Of a DNA stretch of 64,000 nt, positions 1 to 64,000 are shown piece after piece. The stretch is from positions 68,627 through 132,626 of the forward strand of contig WGBD01000004.1 of assembly GCA_015494465.1 (NCBI GenBank), read 5' to 3'. The position numbers and the translations under genes are program-made. The number at the start of each line of letters is the position of its first letter. The first letter of the stretch is position 1. The stretch comes from Candidatus Omnitrophota bacterium (GTDB lineage Bacteria; Omnitrophota; Gorgyraeia; S143-82). The notes beneath the pieces were generated by a model. That model was given only the letters and a program-made list of their open reading frames with translations. It ran no database searches and was not told where the DNA came from.

Positions 1-2
1 AT

Positions 3-1043
3 CAGGGCTATCTGTCCCCTTACTTCATCACCGATCCGGACAGGATGGAGTGCGTATTGGAGGATCCTTACATCCTGATACACGAGAAGAAGATATCCTC
101 TTTGAAGGACCTTCTGCCATTGTTGGAGAAGGTGGCCCGTTCGGGGAGACCGCTCTTGATCATAGCAGAGGACGTGGAAGGCGAGGCCCTTGCAACCTTG
201 GTGGTCAACAAACTGAGGGGGACCTTCCAGTGCTGTGCGGTAAAGGCCCCGGGTTACGGCGATCGTAGGAAGGCCATGCTTCAGGACATAGCCATCCTCA
301 CGGGTGGTAGGGCCATTACCGAGGATCTCGGTATAAAGCTCGAGAACGTGGAGCTTGAGGACCTCGGTAGGGCCAAAAGGGTAAGGATAACCAAGGACGA
401 TACCACCATAGTGGAGGGTGCAGGCAAACCTGAGGACATAAAGGCCCGCATCAACCAGATAAAGAAGCAAATAGAGGAAACCGACTCTGATTACGATAGG
501 GAAAAGCTCCAGGAGAGGCTTGCCAAGCTCGCTGGAGGCGTTGCGGTGATCAACGTAGGGGCGGCAACCGAGACTGAGATGAAGGAGAAGAAGGCACGGG
601 TGGAGGACGCCCTCCACGCGACCAGGGCTGCGGTCGAGGAAGGGATCGTGCCCGGTGGAGGCGTGGCCCTCATAAGGTGCCAGAAGATCTTGGAGGATGT
701 AAAGGCCGAAGGTGACATAAAGACCGGTGTGGATATCGTCAAGAGGGCGATAGAGTTTCCGCTCAGGCAGATCGTCTACAACGCGGGCCTTGAGCCTTCG
801 GTTATCGTACAGAAGGTCAAGGAGGCCAAGAAGGTAAGCGAGGGCTTCAACGCTGCAACCGAAGAGTTCGTGGACATGTTCGACGCCGGTATAATCGATC
901 CTGCCAAGGTTACTCGCACCGCACTTCAGAACGCTGCTAGTATAGCGTCGCTGATGCTCACGACCGAGGCCTTGGTGGTAGAAAAGCCAGAAAAGGAGAA
1001 GAATAACCCTATGCCGGGTGGCGGGTACGGTGACATGTACTAA
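3..1043 (+). CDS. groEL: Chaperonin GroEL (60 kDa), C-terminal ~346 aa; 5' end lies outside the window
   Basis: Translation from nt 3 reads [26 protein letters not shown]...; the equatorial/apical GroEL motifs are conserved; the glycine-rich C-terminal tail is [10 protein letters not shown]. Confidence 0.95.
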
Positions 1044-1068
1044 TCCCGGATAGGGGGAGAACATGGAT

Positions 1069-1101
1069 GGGGACGGCCAACCACGCCGTCCCTTTTTTAT
1101 T
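1069..1101 (+). terminator. Rho-independent terminator candidate downstream of groEL
   Basis: A 7-bp GC-rich stem (GGGACGG, 1070-1076, pairing with CCGTCCC, 1086-1092) is followed by TTTTTTATTT. Confidence 0.5.
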
Positions 1102-1196
1102 TCTCCTCGCTGAGGATTTGTTTTTAGAGAGGGAGCATTTGCATTATAATATCAATAATAATTCGCTGGTAGGCTACAGAATCCGGGAGGTCGCAG

Positions 1197-2786
1197 ATGG
1201 GATATAAGATCCTCATAACTGATCCTTTAGCGCCAGCAGGGATCGAGGTGCTCAAGCAGATTCCAGATGTGGAGATAGTAGAAAGGATAAAGGTCTCTCC
1301 TGACGAGCTCAAGGAGATAATCGGTGGCTACGATGTTCTGTTGGTAAGAAGTGGGACCAAGGTAACCGCGGATGTACTGGAACATGCCCACAGACTCAAG
1401 TTCATTGGCAGAGCGGGGGTGGGACTTGACAATGTAGATCTCGAGTATGCCACCCGTCGAGGGATTATCGTGATGAACACCCCGGGAGGCAACACGATAT
1501 CTACCGCAGAACACACCCTATCATTACTCTTGGCCCTGGCCAGGAACATACCCCAGGCCTATCAGTCGTTGAAAGAGAGGAGATGGGATAGGAAAAAGTT
1601 CATGGGAGTAGAATTATACGGAAAGACGCTGGGGATCATTGGCTTGGGGAGGATCGGTCGGGAAGTGGCCAAGCGGGCTCAGGCCTTCGGCATGAAGATA
1701 CTAGGTTACGACCCTTATCTTCCAGTGGAGAAGTTTAACGAATTGGGTATCCAACCTTCGGATGTGGACGAGATATGCGAAGAGGCGGACTTTATAACCG
1801 TCCACACCCCGTTAACCGACGAGACCAGACACCTTATAAACGAGAAACGATTGAAGAAGATGAAACCCACTGCCAGGATAGTGAACTGCGCCAGAGGTGG
1901 AATCGTTGACGAAAAGGCCTTGGTAAAGGCCCTTAAAGAGGGTTGGATTGCAGGTGCTGCCCTGGATGTCTTCGAAAACGAACCTCCGGTGGACTGGGAG
2001 ATGTTTGACTTACCCAATCTCATCGCCACACCCCATCTAGGGGCCTCCACCAAAGAGGCACAGGAGAAGGTCGCGGTGCAGATAGCCGAACAGATAAGGG
2101 ATGCCCTTACCGGCAAAGGTATCTTCAACGCAGCCAACTATCCCTCCATCGATCCGGCCTTGTACAAGATACTTGCACCCTACATAGATCTAGCCGATCG
2201 ACTGGGCAGGTTTATATCACAGATTATGGAAGGAAGGCTCAAGTCCATCCACATAACCTACCGGGGAGAGCCCTTAGTCTCTCAAGACACCACTGCGGTC
2301 AAGATGGCGGTCCTAAAAGGAGTCTTGTCAGGGATAGTCCAAGACAGCGTAAACTTCGTCAATGCCAAGGTAATAGCCGAGGAGCGTGGGCTAGAGGTCA
2401 AGGAAGGTAAGACCTCCAACCTGGAGGACTACGCAAATCTGATAGAGATCTCTCTGAAGACGGACAAGAGGATATTTTATGTGGCAGGTTCTATATTCAA
2501 AAAAGACGAACCGCGCATCGTGAGGATAGACGAGTTCAATCTCGAGGCTGTCCCTAGAGGCCACATGTTGATCACCTACAATCAGGATCGCCCAGGATTG
2601 ATTGGGCTCCTTGGAACTGTATTGGGTGAGGCCGGAGTAAACATCGCAGCGATGACTTTTGGTAGGGAAAAACCCATGGGATCTGCTATAATGGTATTGA
2701 ATCTGGATTCGGAAGTACCGGCAAGCGTACTAGAAAGATTAAAGCAGATCCCAGACATACACGACGTTAGGTCGGTAAGGCTGTAA
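1197..2786 (+). CDS. serA: D-3-phosphoglycerate dehydrogenase (2-hydroxyacid dehydrogenase catalytic and NAD domains plus C-terminal ACT domain)
   Basis: 529 aa; NAD-binding motif GIIGLGRIGREVA; long PGDH-type C-terminal extension ending in an ACT domain; GGGAGG ribosome-binding site 9 nt upstream. Confidence 0.9.
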   Translation: MGYKILITDPLAPAGIEVLKQIPDVEIVERIKVSPDELKEIIGGYDVLLVRSGTKVTADVLEHAHRLKFIGRAGVGLDNVDLEYATRRGIIVMNTPGGNTISTAEHTLSLLLALARNIPQAYQSLKERRWDRKKFMGVELYGKTLGIIGLGRIGREVAKRAQAFGMKILGYDPYLPVEKFNELGIQPSDVDEICEEADFITVHTPLTDETRHLINEKRLKKMKPTARIVNCARGGIVDEKALVKALKEGWIAGAALDVFENEPPVDWEMFDLPNLIATPHLGASTKEAQEKVAVQIAEQIRDALTGKGIFNAANYPSIDPALYKILAPYIDLADRLGRFISQIMEGRLKSIHITYRGEPLVSQDTTAVKMAVLKGVLSGIVQDSVNFVNAKVIAEERGLEVKEGKTSNLEDYANLIEISLKTDKRIFYVAGSIFKKDEPRIVRIDEFNLEAVPRGHMLITYNQDRPGLIGLLGTVLGEAGVNIAAMTFGREKPMGSAIMVLNLDSEVPASVLERLKQIPDIHDVRSVRL

Positions 2787-2823
2787 GGTCTCGCAAAGGG
2801 GGGCGCAACTTTCCATCGTTAAT

Positions 2824-5800
2824 ATGAGGGGTGGGATCGAACCTGTATACATAGATGACCTCACCGGAGTACTTAACCGCAGATACCTTTACGATCGTCT
2901 CCATTACGAGGTGGAGGTGGCCGAGAGAGAGAACACCTCGTTGTGGATGGCGGTCATAGACATCGACGACTTTAAGGCCATAAACGACACTTACGGCCAC
3001 CTAGAGGGAGACAACATCTTAAGGGAAGTGGCCTCTATCTTCCGCCGGTCGGTAAGGGCCACTGATAAGGTAATCCGGTTTGGTGGGGACGAGTTCGTTA
3101 TCCTCCTTACGGGAGGGGGATTGATATCAGCCCTCTCTGTGTTGAAGAGGGTCCGAGAAAACATCGCCCGCCACAGATTCTCCACCGGGATAACTGGCTT
3201 GACCATCGAGTTGACCATAAGCGTGGGATTAGCTGGCTATCCCGACGATACATCCGATCCCGAAAGGCTCCTCAGTTTGGCTGATGAGGCCCTTTACATG
3301 GCCAAGAACAAGGGTAAGGCAGGCATTGCCTTGGTATCGGACATACCTGCGGTGACTTTGCTCAGCAGAGAAATACTGGAACTGTTTCCCTCCAAGAGGA
3401 TCGTCGCAAGGGATCGAGAACTGGAAAAGGTCAAGGCCTTCTTGGGCTCCAGGGACGATCGCGTCCTGGCGGTAAGCGGTGATTTCGGCGTTGGTAAAAG
3501 CAGATTCTTAAAGGAGATAGAGCAGATCGCTCCAATGTATTCATTCGTTCCCTTCTTTGCCACTACCTATGGGAGAAGGGCTCCTACTTTGTACGACATG
3601 TGGCGCCACTTTGAGCATAATTACCTAGATGTGTATCCAGATCTCATCTCCCAATTCTCTCCTCAGGCCTTGGAGAACATACAGGATTCTATGGCCTTGG
3701 TGCAGGACAGGCGAATTCTTTCCTCGATTGACCAATTCATCCGCAAGGTAGCCCAGAACTACCCAGTCGTGTTTATCCTTGACGACCTAGTATACAGCGA
3801 CGAAGAGAGCCTCTGGGCAATAGTTAGGCTGATGAGCAACTTTGGGCCCAATGCGAAATTCATCTATTCCACCGACTCGGACACATCCTTTGAACACATA
3901 AAAACCTATTCTTCTATATTTTCGGACAGGTTTACCGTCACCTCTATTGCCTTGCACCCACTCGACAGGGAAGGGGTGGAAGAGTTCATCAACTCCGTCT
4001 TGGCGAATCCACTTATGGATGGAGGGATACCCGAGCTATTGTTAGAGGTTAGCAAGGGAAATCTGATGTTCCTTGAAGAACTCTTAAAGTACATGATTGC
4101 CAAGCGCATGGTATATAAATCCCACCAAAACTGGATCTTCCGCTCTTCTCGGGAGATAAGAAACGAGATAGAAGGCATTGGATTTTTTGAACTCATGCTA
4201 AAGCGGGTTCATACCCTAGAGGCGATGTTGTTCAAAGAACTGCACCAGCTAGCTTCCCAGGGAAAGAGCGTCTCTGAGATATGGAAACAAGAGATAGGTG
4301 TCGTCAGAAAGGGTTATCTTCTGGACATCGTGAAGGCCCTCCACAAGGAAAAACTTCTACGCAATCGGCGGTTCTATGTGGAAGACTATCCTAATGTGGC
4401 AGTGAAGGAGATATACAGCATTCTCCTGGAAAAGAACAAAGAGATACGGAGCGATTCCGTTGAATTGATCCACAAAGGTCCAGCCTCACAGACTTCTATA
4501 GTAGATAGATTGTCCTCGCTTTTTTCGTATCCTAAGCTGAATTTGAACGATCCGGAGCCGTATTCGTTTATCTCAGAATTTTGGCAGGGAATGAGCAGTC
4601 TATTGGAGATAGAAAATCTTCAAGAGTTGTCTCGGAGGGTGAGTGAATTCTCCGAAAGACTTTATCCCAAATTGAAGAAGTTGTTCTCCTCGGTTACTCT
4701 GATTACCTTTAGCGTAAACGAAGAGGGACTTTTAGTCAACGAGATCCCGGTGTCCTTTCTGGAAAAAGGAATCGTGGAAAGTATCCGTAGACTCTTTGAG
4801 CTGATGGACAAAGAGGCCATAACGATTTTGGGTTCTATCTCTGAGGACGATTTTCGCTACCTGATCTGGTATCTTATCCTGGTCTCCATGGGGGTTTCCA
4901 CTGTATATCTAAGATCGGAATCGGTGCTCTTTAACAAAGTATCCCCCCATAAGCTCAGAGAGATCTTCTACCAGTCATCGAATGAAATCCCAGCTTCCGC
5001 AGATGCCAAGCAAGATAGGTCTCAATCGGTGGAGTTTTACAGGGCCCAACAGATGGTGATCTATACATACCTATTCGTAGATCCTAAGGATTACGATTCC
5101 ACAAGTGCCTTGAAAGAGCTCTTTACGGATAACGCCTCTCTGCTCAGGCTTTGGCTCCTTGGAGTCTCTCTTAATTACTATTCTTGGGGGATCCCTAAGT
5201 TGGTGAAAACGGCATTAGCCGATCTGCATCCCGGCCAATTGGCGGAGAACTTGGATCTTCTGTATCAGAATAAACTCATCCCGAGACAATTCATACAGAT
5301 CCTCTTGGAGGTTTTGCCTTCCCAAGTACAAAAGGAGTGTTACGAGTCCTTACCTGAAGAACTCCGCATGCAAGTCCTGGGCAAGGCTGAAGACGGAGAG
5401 CAAATGTATAAGTCTCTCCTCTCCCTTTCTGACCTTGACAGATGGGGAGAAGCCCTCTATCAGGGGGTCGGAGACTTCATAGAGGGCCTCCGTTCAGATG
5501 AGAACGTGCTATATCTCTTTATGGATTCCCTCGAGATGAGCCTTGGGGAAACCTCTATCTTCTGGACCCTGTCCCCTCTGATTCCCCAGATGGTAAGGGC
5601 ATTATACCAAAAAGAGATGGACTTGATGGCCCAAAAGGTGATCGATACCTATCTGGCCTCGTTGGTCGCCCAGGGTTTTCAACACGATAGATTCCTGATC
5701 TTTGCCAAATCCGTCGTCTCTGCTATGCTCCAGTACGAAAAGAATAGCTCCTACATAATGCGCGTAATAACCATGCTGAAAAGGTGGAACAACATCCCTT

Positions 5801-6372
5801 ATGCCCGTATTCTTTCAGATGTGGAGATCATGGTAGATACCTTCTACTTGGTAGAAAGGTTCTTCACCATGGTCTCCAACGGTGAGGGGGAGGACGGGAC
5901 CTTGGTTAGGATTATATTTACGGTCGGGGAACTCCCCATGCGCTACTTCCTGCGCAGGTTGATCATCTCCGAAGACATAAGCTCTTTTGGATACTTCGAC
6001 CTGTTCCTCGCCCGGAGGGTGGTAGGGATGAATGTGCCCCCGGAGAGGAAACAAGAGGTGGTTAATCTCATCACCGCCTATCTTAAGAGCGATGTGTGGT
6101 ATGTGGTACGCAATGCTATGGAGCTTTTGTCCTACATTATATCGCCTAACGAAGTAGACATATTCAGACCTTTGCTTTACTACCCCAACGAAAGGGTCCT
6201 AAAGCGTCTGGTCTTTATCCTGTCACGATTAAAAGGCCCGCTGGCAGAAAAGATGCTACTAGAGCTCCTAAAACAGCCCAACCTGAGCAAGGACATACAG
6301 GAGAGGATCTACAAGGTACTGCGCAAGTCGAAGGATCCGGAACTGCTTGCGGAACTGAATGCTTTAATCTAA
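2824..6372 (+). CDS. Multidomain signalling protein: N-terminal GGDEF diguanylate cyclase (intact GGDEF motif plus RxxD I-site), central P-loop STAND/AAA-like NTPase, and C-terminal alpha-helical (HEAT/ARM-like) repeat region
   Basis: 1182 aa. GGDEF domain: LTGVLNRRYL...RATDKVIRFGGDEFVILL (nt ~2860-3330). Walker A VSGDFGVGKSRF (nt ~3480-3505) and Walker B VVFILDDLVYSDEE. The remaining ~750 aa is helical-repeat-like, e.g. PNERVLKRLVFILSRL. Confidence 0.8.
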   Translation: MRGGIEPVYIDDLTGVLNRRYLYDRLHYEVEVAERENTSLWMAVIDIDDFKAINDTYGHLEGDNILREVASIFRRSVRATDKVIRFGGDEFVILLTGGGLISALSVLKRVRENIARHRFSTGITGLTIELTISVGLAGYPDDTSDPERLLSLADEALYMAKNKGKAGIALVSDIPAVTLLSREILELFPSKRIVARDRELEKVKAFLGSRDDRVLAVSGDFGVGKSRFLKEIEQIAPMYSFVPFFATTYGRRAPTLYDMWRHFEHNYLDVYPDLISQFSPQALENIQDSMALVQDRRILSSIDQFIRKVAQNYPVVFILDDLVYSDEESLWAIVRLMSNFGPNAKFIYSTDSDTSFEHIKTYSSIFSDRFTVTSIALHPLDREGVEEFINSVLANPLMDGGIPELLLEVSKGNLMFLEELLKYMIAKRMVYKSHQNWIFRSSREIRNEIEGIGFFELMLKRVHTLEAMLFKELHQLASQGKSVSEIWKQEIGVVRKGYLLDIVKALHKEKLLRNRRFYVEDYPNVAVKEIYSILLEKNKEIRSDSVELIHKGPASQTSIVDRLSSLFSYPKLNLNDPEPYSFISEFWQGMSSLLEIENLQELSRRVSEFSERLYPKLKKLFSSVTLITFSVNEEGLLVNEIPVSFLEKGIVESIRRLFELMDKEAITILGSISEDDFRYLIWYLILVSMGVSTVYLRSESVLFNKVSPHKLREIFYQSSNEIPASADAKQDRSQSVEFYRAQQMVIYTYLFVDPKDYDSTSALKELFTDNASLLRLWLLGVSLNYYSWGIPKLVKTALADLHPGQLAENLDLLYQNKLIPRQFIQILLEVLPSQVQKECYESLPEELRMQVLGKAEDGEQMYKSLLSLSDLDRWGEALYQGVGDFIEGLRSDENVLYLFMDSLEMSLGETSIFWTLSPLIPQMVRALYQKEMDLMAQKVIDTYLASLVAQGFQHDRFLIFAKSVVSAMLQYEKNSSYIMRVITMLKRWNNIPYARILSDVEIMVDTFYLVERFFTMVSNGEGEDGTLVRIIFTVGELPMRYFLRRLIISEDISSFGYFDLFLARRVVGMNVPPERKQEVVNLITAYLKSDVWYVVRNAMELLSYIISPNEVDIFRPLLYYPNERVLKRLVFILSRLKGPLAEKMLLELLKQPNLSKDIQERIYKVLRKSKDPELLAELNALI

Positions 6373-6381
6373 TATAAGATC

Positions 6382-6837
6382 ATGGACTGGTTAAAGGCCT
6401 TATCTGGTAAGAAGAAGCAATTGATAGGGCAGATCGTGCGTCGAAAGGGCTACGTAACTGAAGAGCAGATAAGGGAGGCGCTTAAGTATCAACAAGAACT
6501 GTCGGAAAAGCTTCCACTCGGTGAGATCCTCATCCTAAAGGGTTTTATAGACGAAGACAAGCTCTTGGGTGCAATCTCGGCCCAATCGGGAGTGCCTTAC
6601 CTGTCACCCTTCGACTACGATGTCGATAAACGGCTGTTTTTGTTAATACCTAAATCGGTGGCAGAAAGGTATGTCATATTCCCGTTAGATAAAAAGGCGG
6701 ACCTGCTCTGGTTGGTCGTGAGCGATCCCTACGATCGAGAGATGTTCCTCCACATAAGGGACTTAACGGGTTGCAAGATCATGCCGTTCTTGGCCACAAA
6801 AGATGAGATACGCAAGGCGATAGAAGAGTTTTATTGA
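6382..6837 (+). CDS. Standalone T2SSE_N / MshEN-like domain protein (putative c-di-GMP receptor)
   Basis: 151 aa with two tandem ~24-residue motifs of the MshEN type: LIGQIVRRKGYVTEEQIREALKYQ and PLGEILILKGFIDEDKLLGAISAQ. These are followed by the GspE-N-like beta region (YVIFPLDKKADLLWLVVSDPYD). There is no ATPase domain. Confidence 0.7.
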   Translation: MDWLKALSGKKKQLIGQIVRRKGYVTEEQIREALKYQQELSEKLPLGEILILKGFIDEDKLLGAISAQSGVPYLSPFDYDVDKRLFLLIPKSVAERYVIFPLDKKADLLWLVVSDPYDREMFLHIRDLTGCKIMPFLATKDEIRKAIEEFY

Positions 6838-6854
6838 TCAAAAAGGAGGGAAGA

Positions 6855-8060
6855 ATGCCCAGATTTATCTATTACGCCAAGGACAAAGACGGGAAGACCA
6901 CTCGAGGGATAGTAGAGGCCAAGGACAAGGCTATGGCCCTAGATATACTCCATCGCCGAGGTATGGTCATCTTGAGATTGGAAGAGGAATTGGTCAAGGG
7001 CAAAAAACCCGGATGGGGGCAATCGGTTCCACTGATGGACCTGGTCCTTTTCACTCGCCAGTTAGCTACTATGATAGATTCGGGTATTCCCTTACCCCAG
7101 GCCTTTGAGATATTGTACGAACAGGTCAGCAGGCCTTACTTTAAGAAGGTGATATACGCTGTCAAGGAAGACATAGAGGCAGGTGAGAGCCTTTCCAATG
7201 CCCTTTCTAAATTCCCGACGGTATTCTCACCATTGTACATCCACATGATAAAGGCAGGTGAGGCCAGTGGTGCGCTGAGTGAGATCATGGAAAGATTGGC
7301 TAGTTACCTAGAGAGTGCCAATACCCTCGCTACCAAAGTAAGGTCTGCCATGGTCTACCCGGTGGCGGTCTTGATCGTGGCCTCCTTGATCACCGCGGGA
7401 TTGTTGATATTCGTTGTCCCTATATTTAAGGATCTGTTCGAAAGCCTAGGGGGTGAATTACCGCTTCCCACCCGGATCCTTATGGCCACCAGCGACATCC
7501 TGAGACATTACGCCCTGATCGTGGCAATCGTTATCGGTATATTGGTCTTTGCCTTGCTGAAGGCGATAAACACCGAAAAGGGAAGGTACATCTACGACAG
7601 TCTACTATTGAAGTTGCCAGTGATAGGTGACCTCTTGAAGAAGGTCGCTATAGCCAAGTTCGCCAGGACCTTTGCTACCTTGATGAAGAGTGGGGTTCCG
7701 ATCTTGGATAGTTTGGAGATAGTGGCTCGAGTCAGCGGGAACAAGGTGATCGAGCAAAACCTATTGAGGGCCAAGGAAGGGGTAAAGGAAGGCGAAAGCA
7801 TATCTAAGCCACTGGAGAAGGCGGGCATCTTTCCTCCCATGGTCTACCGAATGGTAGCGGTGGGTGAGCAGACCGGTGAGTTGGAGAAGATGTTGAACAA
7901 GATATCGGACTTCTACGAGGAACAGGTCAACGCAGCGATAGAGGCCTTGACCTCGGTGATGGAGCCGATTATCATGGTAGTCTTGGGTGGGCTCATCGGT
8001 GGTATCGTCATATCGCTGTATCTGCCCGTCTTCAACATCAGCAAGCTGTTACAGCAGTAA
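6855..8060 (+). CDS. Type II secretion / type IV pilus platform protein (GspF/PilC family)
   Basis: ~401 aa from the ATG at 6855 (ribosome-binding site AAGGAGGG). It has two GspF repeats with three transmembrane segments, e.g. GIPLPQAFEILYEQ... and GVPILDSLEIVARVSGN. The TTG at 6834 offered by the ORF track is a less likely start. Confidence 0.85.
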   Translation: MPRFIYYAKDKDGKTTRGIVEAKDKAMALDILHRRGMVILRLEEELVKGKKPGWGQSVPLMDLVLFTRQLATMIDSGIPLPQAFEILYEQVSRPYFKKVIYAVKEDIEAGESLSNALSKFPTVFSPLYIHMIKAGEASGALSEIMERLASYLESANTLATKVRSAMVYPVAVLIVASLITAGLLIFVVPIFKDLFESLGGELPLPTRILMATSDILRHYALIVAIVIGILVFALLKAINTEKGRYIYDSLLLKLPVIGDLLKKVAIAKFARTFATLMKSGVPILDSLEIVARVSGNKVIEQNLLRAKEGVKEGESISKPLEKAGIFPPMVYRMVAVGEQTGELEKMLNKISDFYEEQVNAAIEALTSVMEPIIMVVLGGLIGGIVISLYLPVFNISKLLQQ

Positions 8061-8082
8061 ACGGAGGGGAAAGAGAAGGACC

Positions 8083-9396
8083 ATGGGAAGGAAGGCACTG
8101 GTAATAGGATCTGGAGGAAGGGAACACGCCATCGTTTGGGCGTTGAGGTACCGCAGTCTAGATGTGGAGGAGATCTATTGCGTTCCTGGCAATGCAGGGA
8201 TATCAGAGATCGCTACCTGCCTGCCGACGATGGATTGGAAGGACTTCGCCGGCCTGATAGACCTTGCAAGGGACAAAGAGATCGACCTCACGGTGGTAGG
8301 GCCGGAGGCGCCTTTGGTGGCTGGTATAGTAGATGCCTTCAACGAGGCCGGTCTTACCATATTTGGCCCCGGCAAGGTCGCTTCTCAATTGGAGGGGAGC
8401 AAGGTCTGGGCAAAAAAGCTGATGAAAAAGTACGACATTCCCACCGCAGAGTTTGAGACATTCGACGATCCCGAAAAGGCCCTGGTGTACATCCAAAAGA
8501 AGGATACATATCCCATAGTGGTAAAGGCGGACGGTTTAGCTGGGGGGAAAGGAGTAATGATCGCGGAGACTTTCGATCAGGCCAAGGAGGCAATAGAGGA
8601 GATAATGCTCCGCAGGAGGTTTGGAAGCGCTGGCGAGAAGGTGGTGGTGGAAGAGTACCTCCAAGGGGAAGAGGTATCCATAATAGCGGTCACGGACGGG
8701 GAGTACATACTTCCCATGCTCTCTTCTCAAGATCACAAGGCCATATACGATGGGGATAGAGGACCGAACACCGGGGGGATGGGGGCCTATTCCAGCGCCC
8801 CGATCGTGGACTACTCCTTGAGCAAGAGGATAGAGTCGGAGATCCTCTTCAGGTTGTTGGAGGGCCTAAAAAAAGAGGGGATAGAGTACAAGGGGGTAAT
8901 CTACGCCGGCCTTATGATCACTGAGGACGGGCCGAGGGTCCTGGAATTCAATGTGAGGTTTGGGGACCCAGAGGCTCAGGCGATACTGCCTAGATTCCGA
9001 GGGGACTTCTTCGACCTGCTCTTGGCCTCTGCAACCCAAGGCATAAACAAGCAAGTAGTCAACTGGGATCCACGGCAATGCGTTTGCGTAGTGCTTGCCT
9101 CTCGAGGCTATCCCGGCAAGTACGAGACCGGGAAGGTGATATACGGCCTAGAAAAATTCACTGACGAAGACGACATACTCATATTCCACGCGGGAACGAA
9201 ACGAGACGACCAGGGAAGGATAGTGACAGCAGGAGGGCGAGTGCTGGGAGTAACCGCCCTAGGCAAAGATCTAAAAGAGGCAAGGGACAAGGCCTATTCC
9301 GCAGTGGAAGAGATCAACTTCGAGGGCAAGTACTATCGGAGAGACATCGCGGAGAAGGGGATACGGAGGCTGGAACAGACGCAAAGAAGCGGATGA
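8083..9396 (+). CDS. purD: Phosphoribosylamine--glycine ligase
   Basis: MGRKALVIGSGGREHAIVWAL...; ATP-grasp fold; GGAGGGG ribosome-binding site before the ATG at 8083. The upstream extension to 7987 in the ORF track overlaps pilC and is not supported. Confidence 0.9.
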   Translation: MGRKALVIGSGGREHAIVWALRYRSLDVEEIYCVPGNAGISEIATCLPTMDWKDFAGLIDLARDKEIDLTVVGPEAPLVAGIVDAFNEAGLTIFGPGKVASQLEGSKVWAKKLMKKYDIPTAEFETFDDPEKALVYIQKKDTYPIVVKADGLAGGKGVMIAETFDQAKEAIEEIMLRRRFGSAGEKVVVEEYLQGEEVSIIAVTDGEYILPMLSSQDHKAIYDGDRGPNTGGMGAYSSAPIVDYSLSKRIESEILFRLLEGLKKEGIEYKGVIYAGLMITEDGPRVLEFNVRFGDPEAQAILPRFRGDFFDLLLASATQGINKQVVNWDPRQCVCVVLASRGYPGKYETGKVIYGLEKFTDEDDILIFHAGTKRDDQGRIVTAGGRVLGVTALGKDLKEARDKAYSAVEEINFEGKYYRRDIAEKGIRRLEQTQRSG

Positions 9397-9400
9397 TCCT

Positions 9401-9898
9401 TTGCAGGAGGAGGTCATGCAGGTAGCGATAATAATGGGAAGCAAGTCCGACTATCCCTTGGTCAAGGAGGGTGAGGACCTTTTGAAGGCCTTTGATGTGT
9501 CTTACGACGTAAGGATCCTCTCCGCTCACCGCACCCCGGAGGCCTTGGTGGAGTATGTCAAGTCGCTGAAGGACAACGGGGTGAGGGTAGTAATCGCAGT
9601 AGCGGGCAAGGCCGCTGCCCTGCCCGGGGTAGTGGCAGCACATACCACCCTGCCGGTGATTGGGGTGCCGGTAGAGACGAAGCTGTTGGGCCTGGATTCG
9701 CTGTTTTCGATCTGTCAGATGCCTGCCGGAGTCCCGGTTGCGACCATGGGGATAGGCAGATCCGGGATGATTAACGCGGTACTCTTTGCCATACAGATCC
9801 TTGCGGGGGAGGATCCAGGATTGGAACAGAGGCTGTTGGCCTACCGCGAGGAGATGGCCCAGAAGGTACTTCTCTCCGAACGCGAGATCAAGCCTTGA
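9401..9898 (+). CDS. purE: N5-carboxyaminoimidazole ribonucleotide mutase (PurE)
   Basis: MQVAIIMGSKSDYPLVKEG...SAHRTPE...VAGKAAALPGVVAAHTTLPVIGVP. The start may instead be the ATG at 9416. Confidence 0.9.
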   Translation: MQEEVMQVAIIMGSKSDYPLVKEGEDLLKAFDVSYDVRILSAHRTPEALVEYVKSLKDNGVRVVIAVAGKAAALPGVVAAHTTLPVIGVPVETKLLGLDSLFSICQMPAGVPVATMGIGRSGMINAVLFAIQILAGEDPGLEQRLLAYREEMAQKVLLSEREIKP

Positions 9899-10983
9899 GG
9901 ATATACGAGTTGGATCAAAACAACCCCGATAAAGGGGTGCTGTACGAGATAGCCACGATCCTCAAGGAGGGAGGGATCGTCGCCTTACCTACCGAAACCG
10001 TTTACGGCCTTGCGGTGTGCGTAGACATACCGGAGGCGGTAGAGAGGTTGCGCCGGATAAAGAACCGTCCGGGGGACAAACCCTTCCCGATCCAGATCTG
10101 GCCTAGTAAGAAGGTCTTTTCTCTTACCCCGAAGGACAAGATAGCCCCTAATGCCTACCGCCTTATCCAGAGGTTTTGGCCGGGGCCTTTGACGGTGATC
10201 TTCCCCGCAATGGATAAGGAAAGATTCGGAGAGAAGGTAGGGATCAGGGTCTCCGCGCACAGGGTAGTGCAAGAGTTATTAGGACTGGGGGACTTGGTGG
10301 TCTACATGCCCTCAGCCAATCCCTCGGGGAGTCCACCTGCCCAGAGTTTGCAGGAGGTGATCTCTTACTTCCCAAAAGGGCTGGATGCGGTGGTTGCCTC
10401 TGGGGGGGTTGAAGGGAAGGCCTCGACGGTGGTGGACATCACCACCTCACCTTGGAAGATAGCAAGGGAAGGGGCAGTTCCCGCTCAGGAGATACGAAGG
10501 GTGGAGCAGAGCAGACGGATCGTCTTCGTCTGCACCGGCAACTCCTGCAGGTCGGTTATGGCAGAGTACTATCTAAAAAAGCTCCTGTCCCAGCGGGAGG
10601 GAACGGAAGAGGTGGAGGTCTATTCCTGCGGGATCATGGTGGTGGACGGTATAGGTGGTGCCACGCCAGTGGTGGTGGAGATGCTTGCCCGGGAGGGGAT
10701 GGACGCCTCCAGGCATGTCCGGAGGGCGATAAACGAATCCCTCCTCTTGGGAGCGGATCTCATCTTCGTAATGGAGCGCTATCACGAGGATGTGATATTG
10801 AGGTACCTACCGTTCCTAAGGGGCAGGATATACCTGTTAGGGGAATTCATAGAAGATCTCTCCACGGACCCCGAGATACCCGACCCGATAGGTGGGAGTT
10901 GGGAGGTTTACGAAGAGACCTACTCTAAGATCAAGAAGGCGGTAAATCGAATACTCGATCTAATAACGGGAGGTAAGAAATGA
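9895..10983 (+). CDS. Fusion protein: N-terminal L-threonylcarbamoyladenylate synthase (YrdC/Sua5 domain) joined to a C-terminal low-molecular-weight protein tyrosine/arginine phosphatase (LMW-PTP)
   Basis: The N-terminal domain has ALPTETVYGLAVC and a KxR-type YrdC fold (nt ~9895-10500). The C-terminal domain has the P-loop IVFVCTGNSCRSVMAEYY and a DPIGG motif (nt ~10500-10983). The apparent TTG start overlaps the purE stop. Confidence 0.8.
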   Translation: MRIYELDQNNPDKGVLYEIATILKEGGIVALPTETVYGLAVCVDIPEAVERLRRIKNRPGDKPFPIQIWPSKKVFSLTPKDKIAPNAYRLIQRFWPGPLTVIFPAMDKERFGEKVGIRVSAHRVVQELLGLGDLVVYMPSANPSGSPPAQSLQEVISYFPKGLDAVVASGGVEGKASTVVDITTSPWKIAREGAVPAQEIRRVEQSRRIVFVCTGNSCRSVMAEYYLKKLLSQREGTEEVEVYSCGIMVVDGIGGATPVVVEMLAREGMDASRHVRRAINESLLLGADLIFVMERYHEDVILRYLPFLRGRIYLLGEFIEDLSTDPEIPDPIGGSWEVYEETYSKIKKAVNRILDLITGGKK

Positions 10984-11798
10984 GCCTAAAAGAGAGGATC
11001 CAAGAGACTCGCGACTTCGTCCTCTCCTCCACATCGGTGCGTCCTAGCATAGGCATAGTCCTGGGGACAGGACTTGGGGACCTGGCGAATTATGTAGAGG
11101 TGGAGACGAGGCTCGACTACAAAGAGATCCCCCACTTTCCTTACTCCACCGCACCCGGCCACAAGGGAGAACTCCTGTTAGGCACTTTAGAGGGCAAGCA
11201 GGTGGTGGTTATGGAGGGCAGGTTCCACTACTACGAGGGCTGGTCCCTCGAGCAGATAACCTATCCCATCCGAGTCATGAAGGCCATTGGGGTGGAGACA
11301 CTGATCATCTCCAACGCTGCCGGGGGACTGAATCCGCTCTTCAAGGCAGGAGACATCATGCTCATAGACGATCACATCAACCTGATGGGCGTAAATCCCC
11401 TCATCGGGCCAAACGACGAGGAATTGGGGCCCAGGTTCCCGGACATGTCCGAGCCCTATTCCCAGCAGCTCATAGAGGTAGCGGAGAAAGTTGCCTTGGA
11501 GGAGAAGATACCGGTCAAAAAGGGCGTCTACATCGCGGTAACCGGTCCCAATCTGGAGACGCGCGCGGAGTACAGGTTCTTCCGCATCATAGGGGCGGAT
11601 GCGGTGGGCATGTCTACGGTGCCGGAGGTGATCGTAGGGGTGCACGCGGGATTGAAGATACTGGGTATAAGCGTTATCACCGACATGTGCCTTCCCGACG
11701 CCCTGGAGCCGGTGTCGGTTGAAAAGATAATCGCCACCGCCTCTGCCAGCGCGGACAAACTCCTGCGTCTGGTAAAGGGCGTAGTGCGGAGTATTTGA
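10980..11798 (+). CDS. punA: Purine nucleoside phosphorylase (PNP/MTAP family I, PunA-type)
   Basis: 272 aa; IGIVLGTGLG...; phosphate-binding and purine-binding motifs are present; ATGA start/stop overlap with the upstream gene. Confidence 0.8.
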   Translation: MSLKERIQETRDFVLSSTSVRPSIGIVLGTGLGDLANYVEVETRLDYKEIPHFPYSTAPGHKGELLLGTLEGKQVVVMEGRFHYYEGWSLEQITYPIRVMKAIGVETLIISNAAGGLNPLFKAGDIMLIDDHINLMGVNPLIGPNDEELGPRFPDMSEPYSQQLIEVAEKVALEEKIPVKKGVYIAVTGPNLETRAEYRFFRIIGADAVGMSTVPEVIVGVHAGLKILGISVITDMCLPDALEPVSVEKIIATASASADKLLRLVKGVVRSI

Positions 11799-11819
11799 TC
11801 GCCATCGTGGAGGTGGATT

Positions 11820-12785
11820 ATGGGAATCAGGTTGGGTGAGCTCTACTCAAAGGCGATAGAGGTCGGTCTGGAGAACGACCCTCGCTCACGGGAGGAGATA
11901 GACGAACTCCTGAAGAGGGAAAGGAGGCGATTTGAAGGCCTCTCCGATAAGGAGAAGGAGTTTTTTGATAGGCAACTCTTGGAGCATCCGTTTGCAGACA
12001 GCAGGATACTGAACGGCAACCCGGACAGCGAACTAAACAGGGTGATGGTGGGAATAGACATAGACACCGCAGAGCTCCTTCTGGCGGACAGGCTCTCTGC
12101 CAGCGGAAGGAAGATAGACGCGGTGATATCCCACCATCCCTCCGCAAGGGCCTGGGCCCAGTTTTACGAGGTGATGGACATGCAGGTGGACATCCTACAG
12201 CAGTTGGGGGTAAATCCCGTGCTTGCGGAAAAACTCCTTCAGGAAAGGAAGGAGGCCGTCCGCAGGAAGGTGATGCCCGCCAACCACCACAAGGCCCTGG
12301 ACTGCGCAAAACTGTTAGGCATCTCTTGGGTCTGTATGCACACCCCTTCGGACAACTGCGTTTACTCGTACCTTAAGAGATACTTCGAAGAGAACCACTA
12401 CCGCACCGTAGGCGATGTGATAGATCTGCTCTACGAGATACCCGAGTACCAGGAAGGCGCCCGCCGGGGCACGCCACCGGTGATACTCCTGGGCAGTAGG
12501 TCCTCGCTTGCGGGCAGGATCGCCCTGGAAATGACCGGTGGGACCGAGCCTTCGGTCGAGAACTACCGGCACCTGGTAAACGCAGGGATCGGCACCATCG
12601 TTGGCATGCACTTCAGCGAAGAGCACTACAAAAAGGCGAAAGAGGCCAAGCTGAACCTCGTCGTTGCCGGGCACATGTCCAGCGACACCTTAGGGATGAA
12701 CCTGTTGCTGGACGAGGTGATGCGCAGGCTCGGGCAGAGGTTAGAGGTGATCGCGGTATCGGGATTCTATCGGGTGGAGAGATAA
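11820..12785 (+). CDS. NIF3-family (YqfO/YbgI-like) dinuclear metal-centre protein, with a divergent N-terminus
   Basis: Family motifs DAVISHHP and VVAGHMSSDTLG (GHxxTE-like) are present; GGAGGTGG ribosome-binding site. The N-terminal ~90 aa is atypical, so the call is tentative. Confidence 0.5.
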   Translation: MGIRLGELYSKAIEVGLENDPRSREEIDELLKRERRRFEGLSDKEKEFFDRQLLEHPFADSRILNGNPDSELNRVMVGIDIDTAELLLADRLSASGRKIDAVISHHPSARAWAQFYEVMDMQVDILQQLGVNPVLAEKLLQERKEAVRRKVMPANHHKALDCAKLLGISWVCMHTPSDNCVYSYLKRYFEENHYRTVGDVIDLLYEIPEYQEGARRGTPPVILLGSRSSLAGRIALEMTGGTEPSVENYRHLVNAGIGTIVGMHFSEEHYKKAKEAKLNLVVAGHMSSDTLGMNLLLDEVMRRLGQRLEVIAVSGFYRVER

Positions 12786-12812
12786 ACTTCGGATAATGTA
12801 TATTATGTTAAA

Positions 12813-13616
12813 TTAAGCCTGGCAGGTCGGGCAGTAGTAAGTGCCTCGCCCACCGAGGGTTACCTTGACCACCTTACCCCCGCAGACCGCGCAGGGCTCG
12901 TTCTCCCTGCCGTAGACCAGTAGTTTCCCGCTGAAGTCGGGATGGGACTTTCCGTCGTAGAAGTACTTCTTCAACACCGCTCCGTGCCGGATAGAATCCT
13001 TCACCACCTCTTTGATGGCCTCGTATAGTCTTTCGATTTCCTCATCGGTCAGGCTGTTTGCGGGTCGGTCCGGCCTTATCCGGGCCCGGAAAAGGGCCTC
13101 AACCGCGTAGATGTTCCCGATACCAGCGACGAACTTCTGATCCATCAACAGGGGTTTTATCTTGGTCCTCGACCTCTTGATCTTGTCCCGAAAGTATTCC
13201 AAGGTAAACGAACTATCCAGCACATCCGGGCCCATCTGCTTGAAAAACGGCTCCTCGTCAAGGTCAGTGGTAAACCTCACTTCCGCCAATGCCCGCCTAT
13301 CGCACACATAGAGGTTCTTTTCTGCACCTTCAAAGACGAGTTCCACTAAGGCATAAGGGAGTTGTTTGGTATCCAGACATATCTGCCCGTTTATCTTGAG
13401 GTGGATTATCAGGAAGCCCTTTGGGAACTCCAGGATTATGGCCTTGCCCCGGCGCTGGATACCCTTCAGTCCCTGATTGAGGATCGCCTTGAGGATGGTC
13501 TGAGGATTGGTCTTCACCGCCTTCTTGGAGATGGCACGAAAAGAGGTCAAGGTCCTGCCCTCGAACAGAGGGCGCAGACGCCTGACTATGACCTCTACCT
13601 CGGGTAATTCAGGCAT
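12813..13616 (-). CDS. mutM: Formamidopyrimidine-DNA glycosylase (Fpg/MutM)
   Basis: N-terminus MPELPEVEVIVRRL (catalytic Pro2/Glu3); H2TH domain; C-terminal zinc finger CAVCGG...CPTCQA. The ORF-track start at 13628 adds MDLY, which is implausible for Fpg. Confidence 0.9.
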   Translation of the reverse strand: MPELPEVEVIVRRLRPLFEGRTLTSFRAISKKAVKTNPQTILKAILNQGLKGIQRRGKAIILEFPKGFLIIHLKINGQICLDTKQLPYALVELVFEGAEKNLYVCDRRALAEVRFTTDLDEEPFFKQMGPDVLDSSFTLEYFRDKIKRSRTKIKPLLMDQKFVAGIGNIYAVEALFRARIRPDRPANSLTDEEIERLYEAIKEVVKDSIRHGAVLKKYFYDGKSHPDFSGKLLVYGRENEPCAVCGGKVVKVTLGGRGTYYCPTCQA

Positions 13617-13636
13617 GTATAAGTCCAAAAGTAATC

Positions 13637-13709
13637 AGCCGGCGAGAGGACTCGAACCTCCAACCTACTGATTACAAGTCAGTTGCTCTGCCAATTGAGC
13701 TACGCCGGC
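13637..13709 (-). tRNA. tRNA-Thr (anticodon UGU)
   Basis: Minus-strand sequence GCCGGCGTAGCTCAATTGGCAGAGCAACTGACTTGTAATCAGTAGGTTGGAGGTTCGAGTCCTCTCGCCGGCT. The 7-bp acceptor stem, D-loop, anticodon loop CTTGTAA and T-loop GGTTCGAGTCC are all canonical; CCA is not encoded. Confidence 0.85.
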
Positions 13710-13726
13710 CTGAAGACCTATTATAC

Positions 13727-16072
<2,346 letters not shown>

Positions 16073-16106
16073 TCAATAAAGGCTGGACACACTTTCAGCA
16101 ATTATA

Positions 16107-16448
16107 TCAACCCTTTTCCTCTATAGCAAGACTATCGTCTATCCAGTGCAGGAAACCTTCGTATCCCTCTTTTATCTCTATCGCTATCACGCAGGGGCAT
16201 TCGTAGGGATGGATTTCCAGCACCCTTTTCTCCAATGCGGGGAAGACATCTCTTCGCGTCTTTGCTATCAGGACTACTTCCGAGTCTTCTTCTATCCTGC
16301 CCTGCCACCAGTACATAGAATGTATCTTTGGTATAATGTTCACGCAGGCGCAGAGCCTTGCCTCCAAGAGGGACCTGCCTACCTTTTTGGCGGAATCCTC
16401 GTCGGGAGCAGTGATGTACACCAATATGTATTCCCTAGTCCTATCCAT
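16107..16448 (-). CDS. cutA: Divalent-cation tolerance protein CutA
   Basis: 113 aa; trimeric CutA1 fold motifs (YITAPDEDSAKKVGRSLLEARLCACVNI...YWWQG). Confidence 0.8.
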   Translation of the reverse strand: MDRTREYILVYITAPDEDSAKKVGRSLLEARLCACVNIIPKIHSMYWWQGRIEEDSEVVLIAKTRRDVFPALEKRVLEIHPYECPCVIAIEIKEGYEGFLHWIDDSLAIEEKG

Positions 16449-17037
16449 TCTCTTCAGCGAGGCGGTTGAACAGTTCCCGCTTCAATGCGTCCAGGTTGGC
16501 CTCCAGCATGGCCTCGAGGTCCAACCTTATCAATATTCCGCTCTCGGGGGCCTCCATGATTATCCCAAATTCTACGGAATCGTCCACTTGAATCCGCAGT
16601 GTGCAGTCCTGGTAGTGGGCCTGGATTACCCTCTGAAGGAGTTCGGCGTCTGCAGGGTGGATCCTGACCACCGCATCCCCTTGGCATTTGGGCATAGCGT
16701 GGTTCAGGAGCCTTAAGAGTATCTGGGAGTACCTGCCCTGATCCGATTTTACGCTCAGCATTGCCTGTCGCAGTCGGGGATAGAAGTCCTGCCATATCTC
16801 TTCCTTGGTCTGGCTCAGGGCAAGGGTCATCTCCTTATAGGCCTTGGCCTTGTATCGGGCAACGAGGGCTATCTTCTCGTGGAGGAATTCGCGCATCTTC
16901 GCCTCTTGCCACTCCTTCAGCTGGGCCTTTGCCTGAGAAAGTTCCCGTTCTTTCACCAGATTGGCCCTGCGGAGGATCTCTTCTACCTGCTTTTCTACCT
17001 TGTCCTTTATGTATTTTTTGAGTTCGTTAACCCCCAA
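16441..17037 (-). CDS. V/A-type ATP synthase subunit E (peripheral stalk)
   Basis: 198 aa. The N-terminal ~110 aa are charged coiled coil. The C-terminal globular part (GIIMEAPESGILIRLDLEAMLEANLDALKRELFNRL) matches the subunit-E pattern xVxNSLxxRLDxxW. It overlaps the upstream F-like gene by 11 nt. Confidence 0.6.
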   Translation of the reverse strand: MGVNELKKYIKDKVEKQVEEILRRANLVKERELSQAKAQLKEWQEAKMREFLHEKIALVARYKAKAYKEMTLALSQTKEEIWQDFYPRLRQAMLSVKSDQGRYSQILLRLLNHAMPKCQGDAVVRIHPADAELLQRVIQAHYQDCTLRIQVDDSVEFGIIMEAPESGILIRLDLEAMLEANLDALKRELFNRLAEENG

Positions 17038-17329
17038 GATTTACCCCCACCACCTCTGCTATAAGTCTGTTCGCGTCTATCTCTACATCCTTACGGACAT
17101 CCGGGATTATTACCACGATACTACCGCTATATTTCTTTTGCCAGTGGGTCAACTCCTTCTCTATCTCCCCAGCAACGCTCTGGGTCAAAAGAACGATATT
17201 GTTGCGGTTTTTCAGGAGGTCTTCCACCTTGCCCAACAGATCGGTGCGTCCCTCAGCTATTATAGGTTCAGCCCCAACCATACTCAGGGCGTAGACCGTC
17301 AGGCTGTCTCCCACGCAGACCAGTCTCAT
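17027..17329 (-). CDS. V/A-type ATP synthase subunit F
   Basis: 100 aa; Rossmann-like pattern MRLVCVGDSLTVYALSMVGAE...IVLLTQSVAGEI typical of V-ATPase F; 4-nt overlap with the gatB stop. Confidence 0.55.
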   Translation of the reverse strand: MRLVCVGDSLTVYALSMVGAEPIIAEGRTDLLGKVEDLLKNRNNIVLLTQSVAGEIEKELTHWQKKYSGSIVVIIPDVRKDVEIDANRLIAEVVGVNLGG

Positions 17330-18759
17330 CCCACACCCTCTTCCAAGAGTCGCTCCAGCAACTGTCGCACCTTCTGGGGATTAGCCTTGCCCCGCGTGGC
17401 CTTCATAACCTGCCCTACGAGGAACATCACCGCATTCTTCTTCCCCGAACGATAGTCCTGGACCACCTTGGGATTCTTCTCTATCGTCTCTCGGGCTAGG
17501 CCCTCGAGCATACCCTCATCCGAGACCTGTGCCAGCCCCTTCTCCTCCACTATGGCGCCGGCAGGTTTGCCAGTCTCTATCATCTCCTCCAAGACCTGCT
17601 TTACCACCAAGTTGTTGATCTTGCCCTCGTCCCACAGGTTGACCAGTTCGCTTAACTGTTCAGGAGAGACGGCCAGGTCCTTTACGGAGATACCTCTCTG
17701 ATTCAACTGCTCTGCTAGGATGCTTATCATCAGGTTAGCGCACTTCTTGGGGTTCTTCACCAACCGTGCGGTCTCTTCAAAGTAATCCGCAAACTCCTTC
17801 TCCAGGCAAAGGACCTTGGCGTCGTATTCGGTTATCTTGTACTCCTCAACCAAGCGCCTGCGCCTTGCCTTGGGCATCTCGGGCAGTTCCGAGCGCAGGG
17901 ATTCTATCGTTGAGGAGTCCACCTTTATAGGCAATAGATCCGGTTCGGGGAAGTAGCGGTAGTCGTGCGCCTCCTCCTTACTGCGCATACTCTGGGTTAT
18001 CCCTTTGTTGGCATCCCACAGTCGGGTCTCCTGCTGGATAGTCTCACCCGACTCCAGGGCGGATATCTGGCGCCTTATCTCGTACTCCAGAGCGGACTTT
18101 ACCCCCTTGAAGGAGTTGAGGTTCTTTATCTCGGTCTTGGTACCCAGTTTCCCTTCCCCTCTTCGCCGGACCGAGACATTGGCGTCGCACCTCAGAGAGC
18201 CCTTTTCCATGTCGCAGTCGGAGACGCCCAGATACTGCACGATCTGCTTCAAAGTGGTCAGGTATTCGTAGGCCTCCTCGGGTGAGGATATGTCGGGCTG
18301 GCTGACTATCTCCAGAAGGGGCACGCCCGCCCGGTTGTAGTCCACATAGGATGCCCCTTCACCGTGTATCAACTTCCCCGCGTCTTCCTCCATGTGGACG
18401 CGCTTTATGCCTATCTTTTTGGGGCCGTTTTCGGTGTCTATCTCTATCCATCCCTCCGTTGCTATTGGCATGTCGTACTGGGATATCTGATAGGCCTTGG
18501 GCAGGTCGGGATAGAAGTAGTTCTTGCGGTCAAATTTGGTGTACCCTGCTATCCGGCAGTTCAGGGCCAGACCGACCTTTATCGCGTATTCCAGGACCTT
18601 CTGGTTGAAGACCGGCAGTACTCCGGGGAATCCGAGGCACACGGGGCACACATTGGTATTGGGCTCTGCCCCGAATTCGTTCCTGCATCCGCAGAATATC
18701 TTGGTATTGGTGTTCAGTTGGACGTGCACTTCCAGACCGATGACCGCTTCCCAGTCCAT
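17326..18759 (-). CDS. gatB: Aspartyl/glutamyl-tRNA(Asn/Gln) amidotransferase subunit B
   Basis: MDWEAVIGLEVHVQLNTNTKIFCGC... with a C-terminal GatB/YqeY domain. The true start is probably the M at 18759; the ORF-track extension to 18828 overlaps gatA. Confidence 0.9.
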   Translation of the reverse strand: MDWEAVIGLEVHVQLNTNTKIFCGCRNEFGAEPNTNVCPVCLGFPGVLPVFNQKVLEYAIKVGLALNCRIAGYTKFDRKNYFYPDLPKAYQISQYDMPIATEGWIEIDTENGPKKIGIKRVHMEEDAGKLIHGEGASYVDYNRAGVPLLEIVSQPDISSPEEAYEYLTTLKQIVQYLGVSDCDMEKGSLRCDANVSVRRRGEGKLGTKTEIKNLNSFKGVKSALEYEIRRQISALESGETIQQETRLWDANKGITQSMRSKEEAHDYRYFPEPDLLPIKVDSSTIESLRSELPEMPKARRRRLVEEYKITEYDAKVLCLEKEFADYFEETARLVKNPKKCANLMISILAEQLNQRGISVKDLAVSPEQLSELVNLWDEGKINNLVVKQVLEEMIETGKPAGAIVEEKGLAQVSDEGMLEGLARETIEKNPKVVQDYRSGKKNAVMFLVGQVMKATRGKANPQKVRQLLERLLEEGVG

Positions 18760-18769
18760 AACTCCTCCT

Positions 18770-20185
18770 CTATTCAAACCTCGGGAACTTGGTGTGCCAC
18801 GGCGTTGCCTGTTCGTAGGCGTAGGCAACCCGGAACAAGGTCTTTTCGTCGAACGCCTTGCCTATAAACTGGACCCCTATGGGGAGTTTTTCGCTGTGCA
18901 GTCCGCAGGGCAAGGATATCGCAGGTAGCCCTGCCAGGTTTGCGGATATCGTGAAGACATCGGAGAGGTACATGGCCAAAGGATCGTTTATCTTCTCCCC
19001 TATACGGAACGCAGGCGTAGGTGAAGTCGGCGTCATTATTACATCGTATTCGGTGAAGGCCTGATCGAAGTCGCGTTTTATGAGTGCCCTAACCTTCTGC
19101 GCCCTTAAGTAGTAGGCATCGTAGTATCCGGAAGAAAGGACATGGGTCCCGAGTATGATCCTGCGCTTGGCCTCGGGCCCGAACCCAGCCTCCCGGGTGC
19201 GCAGGTACATATCCAATAGGTTTCTGCCCTTTATCCTCAATCCGTACTGGACACCGTCAAACCGGGCCAGATTGGAACTTGCCTCTGCGGTGGCAACGAT
19301 GTAGTAGGTGGCAACGCAGTACTTTGTGTGGGGCAGGGATATCTCCTCACACCTCGCCCCCAGATCCTGCAGGACGACCCTTACATTGTTCACGAAGTGC
19401 CTTACCTCGGGATCTATGCCCTCTTCAAAGTATTCCTTGGGCACGCCAACCTTTACCCCTTTCAGGTCCTTGCTGAGGTATTGTAGATAGTTGTCCACCT
19501 CTACCTCTGCAGAGGTGGAATCCATCTCGTCGTATCCCGCTATTACCTGCAGGACTCGGGCGCTGTCCTCCACATTGCGAGAGAAGACCCCTATCTGGTC
19601 CAGACTGGAGGCAAAGGCTATCAGGCCATAGCGGGATACCCTCCCGTAGGTCGGCTTCAGCCCCACCACCCCGCACAGGCTGGCGGGCTGTCTTATGGAT
19701 CCCCCGGTGTCCGATCCCAAGGCCACGGGGACCATCCCACTGGCGACCGCAACTGCAGATCCACCGCTGGATCCCCCCGGCACCCTTTCCTTGTCCCAAG
19801 GATTGCGGGAGGGATAATAACAGGAGGTCTCGCACGAGGATCCGAATGCAAACTCGTCCATGTTGGTCTTTCCTATCAACACCGCCCCCGCGGACTTGAG
19901 GCGCTTTATCACCGTCGCGTCGTAAGGCGGGCGGAATCCCTCCAGTATCCGGGAACAGCAGGTGGTAAGTTTGCCTTCTTCGCATATGTTGTCCTTAATC
20001 GCTATCGGGACGCCGTAGAGAGACCCGGAATCTGCCTCCGGTTCGGCGTCGGAGAATATGCCATTGGGGATAAAGGCCTTCAACTCCTCCTGCAGTTGGT
20101 CGATACGCCTCAGAAACGAGTCCCGTATTTCCTTCCAATCCCCACCGGATCTTAACCTGTCCTGTATCTCAGAGATGGTCATCAT
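18770..20185 (-). CDS. gatA: Glutamyl-tRNA(Gln) amidotransferase subunit A (amidase signature family)
   Basis: 471 aa; amidase signature [33 protein letters not shown]. Confidence 0.9.
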
Positions 20186-20202
20186 AGATTCATACCTCGC
20201 AG

Positions 20203-20487
20203 TTATTCTATCACCTTCGGCACCACGAAGAATCCGTCCTTTGCCTCCGGGGCATTGGACAGGGCCTTGTCCCTATCCAGCGAGGGTCTTACCTCGTCCT
20301 TCCGAAAACGGTTGGTAATCGGCAAGGGGTGATACATCGGCTCCACCCCGGAGATGTCCACCTCCTTGAGCTGTTCTACATAACCCAGTATGTCCCCAAG
20401 TTGAGATGAGAACAGTTCCTTCTCCTCCTCGCTCAACTCTATCCTTATCAAGCGGGCAAGGTAATCCACCTTATCGAACTTCCCCAT
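20203..20487 (-). CDS. gatC: Glu-tRNA(Gln) amidotransferase subunit C
   Basis: 94 aa; begins [24 protein letters not shown]...; position immediately upstream of gatA. Confidence 0.85.
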
Positions 20488-20499
20488 ATTCGCCTCCGC

Positions 20500-21114
20500 C
20501 TATTCCTCCTTCATCAATTCCAGTTCCCTAAGGACCTGACGGGCGAACTGCTCCGCAGCAGACGGACCGGAGCCGGTAACTATACCACCGTCGGAAACCA
20601 CCGCCTCTGCCCGGTACTTTGCTCCCTTCTCCTCTATCCTGCGGGCCTCGGAGTGCCACACCGTCGCCTCCTTCCCCTTCAGCAGGCCCGCATTGGCCAG
20701 GGTCACCGGGGACAGGCATATAGCGGAGACCAGTTTACCTTGTTTGTAGAACTCGTTCAACAGGTCCTGCACCTTCTTGTCGTTGAAGTAGGTCTGGGCC
20801 CCGACGCCTCCCACCAAGACCACAGCGTCGAACCCCTTGGGATCTATCTCGTCTATGGTGATGTCCGGCATGACCTTTGCCCCCAGCATTCCCACGCAGG
20901 TCTTCTTCTCCCGGGAGGCCACCACGACCTCGTAGCCTGCCTGTTGGAATATCCTCTTGGGTACCAATAGCTCCTCGTCCCGGAAGTTCTTGGGGGCGAT
21001 TATCATTAAGATTCGGCCCTTGGATGATCCCTTGGCAGAGGAATCCATCGCACTCCAACCCGGCAGTGCAACCAGCATGGCAATCGCCAGTCCCGACAAC
21101 CAATTCCACCTCAT
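20500..21114 (-). CDS. DJ-1/PfpI (ThiJ) family protein with an N-terminal signal peptide
   Basis: 204 aa. Hydrophobic leader MRWNWLSGLAIAMLVALPGWSA; the DJ-1 fold contains the nucleophile-elbow Cys in LVSAICLSPVTLANAG. Confidence 0.8.
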   Translation of the reverse strand: MRWNWLSGLAIAMLVALPGWSAMDSSAKGSSKGRILMIIAPKNFRDEELLVPKRIFQQAGYEVVVASREKKTCVGMLGAKVMPDITIDEIDPKGFDAVVLVGGVGAQTYFNDKKVQDLLNEFYKQGKLVSAICLSPVTLANAGLLKGKEATVWHSEARRIEEKGAKYRAEAVVSDGGIVTGSGPSAAEQFARQVLRELELMKEE

Positions 21115-21129
21115 AATCCACCTCCCCCT

Positions 21130-22146
21130 TTACGCGGAGCTTGCCAATACTCTCTCTTCTACCTCGTCAAAGTGCCTGCGCAGTTCCTCCACCGAGCAGG
21201 TAGCCACGCCCACCTTACCCACCACCACGCCTGCGGATATGTTGGATATCACCGCCGAGCGGACAGGATCCAGGCCCACTGCCCTTGCCAGCGTAAACGA
21301 GGCTATCACCGTATCCCCCGCTCCGGAGACATCGTAGACCTCCAGGGCAGCGGTGGGTATGTGAACCGACCTCCTCGGCAAGTACAACTTCATCCCCAAT
21401 TCGGACAAGGTCACCAATAATCCCTTCAGAGAAAGCCGGCGCATAAGGGCGCGGGCGGATTTGTCGACATCCGCCATGGTCTTAAGGGGCCTGCCGGCCG
21501 CCTCTGCCAGTTCCTTGCGGTTGGGAGTTATCACATCAACATTGCGGTAGAAGGAGAAGTGGTCCTTCTTGGGGTCTACGCTCACTATCTTCCTCTGCTT
21601 GTGGGCGTAGGGTATGATCCTGCTCAAAAGGGAGCGGGTAATCACGCCCTTGCCGTAATCCTCTATTATCACCGCATCCGCCTCGTCAATGGCAGCCTTT
21701 GCGAGTTGTAACAGGCGCTCTTCGTATCTGCGCTCAAGATCCGACGGATCCTCCCGATCTATCCTGACGACCTGCTGGCTATGGGCAACCACCCGGGTCT
21801 TGACGGTGGTGGGCCGGTCGTCTACCTCAAGGATCCCGTTGGTGTCCACGCCCGAGTCTCCCAACATCTTCCTAAGGCGCCTCCCCGCCGAGTCTTTACC
21901 CACTATCCCGCACACCATCGCCCGTCCACCGAGGGCGGTGATGTTCCGAGCCACATTCGCCGCTCCACCCGGCATAAAGGATTCCCGCTTAACCCATACC
22001 ACCGGGACCGGCGCCTCGGGAGATATCCTGTCCACCTCCCCCCATACAAACTCATCGAGCATCAGGTCGCCCACCACGAGCACCTTTGCCCGGGGAAATG
22101 CGGATATCGCCTCCTCCAACTCCGCCCTAGTGAGCAATCTCCTCAC
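21130..22146 (-). CDS. PfkB-family sugar kinase of the RfaE/HldE domain-I type (D-glycero-beta-D-manno-heptose-7-phosphate kinase-like), standalone
   Basis: 338 aa with [29 protein letters not shown] and a C-terminal GAGDT motif. The C-terminal adenylyltransferase domain seen in bifunctional HldE is absent. Confidence 0.75.
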
Positions 22147-23434
22147 TGGACACCTCCCTGACCCACTCCGGATAGAGCGGGAAGGCCTTGGTGAGTTCCA
22201 GGACCTTCTTCTTCACCTTGGCGATAGTGCCCTCCGTAGGATCACTGAGGACCTCGTCTATCAGGCGGGCGATCTGTCTCATCTCCTCTTCTTTCATCCC
22301 TCGGGTGGTGACTGCGGGGGTCCCTATTCGTATCCCGCTGGCAACCATCGGCGAGTTTTTGTCAAACGGGATCAGGTTCTTGTTTACGGTTATGCCCGCC
22401 TGATCGAGGTAATTTGCTGCGTCCTTTCCGGTGATGTTCCTCGAAGAAAAGACATCTATCATAAACAGGTGGTTGTCGGTTCCTCCCGAGACCAGACGAT
22501 AGCCCATGCCCAGAAACTCCTCCGCCATAGCCTTGGCATTCCTGACTATCTGCCTCTGGTAGTCCTTGAACTCCTCGCTAAGGGCCTCCTTCAGGGCAAC
22601 CGCCTTGGCAGCGATCACATGCATAAGTGGTCCGCCCTGTATTCCCGGGAACACCCGGCTGTTCAACCTCTTGGCGAACTCCTCCTTGGCCATCACCATT
22701 CCTCCCCGCGGACCCCGCAGGGTCTTGTGGGTGGTGGTGGTCACGAAGTGGGACACCGGGATGGGAGACGGATGCACCCCTGCTGCCACCAGTCCCGCTA
22801 TGTGGGCCATGTCCACGAACAGATAGGCCCCCGCCTCGTCTGCGATCTCCCGAAAGCGCTGGAAGTCTATAACCCTCGGATAGGCCGATGCCCCTGCCAG
22901 TATCAACTTGGGCCTGTGTTTGCGGGCCAAGTCCCTTATCTCATCGTAATCCAAGGTCTCGGTCTCAGGATTTACCCCGTAGGAGACGACATTGTATATC
23001 CGCCCGGAGAAGTTCAGGGGATGGCCGTGGGTCAGGTGCCCTCCGCAGGCCAAGTCCATCGCCAGGACGGTGTCCCCGGGATCCAACACCGCCATGTAGA
23101 CCGCCATGTTGGCCTGAGAGCCGGAATGGGGCTGGACATTCACATACTCCGCCCCGAACAGCTCCTTTGCCCTCTCTATGGCCAATCGCTCCACCACATC
23201 AACATACTCACAGCCGTTGTACCACCTCGCAGAGGGATAGCCTTCCGCGTACTTGTTGGTCATCACCGATCCCTGGGCCTCCATCACCGCTATGGAGGCG
23301 AAGTTCTCGCTGGCTATCAACTCTATGTTGCTTTCCTGCCTGATCAACTCCTTTACCAGTGCGGAGTACACCTCCGGATCCGTGCGTTTGACATGTTCCC
23401 ACAACATCAGTTCCCTCCGTCTATTCTCCGGCAC
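22127..23434 (-). CDS. glyA: Serine hydroxymethyltransferase
   Basis: PLP-lysine region [15 protein letters not shown]. The start is either the M at 23434 or MLWEH at 23407. Confidence 0.95.
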
Positions 23435-23901
23435 CTTGGCACCGGGGCCCTTTCCTCTATAGAACCGTCCTCTATCCAGGAGATCTCTCTCACCCTGCGG
23501 GCGTGCCTGCCCTTTTGAGGAATCGCCTTCAGGAAGGCGGATATTATCTTCTCGGACATCTTTGGTGAGACGAACATCGCCCCCATCACCAGTATGTTCG
23601 CGTGGTTGTGCTCTCGCGTCAGGGTTGCCCCTTCAGGGTTGTGACAGAGACCAGCACGGATGCCCTTGACCTTGTTGGCAGCGATTGCGGACCCTATCCC
23701 GGTCTTGCATATCAGGATACCAAACCGCGCCCGCCGGCTAGTCACCGCCTTGGCTACCGCGTAACAGAAAAACGGATAGTCGCAGGACTCCTCGGAATCG
23801 GTCCCGCAATCGAGGACCGTTATCCCCTGAGAGAGCAAGAAGCCCTTCACATGTTCCTTGAGGCGAAAACCCGCGTGATCACTCCCTATCGCTATCTTCA
23901 T
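23407..23901 (-). CDS. rpiB: Ribose-5-phosphate isomerase B (RpiB/LacAB family)
   Basis: [18 protein letters not shown]...CGTD...[16 protein letters not shown]. Confidence 0.85.
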
Positions 23902-24298
23902 CCCTTATGTACTCCCTCTCTACGGTGGTGCGTATGCCACCCCGGATGTTAAAGACGCCCTTGAGTTTGAGATACCGGGGCCTGCAGGCCTTCACCAGAT
24001 CGTCGACGATGCGATTGACTACATGCTCGTGGAATATCCCTATGTTCCTGTAGGCGGTCAGGTAGAGCTTGAGGGACTTCAACTCGATGCACCACCTGTC
24101 CGGGACATAGTCCAGTTCGAAGGTGGCAAAATCCGGCAGTCCTGTCTTGGGACAGACGCAGGAAAACTCCAGTATGTCCAGATGGATCCTGTAGTCTCTA
24201 TCGGGGTACTTGTTCTCCCACACCTCTATGGGAGGCAGTTTCATCGTGCGGACATATTCCTGGCGTCCTTCGTAATCGCTCTTCCTTCTCCTCGGCAT
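23879..24298 (-). CDS. queF: NADPH-dependent 7-cyano-7-deazaguanine (preQ0) reductase, unimodular type
   Basis: 139 aa; catalytic Cys in EFSCVCPKTGLPDFATF; T-fold; located downstream of queDCE. Confidence 0.8.
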   Translation of the reverse strand: MPRRRKSDYEGRQEYVRTMKLPPIEVWENKYPDRDYRIHLDILEFSCVCPKTGLPDFATFELDYVPDRWCIELKSLKLYLTAYRNIGIFHEHVVNRIVDDLVKACRPRYLKLKGVFNIRGGIRTTVEREYIRDEDSDRE

Positions 24299-24301
24299 CT
24301 C

Positions 24302-24991
24302 CTATTCCACCCCCAGACACCTATGGACCTGAGGAACGATCCTCACCTCGTGCGGAAATATCCTCAACAACCGGCGCTGCCAGTCCAAGAGCAGGGGGAC
24401 CGTCTCCTTCTCCCTCCCCCAGACCGGCTGTAGAACAATAATCATATCACGGTCCACCTGCAACAACAAGGCCTCAAACCTCTCCCTGTCCTCCTCTGAG
24501 ACCTCCTCTGAGACGACCACCTTCACTATCAGGTTGACTCCATCCGGCACCTGTCTCACAAACTCCTCGTGGACCTTCCACTGAGGAGGGACCTTTGCCA
24601 CCGAAGGCAGTTTCACATCCGTGGCCACCCAGTGCAGAAAATGGGCGACCTCGGAGAGTTGATTGGGCAGTGTCCCGTTGGTCTCAAGATAAACCCTCAC
24701 TCCTAGATCCTTGAGTGCCGGCAGGAGCTGGAGCAGGAACCTCACCTGCAAGAGGGGCTCTCCTCCGGTGAGGGCTACTGAGTGAACAGGGAGGCTCTCC
24801 GCGACGAAGTCGTATATCCCCTTCCAGTCCAAGTGGAGCCTCGCCGAAAAGTCGGTGTCGCAATAGGAACAGGCCAGATTGCACCCCGCAAACCTGACGA
24901 ATACCTGCCGGACGCCAACCAGAGGACCTTCCCCCTGAACCGAGACGAAGAGGTCAGACAGATCTGCGCGCAGAAGACAACAGTGGGTCAT
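24302..24991 (-). CDS. queE: 7-carboxy-7-deazaguanine synthase (radical SAM)
   Basis: CNLACSYCDT radical-SAM cluster motif; 229 aa. Confidence 0.85.
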   Translation of the reverse strand: MTHCCLLRADLSDLFVSVQGEGPLVGVRQVFVRFAGCNLACSYCDTDFSARLHLDWKGIYDFVAESLPVHSVALTGGEPLLQVRFLLQLLPALKDLGVRVYLETNGTLPNQLSEVAHFLHWVATDVKLPSVAKVPPQWKVHEEFVRQVPDGVNLIVKVVVSEEVSEEDRERFEALLLQVDRDMIIVLQPVWGREKETVPLLLDWQRRLLRIFPHEVRIVPQVHRCLGVE

Positions 24992-25643
24992 CTATCCCCG
25001 CCTCACGGAATCCCTTTGCCCGCAGACGACAACTATCGCACCTGCCGCAGGGTCTTTCCCCTCCCGCGTAGCAGGACCAGGTCAATTCGTAAGGTACACC
25101 CAACGATGTGCCTATCTTTATAATCTCTGCCTTGGTGAGGGTTACGAACGGGGCAATAACCTTTATCGGATGACCCTCCACACCCGCTTTGGTCCCAACC
25201 CTTATCATCCGATTAAAGGCCCTTATGAACTCCGGACGACAATCGGGATAACCGGAGTAGTCTATCGCGTTGACCCCTATAAATACCTTATCTATCCCGT
25301 AGGCCTCCGCGTAAGCGAGGGCCAGAGAGAGGAACACGATGTTGCGGGCGGGGACATAGGTAATCGGGATCTTATTCGTCAGACGGGAGGGGAGTTTCAA
25401 CTCCGGTTGCAGGAGCGCACTCCCGACCTCCGGGAAGGGGACCTTTACCTTCTTCACCTTCACCCCCGCCTTGCGGGCAACTGCCAGAGCAGAGTCCAGT
25501 TCCCGCCTGTGCCTCTGCCCGTAGAGAAAGACCATGGCAAGGGGCTCGGGAAATTTTCTGCGGACATAGTAGAGCAGGGTCGCGGAGTCCAACCCCCCGG
25601 AAAGCAGGACTATGGACGAGAATGTATCCCTACTCTTCCTCAT
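24954..25643 (-). CDS. queC: 7-cyano-7-deazaguanine synthase
   Basis: PP-loop VLLSGGLDSATLL; C-terminal zinc-binding cysteines CYAGGERPCGRCDSC. Confidence 0.9.
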   Translation of the reverse strand: MRKSRDTFSSIVLLSGGLDSATLLYYVRRKFPEPLAMVFLYGQRHRRELDSALAVARKAGVKVKKVKVPFPEVGSALLQPELKLPSRLTNKIPITYVPARNIVFLSLALAYAEAYGIDKVFIGVNAIDYSGYPDCRPEFIRAFNRMIRVGTKAGVEGHPIKVIAPFVTLTKAEIIKIGTSLGVPYELTWSCYAGGERPCGRCDSCRLRAKGFREAGIDDPLLSSARRSV

Positions 25644-26019
25644 CCTCGCTGTAGATCGCGCAGGAGTTCTCGTTCTCCCACACCTCCACCGAATGGGCCT
25701 CTACATTCAATATCCTCGCCTCCCGCAGGCGACGGTTTACCTCCTTTAAGATGTACCTGGCGATGTTCTCTGATGTGGGATTCGTCTCTTTAAATGGGGG
25801 GAGGTCGTTCAGGTACTTGTGGTCCAGCCCGTTCAATATCTCGTTCAGCCATTCTCTTGCCCTGCGGAAGTCGAAGAGCATGCCCGTCCCGTCCAAACGC
25901 TTGCCTCTTAATGTGAGTTGGACCACCCAGTTGTGACCGTGCAGGTTCTCGCAGGATCCCGCGTAGTTGCGCAGGTTGTGTGCGCTGGAAAAGTAGCCCC
26001 TTACCTTTATGTAAAACAC
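25630..26019 (-). CDS. queD: 6-carboxy-5,6,7,8-tetrahydropterin synthase (QueD/PTPS)
   Basis: 129 aa; the CENLHGHNW Zn-binding histidines and catalytic Cys of the PTPS family. Confidence 0.85.
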   Translation of the reverse strand: MFYIKVRGYFSSAHNLRNYAGSCENLHGHNWVVQLTLRGKRLDGTGMLFDFRRAREWLNEILNGLDHKYLNDLPPFKETNPTSENIARYILKEVNRRLREARILNVEAHSVEVWENENSCAIYSEDEEE

Positions 26020-26816
26020 ATCTGACTCCTTCTTACGCTGACGCCTTCCAACCTTTCTCCCAAGAACATCTCCGCCAATTCCTCAAATCCATCCGGGACA
26101 TCGGATACGAAGATCCTCAAGGTTCCCCTGCCCTTGCGCCTCTCCCTTTTGAGGCCTAGGTCCCGCAAGGTTCTCTCCACCGCCTGGGCGGTGTAGTGGG
26201 CGGAGGAGACCACCTCGCACCCCAGAAACCTCCGTATCTGTCCCTCTATTATAGGGTAATGCGTGCATCCGAGCAACAGCAACTCGGGGGAAAAGGCCTT
26301 GACCTCCTTCAACTGGTGACGGATCACCTCCTCCCCTATTTCCTCCCTGAAGGCACCCGTCTCTATAATCGGAACCAGCAAGGGGCAGGGCTGGGCCATC
26401 ACCCTGCAGTCTGGTAGGAGGCGATGTATCAACTCCTGATAGACCCCACTGCGTATGGTTGCCGAGGTACCTATCACCGCTACCTTCCGGTAATTCTTCT
26501 TCCTCAATGCAGTTTCCATAGGCGATATCACCCCAACGATGGGGACGGAGAATAGTCGGCTCAGGAAGTCCAAGGCCAGAGAAGAGGCGGTGTTGCAGGC
26601 CACCACGATGAGTTTCACCCCTTTCTCTATCAGGAAAAGGGAGTTCTCTACCGAGAACCTCCTGATAGCCTCTGGAGACTTGTTCCCGTATGGCAGACGG
26701 GCGATGTCTCCGAAGTAGACCACATCCTCTCCGGGCAGGAGCGAGCGTACCTCCTTTACCACCGTCAACCCGCCCAGACCGGAATCAAACACCCCAATGG
26801 GTGAGTGCTTACCCAC
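26007..26816 (-). CDS. murI: Glutamate racemase
   Basis: IGVFDSGLGGLTVVKEV...VVACNTAS...LGCTHYP (the two catalytic cysteines). Confidence 0.9.
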   Translation of the reverse strand: MGKHSPIGVFDSGLGGLTVVKEVRSLLPGEDVVYFGDIARLPYGNKSPEAIRRFSVENSLFLIEKGVKLIVVACNTASSLALDFLSRLFSVPIVGVISPMETALRKKNYRKVAVIGTSATIRSGVYQELIHRLLPDCRVMAQPCPLLVPIIETGAFREEIGEEVIRHQLKEVKAFSPELLLLGCTHYPIIEGQIRRFLGCEVVSSAHYTAQAVERTLRDLGLKRERRKGRGTLRIFVSDVPDGFEELAEMFLGERLEGVSVRRSQMCFT

Positions 26817-27846
26817 CGCCTTCCCTTTCCCTCCGCAGTTCCTCGAAATAGGATATCAATCCCTCGAATATCGCTCGGGCGATCTTCTCCCTGTAGGCAG
26901 GGTCTGCCAGTTTGCGTGCCTCCTGGGGATTGGAGATAAAACCGACCTCTATCAGGACCGAGGGCACATTCGTCCACTTCAGGACATAAAACGGTGCCCC
27001 CTTTGCCCCCCGATTCGGGCTGTGCATAATCCGGGCTATGTTGTGGGCGAGGGCCTCTGCGAGTCTTCGGGATTCCGCCCGGTTCTCGGTGTGGATTATG
27101 TCCCATACTATCACCTTGACCTTGTCGTTCTCCGTACCTTCGAAACGCAAGGCAGCGTTTTCCGCTGCCACCACCGCCCGGGTGGAGTCGTCCACCTTCT
27201 CGCTGACATAGTACACCTCTATCCCCTTGGCGGTCTTGGACCGGCTGGAGTTGGCGTGGATACTTATAAAGACATCGGGCATAACCTTGTTGGCCATCCT
27301 GGCCCGGCCCCGCAAGGAGATGAACACATCTTTGTCCCGGGTCATGTATACTTTCACACCTGATGCCCGCAGTTGCCTCGCCAGGCGCCGGGCGATGTCC
27401 AAGACTATGTCCTTTTCCTTCAGCCCGTTGCCCATCGCCCCCGGATCCTTGCCCCCGTGGCCCGGATCTATCATTATCTTTATCTGTTCCCCCTCCCGGA
27501 TGGTGCCCATGTTCTTCACATAGGAAAAGAGGGCAGGACTCACCCAGGTCTTCTCCCCCTCGCAGGCCACGGACCCAGGCAGGCGGACGATGTGGTTCTC
27601 CACCAGTATCCATTCGGAGTTGCACAGGAGGCGCACGCTCTTTCCCGCTATCAGGTATTCCCGTATGTATCCGGTGGAGTCGGTGGAGATCAGGGGATAC
27701 CGATCCCCAGACAACAGGACCTTCTCCTCTTTCTCGACGACGGTTGGGGTAGTCTTGGAGACCCTATGCCTGAGCGAAGGACCGCATCCGGATATAGCAA
27801 TCGAGAAGAGGAGCCATAAAAAGATGTGGTGAATCCGCACCTTCAT
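26809..27846 (-). CDS. N-acetylmuramoyl-L-alanine amidase (Amidase_3 family), predicted lipoprotein
   Basis: Leader [21 protein letters not shown] (lipobox-like). Amidase_3 catalytic region KIMIDPGHGGKDPGAMG...SIHANS. Confidence 0.85.
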   Translation of the reverse strand: MKVRIHHIFLWLLFSIAISGCGPSLRHRVSKTTPTVVEKEEKVLLSGDRYPLISTDSTGYIREYLIAGKSVRLLCNSEWILVENHIVRLPGSVACEGEKTWVSPALFSYVKNMGTIREGEQIKIMIDPGHGGKDPGAMGNGLKEKDIVLDIARRLARQLRASGVKVYMTRDKDVFISLRGRARMANKVMPDVFISIHANSSRSKTAKGIEVYYVSEKVDDSTRAVVAAENAALRFEGTENDKVKVIVWDIIHTENRAESRRLAEALAHNIARIMHSPNRGAKGAPFYVLKWTNVPSVLIEVGFISNPQEARKLADPAYREKIARAIFEGLISYFEELRREREGGG

Positions 27847-28382
27847 ACCAGTTCCGACAACCTGAACAGCGAACGCAGGCTTATCCCCTCCCGGGCCAGA
27901 GACTCCTCCGCACCTTCCTCCCTGTCGACCAAAACCATCGCGGAATCCACCTTCAGGCCCGCAGACCGAAGCACCTCCACCGCCTTTAAGATAGACCCTC
28001 CGGTGGTCGCTACATCGTCAACGACCAGCGCGCGCTCACCTTCCCGAAAGGATGGGCCCTCTATCTGGCTCCTGAGACCGTGGCCCTTGGGCTCCTTGCG
28101 CACTATCAATCCCCGCACCTCTCTGCCCTTCATCCCCGCGCAGGTGATAACCGCCCCTACGATGGGATCCGCTCCCATCGTCAGGCCGGCGACTATGCCT
28201 ATGCCCTCTGACTCCACAACTTCAAGGATCGCGGAGCCTATGAGATAGGCAGTCCTCGAATAGAGACTCACCTTCCTTCCGTCTATGTAGTAAGGGCTGA
28301 TCCGACCAGAGGCGAGTCTGAACTCACCTCTCACCAGCACCGACTTCAGATAATCCCTCAACTCATCCAGGTCAGGTCTCAT
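27843..28382 (-). CDS. pyrE: Orotate phosphoribosyltransferase
   Basis: [34 protein letters not shown]...; PRPP-binding motif [12 protein letters not shown]. The start ATG overlaps the atpB stop (ATGA). The ORF-track extension to 28622 lies inside atpB and is rejected. Confidence 0.85.
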
Positions 28383-29779
28383 AGTCCCGGGGTCCCCTGA
28401 TAATACTTCTCTATAAACTTGGACTTTATCCTGTGCAACTGGCTGGCAGGCAGGATGGAGAGGACCTCCCAGGCGATGTTCAAGGTCTGCTCTATGGAGC
28501 GGTTCTCGTCTTTCCCCTGGGCCAGAAAGCGCTCCTCGAATGCGGAACCGAACTCCAGAAACTTCTTGTCCCTCTCGCTCAACTCCTCTTCCCCTATGAT
28601 GTCCGCAAGGCTCCTTATCCACTGGACCTCGGCATAACTGGCGTACAACTGGTTTGCGACATCGGGGTGATCCTCCCGCGTGCTCCCCTCACCGATCGCG
28701 TCCTTCATCAATCGGGAAAGGCTGGGAGGGAGGTCTATCGGCGGATATATGCCCCTCTGGTGAAGTGCCTGAGACAGAACGATTTGTCCCTCGGTTATGT
28801 ATCCGGTCAGGTCGGGTATGGGATGGGAGATGTCCATATTGGGCATCGTGAGAAACGGTATCAAGGTGATGGATCCCTCTTTCCCCTTCACCCGACCGCA
28901 CCTCTCGTAGAGGTTGGCGAGGTCGGTGTACATGTATCCGGGATAGCCCTTTCGGGACGGGACCTCGTCTCTGGAGGCGGACAACTCCCGTAAGGCCTCG
29001 CAGTAATTGGTCATGTCCCCGATTATCACCAGGACATGCATGTCCTTCTCAAAGGCAAGAAACTCCGCCAGAGTCAGGGCGCACCTGGGGGTGATTATCC
29101 TTTCCTCCGGGGGATCGTCAGCGAGGTTCAGGAACATCGTCACCTTGTCCATGTTGGCGGTGTTCTCCAATACCTCCCGGAAGAAGAGGGCCTCGTCGAA
29201 CCTTATCCCCATCGCAGCGAATACTATCGCAAACTTCTCGGTCTTTCCCGAGACCGTCGCCTGACGAATTATCTGGGCGACTATCTCGTTGTGAGGCAGG
29301 CCCGCCCCCGAGAATATCGGCAGTTTCTGACCCCGCACCAATGTGTTCATACCGTCTATAGCGCTGATACCGGTCTGGATGATGTCCCGCGGATAGTCGC
29401 GGGACATCGGATTTATCGCCAGCCCGTTTACATCCAACTCCTTCTCCGAAACCGGCATAGGATAGCCGTCTATGGGCTTGCCCAATCCGTTAAACACACG
29501 ACCAAGCATCTCTGCAGAGACCCCGAGCATAAACGGCCGTCCGAGAAACCTGACCCGTGCGCTTTCCGGCGATATACCTGCGGTCCCCTCGAATATCTGG
29601 ACCACGATGGCGGACTTGCCTGCCTCCAGGACCCTCCCCAGCCTCTTGGAACCGTCCCCCAATTCCACCTCCACCATCTCACCGTAAAAGACCCCGGGCA
29701 GGGGTGATAGCACCGCTATGGCCCCGCGCAACTCCTTGAAACTCTGGGTCTCCTTTAGCCCCTTAAAAACCGCTTCCAT
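28379..29779 (-). CDS. V/A-type ATP synthase subunit B (non-catalytic)
   Basis: 466 aa; the V-type B family pattern is conserved throughout (...[27 protein letters not shown]...). It is adjacent to and overlaps the subunit-A gene. Confidence 0.9.
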
Positions 29780-31544
29780 ACCTTGCCTCCAACTGAGAGA
29801 ACGCCTCCCGCATCTCCTCCATAAACTCGTCGAACTTCTCCAGTCTGTCGTTGGGGATCTCCTCCTTGAGGCGCATTATTCTGCTGAAGACCTCCATCTC
29901 CAATATCGTCAGTATGTGTATACCCATTGCCAGGAGGCTGCTAGCCCGATCGTAGAACTCCAAAATCACCTCTATTATCTTCGTCGCCTTCTCCGGGGTG
30001 CAGAAGCTGTCCACCTCGCTGTAGGCATTCTGCTGGAGGAATCCCGTGCGGATGAGACGGGCGGTCTCAATGACCAGGCGCTGGGCATCGGGCAGGGCGT
30101 CCACGCCGATTAATTGGGCCACCTTCTCCAGCCTGTCCGCCTCCTGAAGTATGGAGGATATGCGGGTGCGCATCTGACTCCAGGACAGGCCCTTGACCTG
30201 CTCGTCCCACCACTTCGCCAGGTCCTCTACATAACCGCTGTAACTCTCCATCCAGTTTATCGACGGGAAGTGCCTCTGACCGGCCAGCTTCTTATCCAAT
30301 GCCCAGAAGGTCCGCACGAATCGTTTGGTATGCATCGTCACCGGCTCGGAGAAGTCTCCACCGGGGGGAGAGACGGCCCCTATCACCGTTATCGATCCAT
30401 TATTCCCCGAAAGGGCCTCTACATATCCCGCCCGCTCGTAGAACTCGCCCAAACGCGAGGCCAGATAGGCGGGATAGCCCTCCTCGGCGGGCATCATCTC
30501 CAGCCTCCCCGCGATCTCCCGCAGGGCCTCTGCCCACCGACTGGTGGAGTCTGCCATCAAGGCCACATTGTAGCCCTGATCGCGGAAGTACTCTGCTATG
30601 GTGATACCGGTGTATACGCTCGCCTCCCGGGCAGCCACCGGCATGTTAGAGGTATTGGCGATGATAATCGTGCGCTCTATCAGGGGTTTACCACTGCGGG
30701 GATCGTGGAGGTGAGGGAATTCCTCCAGGACCTGGGTGATCTCGTTGCCCCGCTCACCGCAACCTATGTATATGACGATGTCTGCAGATGCCCACTTGGC
30801 CAACTGGTGCTGGGTAATCGTCTTGCCGGTGCCAAATCCACCGGGGATTGCGGAGACCCCTCCCAGGGCCACCGGGAAGAGGAAGTCTATGACCCGCTGT
30901 CCGGTAATCAAAGGTATGGTAGGCTTGAGCCTCCTCCGGACCGGCCTCTTCTTGCGCACCGGCCAGCGCTGGAGCATAGAGACACCCACTGTCTTGCCCT
31001 CACTCGTCTCCAGCTTTAAGACGACATCCGTTATCCTGTACTTCCCCTGCCCAGCGACCCAGATCACGCGCCCCCTTAATCCCACCGGTAGGAGAACCCT
31101 GTGCACCACGAAAGAGGTCTCCTGCACCTCGCCGATAATCTGGCCCTCCTCCAACTCATCTCCTTCGGAAACCTTGGGCACGAATTCCCAGAAGCGAGAC
31201 CTGTCCAAAGGATCGGCCTGCACCCCATTCTCCACGAATATTCCGCTCTTCTCCCGTATTACCTCCAGCGGGCGCTGGATACCGTCGAAGATGTTGCCCA
31301 TAAGACCCGGTCCAAGTTCCACCGATATAGGGAATCCCCTATCCACGACCGCATCCCCGGGCGTTATCCCGGTGGTATCCTCGTAGACCTGAATTATCGT
31401 CTTGTCCCCCCGGACTCCTACTACCTCTCCAACCAGACCGATGTCTCCCACGGATACCTGATTGCCAACCGGGGTAGAGCGCAGACCGGTTGCGATGACC
31501 ACCGGCCCGTTTACCGACCAGACCTCCCCTACAGCACTTGGCAA
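29763..31544 (-). CDS. V/A-type ATP synthase subunit A (catalytic)
   Basis: 593 aa; Walker A GGFGTGKT; characteristic V-type non-homologous insertion region; no intein. Confidence 0.9.
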
Positions 31545-31636
31545 GACCTTACCTCCGTATTAATCGTTCCACCTGTCCCGGATACGAAGTACAAGGTTAT
31601 ATTTTATAACTCAATTTCCGGATCCTGAACAGCAAA

Positions 31637-32740
31637 TTAAGCGCGGACCCTCGCGAATCTGAGCAAGCCTTTTAAGGCAAGACGCTTGTTCCCCTTCTCC
31701 GTCTTTATCTGCCCCACCAAGCGGTTCAGTTCCTCTATCACCGAATCGTAGTGCCTGCGCTCTATCGGATAAGGATGGCCGTCCTTGCCTCCCACCGCGT
31801 AGGAATAGCGGGCAGGGTCGCGGAAGCTCAGGGGTTTAGATTCTATCAGGTCGGCTATAAGGGCCAGGGCCCGAAGGGTCTTTGCACCTGTTTTGGTTTC
31901 CAAGAGCATAGTTTCAAAATTCTCTGGTTGCCTTTCGTAGGTGCCAAGGAGAACTTGATGGATCCGACGGGGATCGATATCTTGAAGCAAGATGTAGTGT
32001 CTCTTCGGAAGCGAACCCATCTCCTGCAGGCGGGAAAGGGCCCTTATTACTCGGGAAGGTTCTTGCCTCGCCAGTTCGACCATCACATCCCGGGTCTCCT
32101 CTATCTCCGAATCGGCAAGATTCAAGACTAGGGCAGGGCGACCCGTAGAGACGATCCCCGCGTGGGGATCGGAAAGAAAGTCCTTGCTGACGCGCGAGCT
32201 CATCCAGTGATAACGCCTTGCCATCGCCCTCCGATCGTCGGACATGCCCTGCTGGATGACCGCCCAGGAACCGTCCCTGCCCACAAACATGGTGTGGTGG
32301 TATATGGTAAAACCGTCCTGGACGCAACTGTTGTCCACCTTAGCGGTGAGTTTTGAGATGCGGACGAGGTCCTCTGGATCTGAGACGAGGCTCCCCAACT
32401 CCCCCGCCTGCCGGATCTCCTCGGGGGTCTGACGGGCGAACCTTCCCTTGCCCCCGCAGACCACGACCGGAGAGTCGGGTATCTCGGAGCAGGCCTTCTT
32501 CAGGGCAAAACACACGGTAGTAGTCAGACCGGAGGAGTGCCAGTCGAAGCCCAGGACGCACCCCAACCCCTGAAACCAGAACGGATCCGACAGCCTTTCC
32601 AGCACCTGCCGGGGAGAGTAGAGACCAAACATCACCTCTAGGATCGCCCGGGATAACCTTATCATCCGGGTCAGCAACCAGCGCGGGGCCTTGCCACCGT
32701 GCAGGGGCAGGTCCAGAGAGCGGTGAAGATAGGTCCCCAT
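31637..32740 (-). CDS. Conserved hypothetical protein (367 aa), coupled to the upstream acyl-CoA synthetase gene
   Basis: A long intact ORF with coding-like composition and a 4-nt gap to the fadD-like gene. I could not assign a family from sequence alone. Confidence 0.6.
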   Translation of the reverse strand: MGTYLHRSLDLPLHGGKAPRWLLTRMIRLSRAILEVMFGLYSPRQVLERLSDPFWFQGLGCVLGFDWHSSGLTTTVCFALKKACSEIPDSPVVVCGGKGRFARQTPEEIRQAGELGSLVSDPEDLVRISKLTAKVDNSCVQDGFTIYHHTMFVGRDGSWAVIQQGMSDDRRAMARRYHWMSSRVSKDFLSDPHAGIVSTGRPALVLNLADSEIEETRDVMVELARQEPSRVIRALSRLQEMGSLPKRHYILLQDIDPRRIHQVLLGTYERQPENFETMLLETKTGAKTLRALALIADLIESKPLSFRDPARYSYAVGGKDGHPYPIERRHYDSVIEELNRLVGQIKTEKGNKRLALKGLLRFARVRA

Positions 32741-32744
32741 CCGC

Positions 32745-34286
32745 CTAATCCAATCCCTCCTTTAGCATCGCCAGCAATCGGTCCTTCTGCACCTTACGCA
32801 GGGTATTCTTGGGCAACTCATCCAACAATATGATCCGCTGGGGCACCTTGTAATCTGCCAGTTTGGACTTCAGGTAGGCCTGGATCTCCCGAGGCGACAG
32901 GTCCCAGCCCTTCTTGAGGACCACGAAGGCATAGGGGACCTCTCCTTTGGTGCGGTGCTTCACCCCCACCACCGCGGACTCCTTGACCCCGGGGAGTTTG
33001 TTGAGGACCGCCTCTACCTCCCGGGGATATACATTCAGGCCCCGGACGATGATCATCTCCTTCTTCCTGCCTACGATGTAGATGTACCCGTCCCTGTCCT
33101 TGTATCCCAGATCCCCGGTCCTCAGCCATCCGTTCCTTATGGTCTCCCTGGTCTCGAGGGGCCTGCGATAGTATCCCAACATCACATTCGGTCCCTTTAC
33201 CAGTATCTCCCCTACCCTCCCCGCAGGGCACTCCTGCCCGTGCTCGTCCACTATCTTCACCTCCACATCCTTTATCGGCAGGCCAACCGATCCCGATCGG
33301 GGGGCAGAGATCGGATTCAAGGAGACCACAGGGGATGCCTCGGTGAGGCCGTAGCCCTCTAGGAGAGGTATGCCGTACTTGTTCTGGAACCTCTCTATAA
33401 TCCCTGGATCCAGAGCAGACGAGCCGGATATGGCAACCCGTATCGGCAGGATCCACCTTATAAGAAACCTGGGTAATTTTGGGAGTTTCGCATCCGCCAT
33501 TATGGAGAACAGAGGCGGTATACCTACAAGGATGGTTGCCCGTTCCTTTATGAGTCCCTTTACGATCGCCTTTACCCCTTGAGCGGGGTTGACGAAGACG
33601 ATCCGGGCTCCCACTGCCACTGGGGTAAGGGCACAGACCGTAAGTCCGAAGGAGTGGAACAAAGGGAGTAGACAAGGCACGCGATCCTTGCGGGAGAATG
33701 AGATGGCCAAAGAACACGACGCGATGTTGCTTAAGATGTTGTGATGGGAGAGCATTGCCCCCTTGGGCCTGCCAGTAGTACCGGAGGTGTAGATTATCAC
33801 CGCACACTGGTGTTCTTTGACCAAGGCAGGATCTGGGATGGGGTAGATCCCCTCCTTCTTTGCAACCGATTCCACATCTACAACATGTCGGATCCTACGA
33901 TTTTCCGACCTCAGCCCCTCCACCATCACGAATCGCTGAGAGTCGGTGAGGATTACCGCACTCCCACTGTCCTTGACCACATATCCCAATTCCTCTCGTT
34001 TCCACATGTAGTTGACCGGGACCGCGGTCGCCCCCAGTCTCCATATCGCAAAGTAACTGGCCAGGAATTCTATCGAATTGGGTAGGTACAAACAGACATT
34101 GTCCCCTGGCCTTACCCCCAAGAAGTGCAAGAAGGCCGAGAGGTGATCGACCTCCTCGGAGAACTTGGCGTAAGAGATCCTCCTGCTCCCCCCTACTAAG
34201 GCCAAGGCATTGGGGAACTCCTCTGCAGAGCGCTCTAAAAGTTGATATAGTCCCGCGTACTCGAATCCCCGGATCTCGACCGGCAT
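32745..34286 (-). CDS. AMP-dependent acyl-CoA synthetase / long-chain fatty-acid--CoA ligase family
   Basis: AMP-binding motif IIYTSGTTGRPKGAMLSH; GYGLTE and the C-terminal lid motif are present; 513 aa. Confidence 0.85.
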   Translation of the reverse strand: MPVEIRGFEYAGLYQLLERSAEEFPNALALVGGSRRISYAKFSEEVDHLSAFLHFLGVRPGDNVCLYLPNSIEFLASYFAIWRLGATAVPVNYMWKREELGYVVKDSGSAVILTDSQRFVMVEGLRSENRRIRHVVDVESVAKKEGIYPIPDPALVKEHQCAVIIYTSGTTGRPKGAMLSHHNILSNIASCSLAISFSRKDRVPCLLPLFHSFGLTVCALTPVAVGARIVFVNPAQGVKAIVKGLIKERATILVGIPPLFSIMADAKLPKLPRFLIRWILPIRVAISGSSALDPGIIERFQNKYGIPLLEGYGLTEASPVVSLNPISAPRSGSVGLPIKDVEVKIVDEHGQECPAGRVGEILVKGPNVMLGYYRRPLETRETIRNGWLRTGDLGYKDRDGYIYIVGRKKEMIIVRGLNVYPREVEAVLNKLPGVKESAVVGVKHRTKGEVPYAFVVLKKGWDLSPREIQAYLKSKLADYKVPQRIILLDELPKNTLRKVQKDRLLAMLKEGLD

Positions 34287-34289
34287 GCC

Positions 34290-37200
34290 TCACTCCTTCT
34301 TTACATACCAGCGAGCACTATATTCCATCGTATCGTAGCCGAAGTCCTGGCTAACCTCCCAAGAGCCTTCCTCGACCGGCAACTCCACCTCAGTCATTAT
34401 CGCGCCCCCCTTCCTGACCAACGACATCACCCATCGCCTGACCGGTAGTTTCTGAGCGTCGTCCAGGTACAATTCTACCACATTGTAGAGGAGCAGGTCT
34501 GCGGGTTTCAGGAAGACCTCCTTGACGATTTCCCGCCAGCCAGGATCGTTGAGGTCGATCGGGATGAAGTGGAACCTGGCCCTCTTTCTCCAGAGCCTTT
34601 GGTCAGGGGTGTACTCGTAGGGGGTGTTGGGTAATCTATGGGGCAACCAGATCTGGCTCTTCGCCTTATCTAGTACGGAAGGTGAGATGTCCAAGAGATA
34701 GAACTCCACATCCAGGTAGGGATGGGTCTTGAGCACTGGGTCCAGTATGTGCATGAGGGTAGCGGTTTCTTCTCCGTAAGACGACCCCACCGAAACGATA
34801 CGGATCCGATTCTCACCTTCAGAGGTGTGTTTTTCGAGTATCTCCGGTAGAAGGTCGTGCTCCAGGAAAAAGTAGGCCCGGGAGTTCCGATAGAAGTCCG
34901 TAGCGTGTACCAACCTGCTTTCCCTGACCCGCAGTTCCGCTACCCTTCTCAAGAGCTCGAGGAGCAGTCTCCGCCAGTTCTTCCGCCATTCTTTACCATG
35001 AGCAGAGACCTCAACCCTCTCTTTGCCCAGCAGTACAGATAAACCGATTTTATCGGCAGGCCCTGATGCCTTTATCTGCGCCAGATCCACCGTTTCCAAC
35101 CTCTCTATCTGGTCCTTCAGCCTCAACACATCCCTAGGGACGAAGCCCAAAAGAAAACCCGGCTGACTAGGTATGTACCCCAGGCCGGTCTGGTACTTGG
35201 AGGCACACCAAAATATGGACTCCGGATAGCTATCCACCTCCATCAGGGCGTTTACCTTCAAGGGACGGAAGTCCGAAACCAGGATGCCGTCCTCCTTGAG
35301 GAGGTCCTTAAAGAGAGCCTCGATGCCAGGCGTCTCTCCCCATAGGTTTTCGGAGGCCTTTAGGAAGGCAACCGAAAACTTTTTGACTCGAGCCATCTCC
35401 CGCAACCTATCCTGAACGCCTAATAGGCCCAGTCGGTGAGAGAGAAATCGCAATCTTCTCAGGGCTTTCTTCCCGGATATAGGGTGCCTCCAACGGAAAA
35501 GGACCTCCACCGCCTCCTCATCCACACGCACTCGTATGTCTTTAGCCCCCAGCAGGTACCTTATCTCGCCCAAGATGTACTTTCCGAGGGCCCCGTTTTC
35601 CCGCAGGCGCTCGCCCAAAAGGAATCCACCTCTCTTCCCAGCGTACTCCAAGTATTCCTGGAACTCGCTAAGAGAGACATCGTCGGGATGATCGCAACTG
35701 CCCCAAGGGATTACATCCACCATGGTGAGCGCCTCGCAATCGAACAGAAAGAAGGGATAAAACACATCCGATCCCGATGCAGGATAAAGAACGGATGAGG
35801 TGTCGTAGTGCTTAAAGTAATCCCAGTAAAGAATCAAAGTAGCCAGTCTTTGTGAAGAAAAGACCGGGACCATCTGGGCCGGCGAGATCTTGGTGAGAGA
35901 AATCAGCTGATCGAACCTAAACTTCTCCAGATCCTCTTGCCTGACGCCAACCGGAGCGATCCTCTCCGTGCGCTCGTAGAACCAAAAAGTGAGAGGTATA
36001 GTCACTCCTACCTTAACTCGCAGGCGCACGACGGTAGGTCTTGCCTCTTTTAATATCTTGATCAAGGCTCGACTGCTCTTTGGGGGCCGTTTGGGTTCCT
36101 TTATCCCGATTATGCTTGCAAACACCTCCTCCAGCTGATCAGCGGTCTTTACCTTCGTCACATCCTTCCAACTCAAACCCGCCCGGGATAACCCGGATTC
36201 GATCTCTATCCTCTCTACCACCTCTTCAGGGATCGCGATGTACTTCTCGTAATAGTGCCTGGTGAAGACCTCCCAGAACCGCTTCAGATACCGCTCGTCA
36301 GATAGGAAGACGAATCTCTCAAAGAGCCGATCCGGTCTAACGCACACGATCTTCCCGGATTCTTTCCTAAATATTCCGGAGATACCCAGCTCTCTGTCCC
36401 AACCGATACCACTACGAAGGAGGAGATCTCGAACCGCTTCCTCCTCCTGCGAATCCAAGGGCCTAGCACTGTCTCGGACCACGGAAAAGTGGAGGACATA
36501 ACCGCGTTCCGTGCGAAGGTATTCCCCGATACGGGCCTTGACCGTTATGTCGTTCTTTTCGAGGAGTTCGACTATCTCCCTTTTGGGCAAGGCATCGAGC
36601 CTGTAGAGTCTGTAGTTTAGGAGGCGATATACATCCTCTTCTCCTTCCACGCTTTGGGCGGGAGTCCTCTTATTGGCGATCTTGATTATCCTCAGGATCT
36701 CCGATCCTTCTTCTCCCGATATAAAGAGGTCGCTAGCCTCAGGCGGTGATTCTAGGGCACCTTTGAGGAGTGCCGTCAGATACTTCACCTGCCACAGTTT
36801 CCACAGCCCAGCTGGCCAAACATAATCCTCATCGTCGTAAAATACGGAGATATTCGGAGGTAAGGTAAACACCTGCAACGCCCCGGCCAGCTGGAGCCTA
36901 AACGCCTTCGGAGACCGCTTGAACAACGAACCCAAGGCCCGATAATAGGCCCCCTTCCTTCGGTGGAAAGGCAACAGGACCACCGCCCTCTTGGCCCCTT
37001 CCGGGAGCTCTCTTTGCATCTTCACGATCCGGTCCATGGGGGAGATCCCCTCGTAGGCCTTTAGTATCGGGGTAGATCTTGAGAGCTCTAGCACCTTACG
37101 AAGGAAGTTCACATCCGCAGGTGTGACCTTTGGCGGGTCCAGGAACGGGAAGTACCTCTCCTTCACCTCCAACAGCTCGGACAGATCCTCCGATTCGGGT

Positions 37201-39197
37201 TGCCTTGGGGGCAGAGAAGATCTTTGGGAGAATAGCTCCCGCTGGACCACGATTCGTATCCACGATTCGGCCCCCTCCCTCGGTGATAAATAGATCTTGG
37301 AAGGCAGACCTGTTTCCCCTACGGATATGTCCACCCTTTTACCTCCGGTCTTGGAAATCACCCTCGCGTACTTGGGGAGCAAGGCCCGCTTACCTTCCCT
37401 CGGTATGTAGAGGTAGTCGCCTTCCAAGACAGACACCTCTACCTCCTTCCCCAAGTCCAGCAACAACTCCCCTGCCTCCCAGGCCAGGGCAAGGGCAAGC
37501 GGGGTGCCTTTTATCCCGATGCGGAGCCTATCCCTACCTCGCATCCACTCCACTATCTCCCGGGTGTCGATCTTGACTCCTTCTCCTTTCAGGAAAGAGA
37601 ACATCTCTGCCAGCATCCCGTTCTTGCCTTTTACCTCGAGATCCACGGGCCGATCCGCGTAATGGGCAGACAAGACCAGTAGAAGGCCTGCGAGGTCCAA
37701 GACCCTATCCCGGGGCAAGTTCAATTCCCTAAGGAACTCCTTTATCGTGCTCCTGGCAAGCTGGATCTGGTGAGAAAAGTAAGAATCACCTGCCTCTTCA
37801 GATGAGATCCGATCTATCATCCGGTCGTACAGCGGGCCGAGTATAGGCAGAATGGCTTCCAGCTCCTCCCCAGAGAGGAAGGAGGCCAGGAATTCCCTGC
37901 CCTTCCCTCCGAGGTACTGCCACTGGATGAAGTTGATCACCAACTCTTCCCAGCTCTCTCCCTCGGAATAGTAGAGCCCCTTAAATCGAGACTCTATCGC
38001 CTCCAGGTCGAGTCGCTCTCGGGTAAGCCTCTTGGCTCGCGGTAGTAGTCCAGCGATCTTAGCATCCGAGGCGATGAGGTGGTGGAGGAGCTCGTGGAAG
38101 TGGACTACCTGAGGCGTGAGATCCAGCCCTGTCTCCTTCCTGAATAGGTCCTGCAACACGGATTCTATCAACGCGATCCTCTCTTCTGGCTCGCCGATGG
38201 ACCTAAGGTAGTCCCGCAACAGCACTGCTCTGGATATCCTCTCGTCCAGATAGCCAACTCCGTGGACAGCGATCCAGTCGATCACCTCCTCCTTCACGCC
38301 CAATCCCTTCAGCCTCTCTATCCATCCTTCCAGTATCGAGAGAGGCAAAGAAAAGGCAGGGTGCACTCGATTGGCCTTGAGCTCTATCCTCCGCCTCACT
38401 AGGTTGGCCCTGGGCAAGAACGAGAGCAATGGCTCCGGGATGAGCTGGGACCTTACCCCAGGAGGCCCTTCGTCTCCGCCTGGAAGAGGGTATATGACCT
38501 TTACCTTTGGGAAGTGCGCCCTCAAGTATCTCTCTATCCTTCGAAGGTGATAGCCACCCAGTACCACTGCCACTCGATCGTGCTTCGAAAGGGCTTGGGA
38601 TATCTGTCGAAGGAAGGCCTTCTCCCTTCGTCTGGAGAAGGAGTAAAAGGCGATTACATCCCTCAAGGCCTCGAGATCACCCCCACCTATGTCCAAAATC
38701 CGATAGAACTCCCCTGGGGTAATACGCAGGAGCACCGCCCTCCGAAAGAGGTCCACATCTATCAGTCCAGTGCGGTAAAGGTAGTCCAGTAGCTCTGTGC
38801 GATGGGAAGTGACCCAATGGAACATCTGGAGGTGGCGCAGATAGGCGTCTTTGTCCTCTAGACCCAGTAGTGTCCCACCCCTTTCGTAGGCCCAAAACTC
38901 CGCCCCGGAGAGCATCCCGCCCTCTACCAGAACCCTGACTTCTCGCGATGTGCAGCCCTTAAGAAAGCTGAGATCCGCCTTTCCCCATCCCCCTTCGCAC
39001 AGGACGACTTCAGGAGATAGCCTTGAGAGGCTGTCCGCTATCTCCAGTTGTACCTTAGGATAGTAGTGGAGGTCTGCGATCAGATAGAGGCCCTTTCTGG
39101 CCCCCCCATAGGCCACCGGAGCAAGCAAAAAGACCAAGCAAAAAAAGAGGCCTAACCGCTTAAAAAACACCCCGCCTCTCAACTGCATACGAGCCAC
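34290..39197 (-). CDS. Giant hypothetical protein (1635 aa) with an N-terminal signal peptide or membrane anchor and a C-terminal CheR-like SAM-dependent methyltransferase domain
   Basis: N-terminus MARMQLRGGVFFKRLGLFFCLVFLLAPVAYGG. The C-terminal region (nt ~34293-35075) carries RIRIVSVGSSYGEETATLMHIL and DLLLYNVVELYL, which resemble the CheR motifs RIWSAGCSTGEEPYS and DLIFCRNVLIYF. The stop lies 3 nt from the fadD-like start. Confidence 0.8.
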   Translation of the reverse strand: MARMQLRGGVFFKRLGLFFCLVFLLAPVAYGGARKGLYLIADLHYYPKVQLEIADSLSRLSPEVVLCEGGWGKADLSFLKGCTSREVRVLVEGGMLSGAEFWAYERGGTLLGLEDKDAYLRHLQMFHWVTSHRTELLDYLYRTGLIDVDLFRRAVLLRITPGEFYRILDIGGGDLEALRDVIAFYSFSRRREKAFLRQISQALSKHDRVAVVLGGYHLRRIERYLRAHFPKVKVIYPLPGGDEGPPGVRSQLIPEPLLSFLPRANLVRRRIELKANRVHPAFSLPLSILEGWIERLKGLGVKEEVIDWIAVHGVGYLDERISRAVLLRDYLRSIGEPEERIALIESVLQDLFRKETGLDLTPQVVHFHELLHHLIASDAKIAGLLPRAKRLTRERLDLEAIESRFKGLYYSEGESWEELVINFIQWQYLGGKGREFLASFLSGEELEAILPILGPLYDRMIDRISSEEAGDSYFSHQIQLARSTIKEFLRELNLPRDRVLDLAGLLLVLSAHYADRPVDLEVKGKNGMLAEMFSFLKGEGVKIDTREIVEWMRGRDRLRIGIKGTPLALALAWEAGELLLDLGKEVEVSVLEGDYLYIPREGKRALLPKYARVISKTGGKRVDISVGETGLPSKIYLSPREGAESWIRIVVQRELFSQRSSLPPRQPESEDLSELLEVKERYFPFLDPPKVTPADVNFLRKVLELSRSTPILKAYEGISPMDRIVKMQRELPEGAKRAVVLLPFHRRKGAYYRALGSLFKRSPKAFRLQLAGALQVFTLPPNISVFYDDEDYVWPAGLWKLWQVKYLTALLKGALESPPEASDLFISGEEGSEILRIIKIANKRTPAQSVEGEEDVYRLLNYRLYRLDALPKREIVELLEKNDITVKARIGEYLRTERGYVLHFSVVRDSARPLDSQEEEAVRDLLLRSGIGWDRELGISGIFRKESGKIVCVRPDRLFERFVFLSDERYLKRFWEVFTRHYYEKYIAIPEEVVERIEIESGLSRAGLSWKDVTKVKTADQLEEVFASIIGIKEPKRPPKSSRALIKILKEARPTVVRLRVKVGVTIPLTFWFYERTERIAPVGVRQEDLEKFRFDQLISLTKISPAQMVPVFSSQRLATLILYWDYFKHYDTSSVLYPASGSDVFYPFFLFDCEALTMVDVIPWGSCDHPDDVSLSEFQEYLEYAGKRGGFLLGERLRENGALGKYILGEIRYLLGAKDIRVRVDEEAVEVLFRWRHPISGKKALRRLRFLSHRLGLLGVQDRLREMARVKKFSVAFLKASENLWGETPGIEALFKDLLKEDGILVSDFRPLKVNALMEVDSYPESIFWCASKYQTGLGYIPSQPGFLLGFVPRDVLRLKDQIERLETVDLAQIKASGPADKIGLSVLLGKERVEVSAHGKEWRKNWRRLLLELLRRVAELRVRESRLVHATDFYRNSRAYFFLEHDLLPEILEKHTSEGENRIRIVSVGSSYGEETATLMHILDPVLKTHPYLDVEFYLLDISPSVLDKAKSQIWLPHRLPNTPYEYTPDQRLWRKRARFHFIPIDLNDPGWREIVKEVFLKPADLLLYNVVELYLDDAQKLPVRRWVMSLVRKGGAIMTEVELPVEEGSWEVSQDFGYDTMEYSARWYVKKE

Positions 39198-39224
39198 ACT
39201 CCGTCCTTTAAAAGGGAGGGCAGA

Positions 39225-39257
39225 GAGGCAAACCCTAGGTGGCGGAGAGTTTGCCTC
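39225..39257. other. Inverted repeat / RNA hairpin in the 150-nt spacer between the two 1.6-kaa giant genes
   Basis: GAGGCAAAC (39225-39233) pairs with GTTTGCCTC (39249-39257) across a 15-nt loop. There is no clean U-tract on the transcribed (minus) strand. Confidence 0.35.
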
Positions 39258-39347
39258 CCGTGGGGGACGATCGCGTTCAACATCTCAACCGTCAGCAGTT
39301 AATAATATAGCCCGATCTGCGAGCTTCGTCAAGTTTATTTAAACATT

Positions 39348-42300
39348 TTAAAAACCTATGTCAATACCTCCGTGCCCTTCCTGTTTCTCTCCGTTTTCTT
39401 CTAGCCAAGCTTCCACCTCGTCCTCAAACTCGAAGATCTCCTCCAAAGCAGACGGTCCGGATTCACTTAAAAGTCCCTCCACCAGAAAGCTCACCAGGGC
39501 CGTTTCCGCTTCCTCTTCTTCGGGCAGGGCCCCGTTGGCCCTAAGCCAGGTGATGAACTTAAGGTGCCTTTCCTTGCGATTCCTCGTCTCGCTAAGACGC
39601 TTCAGAACCCACGGATCCGACAGCACCTTTTCTGCGGTAGGGGGTAATCTGTACAATCCCAGGAAATTCCCCATCTCTTCCTCCAACCCCTTGGCCTTCG
39701 CCAAGTCCCTCACCACTCCTCCAACGGATCTTCTCCCTGCAACTCCCCTAGGAGCTAGTAGCGAGGCGATCCCCTCGTCCATACCTTGACTTAAACGGGT
39801 GCGAATCCTCTCCTCGAACTCGGACTTCAAGGTCCGCAACAGCTCTATCCTGCTCCTCGCAAGCTGAAGTGAGGCGATGTGGACTGCATTGATCAACTCC
39901 ACCCCAGGGAAAGGCCCGTTCAGAGGCCCGAGGTCGTCGGTGTCCTCCCTCCCCTCGAGGTTCCAACGGAATTCAAAGGAGCGCAGGTCCTTCAAAAAGG
40001 CCTCTATTCGGTCCGGAGAGAGGTAGACCAGTCTCTCTTCCAAGGCCTTTTTTATCCTATTTACAGTATCAGGAGTGAACTTATAGACATCGGGGAGCTC
40101 TTCTGAATATTCGAATGCCTCCAAGAGGATAGGGACCAGGTCTAGGGACAACCCCTGCCGTCGAAGGAGTGTTTTGAGGACATCCTCGTGGATGTAGCCA
40201 ACACCCCTGGCGTAGTACAGGAGACGGGGGGCGTCGAACCTGTAAATCGCGACCCCAGGGAACAGCTCCTCGTCTTTCACCTCCAACTTACCCGAAAGCC
40301 AATCCACATAGAGGCGAGAGCAGAAGAGAGACACCTGTCTCCCCAAACTTGTCCAATCAATCCGTTTACGCACCCAGTCTTCGTAGTTCCGGCCCCCTAA
40401 GCCCTCGTAGGCGGTGCGCAGGACCCGTTCCAGCCCCAGTGCTACCTCCTCCGGGTCTTTCCACCATCCGGGATGGTGTTTGTCCAGCCACAGGATGTAG
40501 AGGTTCATCAAGGCGAAAAAGACCTCCCCCGAACGCTTGGCGTACGACTCCCAACTCCCCGGTAGCTCCTCTATCTCCCCGAAGTCCGCCATACCCCCTT
40601 TGCGGAAGTTTCCCCTGGCAAATGCCCTCCTCCAGTTGGTCAGCCTCCCCACCCCGAACCTGATTGCGGGACCAACCTCCCTGCTTCCTCTAATGAACCT
40701 CTCCGGTTCCACGAACAACTCGTACCTCCTGCCCAGTTCTCGATTGTGAAAGGCATTGACTAGACTGCGATAGTAAAGGCCAAGCGGGTAGAGACGACGG
40801 AGGGTGTCCACGCATAACCCCAGGGCTCCCCAGAAATTTCCTTCTTCCAGGTCTTCGGGATAGATGAAGAGATCCGGCGACTCCACCTCGTATACCAGAA
40901 AGGGGATCCCTTCTGCACTTTCGTCCAACTGCAGGGCAGGATTCGACCTCTTTATCCCCGCTCGGACCTTCTCCAAATCCGGACTGTCCCCAGCCAGAGA
41001 GAACAAGATTCCCCCCTTGAAATTCCTCACTAAGTGGGGGATCTCCTGTCTAATACCGAGGATTTCGGCATTTTCCCTGAGAAAGGTTATCACCGCGCCC
41101 TCCTGCCTCAACTCCTCTACTCCTCCGTCCAAGGCAAACTTTATTCGATACCACCTATCCCCTAACTTGAGCGTTAGGTTTCTCCCTTGAAAAGCAACCC
41201 TATCCCACGGGATCTCCCCTAAAACACGAGAAAGCGAGGACACCTTCTCAGGCGGACTGTCGTCTCGGTATCGGGAGATGCTCCCCAGAGAATTCGTCGG
41301 AGGGGACAGATCCTTGCCTAGGTAGTACACCGCAGGGAGAAGCAAGTACATCCAAGAGAAGCCGTCCCCTGCATCCATAAGATCCAAGAATTCCTCCTCT
41401 ATCCTATGCCTCCTCACATACGAGATCACCTTCCTCCAAAATCCTTCCGGCAGTTCCTCACCTTCCAGAAGGGGCCAGTACCTATCCGGGATCCGTATAC
41501 CTAAGTCTGCCAGGCGGGAGATCCCCACCAGAAACTCGGTATCCCTGCCCTTGAAGACCTCTTCACTGCCCGCTAGATCCCTCTTCTCCAGCAGGGACAT
41601 CGCAGTGAAGGCGTAAAGGGCCTTTATCAATTCGGTTATCGGGTAGGGCCCGTTCACCGGGCCGAGGTCTTCCTTCCCCCGTTCTCCGGCTGCATTCCAC
41701 TTCATCTTGTATTCCCCGAATATCCTCTTGGCCCTTTTCTTCAGCTCCTCCGGCCAGTCCATCTCCTCTATCCGCTCGTCAACATCCATCGGAATGAAGT
41801 ACTCTCCCCGCAAGTCACTGCCTAGGATCACATTACCCAACAACTCCTTGCTATCTATCCCCAGCTCCTTGGCGACCTTGTCTATCTCCCGGGAAGAGAT
41901 AGTCCCCCATCCTCTCATCTCTTCGTCCATTTCCTCCCTATCGGCAGGCGTGATAGAGGCCTCTGCAGGATAAGGCAAACCATCTCCACTCCTAACCGCC
42001 TCTCCGTACTCTCCCGAGCAAAAGACGAGCATTTGCCTGGCCATCAGTTCGAAGTCTATGTAGTCCATCACCGCATCGAGGGCCTCTGCACGAGGATTCA
42101 AGACCTGATAGGCATAAGAGAAGATCCTCTTCAAGGACCTCGCCACCTTAGGCGCGTACCGATCCGGATCCCTAAAATACTCCGGATGGTGGTCCAATAG
42201 GTACATAGCGTAGAGGTGGAACCACACGAATAGAACCCTCCCCGTATACTCAGCCCAATCCTCGGGTACTGCCACCGTTTGCAGTTCCTGAAAGTCCCAA

Positions 42301-44315
42301 AACCCACCAACGCGCAGGTTGGGATTCTGCATCCAGAACCTCCAGGCATCCATACGCCCAGCAGACCAAAGGCTCTGCCAACGCCCCTCCGCGAGAAATC
42401 TCCTTAGGGACTGGGACCAGTTATATCCCTCTTCCCGCCTAAGCAGGTTGTGGAACATAGTCGCAACTGCGGGGACCACGATCCTTGCCCGGGCCAACTT
42501 CATCAAGGTGTCTATGTTCTTGATGCTGGCAATAAAGAACTCCTCGTCGTCCTTCGCCTCTTGTAGATAACGGGAGAAGTCCTCCGCGTTCGGGTAGACT
42601 ACGAATACTCCCTCCCGGGAAAAAGCGAATTCCGGATCCCACCTTTTGGCGTCCGCTTCCCCCTTCTCCAGCAGGGCGTATAACCGAGGGTGTTTCTCTA
42701 AATCGATCCGAAACAAGAAACTCCCATTCCGCTCCAAAGGGGCTGGCACCTCTTGAATTATCCCCAATCTCTGCGCATTTTCCCTAAGCCACTTGGCCCG
42801 CAAGGCGTCTAGAATCAGATCTTCGTACCCAGCACCTGCCTTGAGAAACTTTATTCGATAACCCTTGAAGACGACCGTCCTACCTTGCACCTCTGCACCG
42901 CCAACCGAAAAGCCAGGGATCAGCGAAGCCATGTCCTCCACCTCGTTGATCTTTGCCATCCAATTCGATCCCGAAAGCTCCAGTTCCGTTGGAAAGGACG
43001 GATCTGCCTCTGTCAAAGAGGCCAAAGTATCTCCCTCCAGTGCGCCCAAGGCAAGGATCAACAAGTAGGGTGCGCTCGACAGGGCAACCCCACCTCCTTG
43101 GAGCTGGATCGTGATGGGCTCTTTAGAGGTCCATCCTCTGTTAAGGATGGATCCCCCTGCCAACGAGGAGAAGATCTCTCCCATCAAGTAGAGGTGTCTT
43201 TCCCTGGCCTTTATTCTGTCCAGCATCCTCAGGATCTTCTCTGAGACCTTAGGTATGTATCCCGCTGTAGAGAGCTTTCTAAAGTAGTCTCCCAACGAAG
43301 AATTCGGATGGAGCCTTAACCACGCCAGGTAGGTAAGCGAAAGCAGGTGAGGGGCATTCCCGTAGATTTCTTTTTCCGGGGAACTCAGGAGAGAGAGAAT
43401 CTCCCTTGCGAAGACCGTGAGGTCACAGGAAGGCTCAGAGCTGGCGAATACCTCGAGATCCAGTAGGTAAAGGTTGTGGATAAGGTGCCTTAAGGCCTCT
43501 TGGCTGTTCAATATCCCTTGTCCATATCCGGCCCTTATCCAACCTCGCACCATCTCCAAGGCCTTAAGCAATCCCTCGCTGTGATGGACTATCCCGTAGT
43601 TAGTCAACAATTTCTTAGGAGGAGTTGTCAAGATCGCCTCCTCCCACTCCGAAAGCCTCACCTCCACATCCGCACCGTCACAGCGCAGGATGATGCCCCC
43701 CACAGCCCCCTCGCTGAAAAAGACGGACTCAAGATAACTGTCTAGGAGCGACCTCAAAGGCCGATCTCCTTCCCCTCGAGCCGTCAACTCCACCGGCCTG
43801 ACGAAGTATCCCTTTCGCCTTAGCCACTCCGTCCACATCGCCTTATAGAGCAGGCGCAGGTCGGAAAAGGCGTCGGATTCGTTGACCACGCGGGTAAGTT
43901 CCTCTTCCAAGCGCTCTTCTGTGAGGCCGTCACCTATCCCTTCTACCTCCACCCGAAAGGGAGTGCCCTCGAACTCGACCTTACCAGCCCTTATCACAAG
44001 CCTTGGCCTGTTACCGATTATCCAACAGCGAAAGAGCCCTTCCGTTTTCTCTACCTCCTCAAAGGAGGACAACGCCTTCACGGTCTGTCTCTTCAGCTTC
44101 AGGTCTGCGGAGAGCAAAAGGCCGGCCAGATCCTCGGATAGTCCTGGAGAGAATATCCTGCCGTGGGGCCCTACCGGGTGCAGGTCTACCCACACCTCCA
44201 AGTTCTTGAGGGAGCAGATCTGAGGACTGAGAGAAGGCAGGTCTGCCTCAGCCCAGGCAATCGCTCCACCCAGAAGGAGCAAGGATAAACCCAAGCACAA
44301 AAATCCCTTTCTCAT
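39348..44315 (-). CDS. Giant hypothetical secreted protein (1655 aa) containing an internal ~450-510-aa tandem duplication
   Basis: Signal peptide MRKGFLCLGLSLLLLGGAIAWAEA. Repeat copy 1 is roughly residues 480-990 and copy 2 roughly residues 1050-1500. Shared blocks include YRIKF(L/A)..G, HHPE/HHPG...DPD/DPE and DLGPVNGPYP / DLGPLNGPFP. The acidic C-terminal tail is EEEEAETA...EDEVEAWLEE. Confidence 0.8.
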   Translation of the reverse strand: MRKGFLCLGLSLLLLGGAIAWAEADLPSLSPQICSLKNLEVWVDLHPVGPHGRIFSPGLSEDLAGLLLSADLKLKRQTVKALSSFEEVEKTEGLFRCWIIGNRPRLVIRAGKVEFEGTPFRVEVEGIGDGLTEERLEEELTRVVNESDAFSDLRLLYKAMWTEWLRRKGYFVRPVELTARGEGDRPLRSLLDSYLESVFFSEGAVGGIILRCDGADVEVRLSEWEEAILTTPPKKLLTNYGIVHHSEGLLKALEMVRGWIRAGYGQGILNSQEALRHLIHNLYLLDLEVFASSEPSCDLTVFAREILSLLSSPEKEIYGNAPHLLSLTYLAWLRLHPNSSLGDYFRKLSTAGYIPKVSEKILRMLDRIKARERHLYLMGEIFSSLAGGSILNRGWTSKEPITIQLQGGGVALSSAPYLLILALGALEGDTLASLTEADPSFPTELELSGSNWMAKINEVEDMASLIPGFSVGGAEVQGRTVVFKGYRIKFLKAGAGYEDLILDALRAKWLRENAQRLGIIQEVPAPLERNGSFLFRIDLEKHPRLYALLEKGEADAKRWDPEFAFSREGVFVVYPNAEDFSRYLQEAKDDEEFFIASIKNIDTLMKLARARIVVPAVATMFHNLLRREEGYNWSQSLRRFLAEGRWQSLWSAGRMDAWRFWMQNPNLRVGGFWDFQELQTVAVPEDWAEYTGRVLFVWFHLYAMYLLDHHPEYFRDPDRYAPKVARSLKRIFSYAYQVLNPRAEALDAVMDYIDFELMARQMLVFCSGEYGEAVRSGDGLPYPAEASITPADREEMDEEMRGWGTISSREIDKVAKELGIDSKELLGNVILGSDLRGEYFIPMDVDERIEEMDWPEELKKRAKRIFGEYKMKWNAAGERGKEDLGPVNGPYPITELIKALYAFTAMSLLEKRDLAGSEEVFKGRDTEFLVGISRLADLGIRIPDRYWPLLEGEELPEGFWRKVISYVRRHRIEEEFLDLMDAGDGFSWMYLLLPAVYYLGKDLSPPTNSLGSISRYRDDSPPEKVSSLSRVLGEIPWDRVAFQGRNLTLKLGDRWYRIKFALDGGVEELRQEGAVITFLRENAEILGIRQEIPHLVRNFKGGILFSLAGDSPDLEKVRAGIKRSNPALQLDESAEGIPFLVYEVESPDLFIYPEDLEEGNFWGALGLCVDTLRRLYPLGLYYRSLVNAFHNRELGRRYELFVEPERFIRGSREVGPAIRFGVGRLTNWRRAFARGNFRKGGMADFGEIEELPGSWESYAKRSGEVFFALMNLYILWLDKHHPGWWKDPEEVALGLERVLRTAYEGLGGRNYEDWVRKRIDWTSLGRQVSLFCSRLYVDWLSGKLEVKDEELFPGVAIYRFDAPRLLYYARGVGYIHEDVLKTLLRRQGLSLDLVPILLEAFEYSEELPDVYKFTPDTVNRIKKALEERLVYLSPDRIEAFLKDLRSFEFRWNLEGREDTDDLGPLNGPFPGVELINAVHIASLQLARSRIELLRTLKSEFEERIRTRLSQGMDEGIASLLAPRGVAGRRSVGGVVRDLAKAKGLEEEMGNFLGLYRLPPTAEKVLSDPWVLKRLSETRNRKERHLKFITWLRANGALPEEEEAETALVSFLVEGLLSESGPSALEEIFEFEDEVEAWLEENGEKQEGHGGIDIGF
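39816..41168 (-). repeat. Intragenic protein-level tandem repeat, copy 2, within the 1655-aa protein gene
   Basis: Residues ~1050-1500 align with ~480-990 (e.g. ERGKEDLGPVNGPYPITELIKALYAFTAMSLL versus EGREDTDDLGPLNGPFPGVELINAVHIASLQLA). Confidence 0.6.
41346..42878 (-). repeat. Intragenic protein-level tandem repeat, copy 1, within the 1655-aa protein gene
   Basis: See copy 2. The nucleotide sequences have diverged, so this is not a recent DNA duplication. Confidence 0.6.
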
Positions 44316-44330
44316 CCTTCCGTTTCTCTT

Positions 44331-47300
44331 CTAAAACTCCAATCTCAAGAGGAGGTGATCCCTCTTCTTAAACTGGCCCTTTCTCCCTTCGAAGACAGGC
44401 CTGTCCCCTTCAAAGCGATAGACGAACCCATACGGGTGATAGTTTACATGAATTTTAGGGTAGTCTCTCCCAAAGCTATTTATCCTGTCCACTACCGAGG
44501 CCATCTGGCGAAGGCCTTTGACCGTGAGGTCCACGGCGATGTCTACATCTGAAGATTCCCTAAACCTACCTCTCAACAATCCACCGGTGAGGTAGATCCC
44601 CTTGGCTAACCTCTCCAAAACCAAGGGCTCGATCACTCGGAAGTAATACCGCTGAAGCTCTTCCCATATCTGCCCAAGCTCTAAGGGATTTACCATGCGT
44701 GGGAGTCGGTTCTCTGCCCTTACGAAGATCAACGGCTTAGTGACCGTTCCTCGAGAAGGTACATCTATAGAGACTTCGTCGTCAGCGACTATAATCTCAA
44801 ATGGATGGACCTCTCTCAATTGCCCCAAGACATCCTGGAGCGAATACCTCGGACGCACACCAGAGCCTTCACCTACCCAAGGCAAGATCACCAAGATTTC
44901 ACCCCGATCCCTGAGCACCCTGCTGGCCTCGGTAAAGGTGCGAACGATACCCTCTTTATCCAGACAAGACAGACTAAAGGGATAGAGGAGCAGGTCGAAG
45001 GAGGAGTTAGAAAAGGGCAGGTCCAACATGTCCGCCCGTACAACGGTAACTCCTTTTCTCCTCGCAAGCAATGGCATCTTCGGATCTATGTCGAGGCCAA
45101 TCACGAGATTTTTTCGAGCCAAAAGGGACTCAAAGCTCCCCTCTCCTGCCCCTAAAGAAAGGATCCTCTTCCCAACTATCTGCTTCCCTAAGAAATAAGA
45201 TAGCTCTGGATGGGCAGAGATGGAGAGGAGTGGATGAAAATTTCTGTGACCAGTCATAGGTGAGGATGGGGTCTCCGTCCGCTTTAGCACCAAGGAATCC
45301 CCCCACATCCCGACGATCTCGAACCGCAATCCCCTAACTATACCGTCCCAATCTATCTTCTCCACCACATCGAAAAACCAGTCGTCCATAGGCATTCTCA
45401 CATGGACCAGCTCTAGACAATCCGTTATCTCCTCTTGCCTGCGGACTACCGCCTTCACCGCACGGCTGAAGACCCTGGCCAGCAATTCGGGTCTAGTGTC
45501 TGGATGGGCCTTATTTAATTCCAAGTGGACATAAGCCTGCCTTCCATCTGGAGAATACATGACTTGAAAACGGAACAGGGGCTCGGGATAACTAGTCCCT
45601 TTTGGATTCTGGGGACCGTATTGAATAAAGTAGAGCTCGTAGAGCCCGAGAGCGCCTTCTCTGACCGCACGGAGCTCCGTGCGTACAAACGGCACGATCC
45701 TGCCCTTCCTGAGGGAGGAGGAAACTCCCTTCTGCAGTATAGAGAAGTCCTCTCCTCTCACTACCGGCGAAAATTCAGGGCCTAGCATTTCCAACCTATT
45801 CCGCACGAAAGGTTTCTCGAACGGATGGTAGAGCATCAAAAGCGCCCCCGGTCGAAGCGTTTCCTTGAATTTTTTAAACAGCTGATCCTCGTAACCGAGG
45901 TATTCTCCGCCAAAGTACTGATAGCAAGAACAGAGGAAGTAGTATATGCCGTCCGCGTCTGAGAGGTCTTTTTCCAGTGCATTCGCGTTGGAAAATTCTA
46001 CATCGGGCAGGGCTAGTCCTATTTGCCTCCCGAGCTCTCGGCTGAACGAGACCAATTCCCGATCGTACTCTATTCCCACCACCTTTGCTTGCGGAAACGC
46101 CTTTTTCAAGAGGAAGGCAACCCTCCCGTCTCCACTTCCTACCTCGTAAATCCTGCTCAATCTAATCGCGTTGGCAGAAGAGAAAAACCTCAGATCGTGA
46201 AGACCGGGTAATATCTTTAAGAGCCTGGACGGTACGAACCTGCCCATGTCCCTGACCAATCTATCCGAGATCTCCTCGTATTCGTCCAACCCTTGGATCG
46301 TCATCTCTAGCTTGCTGGCGTACTCTAACAAAGCCGGATCGCTGTAGCCAAAGCTCCTGAAGCTCCGGATCTTGACCTGATCTGGGCCCGCGGTCGTTTC
46401 TAGTCCAGAGACGACGTTAGAGAAGTCAATCCTCCCTTGAAGCGTCCGCGGGGACCCCGGCACTGCCACGCGATCCTTGATCCCGAAGGTCTCATACAAG
46501 GATGTCCTGGGCATGAACACCTGAACCGATGACACCTCCTCTTTCAACATCTCCATCAGCGCGAAGGCGAGGATTAATCTACCCAGCCCCTTTCTCCGCC
46601 ATCCGTGATTCACCCAAAAATCGAAATCCCCCCACTCTCCAATGAAAGCCCTGTCCAGATTACCCAACACGGAATACCTAAGGAGCCCGATCCTTCCGTT
46701 GCCCTTCTTCAGGTGGGCGGTTATCCACCTCTGGAACCTACTACTGGAAAGGGAAAGGGATATAGGTATCCCCTGCAAATCCAACTCCGCCAGGTCCCTT
46801 TCTACCAGAGAAGAGGCGCTCTTCTTGCGCATCTCCCGGATCCGCACATTGGAGGGGTCGGTGACCTCGGTAACGAACCCAAGACTCCTGTGAAACCAGT
46901 CCTTCCGCCACCAATTACCCCCGTAAGATAGGATCGAGACTCTATCTTGGTCTATCCCTCGAATCCCAATTCTAGAGAATAGGTCCGTTGGATATAACAG
47001 GAACAATCTAAAGTATGCGGGAGAAAGGACCTCCTTTCTGGTGCTCCCTCGCAGAGGGAGCTCACAGCCCCTCACCGACAGGAATAGATCCGCAGGATTG
47101 AGGAAAACAGCCCTTCTGCCTTCCAAGCAATCGAGTTTGAACTTGGGGACATCCTCGCCTCTTACCCAATCCTTGTTGGCCAGGAAGAGGGTCCTCAAGA
47201 GGAAGTACTTGGATACCTCGCTCTCTATCTCATCCACTAGACGACGAATCAGGGGTATCCTCTGGGAGAACGGCCTTTTGTTTTTATAAAGGGCGGACAA

Positions 47301-50300
47301 CAGATCGATCACCTCAACGTCTTTTTCCCTCAAGAGTTGGCGCATGTATTCCAGACCAGTTTCCCTTAGCTCACCGTCGCCTCCGAGTGCCATCACTCCT
47401 ACGCGCACCGAGTGAGCTTCCCCAATTAATCCCTTCAGCATAACCGCCACATCAAGGCACATAGAATCGGTGTTAGGAGAACGGATGTACCTTTCTGGAT
47501 GGAACTGACGATTGCCATTGCGCAAAGGATAGGGTATACGCATCAGGATGTCCCCACCCATGTCGAGGAATACGAACGAATGTCTCCCCGGGAGGGCGGT
47601 TCGAGCGACACCTGCCAGTCCCTTGGCCAGATCAAATCCAGACCTATTCAGGTCGAATATCACTACCTCAGCATCCTCTCCTGCGGAAGAAAATAGAGCA
47701 TAGACTCTGCTCTCCGCTAGTGGCCTACGATCTCCACCGTTCAGGTAAACATCAGGAGAATTGACTCTATAAAATCCGTCTGCACCACGCCAGCGGGGCA
47801 ATGGCCGGCCATCTCGCGTCTCTAACCTGCGGATGGGATACGGTCCTATCGCCTTCTGCTCGACAGCCCGCTTCAGATTGGGGCTGTACAGGAGGAGCTT
47901 CACATCCCTCCCTTTGGGTATACCAGGTAGGGGAATAAGTCCATCCTTGGCCAGGAGTCCTAGCAAACTGGCCCCCAATATGTCCCCTCCACCGCCCGCA
48001 GATACGATGTGCAGGTAGTGTTTGGTCCTATCCCCGGTTAAGGAGGACGGTCCAAGGTATCGCCTCCTAGAGGTATCCACATACCTGGCAAGACCGACCT
48101 CCAGATCGAGCCACAGCTCCTGCTCCCCCTCCTCTCGCTTTTTCTGTAGGTACTCGTATACCCCTCTATCCAGGATCAGACCTGGACGATACTCCTGGAA
48201 AGCCTCCACCACCCGTGCCCCCTCTAAACGGGTTAGATCAAAGCCGATCCTGAGTTGAGTCCCCTTTCGGGACTGGAGGTAGAGACAGCACTGGGCATCT
48301 CGGTACCTGTCAGGCCAATCCTTACAGAGTTGAGGGCGCCTGTCGTACAGCGCGCACCCGCACTCCACCCACAACAGATCAGGATTGTGAGGGGAGACCC
48401 TGATGTTCACCGACAGCCCTTTGCAAGGGTACTTTATCCCGAAGGTGGAGAGACTGGTATATGTCCGAACTGCAACTGCACGGTTCAACGGGGATATATT
48501 CTGAGAAAACGATCGAATAAGCCCCTCCCTAGCCAAGGCGTATCTTATGGGACCTGGGAAGAGCTCACCGGGATGGAAAAAGCAGCACAGTCCGTCTATG
48601 CAAAGTCTTCGCTCCTCTTTCACAAACGGCCAAAATACCGCTTCTTTCAAGGAGGACGCTTGAGTAGATATCCTGATCTTGCTCATCACCAGATCCTTCT
48701 CACTAACATCCCCAGGGACCCAGCGAAAGGAGGTGATGAGCTCCAGATCTCGTTGGGAGAACTGACTTACTTGCCTTGGAGAAAGACAGACCTCAACGGA
48801 CTTGACCGCCTCGGGATAGAGCAAAACCGCTCCCACAGCACCTATTACCCTCCGTATAGCGTCCCTCCCCTCGAGACCGCTCTGCAGGTAAAGGTTAATC
48901 AATCCCTCACGATATCTGCCCTTTTCGTGGACGGGCACATCCTCGTCTAGGATCCAGCTTCCGCGGTGATAACCGGTGGCCCTGGGGGGGAGCAGTCGAG
49001 AAATAGAGGCCCTCTTTATGTAGTCCGGGCCCACCATCAAGACCTTTTCCTCTTTACCAACTGCCAAGACATCGTCCTCCACCCGCAAGCCAAGCTTTTC
49101 CCCAAATTCGCGGAACTCTGCCTCTACCCGAGATGGATCGTCCATTTTCCTTCCGCTGAGCAGTATCACGCGGTTCCACGGTAGAAGGCCGTCCACATCC
49201 GAACCCGGCAGGGCCCGTTCCCTCACTATCGATCCAGTTAGGTAGATGTCGGACAACTCTACCCCTCCCATCTTCATCCAGTCTATAAACCCCTTTATCC
49301 CCAGTCTCACCAGGTGAGAATACTGCACCAAGAAGGGATCCAGCCAGGTCCATATGTGCTGAGAGCCACCACTTAAGGCCAAGGAGTTGAGGGCAACCAG
49401 GTATCCTAACACATCACCTATCCTCACCGAATCGTAGAGGTTGGAGAATAGTTCGTCCACACTATTGGTTCTAAGCGAGAACAGGCGTCTCATTCGGACA
49501 AAGCTCAGTTTAGTGGACAATAACTCGTAAGGGAAATCCCTGGATGTAATTAGACGGTACCGGCAATTGATAGGGATAGGGCCTATCAGGTTGTCAGGAG
49601 CGCGGTCTTCTTCCAAGATAATCTTGGTACCAAACATGCGCTTTCCACCTTCCCGCAGGACATCGAATACTTCTTTATCTCCTAGGATCCTCCCCAACCT
49701 AATGACATCGTCCCGCTTGGGCAGCAACCACACATACATCGCCTTCTCTAGATCTTCGGGTAAGAATCCGTACTCCAATAAAATCTTACCCAATATAGGA
49801 TTCCAAACCGCTCCCACGAGCACATCTTTGTGAGGGAACTGCGTGCGCGCCAAGGACACTATGTACCTGACGACCCTTCCACCCCACCCCCTACCTCGCT
49901 GGTGGACCTCTAAATAAGGGATAAATATAGCCTCCTTGGTATTCACGATCCCCACGGTGGCAACGGTCCTACCCATCTCGTCAGCAATCTTTAGTTTTTG
50001 GACGAAGGAATTATCGTTCAACGAGGAACTGACCTTATCTACGAACTCCCTAGGGCTCGTCTCTCGGAATATGTCCAGATCTCCTGCTGAGATGTAGCCT
50101 CCCTGCAAGAGGGAAGACCTTACCCAGCCCTTAAAGTGCTTCCACGAACTGTCCGGGAAGAGGTTTACCTCCGAGGCGTGGGATATCTTCTTGGTTTGGA
50201 TAAGCGTAGATACATCCAAGACCGAGTTGAGGGTAAGTATGTCCGGGAGGAAGGCGTATATCCCGCTCTGGGAGAAAGAGGAGACCAACCACTTGCGGGT

Positions 50301-53300
50301 AAAACTGTACTCGTACGGGATCTCCGTACTACTTTTCTTAGTTAGGAGGCGCAGACGCTTACCTACCTGCAACAGGACCCGCTTGTTAGAACGAAGCAGG
50401 TGCTTTATCATCCACTCCGCGGAGGTGTATATCCTTCGATTGTAATAAGTCATTACATCTTCCTTGCTAGGCACCAGGACCGAGACTATCTCGTTAGCAG
50501 GTGCCAGCTTTTGAATCGTCGCATCCGCCCGGAGCACATCTCCCACGAACCTCCACACCTTATCCATACCTGCCCGAGGCGGGAGCGGGGTATTCTTTGA
50601 ATAAAACTCTGCTGAATCCTCCCAGCCCCTGACCGTAGATATAGATCGCAAGCGGATGTGGGCCAGTCGCTTCTTCTCTACCAGCTCGTTGAGGAAGTTT
50701 ACGAAACCGGAGTAGAAAGACTCGTCTAAGAAGGCTATAGGTAAGTGAGGGACCTCTCTGTGCTTGCCCATCGCTAAGACATCTACCACCTCGTTCAAGG
50801 TCCCAAGCCCACCGGGCCCCACAAGCACTGCGTTTGCCAGACGGATGAGTCCCGTCTGCCGAGTGAGGAAGTACTTGCACTTGGTTTGATTTTTGTCCAA
50901 GAGATAGGGATTTTTGGGCTCCCCTGGGATCAGAATCCCTATGCCGCAAGATCGCTCGGGGTTGGCCCTAAACGCCCCTTCGTTGCCCGCCGTCATTATC
51001 CCTGGCCCTGCACCGGTAAGCACATTAAATCCTGCCCGCGCCAGGTAGTGGGTAATCTCTCTTACCGAGGCGTAAGCTCTCTCTTCTGGCTTGACTCGGG
51101 CAGAACCAAAGACCACTAGAGTAGGGCCTTTCATCCTACGACCCAACCTCTCGATGGATCTGAACTCCCGGACCAATCGTCTCTGATTGATAGAAGAGGC
51201 GGACGATTTCGTCTGCAACCAAGTATGCAATTCCTGCATTCTCTTCAAGAGTTCCTGCCTCAGGCCTTCGGGAACTACCTCATCAGAGGCCCTGGCTATC
51301 AATTCCCTCTTCATCCAATCTACACGGTCAGATTCTGGATAAGCCAGCTCCTCCATGATCCATATCGCCCTTTTGACGGCCTGCCTCACCAAAGACCCTT
51401 TGCGGTAAGTACGCAGTATGTACATCACCGTTGGGAGGTGCCTTTGGGCTAACCTGCGCTGTTCTTCGGCGAAACGCTCGTTGCACACCAGGTCCACCTT
51501 CATGGCCTTCAGGCCCAAGGCCCTGCCTATGTATCCAAGACTCTGCAACTCCCACCGCTCTCCGTTCCTCAGGATCCGATCCCCAAAGGGATTCATCCGG
51601 GATAAAGCCCTATTGATCGCCTTCACCACCCTATGTTCCCGAGTGATCCAGGAATCGTGCACCACCAGGTCCAGATCCCCAACCAGGGTCAAAGGTAGAT
51701 GGGTTTCTCCTCTTGGAAGCAGGTACCTTGCACTTCCTACCAGAGTGATTCTTGCGCCCAGGAGGGTACTCGCCCGTTTTAGAGCCGACTCCAGACCAAC
51801 CACATCCAATCCTCGAGAAGAAATTACCCTTCTCAGGGAGCTGGAGGTACCAACCCCAGCCAAAAACTGCCTAGCCAGGCCTATTGCTCTCTTCTGAGCA
51901 ATGTAACCTGGGCTGGTGGCTAATATCACCACCTTTGCCTTGGGGATTAGTTCCTCCACCAGCAACCTGTGCTCCCTCTCTGCCCAGGAGAAGGATTCCC
52001 TTACGAAGTCCAGGTCCACATCCAGTATGTCGATCCACCTTCCTCTGTCGGTCTCTATTCCCCAATCACTGCGGAGTCTGCCAATCAAGGAAGGCCAGGT
52101 CTTCAAGGGGAGGGTGGTCTCACCTCGAAGGTCGTAGTACCTCAGATCCATGCTTGGGAGCTTTACCATTACTCCTCTCCAATTCCTTTCGCTCACCAAA
52201 CCCAAGGTAATGAGCGGTCGAATCCAATTACCCACATCCAGGTTAGACAGCAGAGCTCGATGATGGGCAGCATCGTTAGGCGATAGATCCCTTACAAGGG
52301 CCTCCAGCTCTGGCAAAAGACCGGGATCAGTGAGATCGTTGAGGTCCTTGTGGTCGTCTATGTGGAGCATGTTGGCACCCTGGGGTACGATTCCCCTCTT
52401 GACCGCATAGGAAACGACTCCAAAGCCGTAGTGCTGATCGTCCACCACCGCAATGATCCGCTGGGGCAGTTCGAGCAGGAGATTCTCCTTTAGACCGTAG
52501 GAATACATCTCGGTCGTAGAAGGATCGTATTGGTCAAAGAGACCCTGCCAGAACCTCACCTCCCCTGGATAGATCCCGGCCCTTCCTAAGACTGGATAAT
52601 CCCCAAGCTCCAGACCCTGCACTATCTCCTCTAACGATCCAACCTTGCGCCACATTCGGGCCCTATTCCTCAGGATGGATTCTATCACCCTTTTGTTCAC
52701 CCGATCCCTCAAGGGATCTTCCCTCAACGCCGAGGAGGATCTTTGCCTTTCGATGCTTACATACAACCCCTCTCGACCTAGGTAGGGCAAAATGCGAGCC
52801 TTCCAACGCCCCATTTGGTTGACCCTGTCCACCACCTTCTGCCAGAAAGACAGGGGCTCTCTTCGCGGGACGACCGTGCTCGTCTCTAGCTGTAGGACTC
52901 CCCTATCCTCCGCCAGGGAGAGCAGAGAAAAGAAAAGTTTTTTATCTATTCCCTTGCCTCTGTATGTCTCTTCAACGAATACCTCCCCCACCTTCAGGAA
53001 TGGAGGGATCCCTATCCGGTTGTCCAAACCCAGATCGGAGAGGTGATAGGAGATAAAACCTACGACCCTCTTGCCGGAGAGGGCGAATATCTTATCTCGG
53101 AGCAGGTCCTCCCGCCGGACCACGGGGTAGGACTCGCCAAAGTACTTCTGGGCCTTCTCTACCAGACGGATCGCGGATTCTTTTCGGTCCTCAGGGAGTT
53201 CCGGCCAACTCACCAGTGAGACGCCTTCATCAGCCAAGCTGGAAGAGGTACGGGGAGAAAGGAGTCGGAGTTCTCTTAGGACCGACTCCTCCCAGTCCTT

Positions 53301-56300
53301 CCAACCCTCGAATTTCAGCAGTGCCCTGGATAGGGAAAGGCGGTTGGAGAAGTCTTGATAGGCGCTGTCGTATCGATCGACCAGCTCCATACTTCCAAAC
53401 CGCAGGAGCCATAGATACTGAACGACCCCAAAGATCCCTACCATGTGGCGGATAGCTCTGATCTCGGCTTCCCTCAAACCGAGGCCAAGTTCATCCGCGT
53501 AATAGTGATAGCGGATCAGCCAATCCGCTAGTCCATTCAACACCTCGTTTCTATCCCCACTTCCCCAGCCGTAGAAAGAGTCCGCCCTCACCAGGTCAAA
53601 GATCCGAGTCTCTATCCTGGCGGTATCGAGGTCCGCTACCAGGGCTATCTTCCCATCCCTCCAGAGGAGATTTCGCAAGGCGAAGTCTCCGTGAATAACC
53701 GTCTTGGGCAGAACAGGCCAGATTCCAGGATAGGACTTCCGCAGTCTTTCCACCTCATCCCTGAAGGTTTCCCAGTAATCCAGGAAAAGGCGTTCTCCCC
53801 GGCCAAGATCTTTCTTCGAGGAGATGCGCTGGTATCCCCGAAGTAGCCGAGGAAGACGACGATCGTTCGGCCCCATAAACGAACCTATCCGGTCGTAGTT
53901 CCGCCAGCCTCTCCTCGGTCTGAAGAGGAGCCCGTAGGCGTGGAAGCGGGCCAATACCCTCGCCCCTTCGTTTCTATGAGCCTCGTTAATCTCAGCCAAC
54001 CTGACGCCGTCTACCCAATCGTACAGGAGGAACTTGTCCCCGCTCACGAGAGTAATGGACTGGATCGCCTGATTAAGTCGATATCTGGGTACAGGGAAAG
54101 TTGCATCTATCCTCCGGAAGCTATCCAAAAGCTCCACCTCCCACAGGGCACCAGGATAGTGCCAAGGGGAGTGTTTTAACACGAAGCGCGGAATACCGGT
54201 CTTCTTGTCCACGATTGCAACCACATGGCTGACCCTATCTGAGATGTCCCGGATCCTCCAATCCCGAGGGGAGAGCCCGTACTTGAACATGGCCAACTCG
54301 ATCCTCGTCCTCGGCTCGGGCCTCTTCTCGTCCCTGCTTACCAGGGAGCTAGAGGTGCCACCCGAACGAGGGGAAGGGAGACCCGGATCACCGCTCCCCC
54401 ACGAGACTGCTCCGTCACCCATCGCGGATCTATGCGCAGAACCCGGGCCCCTCGATCCCGTCGTCTCAGCCCAAGCATATATCGGGAGCCTCTTTAAACT
54501 AGAGGGATCCACTATCCGATGTATTATCTCGTCCGTGCGATCGTCCCCAATGGACAGACCCGACAACCCGTATCTACGGCCTACGAAGTCAAGTATTATG
54601 TGAGTCAACTCGTGGGGCACTATTATCCCGGTAAGCGATTGGTCGTAGGGCACCAGGCCCGCCCTGCCCGATACCTTTTCAAACCCCCTGACCTCTACCT
54701 CTATCCTCTTCTCCGGAGTCAACTGGGCCCATCCCCCGTGGTCAAGTGCGGGGTTGAGAACCGCCCTTACCTCCACTTCCTCGGGAAGCTCCTTCTGGAC
54801 CAGCGAATCGGGAAATTCTCTCTTCAAGGACCTTACCACCGAACCCCAATCACTTCCCTCCGCTCCCTTTATCGTCGAGATCAATCTCTGATAATCCCGC
54901 ATAAATCTCGCCTTCTGCCCCACACTCCACCAACTGCTATTGGCCACCTCTTCCAAGGCCCGCAGGAACAACCCTCTGGCGTCCACCTGCTCAATCGTCT
55001 GCCTCTTCAACCAGTAAGTGTATGCCCTGCGAAGTCGCTCAACGGACCTTCCCGTATACTCGTCTCCTGCCCTGTTTACGAGGTAATCTATGCTCGCAAG
55101 TAACCTATGTTCCTGCCCTATGGCCGGCGCCTGCTCGACCATCCTCTCCAGCTCTGCCACCCGCTTGTTCAGATGGGCGTAGTTGCCCTCCTCGGAAGAG
55201 GCAACCCCCGCAATCCAGCGGGATCTCAACACCTCATCGTAATAGGCAAGTTCCGCTAATACCTCTGCCCTCTCTGAGGTTTTGACGGAAACGGGTCTGC
55301 CCTTCTCCAGCCAGTCCAAGAGTTCCCTAACGAAAGCAGTGTCCACTCCCTCTCCCTTACGGGTCAGATCCTGCCTGCGCTTCTTAGCAATGGAAACCGC
55401 CCTGTCTATCCTGCGGTACACCCCACCCCGCAAGACCCGTGATAGGCGATCTTCCTCTACTCTCAGAGAACTTGCCAGTTCCCAGAGCGCCTCCTTATCC
55501 GCGTAAAGCGCTCGTCCTTTAGGATTGGTAAGCGCCCGCCTCACCCCCAGATACGCCTTGGACTTTTTATCTACCGGCAGGCGCAGGAACTCCGCCAGAT
55601 TGCTGGCCCTCTGCAGCACGGTCCTGCGCCGGTCAAATCTGACGAAGGCGGATATCAGGGTCGGAGTGAGCAGGTGGGGATTACGATTTATCTCCTTCGC
55701 AAGGTTCTCGGAAACGAATAGACGATATCCAAAACCGGGGACGACATTTACCTTTGTTTCCGTACCATACAAGGCGGGATCCACCTGGACCAGAACATGC
55801 CCCTTCACCCCGTAATAGTCGCGAAGGAGTCTCGGCACCTCCGCCCTGAACCACCTGCCTGCGTTGAAGTAGACCTCGCCACCTCGGGTAGCAGGTCCCA
55901 ATTCCGCATCGTCCAATAGCGAGATCCCGCTGAACGAGACCTTTTTAACCCTTCCTCCCTTATTCCACACGAGGGCATAACCTCCTTTATCCACAGCAAA
56001 TACCGTATCCTCTCCAACGCTGGAAGGATGCACCTGCCTCAGCCTCCAGGCGGTCTCTACGGCCTCCGCCTCCCAGAGACTGAATGTCGGATGGGAAAGG
56101 GTCCTCTTTAAGGCCTTTATGTGAGCCCTGCGCACCGCCGACCAGAATTCCTCGGCAGAGGAGCCTTTATGCTTCTCCAACCTCCTTAAGTCCTCGGGTG
56201 ACATACGGCGGAAGGCCCTGCCCGTATCCACGAACTCCTGGGCATATCTCGGCAGGGCCAGTCGGTCCTTATTCCCAATGTACTCCAATTCTCTCCGGAT

Positions 56301-59300
56301 CTCTTCCAATGCATAGGCCCCAAGGCCCCTGACTGCCTCAGAAGAAGTACTGGAGCGGTATATCCTCTCCTCGCTCCTGCCCAACTGCAGGTCCATAAGC
56401 GAGGCATAGCCCAATTCCGCATTCTTCCCGGAGAGTATGCGGGCATAGGCGCTCAATTCGGGAGAGTCGGATTCCTCTACATCCCCTTCACTTATCAGGG
56501 AATAGTACAGGGCGATCTCGGGCAGGACCTCCTCTTTTAACAGCCTCCTGCCCCCGAATTCAATCACCGGCGCCTCAGACAGGAGTTCCTCCCGGGAAAG
56601 TTTCTCCCCCAATATCATCCCCATCGCCGAGCGCTGGACCTCGTCCACTCCGTTGAACGGCCCCACCGGTGTGGCGAGGACCTCCGCTACGGTCTCGTCG
56701 TCAATCCCTTCTTCCCTGTACAGTTCAAAGGTCTGCATAATCCGGGCGGTCCTGAATATGTCATCTCCTGCAGTAACCTCCCTCCTGCCGTCTTTCGTAT
56801 CGTATCTGAACCTCGCCCCTTCCGGCAGTCTCAGGACATCGCTCCAATTTCTGAGGACCACCTTCTGGGGAACCCCCGCCTGCGGGCTCTCGTAAGGCAG
56901 GTACAACTCCCCAGCAACGGACCTTCCTTTGGCTATGGCCCGGAATAGAGGTGCCCAGTTGTCGTCCTCGTAGGCGGATCCTCCCGGGGTCATCACTTCT
57001 TCCAGGAGTTCCTGAAGAAACATAGTCCCCGGCACGCCTGCGACCGCAAGGGCGGAGGTCCACGGACTCAAGCCAAGGCCTATCAACTGCTCCGCAACCA
57101 CCTCCTCCATCGTCCCCTTGAGCACCACATCCCGGGCCCTGCCCATCAGGGACAATGCAGGCCTTGGCCTGCCCAACCTCAGGTCCCTAAGCCCAAACGA
57201 ACTCACCGTCTCAAGGGCCTCTCCTGCACTGCGATAGATCCTCCCGAAGTCCCCCTTGCGAATACCCTTCAGGAAGGCCTGAGACGGCCCCATCAACGGA
57301 CCCATCATCAGGGAAAATGCGTAGGCCGAGGGCATAATGTCCCTTACCCCTTTCCCTTTGGCTGTTGAGGTCCCGAATAGAGTCATCCCCAAAGAATAAT
57401 CGAGCAGGCCAAACGCTTTATTTACTATCCCCGGGCGAGACATAACAGTCTTTAGACGCCCGACCGCGGTATCGTCGGAAAATGCAGAGAGCACCCCAAA
57501 CACTCCCCTCTCCACCTCCGAGCGGGCATAAGGCAGGGCATAGCGCCGGTAGAGGTAACTGGTCCCCACCACCGCGGTGTGCAGGGCAGGCATCACCAGA
57601 AACAGGGTAGACGCAGCGGGGATCAGCGTCCTCTCAACCCCGTAGTGGTGGACTAAAGAAGAGATCCTCGCTGCGACCCGGGGAGAGAGCCTCCTCTTCA
57701 CCACCGCATAACCCAACCCCATGCGGGACAGGCCTGCGATTGCCATAACACCGCCCAAGGAATAGAACAGGCCCGCCCAGTCGTCCCTGCCCTTGGCATC
57801 CATGTATACCCCTATACCGAATGGAACGGCAGACTGGAGGAGGTAATCTGCACCACGCATCCGGCTGAGGACCGAGCGATCTCTCTCCGCATACCGCCAC
57901 AGGTCCAGTTCCCTGTAGAATCCGGCCCGCGCGCCCCGGGTATCCGCCAAGATCCACTCCTTTACGCCGGTGAACCCGCCTCGTCCCGGGCTGTAGCGGA
58001 ATCGCCCACCCACCCTGTCCGCTATCAAGACCGAGGTCACCACCAGCGGTGAGGTCAGGAGGATGTAAGGAAGTTCGCTCCTCTCTGCAGAGGACTCCCT
58101 TCCGGTTATCTCCGCAACCTTATTCAGGAGGAGGTTTCTGGTGCCGTAGAACAGAGATGTGGAAGAGGACACCAACAGTGCAGAGTCGCGGGCGTGCTCG
58201 TAGAGGCGCGCAGGGACGGAAAGGGCACGAATCTCTGCCCTGCGGGAGGCGATTATTCGGTTTATACCCAGCCTCCACAGACCACCCACACCAAAGCCAA
58301 TGAGACCGAGGTTGGACAGGAGAACCGAGGCCCGGCGATACTCGGAACGATTGGGAAGGAGGAGACTGCTCCCGTAGGCGAGCGCACCACCGGCCATAAG
58401 GGCGGTAGAGGCCTTCCTCGCCACCTCTGGACGCCGGAAGGAGAGCCGATACACCGGGCTCCTTCTCACAAGTGCCTTTGCATAGCCGATACTTTTAAAT
58501 CCAGAGGCGAACAGGAACTCCCCTGCAAACGCAGATCCCACCAGATCCGTGCCGTTCTGGACCGCAGAAGAAAGGGCCCTCAGGAAGAAGTCGGGATTGG
58601 CACCGGTAAGACCCGACCTCATCGCACTGACCCCGATGTTGAATCCAATCCCCATCAGGACAAGATCCCCGGATGAACGGTAAACCCCACCAAGGTAAGA
58701 CAGCCCTCTCACCTGACCGGCGGAGATCTCCGCCCCCATTGCCCTGTATCCCCTATACGCGCCTGCGAGGAGCCCCGCCAGGTACCCCATCCGGGCCCGG
58801 TCCGCTTCCTCAAGACTGGTGGCGGGGGTGAGGATGTCCCGGAGCGAAGAGAAGAACTCCTTCGTGGACTCCACCGGGTGCCTGGCGAGGAGTATCACCG
58901 GAGAAAGGGATCCGGTTATCACCGAGGCATCCACGATCCCTACCACTGCCCCCGCAAGCGCAGGGGAATTCGCCTTTCGGGAGGCCTGCAGGAGCAGGGA
59001 CAGTTCGAGGTTATTCTTTACCCGATCCTGGCTTATCAAGCGGGCGGGCAGGAAGAACGCCCGGTGCAGGAGGGCCCCACCCGGTGAGACCCTGCCCGAA
59101 CGCAGGTCGGAGATGTAGGTTTCGGAGTCGTACCGGCCCTCAAGCCCCAAGGCCAAGGCAGTGTGAGAAAGACCTGCAACCGCCTTGGGATACCTATAGG
59201 CAACCTTGGAGAGGACCCTGCCCCCGTCGATAAACTCAAGTCCCCTTGCCACCGCAAGGCCAACCCCCTCGTAGCCCTTCAGGGGTAGGGACAGCGTCTT

Positions 59301-62300
59301 TTGGACCATCCGTTTGGTAAGGGACTGCAGTGGCTTTCTCAAAGCAAACCGGGCAGGGAGGGCAACCGCATCGTAGAGGAGAGAGATGTCCAACAGGACC
59401 TCCGCGCTGTCCACCGCCCGAACGAAGAGAGGCTCTGATTCACCTCTCGCACGGGAGACCGCCTCAAACCGGGTCCCGACACTCCCTTCCCTCAAGGCCC
59501 TGACGAGCCCGCTCATCTCCGGAGATACCAAGGAAAGCGGTTGAGAGGCCCAGCCCACCAGCCGGTATCCCAGTCCCGTGGGTCTATAACTGCCCTTCTC
59601 GGGGGAGTATTCCAGCACGCCCTTGCCGTCTGGTCCGTATATCCTCTTGGGCAGTCCCGCTTTTATCCTCGCCAGTTTCCCTCCGGGAGATAAGGAATAA
59701 TACTGCTTATTACTGCCTTCCAAGATGTACCTTGCCAGAAACGATACCTCCCCCGCCCACTCCCTTGCCCGGAAAAACCTCGGCCTGAATATCGGAAGCC
59801 CCCTCTCGTCGCTCCCCAGATACACATAGTCCCTCCCGACCCTATCCTTCCAGGTCCCTCCAAATATGTGGTAATACGATTGACCGGGAGAGGGCAGCAG
59901 GGCACCGTTCCTGACCCGCATCAGCCCGGGCACCACCACCTCTACCGCCGGTACACCCTCAAATGTGTCCTCCAGTGAGACCAATGCCGGGAGATGGGAA
60001 AAGACCTTGGTATCTTTCAGATTAGCGGAAGAGATCCCTTTCTTCCGCCCCGCCTCCGGAAACGAGACTATACCCTGACCGACCTCCACCACCACATCCG
60101 GACTGTAGATTTCCACCTCCACCTCACCGGAATCCGACCTGCCTATACGAGAGGGGAGTCTGAGCATCGCCAGTCCAAAGGGCAGGCCGGAGCCCTCCAC
60201 ATACTGATACTCACCGAGGAACTTCAGGCCCTCCACATCCCCCAAGAGTTTGAACCGCCAACTTCCCTTTGCTCCGTTCTTACCTCCCATTCCAGACCGA
60301 TAAGAACCCTCCCCCCGGAGGCGAAAACCGAGCGTCGGGGCCCAGAAGACCTCCCCGGGCAAGACATAACCCGCCCGGGATAGGGCAATCTTCCGGGAAA
60401 GTGCTTTTGACCTGCCGTGCAAGTCCAAGAAGAGGCTCTCCTTCCCCCGATAGGGATCTATACGCTCCAGTTCAAAGGTAACCCGCCGAAACTGACGGGG
60501 GACGATCCTCTCCAGATCCTTTTTGAGGAGTTGAGCGAGGATCTCTCTCTTCTCCCGGGCAGATATGTTCCGGTCATAGGCCACCCGGGCGAGCATCTCC
60601 GCCAGCCTGTCCCCGTACTTATAACCGTCGGAGAGAATGTGTCGGTTCAGGACTTTGACCGCCTCAGCGTCGCCCAAGCGCAGGGAGTTCCAGACTCGAT
60701 CGAGAAGATAATCCACCACATCCGACCGGGTGGCAAAGAAGATGCGCCTTTCTCCCACCGGGATCCCCGATGACCTGAGGCTATCCAACACCATACCTAG
60801 GTACAATCCCTTGCTACCCAATCCCAATATCCTGTGGTTCAAGTCAATCTCCAGCATCCCGTCCCGCAGGGAAAGACCCACACCTTTCTCCCCCCGCAGG
60901 GCCCTGCGGATACCCTCCCTCTCCTGAGGGGGTAGAGATACATCCACAAGGGAAAGGAATGCCTTCCTCCCCGAAGCACTTTTATACCCCCTGTTCACAG
61001 CCATGTACACCGCGGAGTTGATCGCCACCGGCACCACTGAAGGTATCCCTCTGATACCGGGTGAGTAGTTCTCCTTCTCCACCCACTTACCGTTCTCCTC
61101 AACGAGGGGCAGGGAATACCCCTGAGAGGCATACCACCTGGAGGTGAGAAAGAGCCGTCGGGCCCGACCGGAGGTGTAGAGGGGATAGTCCACGAACAAC
61201 AACGGGAGCCCCATGCCTCCGTTGGGAAGACCCTGCGCATTGACCAGCGGGGCGGAGTGGCTTATCCGTTTCCCGGACCGGCCAAAGCCCTTGGCAAAGA
61301 GCCCGACACCATTGGTGAAGTCCCGGGAACCGAGCATCTCAAACAGGTGAACCACGATAAACGAACTGAACGCACAGTCCTGTTCCTGCATCGCCTTATA
61401 CGAAGAGAAGATCTGAGCAAGGGCCATGTCGTGCAGGGTCTTTTTAGAGATCTCTTTTACCTTATTTGAATAAGGCCGGGGCAAAAACGACCTCATCGCA
61501 GGGGAGGTCTTTGCGATTTCCTTGGAAAGTTCCCTCACCGTCATCTCCTTTATGTCCACCTCCGTCTTGCCCAGCACCCTGGCGATCCGTGCTATCCACA
61601 CAGGTACTATCATCCCTTCTCGCTCGAGATTACCTATCTTCTCGTCGAGCGACCCTCTCATACGATTCAACAAAGGACGGAACTCCTGCAGGAGGAGGCT
61701 ATCCAACAGCGCCTGCACCTTTTCCTCGTATCCGGGCTCTGCGGTATCTATCTTCTTCACCCCCTCCTCAAACCTCTCCATCACCCGCGCCAGTGCCTTT
61801 CGTTCCAGCCCCATCCTCTGCATAACCTTGCCTGCGGGCTCAACCGATCTGGCAGAGATCACCATCCAATCCCCGTCGAACTGCTTTCCCACCAAGGCAT
61901 CCGCAACCCGCTGGACCTTACCCAGCCAGAAGGGGCCAGAATCACCCGCAACCTCCAGCATCCTCTGGCTTTTTGGCTCTAGCCGACCCCTTTCATCGGT
62001 AAATACCCGAAAGACATCAACCAAGACAGGGGAAAACTCCCTTGGCGTGTCCATGTCGTAAAGGTAGAAGGTAGAGATCCTCGGGAAGGTCATCGTGTGC
62101 CTCGCAAAGTCCAAGGTCATCTTCCCGTCCACGGGAGAGATCGCCTTCAGCCTACCGGTGGTATCCCGGAAGAGGTAGACCCCAGTCCGCTCCTTCCTAC
62201 CAAGCCAGGTGGTAAGAGAATACACCTTCTTTATCCCCTCTCCCCGACCGAGATAGCGGATCTTATTCCCGGATAGGGTCACGAAGAAACTGACCCAACC

Positions 62301-63998
62301 CCTGCGGGCGGATACCTGATAGAGATTGGAAAAGTTCCCTATGGGGGTCAAGATCAACTCGGCCTTCACTGGGTAGAGAGGAGATCTCGCCTCTGCCTTT
62401 ATCTCCCGAAGCGGATTCAAGTCCACCACCTCGATCCCTGCTTTGGTAAAGGCGTAAATACCATTCTTCGTCGGCAAGAGAATCGCCTTGGTCTTTACAC
62501 GGTAATGTAGGGAGTTGGTGGAGAGTTCAGCTTCGTAGCTGGCATTCGCCCTAGGGCTTGGGGTAAGTCCGAAAAGGGAAACGCGATTGCGGTCCACCAC
62601 CGCTGCCCAGAACTGCCCACCACTAGCAGGGCAGAATCGATGGGAAAGAGAGGCCTTGCTCCTTCCCTTCAGCTCTAATTCGCCTACCTCCATCCTGCCG
62701 TTGAAGAGGGCCTCGCGGTGCCGAATCTCTATCAATTCCACCTCTTCTCTGGCGGTGATGGGCCTGCTCCAGCGGGCAAGCATGTACCCTTGCGAAGAGT
62801 ACCTGCCCTTCTGGTCCACGAGCAGGCCGTTGCTCATCTCCAGAGAGAGTGGGAGGGAGTGGAGTCTGCCCTTCGCATCGATCCTGTACCTGAAGACCTT
62901 GGAGGCCTTGGAGCTCGCCGGGAGGAGGATGTCCACTGCACCCCTGCGATCCCAGATCACATCCCTGCCCGTCTCGTTGACGATCCGCACATTCCTAAGG
63001 GCCAAGCGGTCGTAGGCCTGCCCCCCGACCCGCTGGACGAATACCGGAAGCCTGTCCGCTATAACCACCCGGGGAAACGGCCCATCGAGGGCATCTTTCA
63101 AGCGGACCTCCAACTGGGTCTTTAGGTGGTCTCCCTTCAGACCTCTATCTTTTTTGGGGAGAGAGGTAAGATAAGGAGAGATAAACGCACCCCGCTCCAA
63201 AAGGTGGACTATCCTGCCGGAGTTGGATAGGCGTTGACCGGATACGGAGGCCATACCTGAGTAGACGAACCGCTCTTTGCCCTTCTCGTCCAAGCGGATA
63301 ACCCTCTGGAATACCCGGGAACTGAACCCCCGAAAGTCTGCATCTATCCCCCGCACCTTTCTCCCCACCAGCTCGTATGCGGTGTAGAGCTGGTCGTACT
63401 TCCGCTCGATCAGGATCGTCTCCTTACCCTCCTTGAGGCTCTGAACGACCAGAGGATCACCCTTAAATCTCTCCCTCCTCAACAATAATGCCCGTTTACC
63501 TCTCAATCCCTCGTCCTGAAACTCCACCCAACCTCCGTTAGACAAGGCCCCGATCCAGGTATCTTGGGCGAGGTGGAACTGTTGGTCTCTGGCAACCTCG
63601 TAGATCCCCCCCTTCCTTTTAGTGACGGTCGGTCTGACGAAGGCCAGCCGTGCCCCATCAGAGAAGTTGGGGGTGAGGGGATCAGCTACCACGAGCTTAG
63701 GCGTGAAGTAGAGGTCCATGTAGGCCCGATTGGTACGGACCCAATCGGGACTTATCACCTCCCGGACCCAGATGGTACGGGGTTTAACGGGGCTCGGGGC
63801 GGATCGCAGTGCGGGAGAAGATGCCCCAGAACGCCCCCTCTTTTTGAATGTATGAGGAGAGGTAAGGAAGAACTCGTCCTCTATCCTCAACCGTATCCGC
63901 CCATCGGAGAAGAGCTCTGCAGAGAACAGCTTGTCAGGGGAAACCTCTCTCTTGACCGCCCCAGGGTTGGGCCTCTTGCTCCTAAACTCGTAGGCCAT
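44331..63998 (-). CDS. Giant multidomain protein of at least 6555 aa, probably 5'-truncated by the window edge. It is a mosaic of modifying-enzyme domains: 3 GNAT, 2 Pol-beta NTase, an APH-like kinase, 2 SAM methyltransferases, a LOG/SLOG domain and an arginase/deacetylase-like domain.
   Basis: A single uninterrupted reading frame of 19.67 kb on the minus strand, ending at a TAA (44331-44333), 15 nt upstream of the next gene's start. Domain motifs are listed in the sub-features below. The first ATG sits 2 nt from the window end, so the true N-terminus is unknown. Confidence 0.85.
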   Translation of the reverse strand: MAYEFRSKRPNPGAVKREVSPDKLFSAELFSDGRIRLRIEDEFFLTSPHTFKKRGRSGASSPALRSAPSPVKPRTIWVREVISPDWVRTNRAYMDLYFTPKLVVADPLTPNFSDGARLAFVRPTVTKRKGGIYEVARDQQFHLAQDTWIGALSNGGWVEFQDEGLRGKRALLLRRERFKGDPLVVQSLKEGKETILIERKYDQLYTAYELVGRKVRGIDADFRGFSSRVFQRVIRLDEKGKERFVYSGMASVSGQRLSNSGRIVHLLERGAFISPYLTSLPKKDRGLKGDHLKTQLEVRLKDALDGPFPRVVIADRLPVFVQRVGGQAYDRLALRNVRIVNETGRDVIWDRRGAVDILLPASSKASKVFRYRIDAKGRLHSLPLSLEMSNGLLVDQKGRYSSQGYMLARWSRPITAREEVELIEIRHREALFNGRMEVGELELKGRSKASLSHRFCPASGGQFWAAVVDRNRVSLFGLTPSPRANASYEAELSTNSLHYRVKTKAILLPTKNGIYAFTKAGIEVVDLNPLREIKAEARSPLYPVKAELILTPIGNFSNLYQVSARRGWVSFFVTLSGNKIRYLGRGEGIKKVYSLTTWLGRKERTGVYLFRDTTGRLKAISPVDGKMTLDFARHTMTFPRISTFYLYDMDTPREFSPVLVDVFRVFTDERGRLEPKSQRMLEVAGDSGPFWLGKVQRVADALVGKQFDGDWMVISARSVEPAGKVMQRMGLERKALARVMERFEEGVKKIDTAEPGYEEKVQALLDSLLLQEFRPLLNRMRGSLDEKIGNLEREGMIVPVWIARIARVLGKTEVDIKEMTVRELSKEIAKTSPAMRSFLPRPYSNKVKEISKKTLHDMALAQIFSSYKAMQEQDCAFSSFIVVHLFEMLGSRDFTNGVGLFAKGFGRSGKRISHSAPLVNAQGLPNGGMGLPLLFVDYPLYTSGRARRLFLTSRWYASQGYSLPLVEENGKWVEKENYSPGIRGIPSVVPVAINSAVYMAVNRGYKSASGRKAFLSLVDVSLPPQEREGIRRALRGEKGVGLSLRDGMLEIDLNHRILGLGSKGLYLGMVLDSLRSSGIPVGERRIFFATRSDVVDYLLDRVWNSLRLGDAEAVKVLNRHILSDGYKYGDRLAEMLARVAYDRNISAREKREILAQLLKKDLERIVPRQFRRVTFELERIDPYRGKESLFLDLHGRSKALSRKIALSRAGYVLPGEVFWAPTLGFRLRGEGSYRSGMGGKNGAKGSWRFKLLGDVEGLKFLGEYQYVEGSGLPFGLAMLRLPSRIGRSDSGEVEVEIYSPDVVVEVGQGIVSFPEAGRKKGISSANLKDTKVFSHLPALVSLEDTFEGVPAVEVVVPGLMRVRNGALLPSPGQSYYHIFGGTWKDRVGRDYVYLGSDERGLPIFRPRFFRAREWAGEVSFLARYILEGSNKQYYSLSPGGKLARIKAGLPKRIYGPDGKGVLEYSPEKGSYRPTGLGYRLVGWASQPLSLVSPEMSGLVRALREGSVGTRFEAVSRARGESEPLFVRAVDSAEVLLDISLLYDAVALPARFALRKPLQSLTKRMVQKTLSLPLKGYEGVGLAVARGLEFIDGGRVLSKVAYRYPKAVAGLSHTALALGLEGRYDSETYISDLRSGRVSPGGALLHRAFFLPARLISQDRVKNNLELSLLLQASRKANSPALAGAVVGIVDASVITGSLSPVILLARHPVESTKEFFSSLRDILTPATSLEEADRARMGYLAGLLAGAYRGYRAMGAEISAGQVRGLSYLGGVYRSSGDLVLMGIGFNIGVSAMRSGLTGANPDFFLRALSSAVQNGTDLVGSAFAGEFLFASGFKSIGYAKALVRRSPVYRLSFRRPEVARKASTALMAGGALAYGSSLLLPNRSEYRRASVLLSNLGLIGFGVGGLWRLGINRIIASRRAEIRALSVPARLYEHARDSALLVSSSTSLFYGTRNLLLNKVAEITGRESSAERSELPYILLTSPLVVTSVLIADRVGGRFRYSPGRGGFTGVKEWILADTRGARAGFYRELDLWRYAERDRSVLSRMRGADYLLQSAVPFGIGVYMDAKGRDDWAGLFYSLGGVMAIAGLSRMGLGYAVVKRRLSPRVAARISSLVHHYGVERTLIPAASTLFLVMPALHTAVVGTSYLYRRYALPYARSEVERGVFGVLSAFSDDTAVGRLKTVMSRPGIVNKAFGLLDYSLGMTLFGTSTAKGKGVRDIMPSAYAFSLMMGPLMGPSQAFLKGIRKGDFGRIYRSAGEALETVSSFGLRDLRLGRPRPALSLMGRARDVVLKGTMEEVVAEQLIGLGLSPWTSALAVAGVPGTMFLQELLEEVMTPGGSAYEDDNWAPLFRAIAKGRSVAGELYLPYESPQAGVPQKVVLRNWSDVLRLPEGARFRYDTKDGRREVTAGDDIFRTARIMQTFELYREEGIDDETVAEVLATPVGPFNGVDEVQRSAMGMILGEKLSREELLSEAPVIEFGGRRLLKEEVLPEIALYYSLISEGDVEESDSPELSAYARILSGKNAELGYASLMDLQLGRSEERIYRSSTSSEAVRGLGAYALEEIRRELEYIGNKDRLALPRYAQEFVDTGRAFRRMSPEDLRRLEKHKGSSAEEFWSAVRRAHIKALKRTLSHPTFSLWEAEAVETAWRLRQVHPSSVGEDTVFAVDKGGYALVWNKGGRVKKVSFSGISLLDDAELGPATRGGEVYFNAGRWFRAEVPRLLRDYYGVKGHVLVQVDPALYGTETKVNVVPGFGYRLFVSENLAKEINRNPHLLTPTLISAFVRFDRRRTVLQRASNLAEFLRLPVDKKSKAYLGVRRALTNPKGRALYADKEALWELASSLRVEEDRLSRVLRGGVYRRIDRAVSIAKKRRQDLTRKGEGVDTAFVRELLDWLEKGRPVSVKTSERAEVLAELAYYDEVLRSRWIAGVASSEEGNYAHLNKRVAELERMVEQAPAIGQEHRLLASIDYLVNRAGDEYTGRSVERLRRAYTYWLKRQTIEQVDARGLFLRALEEVANSSWWSVGQKARFMRDYQRLISTIKGAEGSDWGSVVRSLKREFPDSLVQKELPEEVEVRAVLNPALDHGGWAQLTPEKRIEVEVRGFEKVSGRAGLVPYDQSLTGIIVPHELTHIILDFVGRRYGLSGLSIGDDRTDEIIHRIVDPSSLKRLPIYAWAETTGSRGPGSAHRSAMGDGAVSWGSGDPGLPSPRSGGTSSSLVSRDEKRPEPRTRIELAMFKYGLSPRDWRIRDISDRVSHVVAIVDKKTGIPRFVLKHSPWHYPGALWEVELLDSFRRIDATFPVPRYRLNQAIQSITLVSGDKFLLYDWVDGVRLAEINEAHRNEGARVLARFHAYGLLFRPRRGWRNYDRIGSFMGPNDRRLPRLLRGYQRISSKKDLGRGERLFLDYWETFRDEVERLRKSYPGIWPVLPKTVIHGDFALRNLLWRDGKIALVADLDTARIETRIFDLVRADSFYGWGSGDRNEVLNGLADWLIRYHYYADELGLGLREAEIRAIRHMVGIFGVVQYLWLLRFGSMELVDRYDSAYQDFSNRLSLSRALLKFEGWKDWEESVLRELRLLSPRTSSSLADEGVSLVSWPELPEDRKESAIRLVEKAQKYFGESYPVVRREDLLRDKIFALSGKRVVGFISYHLSDLGLDNRIGIPPFLKVGEVFVEETYRGKGIDKKLFFSLLSLAEDRGVLQLETSTVVPRREPLSFWQKVVDRVNQMGRWKARILPYLGREGLYVSIERQRSSSALREDPLRDRVNKRVIESILRNRARMWRKVGSLEEIVQGLELGDYPVLGRAGIYPGEVRFWQGLFDQYDPSTTEMYSYGLKENLLLELPQRIIAVVDDQHYGFGVVSYAVKRGIVPQGANMLHIDDHKDLNDLTDPGLLPELEALVRDLSPNDAAHHRALLSNLDVGNWIRPLITLGLVSERNWRGVMVKLPSMDLRYYDLRGETTLPLKTWPSLIGRLRSDWGIETDRGRWIDILDVDLDFVRESFSWAEREHRLLVEELIPKAKVVILATSPGYIAQKRAIGLARQFLAGVGTSSSLRRVISSRGLDVVGLESALKRASTLLGARITLVGSARYLLPRGETHLPLTLVGDLDLVVHDSWITREHRVVKAINRALSRMNPFGDRILRNGERWELQSLGYIGRALGLKAMKVDLVCNERFAEEQRRLAQRHLPTVMYILRTYRKGSLVRQAVKRAIWIMEELAYPESDRVDWMKRELIARASDEVVPEGLRQELLKRMQELHTWLQTKSSASSINQRRLVREFRSIERLGRRMKGPTLVVFGSARVKPEERAYASVREITHYLARAGFNVLTGAGPGIMTAGNEGAFRANPERSCGIGILIPGEPKNPYLLDKNQTKCKYFLTRQTGLIRLANAVLVGPGGLGTLNEVVDVLAMGKHREVPHLPIAFLDESFYSGFVNFLNELVEKKRLAHIRLRSISTVRGWEDSAEFYSKNTPLPPRAGMDKVWRFVGDVLRADATIQKLAPANEIVSVLVPSKEDVMTYYNRRIYTSAEWMIKHLLRSNKRVLLQVGKRLRLLTKKSSTEIPYEYSFTRKWLVSSFSQSGIYAFLPDILTLNSVLDVSTLIQTKKISHASEVNLFPDSSWKHFKGWVRSSLLQGGYISAGDLDIFRETSPREFVDKVSSSLNDNSFVQKLKIADEMGRTVATVGIVNTKEAIFIPYLEVHQRGRGWGGRVVRYIVSLARTQFPHKDVLVGAVWNPILGKILLEYGFLPEDLEKAMYVWLLPKRDDVIRLGRILGDKEVFDVLREGGKRMFGTKIILEEDRAPDNLIGPIPINCRYRLITSRDFPYELLSTKLSFVRMRRLFSLRTNSVDELFSNLYDSVRIGDVLGYLVALNSLALSGGSQHIWTWLDPFLVQYSHLVRLGIKGFIDWMKMGGVELSDIYLTGSIVRERALPGSDVDGLLPWNRVILLSGRKMDDPSRVEAEFREFGEKLGLRVEDDVLAVGKEEKVLMVGPDYIKRASISRLLPPRATGYHRGSWILDEDVPVHEKGRYREGLINLYLQSGLEGRDAIRRVIGAVGAVLLYPEAVKSVEVCLSPRQVSQFSQRDLELITSFRWVPGDVSEKDLVMSKIRISTQASSLKEAVFWPFVKEERRLCIDGLCCFFHPGELFPGPIRYALAREGLIRSFSQNISPLNRAVAVRTYTSLSTFGIKYPCKGLSVNIRVSPHNPDLLWVECGCALYDRRPQLCKDWPDRYRDAQCCLYLQSRKGTQLRIGFDLTRLEGARVVEAFQEYRPGLILDRGVYEYLQKKREEGEQELWLDLEVGLARYVDTSRRRYLGPSSLTGDRTKHYLHIVSAGGGGDILGASLLGLLAKDGLIPLPGIPKGRDVKLLLYSPNLKRAVEQKAIGPYPIRRLETRDGRPLPRWRGADGFYRVNSPDVYLNGGDRRPLAESRVYALFSSAGEDAEVVIFDLNRSGFDLAKGLAGVARTALPGRHSFVFLDMGGDILMRIPYPLRNGNRQFHPERYIRSPNTDSMCLDVAVMLKGLIGEAHSVRVGVMALGGDGELRETGLEYMRQLLREKDVEVIDLLSALYKNKRPFSQRIPLIRRLVDEIESEVSKYFLLRTLFLANKDWVRGEDVPKFKLDCLEGRRAVFLNPADLFLSVRGCELPLRGSTRKEVLSPAYFRLFLLYPTDLFSRIGIRGIDQDRVSILSYGGNWWRKDWFHRSLGFVTEVTDPSNVRIREMRKKSASSLVERDLAELDLQGIPISLSLSSSRFQRWITAHLKKGNGRIGLLRYSVLGNLDRAFIGEWGDFDFWVNHGWRRKGLGRLILAFALMEMLKEEVSSVQVFMPRTSLYETFGIKDRVAVPGSPRTLQGRIDFSNVVSGLETTAGPDQVKIRSFRSFGYSDPALLEYASKLEMTIQGLDEYEEISDRLVRDMGRFVPSRLLKILPGLHDLRFFSSANAIRLSRIYEVGSGDGRVAFLLKKAFPQAKVVGIEYDRELVSFSRELGRQIGLALPDVEFSNANALEKDLSDADGIYYFLCSCYQYFGGEYLGYEDQLFKKFKETLRPGALLMLYHPFEKPFVRNRLEMLGPEFSPVVRGEDFSILQKGVSSSLRKGRIVPFVRTELRAVREGALGLYELYFIQYGPQNPKGTSYPEPLFRFQVMYSPDGRQAYVHLELNKAHPDTRPELLARVFSRAVKAVVRRQEEITDCLELVHVRMPMDDWFFDVVEKIDWDGIVRGLRFEIVGMWGDSLVLKRTETPSSPMTGHRNFHPLLSISAHPELSYFLGKQIVGKRILSLGAGEGSFESLLARKNLVIGLDIDPKMPLLARRKGVTVVRADMLDLPFSNSSFDLLLYPFSLSCLDKEGIVRTFTEASRVLRDRGEILVILPWVGEGSGVRPRYSLQDVLGQLREVHPFEIIVADDEVSIDVPSRGTVTKPLIFVRAENRLPRMVNPLELGQIWEELQRYYFRVIEPLVLERLAKGIYLTGGLLRGRFRESSDVDIAVDLTVKGLRQMASVVDRINSFGRDYPKIHVNYHPYGFVYRFEGDRPVFEGRKGQFKKRDHLLLRLEF
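44334..44700 (-). other. Giant-ORF domain: C-terminal minimal nucleotidyltransferase (Pol-beta superfamily)
   Basis: GIYLTGGLLRGRFRESSDVDIAVDL fits the hG[GS]x9-13Dh[DE]h motif. Confidence 0.7.
44770..45255 (-). other. Giant-ORF domain: class I SAM-dependent methyltransferase (Methyltransf_11-like)
   Basis: Motif I ILSLGAGEGSF; acidic end of beta2 GLDID; post-I motif VVRADMLDLPFSNSSFDLLL. Confidence 0.65.
45730..46275 (-). other. Giant-ORF domain: second class I SAM-dependent methyltransferase
   Basis: Motif I RIYEVGSGDGRVA; GIEYD; LEKDLSDADGIYYFL. Confidence 0.6.
46450..46725 (-). other. Giant-ORF domain: GNAT acetyltransferase-like
   Basis: Motif A WVNHGWRRKGLGRLILAFAL (verified on the minus strand at nt ~46600-46645). 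Confidence 0.6.
49030..49365 (-). other. Giant-ORF domain: nucleotidyltransferase (Pol-beta superfamily), internal copy
   Basis: IYLTGSIVRERALPGSDVDGLL. Confidence 0.6.
49690..50025 (-). other. Giant-ORF domain: GNAT acetyltransferase-like
   Basis: LEVHQRGRGWGGRVVRYIVSLA (Q/RxxGxG/A acetyl-CoA-binding motif). Confidence 0.55.
50650..51134 (-). other. Giant-ORF domain: LOG / TIGR00730 (Lysine_decarbox, SLOG) Rossmann-fold domain
   Basis: MKGPTLVVFGSARV...TGAGPGIMTAGNEGA...VLVGPGGLGTLNEVVD (both GGxGxM and PGGxGTxxE motifs). Coordinates verified on the nucleotide sequence (ATG at 51134-51132). Confidence 0.7.
51850..52545 (-). other. Giant-ORF domain: arginase/ureohydrolase- or deacetylase-like fold (tentative)
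   Basis: IIAVVDDQHYGFG ... ANMLHIDDHKDLND (DxHxD) ... WIDILDVDLDFV (SxDxDxxDP-like). The match to the three ureohydrolase motifs is imperfect. Confidence 0.4.
52840..53145 (-). other. Giant-ORF domain: GNAT acetyltransferase-like
   Basis: RVVGFISYHL...VGEVFVEETYRGKGIDKKLFFSLLSLAEDRG. Confidence 0.55.
53350..54225 (-). other. Giant-ORF domain: aminoglycoside-phosphotransferase / protein-kinase-like fold
   Basis: Brenner motif VIHGDFALRNLL (HGDxxxxN) followed by IALVADLDTA (DFG-equivalent Asp); verified at nt ~53665-53700. Confidence 0.6.
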
Positions 63999-64000
63999 TC

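What the first reader, a model, noticed from the sequence alone, without database searches (positions are those of the whole stretch)
2824..8060. c-di-GMP module: a GGDEF-STAND NTPase-helical repeat protein, then a standalone MshEN receptor domain, then PilC/GspF, with no secretion ATPase
The 1182-aa protein has an N-terminal, apparently active GGDEF domain (GGDEF plus an RxxD I-site five residues upstream). This is fused to a P-loop NTPase with Walker A and B motifs and a long helical repeat region. That is an unusual order, because sensor domains normally precede GGDEF.

Nine nucleotides downstream is a 151-aa protein consisting only of a T2SSE_N/MshEN-type domain. Its two tandem 24-residue motifs match the c-di-GMP-binding consensus (RLGxxLLxxGxLxxxxLxxALxxQ-like). 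A PilC/GspF platform protein follows, coupled by a 4-nt overlap, but no GspE/PilB ATPase gene is present in the window.

This suggests a split arrangement in which a free c-di-GMP-sensing N-domain regulates a pilus or secretion platform, supplied with c-di-GMP by the adjacent cyclase.
Basis: partly seen in the sequence, partly recalled or inferred. Interest (0 to 1): 0.6.

Follow-up and report, generated by a model that had tools for sequence, protein, structure and literature searches.

The report
Cyclic-di-GMP sensor cassette for a pilus
Three adjacent genes in an uncultured Omnitrophota bacterium (a signal-gated maker of the messenger c-di-GMP, a small free-standing c-di-GMP sensor and a pilus platform protein) form a conserved cassette that, in relatives, sits inside complete pilus gene clusters. 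In those clusters it appears to supply the sensing that the pilus motors' own sensor domains have lost.

Summary
Window 2824-8060 encodes a 1182-aa GGDEF / AAA_16 P-loop NTPase / alpha-solenoid protein, a 151-aa protein that is only an MshEN domain, and a PilC/GspF platform protein. No GspE/PilB ATPase lies anywhere in the 64 kb.

Two details are wrong. pilC starts at ATG 6855 behind an AAGGAGG site, leaving a 17-nt gap, not a 4-nt overlap. Neither 24-residue motif begins with Arg: they begin with Leu and Pro, both found in proven c-di-GMP-binding domains of Thermus PilF.

The source is Candidatus Omnitrophota. The trio is conserved in at least eight lineages. Synonymous sites are saturated, while MshEN stays as conserved as PurD.

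In more distant Omnitrophota the same trio lies inside full type IV pilus-like clusters, next to two full-length PilB ATPases. Those ATPases' own N-domains lack the ligand-contacting glycines. In 80 metagenomic pilC loci, all 12 complete free MshEN proteins keep the full signature, against 0 of 23 PilB N-domains in the same loci. A diguanylate cyclase gene lies next to, or one gene from, the free MshEN gene wherever upstream sequence exists.

So this is an extra, probably trans-acting c-di-GMP receptor with its own cyclase, not a severed ATPase head. It is a new variant of a known kind. Ligand binding and the target are inferred.

The parts
2824..6372 (+). 1182-aa diguanylate cyclase with a STAND-type layout: GGDEF, then AAA_16 P-loop NTPase, then a helical/winged-helix region, then a C-terminal alpha-solenoid.
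   Evidence: Pfam and NCBIfam hits. AlphaFold2 model with mean pLDDT 85.8. Full-length homologues P0009-P0017 at 33-100% identity, and more distant ones P0018-P0030.
2848..3327 (+). GGDEF catalytic domain (aa 9-168), with GGDEF at aa 87-91 and the RxxD I-site (R78-D81) five residues upstream.
   Evidence: PF00990 E = 1.7e-43. D46, D48, K51, N54, D55, G58, H59, G62, D63, R85 and G88-F91 are invariant in 18 homologues. Foldseek matches to solved GGDEF domains have TM 0.88-0.92 normalised to the target, at 33-43% identity.
3400..3843 (+). P-loop NTPase core (aa 193-340). Walker A is G218-S225 (GDFGVGKS) and Walker B is VVFILDD (aa 315-321).
   Evidence: AAA_16 at 38.4 bits against a cut-off of 32.6. 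Below-threshold hits to ATPase_2, KAP, NPHP3_N and NB-ARC. G222, G224, K225 and D320 are invariant in 38 homologues.
5011..6369 (+). C-terminal alpha-solenoid (aa 730-1182), the presumed sensor or partner-binding region.
   Evidence: The AlphaFold2 model shows about 25 consecutive helices, mostly with pLDDT 80-95. HEAT_2 matches below threshold at aa 1119-1180. No relative by sequence in the PDB.
6382..6837 (+). 151-aa protein consisting of one complete MshEN domain: an N-terminal four-helix c-di-GMP-binding subdomain plus a C-terminal alpha/beta subdomain.
   Evidence: PF05157 covers aa 70-151 and NF053729 covers aa 15-68. It aligns end to end with the N-domains of M. xanthus and Geobacter PilB and of Thermus PilF, and stops exactly at the domain boundary. 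Eight homologues of 151-152 aa at 60-94% identity.
6421..6492 (+). c-di-GMP motif I (aa 14-37): LIGQIVRRKGYVTEEQIREALKYQ.
   Evidence: Gly3, Gly10, the hydrophobic residues at positions 17 and 21, and Gln24 are present and invariant in the clade. Leu at position 1 fits the extended consensus (R/K/L)LG... (PMC11731258). Position 7 is Arg instead of L/V/I.
6514..6585 (+). c-di-GMP motif II (aa 45-68): PLGEILILKGFIDEDKLLGAISAQ.
   Evidence: It matches the relaxed motif [RKPN]hGxxhhxx[GAS]hhxxxxhxxxhxx[Q...] of Wang et al. 2016. Its first six residues, PLGEIL, are the same as in the c-di-GMP-binding GSPII-C domain of Thermus PilF, whose motif II also starts with Pro (P335).
6843..6849 (+). Shine-Dalgarno sequence AAGGAGG for pilC.
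   Evidence: Read directly from the sequence. It lies 5 nt before ATG 6855.
6855..8060 (+). 401-aa PilC/GspF-family inner-membrane platform protein.
   Evidence: PF00482 in two copies. PF28597 (T2SSF_N) in the public gene calls. NCBIfam PilC 410 bits and GspF 404 bits, both below the equivalog cut-offs. 64-72% identical to orthologues in the same clade and 47% to the PilC of full pilus clusters.

Best explanation
The three genes are a conserved local c-di-GMP signalling cassette belonging to a type IV pilus-like (T4aP/T2SS-like) machine of Candidatus Omnitrophota.

Step 1, inferred from architecture. The 1182-aa protein is built like a STAND signalling NTPase. The C-terminal solenoid senses a ligand or partner. 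Nucleotide-dependent oligomerisation of the P-loop module then brings the N-terminal GGDEF domains together. GGDEF domains make c-di-GMP only as dimers. The RxxD I-site gives product inhibition.

Step 2, inferred from conserved residues and gene linkage. The 151-aa MshEN-only protein binds that c-di-GMP through its two 24-residue motifs.

Step 3, inferred. The loaded receptor acts in trans on the platform protein PilC, whose gene always follows it in this family, and/or on PilB ATPases, to license filament assembly.

Shown here: in related clusters the PilB ATPases keep an MshEN-like N-domain that has lost the ligand-contacting glycines. The free protein therefore supplies the sensing function in trans rather than being a split-off ATPase head.

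In the window's lineage the cassette has been separated from the rest of the machine and sits between serA and purD. Its ATPase partner must be encoded elsewhere, which was not verified.
For: Lineage: Candidatus Omnitrophota.

The cassette is conserved with changing flanks in L001, L003, L005, L006, L031, L038 and L043.

Selection: synonymous sites are saturated in every orthologue pair. MshEN stays 60-76% identical, compared with PurD 62-65% and PilC 65-72%.

Cyclase: the catalytic, Walker A and Walker B residues are invariant over 18-38 homologues.

Full-cluster context: in L033/L034 and L036/L037 the order is pilB, pilB, GGDEF-AAA_16-HEAT, MshEN-only, pilC. L036 and L037 also carry a pilin-like (N_methyl) gene. 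On the opposite strand lie PilM_2, a secretin, a PilO-like gene and others.

Other free MshEN proteins are also wired to this machinery:
- P0331: HAMP-GAF-GGDEF, MshEN-only, PilB, PilB, MshEN-only, PilC, pilin.
- P0290: directly before PilC.
- P0345: directly before PilB.

80 metagenomic pilC loci:
- 13 carry a free MshEN. These are the loci whose PilC is closest to the window's (48-76% identity).
- A GGDEF gene lies next to it, or one gene away, in all 9 loci where upstream sequence exists. In the other four, the contig ends at or one gene before the MshEN gene.
- In L045 a REC-HD-GYP phosphodiesterase gene lies between pilB and pilC. L047, L050, L051 and L053 have a gap of matching size there, which was not scanned.

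Signature residues (Gly at position 3 and Gln at position 24 in both motifs):
- 12 of 12 complete free MshEN proteins have all four.
- 0 of 23 PilB N-domains in the same loci do.
- 11 of 29 PilB N-domains in loci without a free MshEN do. Fisher p = 0.0011, not corrected for relatedness.
- 0 of 118 PilB2-like ATPases have the full signature.

Across 24 diverse free MshEN proteins the invariant or nearly invariant positions are G16, G47, Q37, Q68, G54, L50 and Y151, mostly the ligand-contacting residues.

Leu or Pro at motif position 1 is compatible with nanomolar to sub-micromolar binding in Thermus PilF. The K167L variant has Kd 2 nM, and GSPII-C, with P335 at that position, binds with a Kd of about 0.3-0.5 uM (PMC11731258; PMC12002112).

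A distant homologue of the cyclase is followed by a 131-aa PilZ-only protein with intact RxxxR and DxSxxG motifs. So this cyclase family pairs with small dedicated c-di-GMP receptors of two unrelated folds.
Against: - No binding, catalytic or interaction data exist.
- A consensus match does not guarantee binding. PilF GSPII-A does not bind even after its consensus is restored (PMC12002112).
- The window protein has Arg at motif I position 7. Its NF053729 score (44.8) is no higher than that of the glycine-less PilB2 N-domains (44.4 and 39.4).
- The AlphaFold2 model of the 151-aa protein was poor (pLDDT 49.6), so the binding-site geometry could not be inspected.
- STAND membership rests on AAA_16, Walker motifs and predicted secondary structure only. 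No structural match to a STAND protein could be run.
- No pilB, pilM-Q, pilin or prepilin peptidase gene is in the 64 kb, and none could be located in this genome.
- The cis-degenerate / trans-intact correlation may reflect one or a few evolutionary events.
Confidence: 0.6

Rival explanations
1. One reading: a true split PilB. The MshEN domain has been severed from its ATPase, an N-domain-less PilB/GspE is encoded elsewhere, and the two re-associate.
For: The 151-aa protein ends exactly where the PilB N-domain ends. It sits where pilB normally sits, immediately upstream of pilC. No ATPase is in the window.
Against: In related clusters carrying the same cassette, both PilB genes are full length (555-576 aa) with their own PF05157 domain. 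Free MshEN and full-length PilB co-occur in 13 of 13 metagenomic loci with a free MshEN. All 118 PilB2-like ATPases longer than 500 aa aligned retain an N-domain.
Confidence: 0.1
2. [quoted passage not shown] It is a structural adaptor, or a competitive decoy, that uses the MshEN fold to dock on PilC/PilM (as the GspE N-domain docks on GspL). The neighbouring cyclase signals to other targets.
For: Matching the consensus is not sufficient for binding (PilF GSPII-A). Motif I deviates at position 7 (Arg) and at position 1. The NF053729 score is modest. MshEN C-subdomains are protein-interaction modules (established knowledge for GspE-GspL).
Against: The ligand-contacting Gly and Gln positions are the most conserved columns of the whole free MshEN family, more so than the C-subdomain. 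These same positions are lost in the neighbouring PilB N-domains. The linkage to cyclases of two different architectures, and to an HD-GYP phosphodiesterase, is systematic. One cyclase homologue has a PilZ receptor in place of the MshEN protein.
Confidence: 0.2
3. The cassette regulates a type II secretion-like exporter, for example for the giant surface proteins typical of Omnitrophota, rather than a motility or adhesion pilus. 'PilC' is then functionally a GspF. This changes the output, not the signalling logic.
For: GspF TIGR02120 scores 403.9, just under its cut-off of 424 and similar to the PilC models. Omnitrophota giant genes are reported next to T2SS-like loci with gspD/E/F (bioRxiv 10.1101/2023.11.21.568195; 10.64898/2026.06.07.730766). 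Giant ORFs lie 26 kb away in this window. In L033 a glycosyl-hydrolase-family gene (PF02836) lies upstream of the cluster.
Against: Related clusters carry PilM_2, PilO-like and N_methyl pilin genes. In L055 and L057 a PilT-like retraction ATPase gene lies two genes after the cyclase gene. These features are typical of T4aP. No GspC/L/M or pseudopilin set was identified.
Confidence: 0.25
4. The locus is a decaying remnant of a pilus cluster, left behind after rearrangement and no longer functional.
For: The genes are isolated among housekeeping genes (serA, purD, purE). One assembly shows the cyclase gene split into 331 + 849 aa (L003).
Against: ORFs are intact in at least eight lineages, although synonymous sites are saturated. 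Catalytic and ligand-binding residues are invariant. pilC has a strong Shine-Dalgarno sequence. A second contig of the L003 lineage shows a single ORF of at least 1132 aa that runs off the contig start (L004).
Confidence: 0.03

Closest known systems
MshE/PilB-type assembly ATPases with a cis N-terminal MshEN c-di-GMP receptor (V. cholerae MshE, Thermus PilF, M. xanthus PilB; PMC5013675, PMC11731258)
   Same: Same receptor fold and the same two-motif binding signature. Same output machinery, a type IV pilus or T2SS. The 151-aa protein aligns over its full length with these N-domains.
   Different: Here the receptor is a separate polypeptide with no ATPase. In related clusters the ATPases keep only glycine-less, presumably non-binding N-domains. 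The motifs start with Leu and Pro rather than Arg.
FimX-PilZ-PilB (Xanthomonas citri, PMC8389850) and FimX-PilB (P. aeruginosa, PMC5595344)
   Same: A separate c-di-GMP receptor protein acts in trans on the pilus assembly motor. This is the same regulatory logic proposed here.
   Different: The receptor fold is unrelated (a degenerate EAL domain plus a PilZ adaptor, against MshEN). Those systems have no dedicated cyclase encoded beside the receptor. The target proposed here may be PilC rather than PilB.
DgcJ-NfrB local signalling in E. coli (PMC8669469)
   Same: A dedicated diguanylate cyclase supplies c-di-GMP locally to an MshEN domain that switches on a membrane machine.
   Different: In NfrB the MshEN domain is fused to a glycosyltransferase, and the output is a polysaccharide, not a pilus. 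DgcJ is a membrane sensor cyclase, not a STAND-type protein.
STAND signalling NTPases with an N-terminal nucleotide cyclase effector (for example the mycobacterial class III adenylyl cyclase-ATPase-TPR proteins Rv0386/Rv1358/Rv2488c; recalled from my own knowledge, not checked here)
   Same: Same order: effector cyclase, then P-loop NTPase of the AAA_16 type, then helical repeats. GGDEF and class III cyclases share a fold.
   Different: The effector is GGDEF, making c-di-GMP rather than cAMP. There is no C-terminal HTH. The repeats are HEAT-like rather than TPR. GGDEF-AAA_16-TPR relatives exist in metagenomes, but I found no characterised example.

Membership tests
GGDEF diguanylate cyclase (PF00990) | Domain match above the curated threshold | tested here: met
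   148.6 bits against 23.8. TIGR00254 160.7 against 37.4. Foldseek TM 0.88-0.92 to solved GGDEF domains.
GGDEF diguanylate cyclase (PF00990) | Intact GG(D/E)EF active site plus metal- and GTP-binding residues | tested here: met
   GGDEF at aa 87-91. The D46/D48, K51, N54, D55, H59 and D63 equivalents are invariant in 18 homologues. The distant clade has AGDEF.
GGDEF diguanylate cyclase (PF00990) | RxxD inhibitory site five residues upstream of GGDEF | tested here: met
   R78-A-T-D81, conserved in P0009-P0017. It is K/RxxD in most of the distant homologues, but the Asp is replaced by Gly in P0025 and P0030.
GGDEF diguanylate cyclase (PF00990) | c-di-GMP synthesis in vitro | not testable with these tools
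   Needs an enzyme assay.
STAND-class P-loop NTPase (AAA_16 type) | AAA_16 match with Walker A and Walker B | tested here: met
   38.4 bits against 32.6. GxxxxGK[ST] and hhhhDD are invariant in 38 homologues.
STAND-class P-loop NTPase (AAA_16 type) | Helical arm plus winged-helix domain after the NTPase, and C-terminal repeat sensor | tested here: inconclusive
STAND-class P-loop NTPase (AAA_16 type) | Nucleotide-dependent oligomerisation that activates the N-terminal effector | not testable with these tools
   Needs biochemistry (SEC-MALS or cryo-EM with and without ATP/GTP).
MshEN c-di-GMP receptor domain (PF05157 + NF053729) | Both subdomains present and above thresholds | tested here: met
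   PF05157 62.5 bits against 23.1 (aa 70-151). NF053729 44.8 bits against 38 (aa 15-68).
MshEN c-di-GMP receptor domain (PF05157 + NF053729) | Gly at position 3 and Gln at position 24 of both 24-residue motifs (backbone and side-chain contacts to c-di-GMP) | tested here: met
   G16, Q37, G47 and Q68 are invariant in the clade and invariant or nearly so in 24 diverse free MshEN proteins.
MshEN c-di-GMP receptor domain (PF05157 + NF053729) | Position 1 of each motif is R/K/L (extended consensus, PMC11731258) | tested here: inconclusive
   Motif I has Leu, which fits. Motif II has Pro, which is outside the extended consensus but inside Wang's relaxed motif [RKPN], and is the residue found in the binder PilF GSPII-C.
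MshEN c-di-GMP receptor domain (PF05157 + NF053729) | Hydrophobic residues at positions 6 and 7 | tested here: not met
   Motif I position 7 is R20 (K20 in L031 and L038). Motif II is fine. The consequence for binding is unknown.
MshEN c-di-GMP receptor domain (PF05157 + NF053729) | Measured c-di-GMP binding | not testable with these tools
   Needs ITC or DRaCALA. The AlphaFold2 model was too poor to inspect the site.
PilC/GspF platform protein (PF00482) | Two T2SSF repeats plus the N-terminal cytoplasmic domain | tested here: met
   PF00482 in two copies, 221 bits. PF28597 (T2SSF_N) in the public gene calls.
PilC/GspF platform protein (PF00482) | Assignment to T4aP PilC or to T2SS GspF at equivalog level | tested here: not met
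   PilC models score 410 and 394 against a cut-off of 700. GspF scores 403.9 against 424. It can be placed at family level only.
Split PilB (ATPase lacking its N-domain encoded elsewhere) | The partner ATPase lacks an MshEN-like N-domain | tested here: not met
   This was tested only in relatives. There, all PilB genes next to the cassette are 555-584 aa with PF05157. The window's own genome could not be searched.

The most novel reading that the evidence does not exclude
A so-far undescribed class of type IV pilus-like machines, found in Omnitrophota and in unidentified metagenomic lineages, in which c-di-GMP sensing has moved from the assembly ATPase's own N-domain to a free MshEN paralogue. 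That paralogue partners with the platform protein PilC. It is fed by a dedicated cyclase, here one gated by a STAND-type NTPase switch, and in some clusters is reset by an HD-GYP phosphodiesterase encoded in the same cluster. The window's lineage keeps cyclase, receptor and PilC together even after separation from the ATPase genes. That would point to PilC, not PilB, as the receptor's direct target.
Probability: 0.3. Interest if true: 0.65.

Novelty: new variant of a known kind. Interest (0 to 1): 0.5.

Why it matters
c-di-GMP control of type IV pili is known through receptors built into the motor ATPase (MshE, PilB, PilF) or through FimX/PilZ adaptors.

These data point to a third arrangement: a free MshEN protein with an intact binding signature, encoded with its own cyclase and next to ATPases whose built-in sensors look dead. 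If confirmed, three things follow:
- A function is assigned to the many roughly 150-aa MshEN-only proteins in databases. They made up 25 of the 149 best representative hits after the query's own cluster.
- There is a natural experiment for how the MshEN domain transmits its signal, since it must work without a covalent link.
- There is an example of a STAND-type NTPase switch driving a diguanylate cyclase.

It also adds a regulatory layer to the pili or secretion systems thought to underlie the host-attached lifestyle of Omnitrophota.

Tried and rejected
- **pilB in the window's genome.** I searched the protein database with a related Omnitrophota PilB and looked for hits on the 781,960-bp contig that carries the window's cyclase. 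None of the best 120 hits matched that contig or any other clade contig. This is uninformative rather than negative.
- **AlphaFold2 of the 151-aa protein** with the 9-sequence alignment gave pLDDT 49.6, too poor for a fold search or site inspection.
- **dN/dS.** dS is saturated in every available pair, so only the contrast with retained amino-acid identity can be used.
I used a PilC alignment instead.
- **c-di-GMP riboswitch or other RNA elements.** Rfam found only one tRNA in the window.
- **Promoter and terminator scan of 1-10 kb.** Counts are at chance level. The only convincing signals are a terminator after groEL and a promoter-like site before serA. The cassette is probably co-transcribed with its housekeeping neighbours, but this is not shown.
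- **The P-loop NTPase of the 1182-aa protein as a substitute for PilB.** Rejected: it is an AAA_16 switch-type NTPase, not a PilB/GspE-type ATPase (no GPTGSGK[ST] Walker A), and related clusters have two genuine PilBs.
- **Literature.** Searches found no description of a free MshEN protein in a pilus cluster or of a GGDEF-STAND cyclase. The corpus is limited to open-access papers.

Full report
**What is in the window.** On the + strand, between serA (1197-2786) and purD (ATG 8083, ending at 9396), lie three genes.

The first (2824-6372, 1182 aa) has three recognisable parts:
- A GGDEF domain at aa 9-165 (Pfam E = 1.7e-43).
- An AAA_16 P-loop NTPase at aa 193-338 (38.4 bits against a cut-off of 32.6).
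- A HEAT_2 match below threshold at the C-terminus.

An AlphaFold2 model built on 38 homologues is confident (mean pLDDT 85.8). It shows, in order:
- the GGDEF domain;
- an alpha/beta P-loop module (about aa 197-380);
- a helical bundle (382-426);
- a beta-hairpin with helices that would fit a winged helix (430-462);
- more helices;
- a small alpha/beta insert (626-690);
- an alpha-solenoid (730-1182).

The second gene (6382-6837, 151 aa) matches PF05157 (MshEN) over aa 70-151. It also matches the NCBIfam 'c-di-GMP_motif' model NF053729 over aa 15-68 (44.8 bits against a cut-off of 38). It aligns end to end with the N-terminal domains of M. xanthus PilB, Geobacter PilB and Thermus PilF. It stops exactly at the domain boundary...AIEEFY against ...AIERYY.

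The third gene is a PilC/GspF platform protein with two T2SSF repeats.

No GspE/PilB-type ATPase, second PilC, second MshEN, second GGDEF or prepilin-like N-terminus exists anywhere in the 64 kb.

**Corrections of detail.**
- The claimed 4-nt overlap of genes 2 and 3 depends on the TTG at 6834. The sequence shows AAGGAGG at 6843-6849 followed by ATG 6855, the start used in public gene calls (401 aa). The real spacing is 17 nt. In orthologues this gap is 10-32 nt.
- Neither 24-residue motif starts with Arg. Motif I is L14-I-G...Q37 and motif II is P45-L-G...Q68. Motif I has Arg at position 7, where the consensus wants L/V/I.

**Is the small protein likely to bind c-di-GMP?** In MshEN the ligand is held by four kinds of contact (PMC5013675; PMC11731258):
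- backbone amides at motif positions 2-4, which is why Gly is needed at position 3;
- the Gln at position 24;
- hydrophobic residues at positions 2, 17 and 21;
- stacking by the residue at position 1.

All of these are present and invariant in the window clade: G16, Q37, G47, Q68, and I/L at positions 2, 17 and 21.

The non-Arg first residues have direct experimental precedent. In Thermus PilF, GSPII-B carries Lys and Leu at these positions and binds at 6 nM. Its K167L variant binds at 2 nM, and the authors extended the consensus to (R/K/L)LG... GSPII-C has Pro at position 1 of motif II. Its sequence there begins PLGEIL, the same first six residues as in the window protein, and it binds with a Kd of about 0.3-0.5 uM.

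There are cautions:
- PilF GSPII-A does not bind even after its consensus is restored. An N-terminal helix cap and inter-subdomain contacts block the site (PMC12002112).
- The window protein's NF053729 score is no better than that of PilB N-domains that lack the glycines.
- My AlphaFold2 model of the 151-aa protein was too poor to inspect (pLDDT 49.6).

I rate binding as likely, about 0.7, but not shown.

**Is the cyclase likely active, and is the domain order odd?** GGDEF is at aa 87-91, with RATD (RxxD) five residues upstream. The metal- and GTP-binding residues are invariant over 18 homologues, as are Walker A (GxxxxGK[ST]) and Walker B (hhhhDD).

An N-terminal effector, a central NTPase and C-terminal repeats is the standard layout of STAND-type signalling NTPases. 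GGDEF-AAA_16-TPR or -HEAT proteins, some with an added HD-GYP domain, turned up in several phyla. So the order is unusual for a GGDEF protein but normal for this NTPase class.

GGDEF domains need dimerisation to be active. NTP-dependent oligomerisation is therefore the natural activation mechanism, but this is an inference. STAND membership beyond AAA_16 and the Walker motifs could not be tested structurally.

**Origin and conservation.** The closest genomic relatives are Candidatus Omnitrophota MAGs. Eight 151-152-aa homologues at 60-94% identity exist.

The three genes stay together in every locus examined in the window's clade. They usually lie between serA and purD, and once after lpxB, with otherwise changing flanks.

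Synonymous sites are saturated in all pairs. Even so, the MshEN protein remains 60-76% identical, like PurD (62-65%) and PilC (65-72%). The cyclase evolves faster, at 42-45%. This rules out a decaying remnant.

**The key comparative result.** More distant homologues of the cyclase (about 27-30% identity, 1332-1345 aa) are followed by the same 151/152-aa MshEN-only gene and pilC. There the trio is embedded in a complete type IV pilus-like cluster. Two full-length PilB/GspE genes (555-576 aa, each with MshEN + T2SSE) lie directly upstream. Pilin-like genes lie downstream in L036 and L037. On the opposite strand are PilM_2, a secretin, a PilO-like gene and others (L033/L034 and L036/L037).

The free MshEN is an extra paralogue, not the ATPase's missing head.

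The N-domains of those PilBs lack Gly at position 3 of both motifs, and often the Gln at position 24. The free proteins in the same clusters match the extended consensus. None of 118 PilB2-like ATPases (50-100% identical to the L033 PilB2) has the full signature.

**Generality.**
- *Representative search.* An exhaustive profile-free search found 11,624 clusters with E <= 1e-3. Of the 149 best hits after the query's own cluster, 25 are full-length proteins of 135-193 aa consisting of MshEN only. The three whose contexts I could read are each wired to this machinery. One lies directly before PilB. One lies directly before PilC. One sits in the cluster HAMP-GAF-GGDEF, MshEN-only, PilB, PilB, MshEN-only, PilC, pilin.
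- *Metagenome scan.* A scan with a PilC alignment returned 80 loci, which I classified with local HMMs. The 13 loci with a free MshEN are those whose PilC is closest to the window's (48-76% identity).
- *Typical gene order.* The usual order is HAMP-GAF-GGDEF, then sometimes a PilT-like gene, then MshEN-only, PilB, PilB, PilC and a pilin. In L045 a REC-HD-GYP phosphodiesterase gene lies between the second pilB and pilC (Pfam). L047, L050, L051 and L053 have a gap of matching size there, which I did not scan.
- *Cyclase linkage.* A GGDEF gene lies next to the free MshEN gene, or one gene away, in all 9 loci with enough upstream sequence. The other four contigs end at or one gene before it.
- *More distant PilCs.* At 41-46% identity they show the canonical PilB-PilT-PilC order without a free MshEN.
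- *Signature residues.* All four are present in 12 of 12 complete free MshEN proteins. They are present in 0 of 23 PilB N-domains in the same loci, and in 11 of 29 PilB N-domains in loci without a free MshEN. Fisher p = 0.0011. This test ignores relatedness and may reflect few evolutionary events.
- *Conserved positions.* Across 24 diverse free MshEN proteins, the invariant and near-invariant columns are mostly the ligand-contacting ones: G16, G47, Q37, Q68 and G54.
- *A PilZ variant.* One distant cyclase homologue is followed not by MshEN but by a 131-aa PilZ-only protein with intact RxxxR and DxSxxG motifs.

Together these results make a dedicated cyclase-receptor pair the most economical reading.

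**Mechanism proposed.**
- Shown: the domain content, the conservation, the gene linkage, and the complementary pattern of intact trans and degenerate cis signatures.
- Inferred: (i) the solenoid senses a cue, and NTP-driven oligomerisation activates the GGDEF domains, with RxxD feedback; (ii) the free MshEN binds the product; (iii) it acts in trans on PilC and/or PilB to control filament assembly.

In the window's lineage, cyclase, receptor and PilC stay together although separated from pilB and pilM-Q. This hints that PilC is the direct partner, but it is only a hint.

Omnitrophota commonly encode T4aP and T2SS-like clusters, the latter near giant genes (PMC10066038; bioRxiv 10.1101/2023.11.21.568195). 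A partner machine elsewhere in this genome is therefore plausible. I could not verify it. Whether the output is a pilus or a T2SS-like exporter is also open: the PilC and GspF models both fall below their equivalog cut-offs.

**Comparison with known systems.**
- It works like the FimX-PilZ-PilB and FimX-PilB systems, where a trans-acting c-di-GMP receptor acts on the pilus motor (PMC8389850, PMC5595344).
- It also works like DgcJ-NfrB local signalling, where a dedicated cyclase feeds an MshEN domain (PMC8669469).
- The receptor is a member of the MshEN family by every sequence criterion tested except position 7 of motif I.
- It is not a member of the 'MshE/PilB ATPase' family, because it has no ATPase.
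- I found no description of free MshEN proteins in pilus clusters, or of GGDEF-STAND cyclases, in the searchable literature. That corpus is incomplete.

**Verdict.** This is a real, conserved and probably functional cassette. All parts belong to known families, but the arrangement appears to be an undescribed variant of c-di-GMP control of type IV pilus-like machines. That arrangement is a free MshEN receptor with its own cyclase, complementing ATPases with degenerate sensors. Interest is moderate (0.5). It would rise if binding and the trans mechanism were demonstrated.

Noticed in passing
window 34290-63998, minus strand: Three very large consecutive ORFs: 1635 aa (with a CheR-type methyltransferase match near its C-terminus), 1655 aa (no Pfam match), and at least 6555 aa that runs off the end of the window. 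This fits the giant genes reported for Omnitrophota. Its upstream region, where T2SS-like loci are reported, lies beyond the window.
   Followed up: partly
L035 8001-12315: A distant homologue of the GGDEF-AAA_16-HEAT cyclase (26% identity) is followed by a 131-aa PilZ-only protein with intact RxxxR and DxSxxG motifs, in place of the MshEN-only protein. The same cyclase family is thus paired with an unrelated small c-di-GMP receptor.
   Followed up: partly
L045 4777-5850: In L045 a REC-HD-GYP protein (357 aa), a likely c-di-GMP phosphodiesterase, is encoded between the second pilB and pilC. That cluster therefore holds synthesis, degradation and receptor genes together. L047, L050, L051 and L053 have a gap of the same size at that position, which I did not scan.
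   Followed up: partly
L012 (JAMOPD010000198.1): A contig binned as a Thermococcaceae archaeon MAG carries the Omnitrophota-type MshEN-only gene at 74% identity. It comes from the same sample series (4559-240) as an Omnitrophota MAG, so it is probably a binning error.
   Followed up: no
L003 2066-5632: In assembly GCA_053988655.1 the cyclase gene is called as two ORFs (331 + 849 aa). A Logan contig of the same lineage (L004) shows one ORF of at least 1132 aa. This is a frameshift or an assembly error rather than a real split.
   Followed up: no
window 9895-10983: A single ORF fuses a Sua5/YciO/YrdC domain (threonylcarbamoyl-AMP synthase) to a low-molecular-weight phosphatase domain (LMWPc). 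The fusion is conserved in all related loci.
   Followed up: no
window ~16400-31544, minus strand: V-type ATPase genes: a subunit-A-type Walker A (GGFGTGKT) at about 30842, and vATP-synt_E in the public gene calls that overlap window position ~16.4 kb. GatA/GatB-like ORFs lie among them. A tRNA is at 13637-13709 (minus strand).
   Followed up: no
window 1069-1150: A strong terminator-like hairpin (9-bp stem, 7 G-C pairs, T tract) follows groEL, and a 10/12 promoter-like site precedes serA. No comparable signal lies between serA and purE, so the cassette may be co-transcribed with housekeeping genes.
   Followed up: partly

Follow-up and report, generated by a model that had tools for sequence, protein, structure and literature searches.

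A lineage-restricted locus of giant proteins in an Omnitrophota genome with a predicted SidJ-type and CheR-type gene pair as its conserved core

The window, a stretch of 64,000 nucleotides of contig WGBD01000004.1 from a Candidatus Omnitrophota bacterium (positions 68,627 to 132,626), contains three giant genes, here called G, B and C, which are followed by gene D for a FadD-like ligase and gene E for a DUF763 protein (Table 1). The sample origin recovered is a chimney of Brothers volcano, at 1591 m. Judged by gene order in relatives and by domain content, this giant-protein locus is restricted to one lineage, and the genes B and C form its conserved functional core. In the reading we prefer, to which we give about an even chance, the locus is not a five-gene system; instead, B and C would form an exported pair that modifies protein carboxylates, and G would be a clade-specific polyenzyme. 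The three giant genes use around 34 kb of a compact genome, which makes it probable that they are important to how the organism lives.

Gene order and conservation of the locus

In an earlier note on this DNA, all five genes were proposed to form one coupled system of synthesis, modification or export. The layout that it described agrees with the ORF listing: the five genes are co-oriented on the minus strand, with gaps of 15 nt between G and B, 150 nt between B and C, 3 nt between C and the fadD-like gene and 4 nt between the latter and the DUF763 gene, and neighbouring genes of this streamlined genome overlap by 4 to 17 nt. The start of C is a GTG codon in the ORF call, and annotators take an ATG located 9 nt downstream, which yields a protein of 1632 aa. 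The ORF of G begins 2 nt from the edge of the window and the true gene is longer, so the reported lack of a signal peptide at its apparent start is uninformative; full-length G comprises 8047 aa on the 782-kb contig JALUEM010000002.1, and the window shows its 3' 6555 codons. The genes flanking the locus belong to core metabolism.

Table 1. Positions of genes and features in the window.
Feature	Position	Strand	Details
Gene G	44331..63998	-	ORF; 3' 6555 codons of an 8047-aa gene, which is cut by the window end
G, cluster of around nine candidate transmembrane helices	57027..58946	-	aa 1685-2324 (window numbering); Kyte-Doolittle
G, HELTH motif	54600..54614	-	aa 3129-3133; motif scan
G, C-terminal enzyme-domain string	44331..54353	-	3340 aa; at least ten domains
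Gene B	39348..44315	-	ORF; 1655 aa; two SidJ-like domains behind an N-terminal signal-like sequence
B, SidJ-like kinase-fold domain 1	41613..42887	-	aa 477-901; R479, K489, H622, R654, N666, R668, D674, N888
B, SidJ-like kinase-fold domain 2	39879..41189	-	aa 1043-1479; R1045, K1059, H1190, R1224, N1236, R1238, D1244, N1466
Promoter-like site in the B-C spacer	39304..39332	-	TTGACG-17-TATATT; sigma-70-like, 10/12
55-nt ultraconserved element upstream of C	39214..39268	-	GTCCCCCACGGGAGGCAAACTCTCCGCCACCTAGGGTTTGCCTCTCTGCCCTCCC; 14-bp hairpin
Gene C	34290..39197	-	ORF; 1635 aa (or 1632 aa); N-terminal signal-like sequence
C, N-terminal domain	38403..39110	-	aa 30-265; invariant D-x-H, E-G, R and GG-x-H motifs
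C, HELLH motif	38082..38096	-	aa 368-372, within the invariant stretch TPQVVHFHELLH
C, CheR-type SAM-dependent methyltransferase domain	34398..34931	-	aa ~1423-1600; Pfam PF01739
Gene D	32745..34286	-	FadD-like long-chain acyl-CoA ligase, 513 aa; neighbour outside the conserved module
Gene E	31637..32740	-	DUF763 protein, 367 aa; neighbour outside the conserved module

The same gene order, with uninterrupted reading frames, is found in four closely related assemblies from different samples. Comparison with an orthologous locus (L003) gave dN/dS values of 0.155 for G, 0.172 for B and 0.201 for C, by which all three genes are under purifying selection, and the view that the three giant genes are real, lineage-restricted and enzyme-rich can be upheld. 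Co-occurrence and gene order in more distant relatives had been named beforehand as the refuting test of the five-gene proposal, and here only B and C stay adjacent. In L034, a B homolog (32% identity) has a C homolog (33% identity) as its immediate downstream neighbour, and in L036 the B ortholog P0014 (32% identity) is followed by a C homolog of 1706 aa; together with the lineage of the window, the pair is known from three independent lineages. The FadD-like ligase and the DUF763 protein are missing from both of these neighbourhoods, in which the genes downstream of B-C differ (UDP-glucose dehydrogenase in L034, UvrD in L036). G is not next to B-C in L036, and in L034 the contig ends, so that G is not readable there. 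B and C are probably functionally linked, since their adjacency is conserved at deep divergence and, as independent evidence, their domains are fused in other lineages.

According to the five-gene proposal, the FadD-like enzyme and the DUF763 protein would serve the giants, for instance through lipidation or modification of a surface polymer or of the giants themselves. The spacing of 3-4 nt from C to E and the order shared by the four closely related assemblies are in line with this, and so is the acyl-adenylate chemistry that is common to FadD and SidJ-type domains; as a theme, this chemistry is borne out by the two SidJ-type adenylating domains predicted in B. However, in addition to the missing genes in L034 and L036, none of 30 DUF763 loci from diverse phyla has an AMP-binding gene, B, C, G or another giant gene as a neighbour. 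The FadD-like protein, which had been thought of as a specialised partner, scores as an ordinary long-chain acyl-CoA ligase: it matches Pfam AMP-binding (321.8 bits) and AMP-binding_C (77.7 bits) over its full length, reaches 455.7 bits against NCBIfam PRK06187 (cutoff 476) and is 93% identical to its counterpart in the orthologous locus, compared to 69-80% for the giants. E matches Pfam PF05559 with an E-value of 9e-121. Furthermore, the tight co-oriented run goes on past the 367-aa gene, with V/A-ATPase A and B 92 nt further, and extends into queuosine and other unrelated genes; since it includes unrelated genes, close spacing here reflects genome compaction. We consider the five-gene proposal very improbable. 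Going by neighbourhoods and family scores, FadD and DUF763 are ordinary neighbours that do not belong to the module, and they may be co-transcribed with C simply through genome compactness.

Tandem SidJ-like domains of B

As the earlier note had observed, both 1.6-kaa proteins open with a signal-like sequence, which consists of a positively charged stretch and a subsequent hydrophobic stretch; in B, the hydrophobic N-terminus reads MRKGFLCLGLSLLLLGGAIAWA (Kyte-Doolittle). A search for B among 5.8e9 sequences yielded just two 90% clusters, and P0014 and the L034 fragment are distant orthologs at 32% identity. A single-sequence phmmer search of the PDB matched B to SidJ (E 1.5e-6), and a profile of four repeats matched SidJ residues 347-546 with an E-value of 1.3e-9 and with residue-level alignment. 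B contains an internal duplication, the repeats of which are 30% identical (E 7e-32); by BLAST self-comparison, neither G nor C has internal repeats, and the five proteins G, B, C, D and E are not similar to one another. A possible second transmembrane helix in B (aa 409-427), which would have placed the SidJ-like domains in the cytoplasm, was rejected, as P0014 lacks a corresponding segment in spite of being an ortholog, albeit a distant one.

Eight of the ten catalytic or invariant SidJ residues that were examined (R352, K367, H492, R522, N534, R536, D542 and N733) align to residues that are invariant in both B repeats. K367, N534 and D542, the canonical kinase-site residues of SidJ for ATP/Mg binding and adenylation (Osinski et al. 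2021), correspond to K489, N666 and D674 in repeat 1 and to K1059, N1236 and D1244 in repeat 2, without variation between the repeats or in the two orthologs. H492, R522, N733, R500 and Y506 have been described as migrated nucleotide-pocket residues (Osinski et al. 2021). The first three correspond to H622, R654 and N888 and to H1190, R1224 and N1466, the N733 segment not being significant on its own, and for R500 and Y506 the alignment is unreliable, as it has gaps in the loop that contains them. Across 15 giant homologs, K367, H492, N534, D542 and N733 match invariant columns, and R522 and R536 match nearly invariant ones. In SidJ, residues of this site have roles in ATP/Mg binding, adenylation of the target glutamate, stabilisation of the acyl-adenylate and positioning of the donor glutamate (Osinski et al. 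2021). On these alignments, B is a protein with two tandem SidJ-type kinase-fold domains, which are predicted to retain the aligned catalytic residues.

SidJ and SdjA of Legionella pneumophila are calmodulin-dependent kinase-fold protein glutamylases, and both B repeats align to the kinase-like domain of SidJ, to which the PDB match is confined. B differs from SidJ in having two tandem domains instead of one, at around 20-25% identity, and shows no similarity to the SidE-binding N-terminal domain or to the C-terminal domain; a motif scan of B found no IQ-type calmodulin-binding motif. Furthermore, B has a Sec-type signal-like N-terminus, whereas SidJ carries a Dot/Icm signal, and the host of B is a vent bacterium with no SidE homolog in the visible neighbourhood. 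SidJ homologs beyond Legionella have been known before, but without known substrate, partner or context; they lack these features and must have other substrates and activators (Osinski et al. 2021).

Domains of C and the spacer between B and C

Homologs of C include P0012 (79% identity), P0013 (33% identity over 98% of its length) and the 1706-aa protein of L036. The N-terminal domain of C has no Pfam match and no PDB sequence match, and a PDB profile search with it was empty; according to an AF2 model of C (mean pLDDT 52.7, with values of 79-89 in the blocks around the HELLH motif), it is possibly a TraB/ChaN/EreA-like hydrolase of the TraB/PrgY/GumN-ChaN-EreA (TIKI-like) superfamily. The HELLH motif, a candidate zincin metallopeptidase site, lies inside a 12-residue stretch that is invariant in a three-sequence alignment including the 33%-identical homolog, and this region has no family match. 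The C-terminal ~180 aa of C match the SAM-binding domain of CheR (36.7 bits, cutoff 27), and a profile search matched them to the B. subtilis CheR structure 5ftw (E 7.4e-6). The GxGxGEE-type and NVxxY motifs are intact and read VGSSYGEE and YNVVELY; P0013 reaches 40.6 bits for this domain, with profile positions 3-172 of 195 covered. CheR enzymes methyl-esterify glutamates of proteins. Unlike in CheR, the domain is the last one of a 1635-aa exported-looking protein, the N-terminal helical domain was not detected (no CheR_N match at E<=10), and the genes of the window that were scanned include neither che nor MCP genes.

The hairpin reported in the 150-nt spacer was found, and the spacer additionally holds the best sigma-70-like promoter match (10/12) within positions 28000-46000, both hexamers of which are kept in L034 and L036. 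The 55-nt element, which occurs once per locus, differs at only 2 positions in L034 and L036, although the flanking proteins are only around 32% identical, and both substitutions fall into the hairpin and preserve base pairing. The spacer has no Rfam match at E<=10. C, behind its ultraconserved structured leader, appears to have a conserved promoter of its own, which argues against a single operon.

SidJ-like giants in other lineages

SidJ-like proteins of 2-5.5 kaa form a class of 'dark' proteins with 215 representatives among 1.84e9. In an exhaustive search of the 1.84e9 representatives, 6 of the top 149 SidJ-like proteins begin with the N-terminal domain of C; the HExxH, PASGSD and CheR regions of C gave marginal matches only (E 0.04-0.7). 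The metagenome giants (P0016, P0019, P0022, P0082, P0090 and others) have the SidJ-like domain with its conserved catalytic columns in common with B, and six have the N-terminal domain of C. In contrast to the B-C pair, each of them is encoded by one fused gene, and these genes lie dispersed between housekeeping genes; the 55-nt leader was not found with them, and they have no detectable similarity to G. Scans of metagenome contigs with the alignment of C and with that of the SidJ repeats yielded no match.

G, a giant array of enzyme domains

All features of G described here refer to the 6555 visible aa, and the N-terminal 1492 aa lie outside the window. The first 3300 visible aa have no match in Pfam, NCBIfam, the PDB or PHROGs, and GC varies between 0.51 and 0.60 across the gene. 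G had been regarded as a cytoplasmic multi-enzyme protein, and a purely cytoplasmic location does not fit with the cluster of around nine hydrophobic helices, the only part of visible G with positive mean hydropathy, in which the peaks reach 1.1-1.84 with 0-1 charged residues each (Kyte-Doolittle, 19-aa window). HELTH, likewise a candidate zincin site, is the sole HExxH motif of G and precedes the first SSSL linker by around 85 aa; an AF2 model of aa 2600-3216 around it is unusable (pLDDT 41.1), and the region has no family match. The C-terminal string contains, in this order, an APH/CotS-like kinase, GNAT, UPF0489 (arginase-like), a LOG/PpnN-like nucleotide nucleosidase (PDB match with E 4e-23), NTP_transf_2, DUF1152, a second GNAT, a class I SAM methyltransferase, a second SAM methyltransferase and a Pol-beta-type nucleotidyltransferase (Pfam, NCBIfam). 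Around 11 linkers of the [A/S]SSL type separate the domains. The motif [AS]SSL itself is observed 7 times in the string versus 0.26 expected (2000 shuffles), with codons that differ between copies, and it is kept in the 69%-identical ortholog of G, whereas its flanks vary.

Database searches with G returned little. No match to aa 1-3000 was found in a protein database, in which very long proteins seem to be absent, G itself included, and none to aa 1-1000 in contigs of species-representative genomes, among which the source lineage seems not to be represented. PHROGs gave only a LOG/DprA-like match and PADLOC only one match, to a methyltransferase domain (mad2); a scan of viral contigs revealed no relatives. 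As a beads-on-a-string array of unrelated enzyme domains, G resembles MARTX toxins and the polyvalent proteins of phages and conjugative elements. In MARTX toxins, an internal protease frees the domains at short linker sites, after leucine. In contrast, cleavage of G at SSSL is putative, and no Pfam or NCBIfam match to RTX or glycine-rich repeats, a cysteine protease domain or an adjacent T1SS was found in the 6555 visible aa or the neighbouring genes, which have no phage context either. Giant multi-TM, multi-enzyme proteins of the 'archaeovorin' type have been described in ultra-small predatory Omnitrophota, and it was proposed that their internal peptidase domains might serve self-processing (West-Roberts et al. 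2023, bioRxiv 10.1101/2023.11.21.568195). G is similar to these in that its ORF is very long for a compact genome and encodes transmembrane segments and many divergent enzyme domains, including Lysine_decarbox/LOG, but it has 8 kaa and not >30 kaa, its visible part contains no SecA-DEAD, and no sequence similarity was found; moreover, that study describes neither regular [A/S]SSL linkers nor an adjoining SidJ-like gene. The link of G to B-C is weak. G clearly exemplifies giant enzyme arrays in which the linkers are regular and conserved, and would open a simple proteomic test of bacterial polyprotein processing.

Possible functions of the locus

In the preferred reading, B and C would target carboxylate side chains in a protein substrate that they have in common: B would adenylate carboxylates and then ligate an amino acid, and C would methyl-esterify or hydrolyse at the same kind of site. 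Both proteins are predicted to be exported because they begin with signal-like sequences, as judged from N-terminal charge and hydrophobicity by eye and Kyte-Doolittle only, and their site of action would be the envelope or another cell. The periplasm provides no ATP or SAM to exported enzymes that depend on them, and so either the topology call of B and C or their site of action is uncertain. G, which is adjacent to B-C only in this clade, would be a membrane-embedded polyenzyme, whose C-terminal enzyme string either stays tethered or is separated at the conserved [A/S]SSL linkers, for which its putative HExxH domain may be responsible. It is tempting to go further and to speculate that B-C is a previously unknown system of carboxylate modification under riboswitch-like leader control, in which tandem SidJ-type domains adenylate and amino-acylate and the partner, with its CheR-type methyltransferase and hydrolase, opposes them, and which a small-genome hydrothermal-vent bacterium exports onto another cell or its own surface; G would then be a self-processing membrane polyprotein that frees a dozen nucleotide- or protein-modifying enzymes at [A/S]SSL. 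We regard this extended version as improbable. Legionella is the only genus in which SidJ-type kinase-fold ligases are understood, and the B-C locus supplies a partner that is genetically linked by adjacency and fusion, a candidate regulatory RNA, and tandem domains that are thermostable and conserve the catalytic residues that could be aligned, which makes the role of the non-Legionella SidJ homologs directly testable.

Another reading, which we consider possible but rather unlikely, takes the locus as a multi-effector toxin or host-manipulation locus. G would then act like a MARTX toxin or a phage polyvalent protein, whose hydrophobic region translocates the C-terminal cargo into another cell for release at the SSSL linkers, and B and C would be secreted effectors that use the ATP and SAM of the target cytoplasm, as SidJ does in the hosts of Legionella. 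This would account for the signal-like N-termini of B and C in spite of their ATP- and SAM-dependent folds, and it agrees with the architecture of G (an enzyme array, conserved linkers ending in leucine, one HExxH and a hydrophobic cluster), with the resemblance of its LOG-type nucleosidase and nucleotidyltransferase domains to parts of conflict systems, and with the compact genome region, the longest contig with the locus measuring 782 kb. The sole characterised SidJ-family members are translocated effectors (Osinski et al. 2021), and the giant proteins of predatory Omnitrophota mentioned above also fit. However, visible G has no T6SS, Rhs or other delivery signature, just as it lacks those of MARTX toxins, the PADLOC and PHROGs matches are limited to the two described above, and no small immunity-like genes are evident. 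Furthermore, dN/dS values of 0.15-0.20 give no sign of arms-race diversification, and the fused homologs sit singly among housekeeping genes.

B and C could also belong to a self-directed signalling or envelope-adaptation module akin to chemoreceptor modification, in which the CheR-type domain of C and the glutamate-directed ligase domains of B tune the cell's own receptor-like or envelope proteins, and G is a separate housekeeping polyenzyme. SidJ and CheR chemistry both target glutamate gamma-carboxyls, and in L036 a gene for a methyl-accepting chemotaxis protein (HAMP and MCPsignal) lies upstream, two genes away from the B ortholog and immediately next to the SidJ-like paralog P0015, with which it shares its orientation and short gaps. 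This single co-occurrence may be due to chance, though. No MCP or che genes are located near B-C in the window or in L034, the CheR N-terminal domain was not detected in C, and the methylation sites of MCPs are cytoplasmic, whereas B and C look exported, which makes such a module quite improbable. Finally, the giant ORFs with their large unannotated stretches, their very few database relatives and the variable GC of G might raise the suspicion of assembly chimeras, decaying pseudogenes, or prophage or mobile-element cargo such as a phage polyvalent protein. That is extremely improbable: uninterrupted frames were recovered independently in four assemblies from different samples, the dN/dS values are low, the only PHROGs match is the LOG/DprA-like domain, no relatives occur on viral contigs, and the scanned genes include no integrase or transposase and have core metabolism at the flanks.

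The domain set of B and C recurs in a rare class of giant proteins. One of these, P0022 of an unrelated metagenome, unites Ser-rich [A/T]SSAV linkers, analogous to those of G, with an M48 HExxH peptidase domain and a SidJ-like domain in a single chain. Its C-terminal GGIDF motif resembles the GGIDIGF end of B.

Locus layout and selection

The five co-oriented minus-strand genes considered here comprise the giant gene G, which is cut by the window end, B (1655 aa), C (1635 aa), D, which encodes a FadD-like long-chain acyl-CoA ligase (513 aa), and E, which encodes a DUF763 protein (367 aa). All five ORFs described in the earlier note are present in the window, with spacings of 15 (G/B), 150 (B/C), 3 (C/D) and 4 nt (D/E) as it had reported, and its description of overlapping housekeeping neighbours is likewise correct. 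These neighbours overlap by 4-17 nt; thus, close packing of genes is the norm in this genome. The run of co-oriented genes extends past E to the V/A-ATPase subunits A and B, and in a sister assembly it goes on to phosphoribosyltransferase, amidase, racemase and queuosine genes. The ATPase genes adjoin the DUF763 gene directly, not other ATPase subunit genes.

Gene order is identical in four assemblies, and one sample with the locus was taken 1591 m deep from a hydrothermal chimney of Brothers volcano. The D and E proteins of the window differ by a few residues from their counterparts in GCA_027052805.1 and match a third NCBI assembly exactly. Compared with the orthologous locus L003, the giants share 69-80% amino-acid identity and D, E and AtpA 85-95%. 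The dN/dS values are 0.155 for G, 0.172 for B and 0.201 for C, and 0.07, 0.12 and 0.05 for D, E and AtpA, respectively. The giants hence evolve faster than D, E and AtpA, yet G, B and C are clearly real genes under purifying selection.

Coordinates of features in the window and in the loci L034 and L036 of two distant relatives
Feature	Sequence	Position (nt)	Strand	Basis or remark
G ORF	window	44331-63998	minus	ORF listing
B ORF	window	39348-44315	minus	ORF listing
B C-terminus, ...GHGGIDIGF	window	39348-39380
Promoter-like site and hairpin element upstream of C	window	39214-39332	minus
C ORF	window	34290-39197	minus	ORF listing
C block V.YPASGSDVF.P…M.D..PWGS	window	35148-35840		C aa ~1120-1350
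D ORF	window	32745-34286	minus	ORF listing
E ORF	window	31637-32740	minus	ORF listing
V/A-type ATPase A (TTG start) and B	window	27843-31544	minus	17-nt mutual overlap
GGDEF/AAA_16 protein	window	2824-6372	plus	1182 aa
Counterpart of spacer element	L034	2412-2477
Counterpart of spacer element	L036	15647-15701
MCP and P0015	L036	4557-10004

B and C form a conserved gene pair

B and C are a conserved gene pair, whose relatives are very few among 5.8e9 clustered proteins. In L034, a C homolog of 33% identity (P0013) lies directly downstream of a B homolog of 32% identity and is followed by genes for a UDP-glucose dehydrogenase, an aminotransferase and a PD-(D/E)XK ATPase; FadD, DUF763 and V/A-ATPase genes are absent beside B-C in this locus. 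A HMMER search with a profile of two SidJ-like repeats yielded 215 representatives among 1.84e9, the best match being P0014 (1825 aa), a full-length B ortholog encoded in L036. The gene order there is MCP, P0015 (1092 aa, one SidJ-like domain), P0014, a spacer, a 1706-aa C homolog, UvrD and MetE. The MCP (HAMP and MCPsignal domains) and the SidJ-like paralog P0015, located directly upstream of the B ortholog, share its orientation with short gaps or overlap, which is notable given the CheR-type domain in C.

G, D and E were found by tblastn in neither L034 nor L036, none of 30 DUF763 loci from many phyla has an AMP-binding, B, C or G neighbour, and the family match of D is to generic long-chain acyl-CoA ligases. 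B-C is therefore the conserved unit, D and E are neighbours, and G adjoins B-C in the window's clade only. The proposal that the five genes form one coupled system, with the FadD-like ligase as partner and the DUF763 protein as member, is thus not borne out by comparative genomics.

Many SidJ-like matches are giants themselves (2-5.5 kaa). An HMM of the C N-terminal domain also matches the N-termini of six proteins (P0082, P0019, P0016, P0090, P0136 and P0039; E 1e-20 to 5.5e-7) among the 149 best SidJ-like matches, and these fusions independently support a joint action of B-type and C-type domains. The fused genes are single genes amid housekeeping genes, with almost no Pfam annotation. In 15 of the giants, the columns of the SidJ-type catalytic residues show no or almost no variation.

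Domains of B and C

B has no match in Pfam, NCBIfam, PADLOC or PHROGs, but contains an internal duplication (aa 477-901 and 1043-1479; 30% identity, E 7e-32). A search of PDB sequences with repeat 1 hit Legionella SidJ in its kinase-like domain (E 1.5e-6), and a profile of the four repeat copies matches SidJ residues 347-546 (E 1.3e-9). In SidJ, K367, N534 and D542 serve to bind ATP/Mg and in adenylation, H492 and N733 stabilise the acyl-adenylate and R522 positions the donor glutamate (Osinski et al. 2021). In the alignment, SidJ R352, K367, H492, R522, N534, R536, D542 and N733 correspond to residues invariant in both repeats (R479, K489, H622, R654, N666, R668, D674 and N888 in repeat 1; R1045, K1059, H1190, R1224, N1236, R1238, D1244 and N1466 in repeat 2), the segment with the N733 counterpart being not significant when scored alone; R500 and Y506 fall within a gapped loop. 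A motif scan of B found no IQ motif, and the PDB alignment no similarity to SidJ domains other than the kinase-like one; non-Legionella SidJ homologs likewise lack both (Osinski et al. 2021). Unlike SidJ, B has two tandem kinase-fold domains, in which all alignable catalytic residues are kept. B ends in GHGGIDIGF, and a GGI[DEY][FLIW] motif (often GGIDFRALP) at or ~100 aa before the C-terminus recurs in several unrelated SidJ-like giants (P0014, P0015, P0022, P0042, P0046, P0057 and P0066 carry such end motifs); it could act as a signal for sorting or processing.

The sole family match in C is a C-terminal CheR-type SAM-binding domain, backed by a profile match to CheR 5ftw (E 7.4e-6). In an alignment including the 33%-identical homolog, the N-terminal domain conserves D-x-H, PEVVLxEGGWG, SGAEFW and GGYH, the stretch TPQVVHFHELLH, which holds an HExxH motif, is invariant, and a further block, YPASGSDVF…PWGS, is conserved. 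Residues ~1120-1350 could form another, divergent methyltransferase-like domain. By eye, its YPASGSDVF block resembles [GA][AS]G[AS]D-containing segments of P0016 and P0022; HMM matches to the SidJ-like giants are no better than marginal (E 0.04-0.7). Both proteins begin with signal-like segments (MRKGFLCLGLSLLLLGGAIAWA-EADL in B), in agreement with the signal/anchor sequences seen by the earlier note.

A candidate regulatory element in the B-C spacer

The hairpin previously noticed in the 150-nt B-C spacer lies within a 55-nt element, which folds into a 14-bp hairpin and occurs once per locus. Also in the spacer lies TTGACG-17-TATATT, the top sigma-70-like match of the region, and the promoter-like hexamers are kept in L034 and L036. 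C is thus probably transcribed from a regulated promoter of its own, which makes a single operon less likely. Whereas the flanking proteins are ~32% identical, the element differs at no more than two positions in L034 and L036, and both substitutions are pairing-neutral (U-A to U-G and U-G to U-A). It has no Rfam match even at E<=10, is absent from the loci of the fused giants and is a candidate for a new RNA, either cis-regulatory or small. GGGAGG in its 5' arm and CCCUCCC after the hairpin, with a purine-rich ribosome-binding site further downstream, invite a model of translational control.

Architecture of G

In GCA_027052805.1 (JALUEM010000002.1), G encodes 8047 aa; the ATG read as its start in the window is 2 nt from the window edge, so that the first ~1492 residues of the protein and the sequence upstream of the gene lie outside. 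The first ~3200 window-visible residues match nothing in Pfam, NCBIfam or PDB; a hydropathy scan indicates approximately nine candidate transmembrane helices (residues 1685-2324), and the only HExxH motif is HELTH at aa 3129. From aa 3216 to the end follow at least ten consecutive enzyme domains: an APH/CotS-like kinase, GNAT, UPF0489 (arginase-like), a LOG/PpnN-like nucleosidase (E 4e-23 against PDB), NTP_transf_2, DUF1152, GNAT, two class I methyltransferases and a Pol-beta-type nucleotidyltransferase. They are set apart by ~11 linkers of [A/S]SSL form, the strict motif occurring seven times versus 0.26 expected, with differing codons. Since the motif is kept in a 69%-identical ortholog while flanks diverge, it is selected at the protein level and could serve as a processing, modification or docking site. 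Judged by these features, G is a putatively membrane-associated enzyme array with conserved linkers. The only, weak hint joining this architecture to B-type domains is P0022, an unrelated metagenomic protein (2130 aa) combining a SidJ-like domain, an M48 HExxH peptidase domain and [A/T]SSAV linkers (six versus 0.8 expected).

Possible functions of the locus

By analogy with their domains, B would adenylate protein carboxylates and ligate an amino acid, and C would methyl-esterify or hydrolyse the same class of site; both would be exported, given their signal-like N-termini, and the linkers of G might be sites of processing or tethering. The chief objection concerns cofactor supply: a periplasm would not provide exported enzymes with the ATP and SAM on which they depend, and this favours either action of B and C inside another cell or an error in the crude topology call. 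An effector role would resolve the lack of cofactors, as the other cell would supply them; we regard it as tentative and somewhat unlikely. A chemoreceptor-linked role of B-C, suggested by one MCP neighbour in L036, seems improbable, and that the giant ORFs are artefacts or derive from mobile elements is hardly credible in view of purifying selection, independent assemblies and the absence of a phage signal. The locus enlarges two poorly charted groups, namely the kinase-fold ligases of the SidJ family that occur outside Legionella and the giant multi-enzyme proteins of uncultivated bacteria, and offers an unusually testable partner relationship besides the candidate regulatory RNA.

Remaining genes of the window

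The remainder of the window encodes bacterial housekeeping proteins (GroEL, SerA, PurD, enolase, GAPDH, GatA/B and SHMT), a PilC/T2SS-F protein and a GGDEF protein. The 1182-aa protein has an unusual architecture, in which an N-terminal GGDEF diguanylate cyclase domain is followed by an AAA_16 (STAND-like) ATPase domain and ~800 aa without annotation.

Follow-up and report, generated by a model that had tools for sequence, protein, structure and literature searches.

A CheR-type methyltransferase domain behind an export signal, next to a SidJ-like gene: a possible exported effector pair in an Omnitrophota-like bacterium

Outside its role as the adaptation enzyme of chemotaxis, CheR is hardly known. 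Enzymes of the SidJ family also act on protein glutamate side chains, which they adenylylate and then glutamylate. Very long exported polypeptides with many unrelated modifying-enzyme domains strung together are known from MARTX toxins and from the 'polyvalent proteins' of phages and conjugative elements. For the Omnitrophota a predatory or parasitic way of life has been proposed, with giant proteins that are secreted or lie on the cell surface (PMC10066038). In a 2026 preprint, 46% of the long proteins of Omnitrophota are read as membrane-anchored with cytoplasmic domains (10.64898/2026.06.07.730766). The same preprint meets a contradiction, namely cytoplasm-type enzymes behind signal peptides, and leaves it standing. 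Here we describe a locus with this contradiction, in a window of 64 kb that is the whole stretch of DNA analysed. It contains a CheR-type gene and a SidJ-like partner gene. Our literature search on SidJ together with Omnitrophota, or on secreted CheR-type enzymes, found nothing relevant.

The CheR-type gene lies on the minus strand at 34290..39188 and encodes a protein of 1632 residues, with its ATG at 39188 and its stop codon at 34290-34292. It belongs to a single open reading frame (34290..39197, minus strand) that yields 1635 residues from a GTG start. This GTG at 39197, the start chosen by the ORF lister, is located three codons before the ATG, and the database protein P0001 begins at the ATG. 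A GGAG-like ribosome-binding site is found about 10 nt 5' of the ATG. A promoter-like site, TTGACG-17-TATATT, is found by consensus match in the 155-bp gap 5' of the gene (39304..39332, minus strand). The first-pass annotation had described a protein of 1635 residues with CheR-like motifs at its C-terminus. Both of its strings, RIRIVSVGSSYGEETATLMHIL and DLLLYNVVELYL, are recovered by translation of 34293-35075 on the minus strand and form part of the C-terminus of this reading frame; the resemblance is well above chance.

The last ~210 residues are a very divergent CheR-type class-I methyltransferase domain. This SAM-dependent catalytic domain covers residues 1423-1632 of 1632 (34293..34922, minus strand) and is detected by Pfam, by profile search, by alignment and by Foldseek with an AlphaFold2 model. 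PF01739 (CheR) matches with an E-value of 3.9e-9 and 36.7 bits, above its gathering cut-off of 27, with half of the model aligned (profile positions 2-96 of 195 only). The CheR assignment is upheld by this search, and a precomputed PF01739 match is present in 3/3 orthologues. A domain profile built from the three orthologues finds the CheR of B. subtilis (5ftw) with an E-value of 4e-7 and spans its whole catalytic domain (CheR residues 62-229). An exhaustive hmmsearch with the domain against 1.84 billion representatives gives 2858 matches at E<=1e-3. Among the matches listed, 9/9 that were scanned with Pfam are PF01739 proteins. The CheR-type part of the AlphaFold2 model has a pLDDT of ~80. 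In a Foldseek search of the PDB with this model, CheR structures take the first 10 places (E 1e-9 to 2e-7), and the TM-score to the catalytic domain of CheR1 (5xlx) is 0.68. Residues 1375-1635, in the 1635-residue numbering, contain a true CheR-type domain.

The residues of the active site were compared with those of Salmonella CheR, in a sequence that agrees with the 1af7 segment and in which R98, D154 and Y235 are residues of the types expected. Arg1434 in the motif TDFYRN (34887..34889, minus strand) aligns with Arg98 of the FFRE motif. The SAM loop of motif I, VSVGSSYGEE (34767..34796, minus strand), corresponds to WSAGCSTGEE of CheR. Asp154 is matched by Asp1500, with which strand beta2 ends (YLLD; 34689..34691, minus strand). 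The stretch DLLLYNVVELY (34467..34499, minus strand) corresponds to D-x-I-F-C-R-N-V-x-I-Y of CheR and contains the invariant Asp1564 and Tyr1574, the latter being the equivalent of Tyr235; it has 'YNV' where CheR has 'CRN'. We take Arg98, the GEE loop, Asp154 (the ribose-binding acidic residue) and Tyr235, in Salmonella numbering, to be the residues of SAM binding and catalysis. Their equivalents R1434, G1472-E-E1474, D1500 and Y1574 are invariant in 3/3 known orthologues, which share only ~37% identity in the CheR-type domain and 33% overall. By its residues the domain looks catalytically intact. The loss of catalysis that had been raised as an alternative is not indicated, the residues for SAM binding and catalysis being kept. 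With 'CRN' changed to 'YNV' and a Pfam alignment of half length, activity is no more than plausible.

The domain departs clearly from the CheR of chemotaxis. The N-terminal, all-helical CheR_N domain (PF03705) is carried by the canonical CheRs from the hmmsearch and is not found by Pfam in the CheR-type protein, even at E<=10. With the NCBIfam CheR equivalog PRK10611 (EC 2.1.1.80) the score is 12.8 bits, far under the cut-off of 435. Opposite Salmonella TGPHEGLVRVRQE, a 13-residue gap is found in 3/3 orthologues, and the beta-subdomain is shorter by these 13 residues. This gap falls on the pentapeptide-binding loop of the Salmonella enzyme; together with the absence of CheR_N, it means that the chemoreceptor-recognition parts of CheR are missing. 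Genes for MCP, CheA, CheW and CheB are found neither in the 64-kb window nor in the related loci L001 and L002; the first-pass annotation had noted that chemotaxis genes are lacking nearby. Receptor-type methylation motifs (EExxA[ST] and an extended form) are not enriched in three neighbouring proteins. In the exhaustive search a wide gap separates the family from other CheR sequences, with E-values of 1e-122 within the family and 2e-15 for the next relatives.

PF01739 is the only Pfam match of the protein, and ~1400 residues with no family match precede the CheR-type domain, a context which had rightly been called unusual. A conserved head domain is found at residues ~31-236 (38481..39098, minus strand), with the motifs IADLH, EGGWGKAD, SGAEFWA, RRE and VVLGGYH in the alignment. 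It also occurs at the N-terminus of a giant protein of >3500 residues in a Candidatus Omnitrophota MAG (L003), which carries Radical_SAM, GT2 and HATPase domains. An AlphaFold2 model of residues 29-480 (mean pLDDT 60) gives no Foldseek match below E 0.06 for the head-domain fold. An assignment to the Tiki/TraB/PrgY/ChaN superfamily, as a hydrolase of the Tiki/TraB type, is not supported, as this Foldseek result is accompanied only by sub-threshold DUF5682 matches in Pfam (E 0.18 and 0.035), and in hhalign the probability for E. coli YbaP is 0.3%. The sole resemblance is presumably that the motifs xxxH, E, R and GxxH follow one another in this order. An invariant HExxH, H365-E-L-L-H369 within TPQVVHFHELLH (38082..38096, minus strand), lies in a helix of the AlphaFold model and may be a putative zinc-protease motif. 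A conserved middle domain occupies residues ~1110-1350 (35139..35861, minus strand) and has the invariant stretches YPASGSDVF, MVD, PWGS, FLKASENLW and GYIPSQPGFLL. It has no Pfam or PDB match, and the AlphaFold2 model of residues 1085-1384 has a pLDDT <50 and gives no usable fold. The possibility that this 'YPASGSD' domain is a second, duplicated CheR or methyltransferase domain is not supported, with an hhalign probability of 0.3% and no profile similarity to the CheR-type domain.

The N-terminus of the CheR-type protein is, by rule, a Sec-type signal peptide, MQLRGGVFFKRLGLFFCLVFLLAPVAYG/GA (39105..39188, minus strand; the slash marks the cleavage site), and the bulk of the protein is predicted to be directed outward. 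The n-region has a charge of +3 and the uncharged stretch is 19 residues long; over 3/3 orthologues the net charge is +1 to +3 and the stretch, with a Gly/Pro-rich end, has 16-19 residues. Small residues are found at -3 and -1, with AYG/GA here, ANA/GT in P0002 and GLA/SK in P0003. Cleavage and orientation were derived by rules (charge, stretch length, -3/-1 residues and positive-inside) rather than by a trained predictor. The N-terminal hydrophobic segment noticed in the first-pass annotation is real, and a hydropathy scan finds no second one in the protein. Its interpretation as an uncleaved anchor that keeps the bulk of the protein in the cytoplasm is not supported, in view of the charge of the n-region, the short uncharged stretch and the small residues at -3/-1. 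By the positive-inside rule even an uncleaved segment would be N-in with the bulk outside, the opposite of that proposal. Since the pattern is that of a signal peptide rather than of a cytoplasmic anchor, the conflict between a SAM enzyme and an export signal stands. By the rule-based check, the two orthologues of the partner and the giant protein of L003 also have the signal-peptide pattern. A lipoprotein signal was rejected; no lipobox precedes a Cys, and the Cys is missing from P0003.

The only conserved neighbour of the CheR-type gene is the partner gene directly upstream (39348..44315, minus strand), which encodes 1655 residues. Search and alignment assign to it two SidJ-like kinase-fold domains in tandem, and the rules a signal peptide, MRKGFLCLGLSLLLLGGAIAWA/EA. 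The signal peptide is textbook-like in the rule-based check (AWA/EA). Pfam gives no match on this protein. Residues 475-746 of the partner match SidJ 348-607 with an E-value of 1.5e-6 in phmmer and 2e-6 with a profile. K367, H492, N534 and D542 are essential in SidJ (PMC6858067). They correspond to K489, the H of FHN, the N of NLR and the D of WDFQE in the partner. Altogether this first SidJ-like domain (residues 475-746; 42078..42893, minus strand) keeps the equivalents of SidJ R352, K367, H492, N534, D542 and D545, with D545 as E. The second SidJ-like repeat, at residues ~1040-1480 (39876..41198, minus strand), is 30% identical to the first in the alignment and keeps the same key residues, in QGR, YRIKF, FHN, GRL-NWR, NFRKGG and ADFGE. 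The partner also adjoins the orthologue of the CheR-type gene in the distant locus L001 (32% identity, E 1e-83). The gene pair is seen to be conserved in two lineages, which comprise three genomes; the contig of L001 is cut.

The family of the CheR-type protein is very rare, with two sequence clusters only among 1.84 billion representatives. The known orthologues are three: P0001, which is the protein described here, P0002 and P0003. Scans of metagenome contigs with this family and the partner family gave no further loci, and a word-index search with the partner returned two close orthologues only.

In this genome the pair is preceded by a giant gene, of which the window holds the C-terminal 6555 residues (44331..63998, minus strand) and the source contig 8047 residues. 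Domain searches find in it an APH-type kinase, two GNAT domains, UPF0489, LOG/SLOG, a nucleotidyltransferase, DUF1152 and two class-I methyltransferases. It is of the multi-enzyme long-protein type described for Omnitrophota, to which the window is assigned on indirect grounds. The genes around the locus are chromosomal housekeeping genes. A PADLOC scan for defence systems gave nothing for the CheR-type gene or its partner. No translocation or delivery system was identified; the window has only a T2SS-F/MshEN-type gene pair, ~30 kb away.

We put the probability at about 0.45 that the two proteins are an exported effector pair of an Omnitrophota-like bacterium, which acts on glutamate carboxyl groups of proteins and serves neither chemotaxis nor housekeeping. 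Both proteins would be exported and work together as effectors. Both chemistries would aim at the gamma-carboxyl groups of protein glutamates, with a methyl ester as one product and an AMP or glutamyl adduct as the other; we infer a functional link between the SidJ-like and the CheR-like enzyme. SAM for the CheR-type domain and ATP plus glutamate for the SidJ-like domains are cytosolic cofactors, which the periplasm of the producer would not supply. Most economically, the pair would act inside another cell, host or prey, or in touch with its cytoplasm. With the SAM of that cell, the CheR-type domain would convert glutamates of its target proteins to methyl esters. The fully specified form of this proposal is in our judgement unlikely to be correct in every part: a predatory or parasitic Omnitrophota-like bacterium would use a Sec-exported pair to place a methyl ester or an AMP/glutamyl adduct on glutamate carboxyls of its host or prey.

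The first-pass annotation would solve the problem of SAM at home, with the 1600-residue body in the cytoplasm behind an uncleaved anchor. In such a model the cell's own SAM would serve to methylate one of its own proteins, such as the giant protein or the partner. SAM, ATP and glutamate are indeed available in the cytoplasm only, domains that normally work only there (Radical_SAM, kinase, GNAT) are found in the giant gene next to the pair and in the giant protein of L003, 46% of the long proteins are read as anchored in the preprint cited above, and an uncharged stretch of 16-19 residues is in the upper range for a signal peptide. Nevertheless we consider this arrangement doubtful, as the positive n-regions predict the opposite orientation, every orthologue has small residues at -3/-1 after its hydrophobic core, the AWA/E site of the partner is textbook, and no second hydrophobic segment would return the chain to the inside. 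If the protein is exported, its CheR-type domain could also be a pseudoenzyme in the periplasm or on the surface, a binding or scaffolding module that perhaps recognises stretches of the giant protein which are helical or rich in glutamate. That no methyl donor is known outside the cytoplasm speaks for this, as do the divergence of the domain from its next relatives, the Pfam match over half of the model, the 'YNV' in place of 'CRN' and the shortened beta-subdomain. We judge it unlikely because the equivalents of Arg98, Asp154, Tyr235 and GEE stay invariant at so low a domain identity, a conservation unexpected of a dead enzyme; the partner, too, keeps all catalytic SidJ residues in both repeats. 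A genuine adaptation CheR, fused to extra domains and serving chemoreceptors encoded elsewhere in the genome, is very improbable. The nearest characterised relatives are chemotaxis CheR enzymes, and CheR fusions do exist, with TPR or as CheB-CheR-PAS-kinase proteins such as P0033. Against it stand the missing CheR_N and deleted pentapeptide-binding region, the equivalog score far under its cut-off, the signal peptide, and the lack of che genes within 64 kb and in either related locus. The words chemotaxis and flagell- are also absent from a survey of the Omnitrophota (PMC10066038).

An exported effector pair, if confirmed, would place a member of the CheR family among the effectors for the first time, and no SidJ-type system would have been seen before it beyond the intracellular pathogens. 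The function of enzyme-rich giant-gene loci in Omnitrophota would thereby become accessible to biochemical tests. An intact-looking CheR domain that lies behind a signal peptide, lacks the receptor-recognition parts and is tied to a SidJ-like enzyme points to glutamate methylation outside chemotaxis. The locus sharpens the question, open for the Omnitrophota, why long proteins full of cytoplasm-type enzymes bear export signals. To be noted, the two proteins of ~1600 residues have one clear assay each, methyl transfer and ATP-dependent adenylylation/glutamylation, and can be expressed and tested with far less effort than the giants.

A comparison with the known systems shows both shared and distinct features. 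The class-I Rossmann catalytic domain is common to the CheR-type protein and CheR (PF01739; 1AF7/1BC5 of Salmonella, 5FTW of B. subtilis, 5XLX/5Y4R of P. aeruginosa CheR1). Both have the arginine of FxR(N/E), the SAM loop with GEE, an acidic residue that follows strand beta2 and the tyrosine in the IYF motif. Unlike in CheR, the domain ends a signal-peptide protein of 1632 residues that has no chemotaxis gene context. The closest known relative of the partner is the calmodulin-dependent glutamylase SidJ/SdjA of Legionella, a kinase-fold pseudokinase (6K4K, 7MIR). SidJ is an effector in the cytoplasm of another cell and, as CheR does, modifies a protein glutamate carboxyl group. The partner differs from SidJ in its two tandem copies, in a Sec signal peptide instead of a Dot/Icm signal, and in its host, a lineage of environmental bacteria instead of Legionella. 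In a comparison with MARTX and polyvalent proteins, the locus shows neither MARTX repeats nor an autoprocessing cysteine protease domain, nor any context of a mobile element. Among the giant proteins of Omnitrophota (West-Roberts et al. 2023; 10.64898/2026.06.07.730766; Seymour et al. 2023), the mix of methyltransferase, GNAT, kinase and LOG domains matches the neighbour of 8047 residues. The main text of these papers mentions neither a CheR domain nor a SidJ-like partner. Unlike those giants, the CheR-type protein has only 1632 residues and a single hydrophobic segment. Like them, it pairs a signal peptide with a cytoplasm-type enzyme, and its head domain is the one that opens a giant protein of an Omnitrophota MAG.

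The segment 34293-35075 on the minus strand is translated as the final 261 residues of a single long ORF (34290..39197, minus strand), which has 1635 aa when begun at GTG. Its database copy, P0001, starts at the ATG at 39188, three codons inside the GTG and with a GGAG-like ribosome-binding site ahead, and has 1632 aa; residue numbers here follow this form. The only Pfam family over the whole protein is PF01739, the CheR SAM-binding domain (36.7 bits, E 3.9e-9; gathering score 27), whose match covers model positions 2-96 of 195, the first half only. A profile from the C-terminal 248 residues of three orthologues (A2) matches B. subtilis CheR (5ftw, E 4e-7) with profile positions 39-213 on CheR residues 62-229, and thus the second half of the domain is recognised too. 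Searched exhaustively with hmmsearch, 1.84 billion representative proteins yield 2858 matches at E<=1e-3; all nine checked among the matches listed are PF01739 proteins, most of them ordinary 270-290-aa CheRs with CheR_N and some TPR or CheB/PAS/kinase fusions. In the AlphaFold2 model of residues 1085-1632 the CheR part has a pLDDT of ~80. Its best ten Foldseek matches in the PDB are all CheR (5y4r, 5xlx, 5xly, 5y4s, 5ftw, 1bc5, 1af7; E 1e-9 to 2e-7), and the best superposition is on an isolated CheR1 catalytic domain (TM-score 0.68). The first-pass annotation had claimed a C-terminal CheR domain after a long uncharacterised stretch and suggested the PF01739 search; both strings that it quoted are present in the translation, PF01739, A2 and Foldseek agree on the domain, and Pfam leaves the stretch before it blank.

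A word-index search of 5.8 billion proteins returns three clusters, namely P0001, P0002 (a syntenic orthologue, 79% identity) and P0003 (a full-length orthologue, 33% identity); this search is weak for short queries, a 300-aa fragment having missed its own parent protein. By exhaustive search only two representatives lie below E 1e-30, and the next matches begin at E 2e-15. Metagenome scans give no additional family members.

The domain was compared in an alignment with Salmonella CheR and ten canonical CheRs; the Salmonella sequence agrees with the 1af7 segment and has R, D and Y at 98, 154 and 235. Arg98, the FFRE arginine, corresponds to R1434 within TDFYRN, WSAGCSTGEE to VSVGSSYGEE, and Asp154, the acidic residue past strand beta2, to D1500. 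The CheR motif D-x-I-F-C-R-N-V-x-I-Y-F aligns with ADLLLYNVVELYL, in which D1564 and Y1574, the equivalent of Tyr235, are kept. All of these are invariant across orthologues of just 33-37% identity. Judged from the alignment, the methyl-transfer machinery looks intact, and the loss of catalysis raised earlier as an alternative is not indicated, the SAM-binding and catalytic positions being invariant in all three orthologues. Differences from canonical CheR are also found. The motif 'CRN' is replaced by 'YNV', a 13-residue deletion falls at the glycine-rich loop of the beta-subdomain of Salmonella CheR, Pfam finds no CheR_N domain, and the score for the NCBIfam CheR equivalog, 12.8 bits, is below the cut-off of 435. 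With the key residues kept but CheR_N absent, the loop deleted and the equivalog score low, the domain is a CheR superfamily member and is not a chemoreceptor CheR. No che genes are found within the 64-kb window, as had been remarked for the vicinity, and we consider it highly improbable that the protein truly serves chemotaxis.

A hydropathy scan confirms one hydrophobic segment, located at the N-terminus. Across the three orthologues the net charge of the n-region is +3, +3 and +1, the uncharged stretch has 19, 16 and 18 residues with a Gly/Pro-rich end, and the -3/-1 positions are small (AYG↓GA, ANA↓GT, GLA↓SK). By a rule-based call, these are Sec signal peptide features. Under such rules a positive n-region, cleaved or uncleaved, would stay inside and the remaining chain would cross the membrane. 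The uncleaved anchor with the bulk of the protein in the cytoplasm, which the first-pass annotation deduced, is therefore unsupported, because it needs the orientation opposite to that of the positively charged n-region; the small -3/-1 residues speak against it as well.

The orthologue alignment shows conservation along the full length. Straight after the signal peptide lies a head domain of ~210 aa with the motifs IADLH, EGGWGKAD, SGAEFWA, RRE and VVLGGYH. A scan of species-representative genomes finds it in one other place only, L003, a locus of a Candidatus Omnitrophota MAG (JAQTRP010000002.1, 9773-20380, plus strand), where an ORF of >3500 aa starts with it. There the head domain is preceded by a signal-like sequence, interrupted by a ~140-aa insertion and followed by HEAT repeats, Radical_SAM, GT2 and HATPase_c. 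Since the two proteins share it, the head domain appears to be an N-terminal module that long Omnitrophota proteins can reuse. A Tiki/TraB-type hydrolase, considered from the motif order, gains no support from Pfam, from Foldseek or from an hhalign comparison with E. coli YbaP. An invariant HExxH (H365-H369; 38082..38096, minus strand) lies in a predicted helix within TPQVVHFHELLH and may be a zinc-metalloprotease site; this region has no family match. The middle domain (35139..35861, minus strand) is strongly conserved (YPASGSDVF, MVD, FLKASENLW, GYIPSQPGFLL), has no detectable homologues and gives a poor AlphaFold model. Its motif order is reminiscent of a Rossmann methyltransferase.

On the same strand, the gene upstream encodes a 1655-aa partner (39348..44315, minus strand). 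It is the sole neighbour conserved beside the 33% orthologue (32% identity, E 1e-83), whose contig ends within the gene. Its signal peptide is textbook-like (...GGAIAWA↓EA). Pfam has no match in it; among PDB sequences its match is to SidJ of Legionella, in the kinase-like domain (E 1.5e-6; family profile 2e-6), and the alignment keeps R352, K367, H492, R522, N534, D542 and D545 (as E) of SidJ. A second SidJ-like copy follows the first (30% identical, E 3e-34) with the same key residues. K367, H492 and D542 are essential for SidJ glutamylation and N534 is important, and SidJ homologues have been noted in other bacteria (PMC6858067). No publication connecting SidJ with Omnitrophota turned up in our literature search. 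The partner and the CheR-type gene are 155 bp apart, and a good match to a sigma-70-like promoter in this gap (TTGACG-17-TATATT; 39304..39332, minus strand; 10/12 match) suggests that the latter may also be transcribed separately.

Upstream of the partner is a giant gene (44331..63998, minus strand, past the window end), 8047 aa long on contig JALUEM010000002.1. Neither Pfam nor the PDB gives a match for its first 3333 aa visible within the window. Its last 3200 aa carry an APH-type kinase, two GNAT, UPF0489, LOG/SLOG (matching LOG enzymes of solved structure at E 4e-23), a nucleotidyltransferase, DUF1152 and two class-I methyltransferases. Downstream, the CheR-type gene is followed by genes for an acyl-CoA-type ligase, DUF763 and subunits A and B of a V-type ATPase, together with housekeeping genes; this synteny is shared by the 79% orthologue and not by the 33% one. 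The ligase and DUF763 lie between ATPase subunit A and the CheR-type gene with gaps of few bases, and the ATPase genes are split, with E at 16441..17037 and A and B at 28379..31544 (all minus strand). The remaining window is ordinary chromosomal metabolism. At 2824..8060 (plus strand) a 1182-aa GGDEF and AAA_16 protein is followed by a MshEN-domain ORF and a T2SS-F family gene; the latter two, of type II secretion or type IV pilus machinery, are the window's only secretion-related genes.

SidJ activates its substrate with ATP and then glutamylates the gamma-carboxyl group of protein glutamate. CheR methylates the same functional group in a SAM-dependent manner. Here the two types form a conserved gene pair, each with an export signal, and the cofactors for both are absent outside a cytoplasm. 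The giant gene beside the pair is of the multi-enzyme kind described for Omnitrophota, for which predation or parasitism has been proposed as lifestyle (PMC10066038; preprints). Taken together, the conserved pairing, export signals, cytoplasmic cofactors and giant-gene context point to an effector pair that would be exported and would modify protein glutamates inside another cell. We consider this the most economical explanation, tentatively and with a probability of about 0.45; its delivery route and substrates, and likewise the assignment of the window to a taxon, we infer.

The main rival, a cytoplasmic, membrane-anchored enzyme, would account for the cofactor supply, but it clashes with the charge and cleavage-site pattern and is rather unlikely. 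Export with a non-catalytic CheR-type domain is at odds with the strictly conserved catalytic residues, and we regard it as quite improbable.

The superfamily of the CheR domain is already known, and our literature search found no description of this architecture, of the tandem-SidJ-like pairing or of the giant-gene placement. The features without a counterpart in the papers searched are the order of parts (a signal peptide, the head domain of Omnitrophota type, the HExxH region, the middle domain and lastly a CheR domain without receptor-recognition parts), the conserved partnership with a protein that has SidJ-like domains in tandem, and the position beside a giant multi-enzyme gene.

Follow-up and report, generated by a model that had tools for sequence, protein, structure and literature searches.

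A predicted exported protein of an uncultured Omnitrophota bacterium carries two SidJ-type kinase-fold modules in tandem and is encoded beside a protein with a CheR-like domain

SidJ is a calmodulin-dependent protein glutamylase with a kinase fold, for which calmodulin serves as an external activator. To our knowledge it is the only characterised protein-kinase fold associated with protein glutamylation, and work on it has been confined to its role as a calmodulin-activated meta-effector of Legionella. The canonical kinase-site residues of SidJ have described roles in adenylation (PMC6858067), and a migrated nucleotide pocket is made up of H492, R500, Y506, R522, and N733 (Osinski et al., 2021, bioRxiv 10.1101/2021.04.13.439722). 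Homologues outside Legionella are taxonomically scattered, occur without SidE and the IQ motif, and conserve the kinase-site residues (Osinski et al., 2021). For the Archaeovorins, giant proteins of Omnitrophota (West-Roberts et al., 2023, bioRxiv 10.1101/2023.11.21.568195), a literature search found no mention of SidJ-like domains.

The protein described here fits the published description of the non-Legionella homologues, but these are single-domain proteins to which no function has been given, whereas it has a tandem two-module architecture. Tandem modules, their embedding in giants of 3000–5500 aa, and pairing with a CheR-domain gene are not reported in Osinski et al. (2021). The gene (P0001, 1655 aa) lies on the reverse strand at positions 39348 to 44315 of the window, a 64,000-nt stretch analysed as a whole. 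Its open reading frame starts with ATG, is preceded by a purine-rich GGAAGG just 5′ of the start, and matches exactly a called gene of GCA_027052805.1 (782-kb contig JALUEM010000002.1). We favour, with a probability of roughly 60%, the reading that the product is exported and acts, independently of calmodulin, as a two-headed protein-glutamate ligase together with a glutamate methyltransferase.

Residues 431–1010 and 1011–1655 are joined by a single collinear BLASTP alignment of 450 columns (30% identity, 44% positives, 120 bits, E = 8e-33, with composition-based statistics). An earlier note, made from the sequence alone, had proposed an ancient tandem duplication covering residues ~480–990 and ~1050–1500, with both copies maintained. 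The self-alignment takes in all three motif pairs quoted there, and HMM-defined limits fall close to those proposed, at residues 470–1001 for module A (41313 to 42908, reverse strand) and 1036–1530 for module B (39726 to 41210, reverse strand). The nucleotide sequences had been called dissimilar, which holds, as the only matches that remain between the modules are two at motif level, of 32 nt at DLGP-NGP (E = 6e-4) and of 15 nt at YRIKF. Antiquity and maintenance are likewise borne out, by orthologous pairing of modules between proteins (348 bits for module 1 with module 1 and 247 bits for module 2 with module 2, against ~120–130 bits for cross pairs) and by dN/dS values of 0.115 for module A and 0.132 for module B, below the 0.22 and 0.48 of the flanking regions. 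Both modules are under purifying selection, and judging by sequence neither is degenerate.

Both modules belong to the SidJ type of kinase-fold domain and are distantly related to SidJ. A 34-module profile matched SidJ in the PDB with E = 5.6e-60 (207 bits), the next match having E = 0.04, and single-sequence phmmer searches of the PDB reached SidJ at E~2e-7 (E = 1.8e-7 for module A). The earlier suggestion that the protein contains no known domain and is a candidate new family was therefore mistaken; no domain had been seen because Pfam gives the protein no match at E ≤ 1. In NCBIfam its sole matches are NF033874 (“SidJ-related pseudokinase”; residues 476–697, E = 1.4e-15, 57.2 bits against a cut-off of 300) and NF033873 (“SidJ family T4SS effector polyglutamylation protein”; E = 5.9e-6, 25 bits against a cut-off of 400). 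With scores so far below the cut-offs, the protein falls outside both curated SidJ families and is a relative at superfamily level only.

Predicted structure points the same way. An AlphaFold (AF2) model of module A, built with a 34-sequence alignment, had a pLDDT of 79 and a pTM of 0.80, and superseded an unusable run with a 4-sequence alignment (pLDDT 46). When this model was compared with the PDB by Foldseek, the top 15 matches were all SidJ chains (E from 4e-12 to 3e-10, probability 1.0, TMq 0.50–0.56, the best match at 0.56), and the next were PRPK/Bud32 at E ≥ 0.1. The fold is thus a known one, shared with Legionella pneumophila SidJ (paralogue SdjA; PDB 6K4K, 6OQQ, 6PLM, 7MIR, and 7PPO) as the only significant match, and module A is not a new domain, although it aligns structurally to SidJ with only about 15–16% identity. 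Module B alone found nothing in the PDB by phmmer, and it is assigned to SidJ because of its homology to module A, its match to the family HMM (290 bits), and its conserved residues. A search of a viral fold library gave no significant match.

Residues of both the canonical site and the migrated pocket of SidJ have counterparts in both modules. The adenylation-site residues R352, K367, E381, N534, D542, and D545 of SidJ correspond to R479, K489, D503, N666, D674, and E677 in module A and to R1045, K1059, E1072, N1236, D1244, and E1247 in module B. For the migrated pocket, H492, Y506, R522, and N733 correspond to H622, Y631, R654, and N888 in module A and to H1190, Y1198, R1224, and N1466 in module B. 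These catalytic residues are nearly invariant across 78 modules of the family; the R522-equivalent Arg, the His, and the Asn are kept in 71–76 of the 78, and the Tyr was placed from a three-way alignment. SidJ R500 falls within an insert peculiar to SidJ and is without an unambiguous equivalent, though arginines lie near its position in module A (R626/R627) and module B (R1192/R1196/R1197). The YRIKF motif corresponds to SidJ K367. The DLGPxNGPxP loop, put forward earlier as a candidate functional site, gains support from its alignment with SidJ N733 in the migrated nucleotide pocket. The HHP motif had been given the same status, but it is confined to the clade of this protein and is not conserved across the family, and it was rejected as a general catalytic site. 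Both modules are apparently catalytically intact.

By extrapolation from Legionella SidJ, on which both the donor amino acid and the class of reaction (ligase, AMPylase, or kinase) are modelled, each module could act in two steps. The kinase-like cleft, with its Gly-loop Arg, β3 Lys, αC acid, and metal-binding Asn and Asp, would use ATP and Mg2+ to adenylate a carboxylate, most likely the side chain of a glutamate in a target protein. The migrated pocket, with its His, Tyr, and Asn and the donor-binding Arg, would then exchange AMP for a free amino acid, glutamate being the likeliest, to form an isopeptide bond. SidJ has one catalytic domain per chain and the present protein has two, which probably recognise distinct sites or substrates. 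SidJ also carries a calmodulin IQ motif, whereas strict and relaxed IQ regular expressions found none in P0001 or in its relative P0004, and the enzyme would work without calmodulin dependence.

Two other readings of the modules have to be weighed. One head might be active while the other is a pseudoenzyme with a scaffolding or regulatory role, for instance docking substrates or activating the enzyme allosterically in place of calmodulin, an arrangement for which known kinase/pseudokinase tandems such as the JAK JH1/JH2 domains set a precedent. The calmodulin requirement of SidJ, set beside the missing IQ motif, and the low identity between the modules would suit this arrangement; however, every mapped catalytic residue is present in both modules and their dN/dS values are equally low, and we consider a single active head quite unlikely. 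It is similarly improbable, in our estimation, that the modules carry out some other nucleotide-dependent reaction (AMPylation only, phosphorylation, or the joining of another amine or amino acid, for example), perhaps on a non-protein target such as a cell-envelope polymer outside the cell. SidJ does auto-AMPylate (PMC6858067), kinase folds lend themselves to varied chemistry, and homologues of SidJ “will likely differ” in substrates and activation (Osinski et al., 2021); the gene also has as neighbours an AMP-binding ligase gene and a giant gene with many small-molecule-type enzymes. Against this, conservation extends to the donor-Glu-binding Arg and to the His, Tyr, and Asn that stabilise the acyl-adenylate, which argues that the ligation half-reaction has been retained.

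The SidE-binding N-terminal domain of SidJ is unmatched, with alignments beginning at SidJ residue ~346–349, and SidJ belongs to the Dot/Icm effector context of Legionella, whereas the present protein has a Sec-type signal-like N-terminus and is encoded by an uncultured environmental bacterium. The region that precedes module A (residues 25–469; 42909 to 44243, reverse strand) has no fold assigned by Pfam or NCBIfam, and hmmsearch --max ruled out a further module hidden in the first 470 residues. It is a region common to the N-termini of other SidJ-like proteins, as BLASTP matches to P0004 (E = 2e-25), P0042 (3e-13), and P0006 (2e-12) indicate.

At the extreme N-terminus, residues 1–22 (44250 to 44315, reverse strand) resemble a signal peptide, a call made by eye and from hydropathy as a heuristic and accompanied by conservation in the orthologue. 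The sequence MRKGFLCLGLSLLLLGGAIAWA, followed by EA, is laid out in n-, h-, and c-regions like a Sec signal peptide, and A-x-A occupies positions −3 and −1; putative cleavage is after AWA, and the orthologue retains the site as LAWA followed by ES. The hydrophobic segment spans residues 3–24 on the Kyte-Doolittle scale. Every member of the set has a signal-like N-terminus, that of P0004 being more like an uncleaved anchor, and in all of them the hydrophobic segment follows a positive n-region and is succeeded by acidic or neutral sequence, a distribution that predicts an N-in/C-out orientation. The protein is accordingly predicted to be either exported or N-terminally anchored.

Directly downstream of the tandem gene lies its conserved partner (34290 to 39197, reverse strand), which encodes a protein of ~1632–1635 aa whose N-terminus is signal-like and whose C-terminal part carries a CheR-type SAM methyltransferase domain. 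The domain occupies residues 1432–1528 and was identified by Pfam PF01739 (E = 3.9e-9, 36.7 bits against a cut-off of 27), the match spanning positions 2–96 of 195, half of the model. Comparison with the CheR structure 5FTW in the PDB gave only E = 0.019, and the NCBIfam CheR equivalog only E = 0.051, far under its cut-off. The domain is CheR-like and does not make the partner a bona fide CheR. A CheR-domain gene directly follows a tandem SidJ-like gene in three genomes (GCA_027052805.1, GCA_054004955.1, and GCA_054040295.1), one of which is distant, with SidJ-like modules just 31–40% identical, and there the partner has a full-length homologue (28% identity, 602 bits). In other proteins the N-terminal domain of the partner is fused to SidJ-like modules (P0061, E = 1e-17; P0005, E = 2.5e-10). 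PADLOC defence models found nothing on the tandem protein or on three of its downstream neighbours, the partner included.

The tandem protein may therefore act with this adjacent, co-conserved protein of ~1650 aa, whose CheR-type domain resembles a protein-glutamate O-methyltransferase, and the pair could form a two-enzyme system that modifies glutamate carboxylates of proteins. CheR methylates glutamates of MCPs, and one could suppose that the tandem protein is a cytoplasmic, membrane-tethered enzyme, its N-terminus serving as an anchor, which modifies glutamates of MCP-type proteins together with the CheR-domain protein. ATP, SAM, and glutamate are cytoplasmic, and the SidJ-like genes of GCA_054040295.1 have an MCP gene (HAMP + MCPsignal) immediately upstream; yet an MCP neighbour is found in just one of the three genomes, the A-x-A site suggests cleavage, and the N-in/C-out prediction extends to every member. 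We judge this cytoplasmic arrangement very improbable. A point against the exported ligase that we prefer is that export would put enzymes needing ATP, glutamate, and SAM beyond the cytoplasm, which is sensible only if another cell receives them or they work in an unusual compartment. That the pair is a new conserved exported system for modifying glutamate carboxylates, delivered into or onto another cell where it inactivates target proteins, is a tentative and on balance unlikely extension. If true, an uncultured, giant-gene-rich, and possibly predatory or epibiotic bacterium would hold a counterpart, in the free-living world, of SidJ effector logic. No SidE-type ART, PDE, or DUB gene was found by Pfam scans among the annotated neighbours.

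The remaining neighbours are less constant. The tandem ORF begins 15 nt after the stop of a giant multi-enzyme gene on the same strand (44331 to 63998, reverse strand, cut by the end of the window), whose called length in the source contig is 8047 aa. Its Pfam domains include APH, GNAT, Lysine_decarbox/SLOG, methyltransferases, NTP_transf_2, DUF1152, and UPF0489, a mix comparable to that of the Archaeovorins, with which it has methyltransferases, GNAT, and Lysine_decarbox/LOG in common; the Archaeovorins are giants, whereas the tandem protein has 1655 aa. This giant adjoins the tandem gene in two of the three genomes and is absent beside the third. Neither it nor the CheR-domain neighbour contains SidJ-like modules by hmmsearch --max. 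Beyond the partner, an AMP-binding ligase gene (32745 to 34286) and a DUF763 gene (31637 to 32740), both on the reverse strand and assigned from Pfam matches on called genes, follow with 3–4-nt gaps; they too occur in two genomes of the three but not at the GCA_054040295.1 locus. Promoter-like and terminator-like sites were no commoner in the gene cluster than in shuffled sequence.

Only about 240 relatives were found among 1.84 billion cluster representatives. Alignments of the modules to GTDB species representatives gave no relative, and those representatives include neither this genome nor one closely related to it. A placement by GatB reached 58% identity at best, its top matches being a mixture of Planctomycetia, Omnitrophota, Bacillota, and others. 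Many of the SidJ-like modules are embedded in giants of 3000–5500 aa, making the domain a recurring cassette in otherwise unannotatable proteins and, should the exported-system reading hold, one that is reused inside giant multi-enzyme proteins. Seemingly intact in both nucleotide pockets, the SidJ catalytic machinery thus appears in environmental bacteria as an apparently exported double-headed enzyme, stably paired with a protein resembling CheR-type glutamate methyltransferases, and offers a testable entry both to the roles of SidJ homologues beyond Legionella and to the “dark” regions of bacterial giant proteins.

The C-terminal region (residues 1531–1655; 39351 to 39725, reverse strand) is fast-evolving, with the dN/dS of 0.48 given above. 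The strongly acidic tail remarked on earlier is real, at 32% D/E and 2% K/R over the last 60 residues. As a conserved feature it was rejected, the net charge not being retained in the 72% orthologue (18% K/R in the same stretch). The protein terminates in the motif GHGGIDIGF, and GGI is also found in P0004, P0006, and P0027.

The target gene lies at 39348..44315 on the minus strand, exactly where the earlier note had placed it, and encodes a 1655-aa protein (P0001) from an ATG located 15 nt past the stop of a far larger upstream ORF and immediately preceded by a purine-rich GGAAGG. BLASTP of residues 431-1010 against residues 1011-1655 returned a single long collinear alignment (30% identity and 44% positives over 450 columns; 120 bits, E=8e-33 with composition-based statistics), which contains all three of the motif pairs noticed earlier by eye. 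An HMM built from the modules set their limits at residues 470-1001 (module A) and 1036-1530 (module B). At the DNA level just two motif-sized matches were found between the modules, one at DLGP-NGP (32 nt) and the other at YRIKF (15 nt), and nucleotide dissimilarity had likewise been reported in the earlier note. Given the strength of the protein alignment and the near loss of DNA similarity, the duplication is real and old.

That part of the earlier note stands, while its proposal of a new domain family falls. A Pfam scan of P0001 gave no match, which explains why no known domain had been recognized. NCBIfam matches were obtained to NF033874, “SidJ-related pseudokinase” (E=1.4e-15), and to NF033873, the SidJ polyglutamylase family (E=5.9e-6), both far under the curated cut-offs, and the sole phmmer match in the PDB was Legionella SidJ (E~2e-7). 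A profile of four modules (two from P0001 and two from its orthologue), searched against 1.84 billion cluster representatives, detected 243 relatives at E<=1e-3, 98 of them at E<=1e-10. Against the PDB, an alignment of 34 modules drawn from these relatives matched SidJ with E=5.6e-60; FGFR kinase N-lobes came next, at E~0.04-0.4. The same alignment yielded a confident AlphaFold2 model of module A (mean pLDDT 79, pTM 0.80) and was used in place of a 4-sequence alignment, for which pLDDT was too low (46). Foldseek comparison of the model with the PDB retrieved 15 SidJ chains (E 4e-12 to 3e-10, probability 1.0, TMq 0.50-0.56) and then, after a gap, PRPK/Bud32 and AceK at E>=0.1; a viral structure library gave no significant match. 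Fold, profile and catalytic residues were each examined and agree in placing the module within the SidJ kinase-fold superfamily.

In SidJ, mutagenesis and cryo-EM define a kinase-like adenylation site (R352, K367, E381, N534, D542, and D545) and a “migrated” pocket (H492, R500, Y506, R522, and N733) that binds both acyl-adenylate and donor glutamate (PMC6858067; bioRxiv 10.1101/2021.04.13.439722). SidJ and both modules were aligned to the family HMM, with codons verified and SidJ numbering taken from HMMER alignments (7MIR index + 95). The adenylation-site residues correspond in modules A and B, respectively, to R479 and R1045 (R352), K489 and K1059 (K367), D503 and E1072 (E381), N666 and N1236 (N534), D674 and D1244 (D542), and E677 and E1247 (D545); those of the migrated pocket correspond to H622 and H1190 (H492), Y631 and Y1198 (Y506), R654 and R1224 (R522), and N888 and N1466 (N733). 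R500 is the sole ambiguous position, as it falls in a SidJ-specific insert, where both modules carry Arg residues. Most mapped positions are near-invariant across 78 full-length family modules: the lysine is kept in 74, the histidine in 76, and the equivalents of R522, N534, D542, and N733 in 71, 77, 78, and 76, respectively. The D545 equivalent is the exception: 37 modules have E there, 16 have D, and 13 have H. From this map, YRIKF is the β3 lysine motif and DLGPxNGPxP, suspected early on of being a functional site, is the N733 loop. HHP, put forward with it, is local to the P0001 clade and non-conserved among family modules.

Among 5.8 billion clusters, P0001 has only one full-length orthologue, P0002 (72% identity). 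The more distant P0004 (1825 aa) has the same two-module architecture (residues 471-1125 and 1180-1656); its first module scores 348 bits to module A vs. 120 to module B, and its second 247 bits to module B vs. 131 to module A, so the duplication predates the split of the P0001 and P0004 lineages. Two modules each are likewise present in the giant family members P0005 (4726 aa) and P0007 (5544 aa), and the pair in P0007 arose by independent duplication. Comparison of P0001 with P0002 gives modules A and B dN/dS values of 0.115 and 0.132, respectively, and the N- and C-terminal regions values of 0.22 and 0.48. Both heads are therefore kept by purifying selection, in line with the earlier view that both copies were maintained, and from their sequences neither looks degenerate. 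That one head is regulatory is considered improbable.

P0001 falls outside the curated Legionella SidJ/SdjA families, given its low scores and its lack of an IQ motif and of the SidE-binding N-terminal domain, and given that no SidE-type gene was seen among the annotated neighbours; an IQ motif search in P0001 found none. Homologues of SidJ are spread over diverse taxa, and these proteins “will likely differ” in substrates and activation (bioRxiv 10.1101/2021.04.13.439722). The most economical reading is that P0001 would be a two-headed ligase of the SidJ type that works without calmodulin. In each head, the kinase cleft would adenylate a carboxylate, most likely that of a Glu side chain in a protein, and in the second pocket a free amino acid would then receive the acyl group; the retained R522 equivalent points to glutamate. 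A different chemistry (AMPylation, phosphorylation, use of another amine, or a non-protein target) is unlikely.

The window consists of ordinary bacterial chromosome from a MAG (GCA_027052805.1), encoding GroEL, SerA, PurD, enolase, GAPDH, GatA/B, SHMT, MurI, a peptidoglycan amidase, and a V-type ATPase. Its GatB reaches <=58% identity among GTDB species representatives, with best matches mixed among Planctomycetia, Omnitrophota, and others. The target sits in a same-strand run, identical in the P0002 genome, in the order giant, target, CheR-domain protein, AMP-binding ligase, DUF763 protein, and V-ATPase genes. The giant (44331..63998, minus, continuing past the window end; 8047 aa in the source contig, 6555 aa inside the window) contains an APH/CotS-like kinase fold, 2-3 GNATs, SLOG/LOG (Lysine_decarbox), UPF0489/peptide-arginase-like and DUF1152 domains, two class-I methyltransferases, and two nucleotidyltransferases, an enzyme mix similar to that of the Omnitrophota “Archaeovorin” giants. 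The partner (34290..39197, minus; 1632-1635 aa) carries a CheR-type methyltransferase domain in its C-terminal part (PF01739; score over the gathering threshold) and ~1400 residues without annotation. Downstream of it, with 3-4-nt gaps, are the AMP-binding (acyl-adenylate-forming) ligase and DUF763 genes (31637..34286, minus), present in two genomes and absent from a third.

That third genome, GCA_054040295.1, has a different order. An MCP (HAMP + MCPsignal) and P0006 (together at 4557..10004 of the locus) occupy the giant's place directly upstream of the tandem gene for P0004, and a 1706-aa CheR-domain protein (15752..20872), a full-length homologue of the partner (28% identity, 602 bits), lies downstream. 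P0006 (1092 aa) has one SidJ-like module, equidistant from A (150 bits) and B (149 bits). A ~1650-aa CheR-domain protein thus adjoins a tandem SidJ-like gene in three genomes, and these two proteins form the conserved core; giant, ligase, and DUF763 protein are non-conserved partners. A search with an HMM of the partner showed that P0061 (E=1e-17) and P0005 (E=2.5e-10) join its N-terminal domain (residues ~30-240) to SidJ-like modules, which independently supports the pairing. CheR enzymes methyl-esterify glutamate γ-carboxylates, so the CheR-like partner would act on the same chemical group as the SidJ-like heads. This suggests that the two may form a joint “glutamate-carboxylate modification” system.

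The P0001 N-terminus (MRK, a hydrophobic core of 18 residues, then AWA|EA) resembles a Sec signal peptide and is kept in the orthologue, and every protein in the set has at its start a positively charged n-region and, after it, a hydrophobic stretch of 18-20 residues. Export is thus predicted for enzymes dependent on ATP, Glu, and SAM, which is puzzling. One resolution would be delivery into another cell, as for Legionella SidJ, in keeping with a bacterium that is rich in giant genes and may depend on a host. A cytoplasmic, membrane-tethered enzyme acting on MCP-like proteins, such as that encoded beside P0006, is a long shot by comparison with this predicted export.

Beyond the remarks in bioRxiv 10.1101/2021.04.13.439722, literature searches for SidJ-like proteins and homologues, and for SidJ in Omnitrophota or giant-gene papers, returned nothing. 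As far as we found, there is no earlier description of two such modules in tandem, of a conserved CheR-domain partner, or of the module recurring in the Pfam-less giants P0005 and P0008 (4193 aa; no Pfam match at E<=1e-4 in either). The SidJ-like module is at present the sole interpretable part of these two giants.

The last 60 residues of P0001 are 32% D/E and 2% K/R, the acidic tail seen at first reading; the matching stretch of P0002 has 18% K/R, so the net charge of the tail is not conserved. A GGI motif occurs in the last 25 residues of four of 150 family proteins (background 0.005 per 25-aa window), as GHGGIDIGF in P0001 (39351..39425), EAGGIYW in P0004, KGGIEFEG in P0006, and HGGIDLS in P0027, and could be a candidate sorting or processing signal. 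The cluster's best promoter-like match, TTGACG-17-TATATT (10/12, minus strand, 39332..39304), falls in the 150 nt that separate the target from the CheR-domain gene (39198..39347); compared with shuffled sequence, the cluster showed no overall enrichment of such sites. The window also encodes a 1182-aa GGDEF + AAA_16 protein (2824..6372, plus) and a T2SS-F/PilC-type platform protein (6834..8060, plus), the latter of which may be relevant to secretion or pili.
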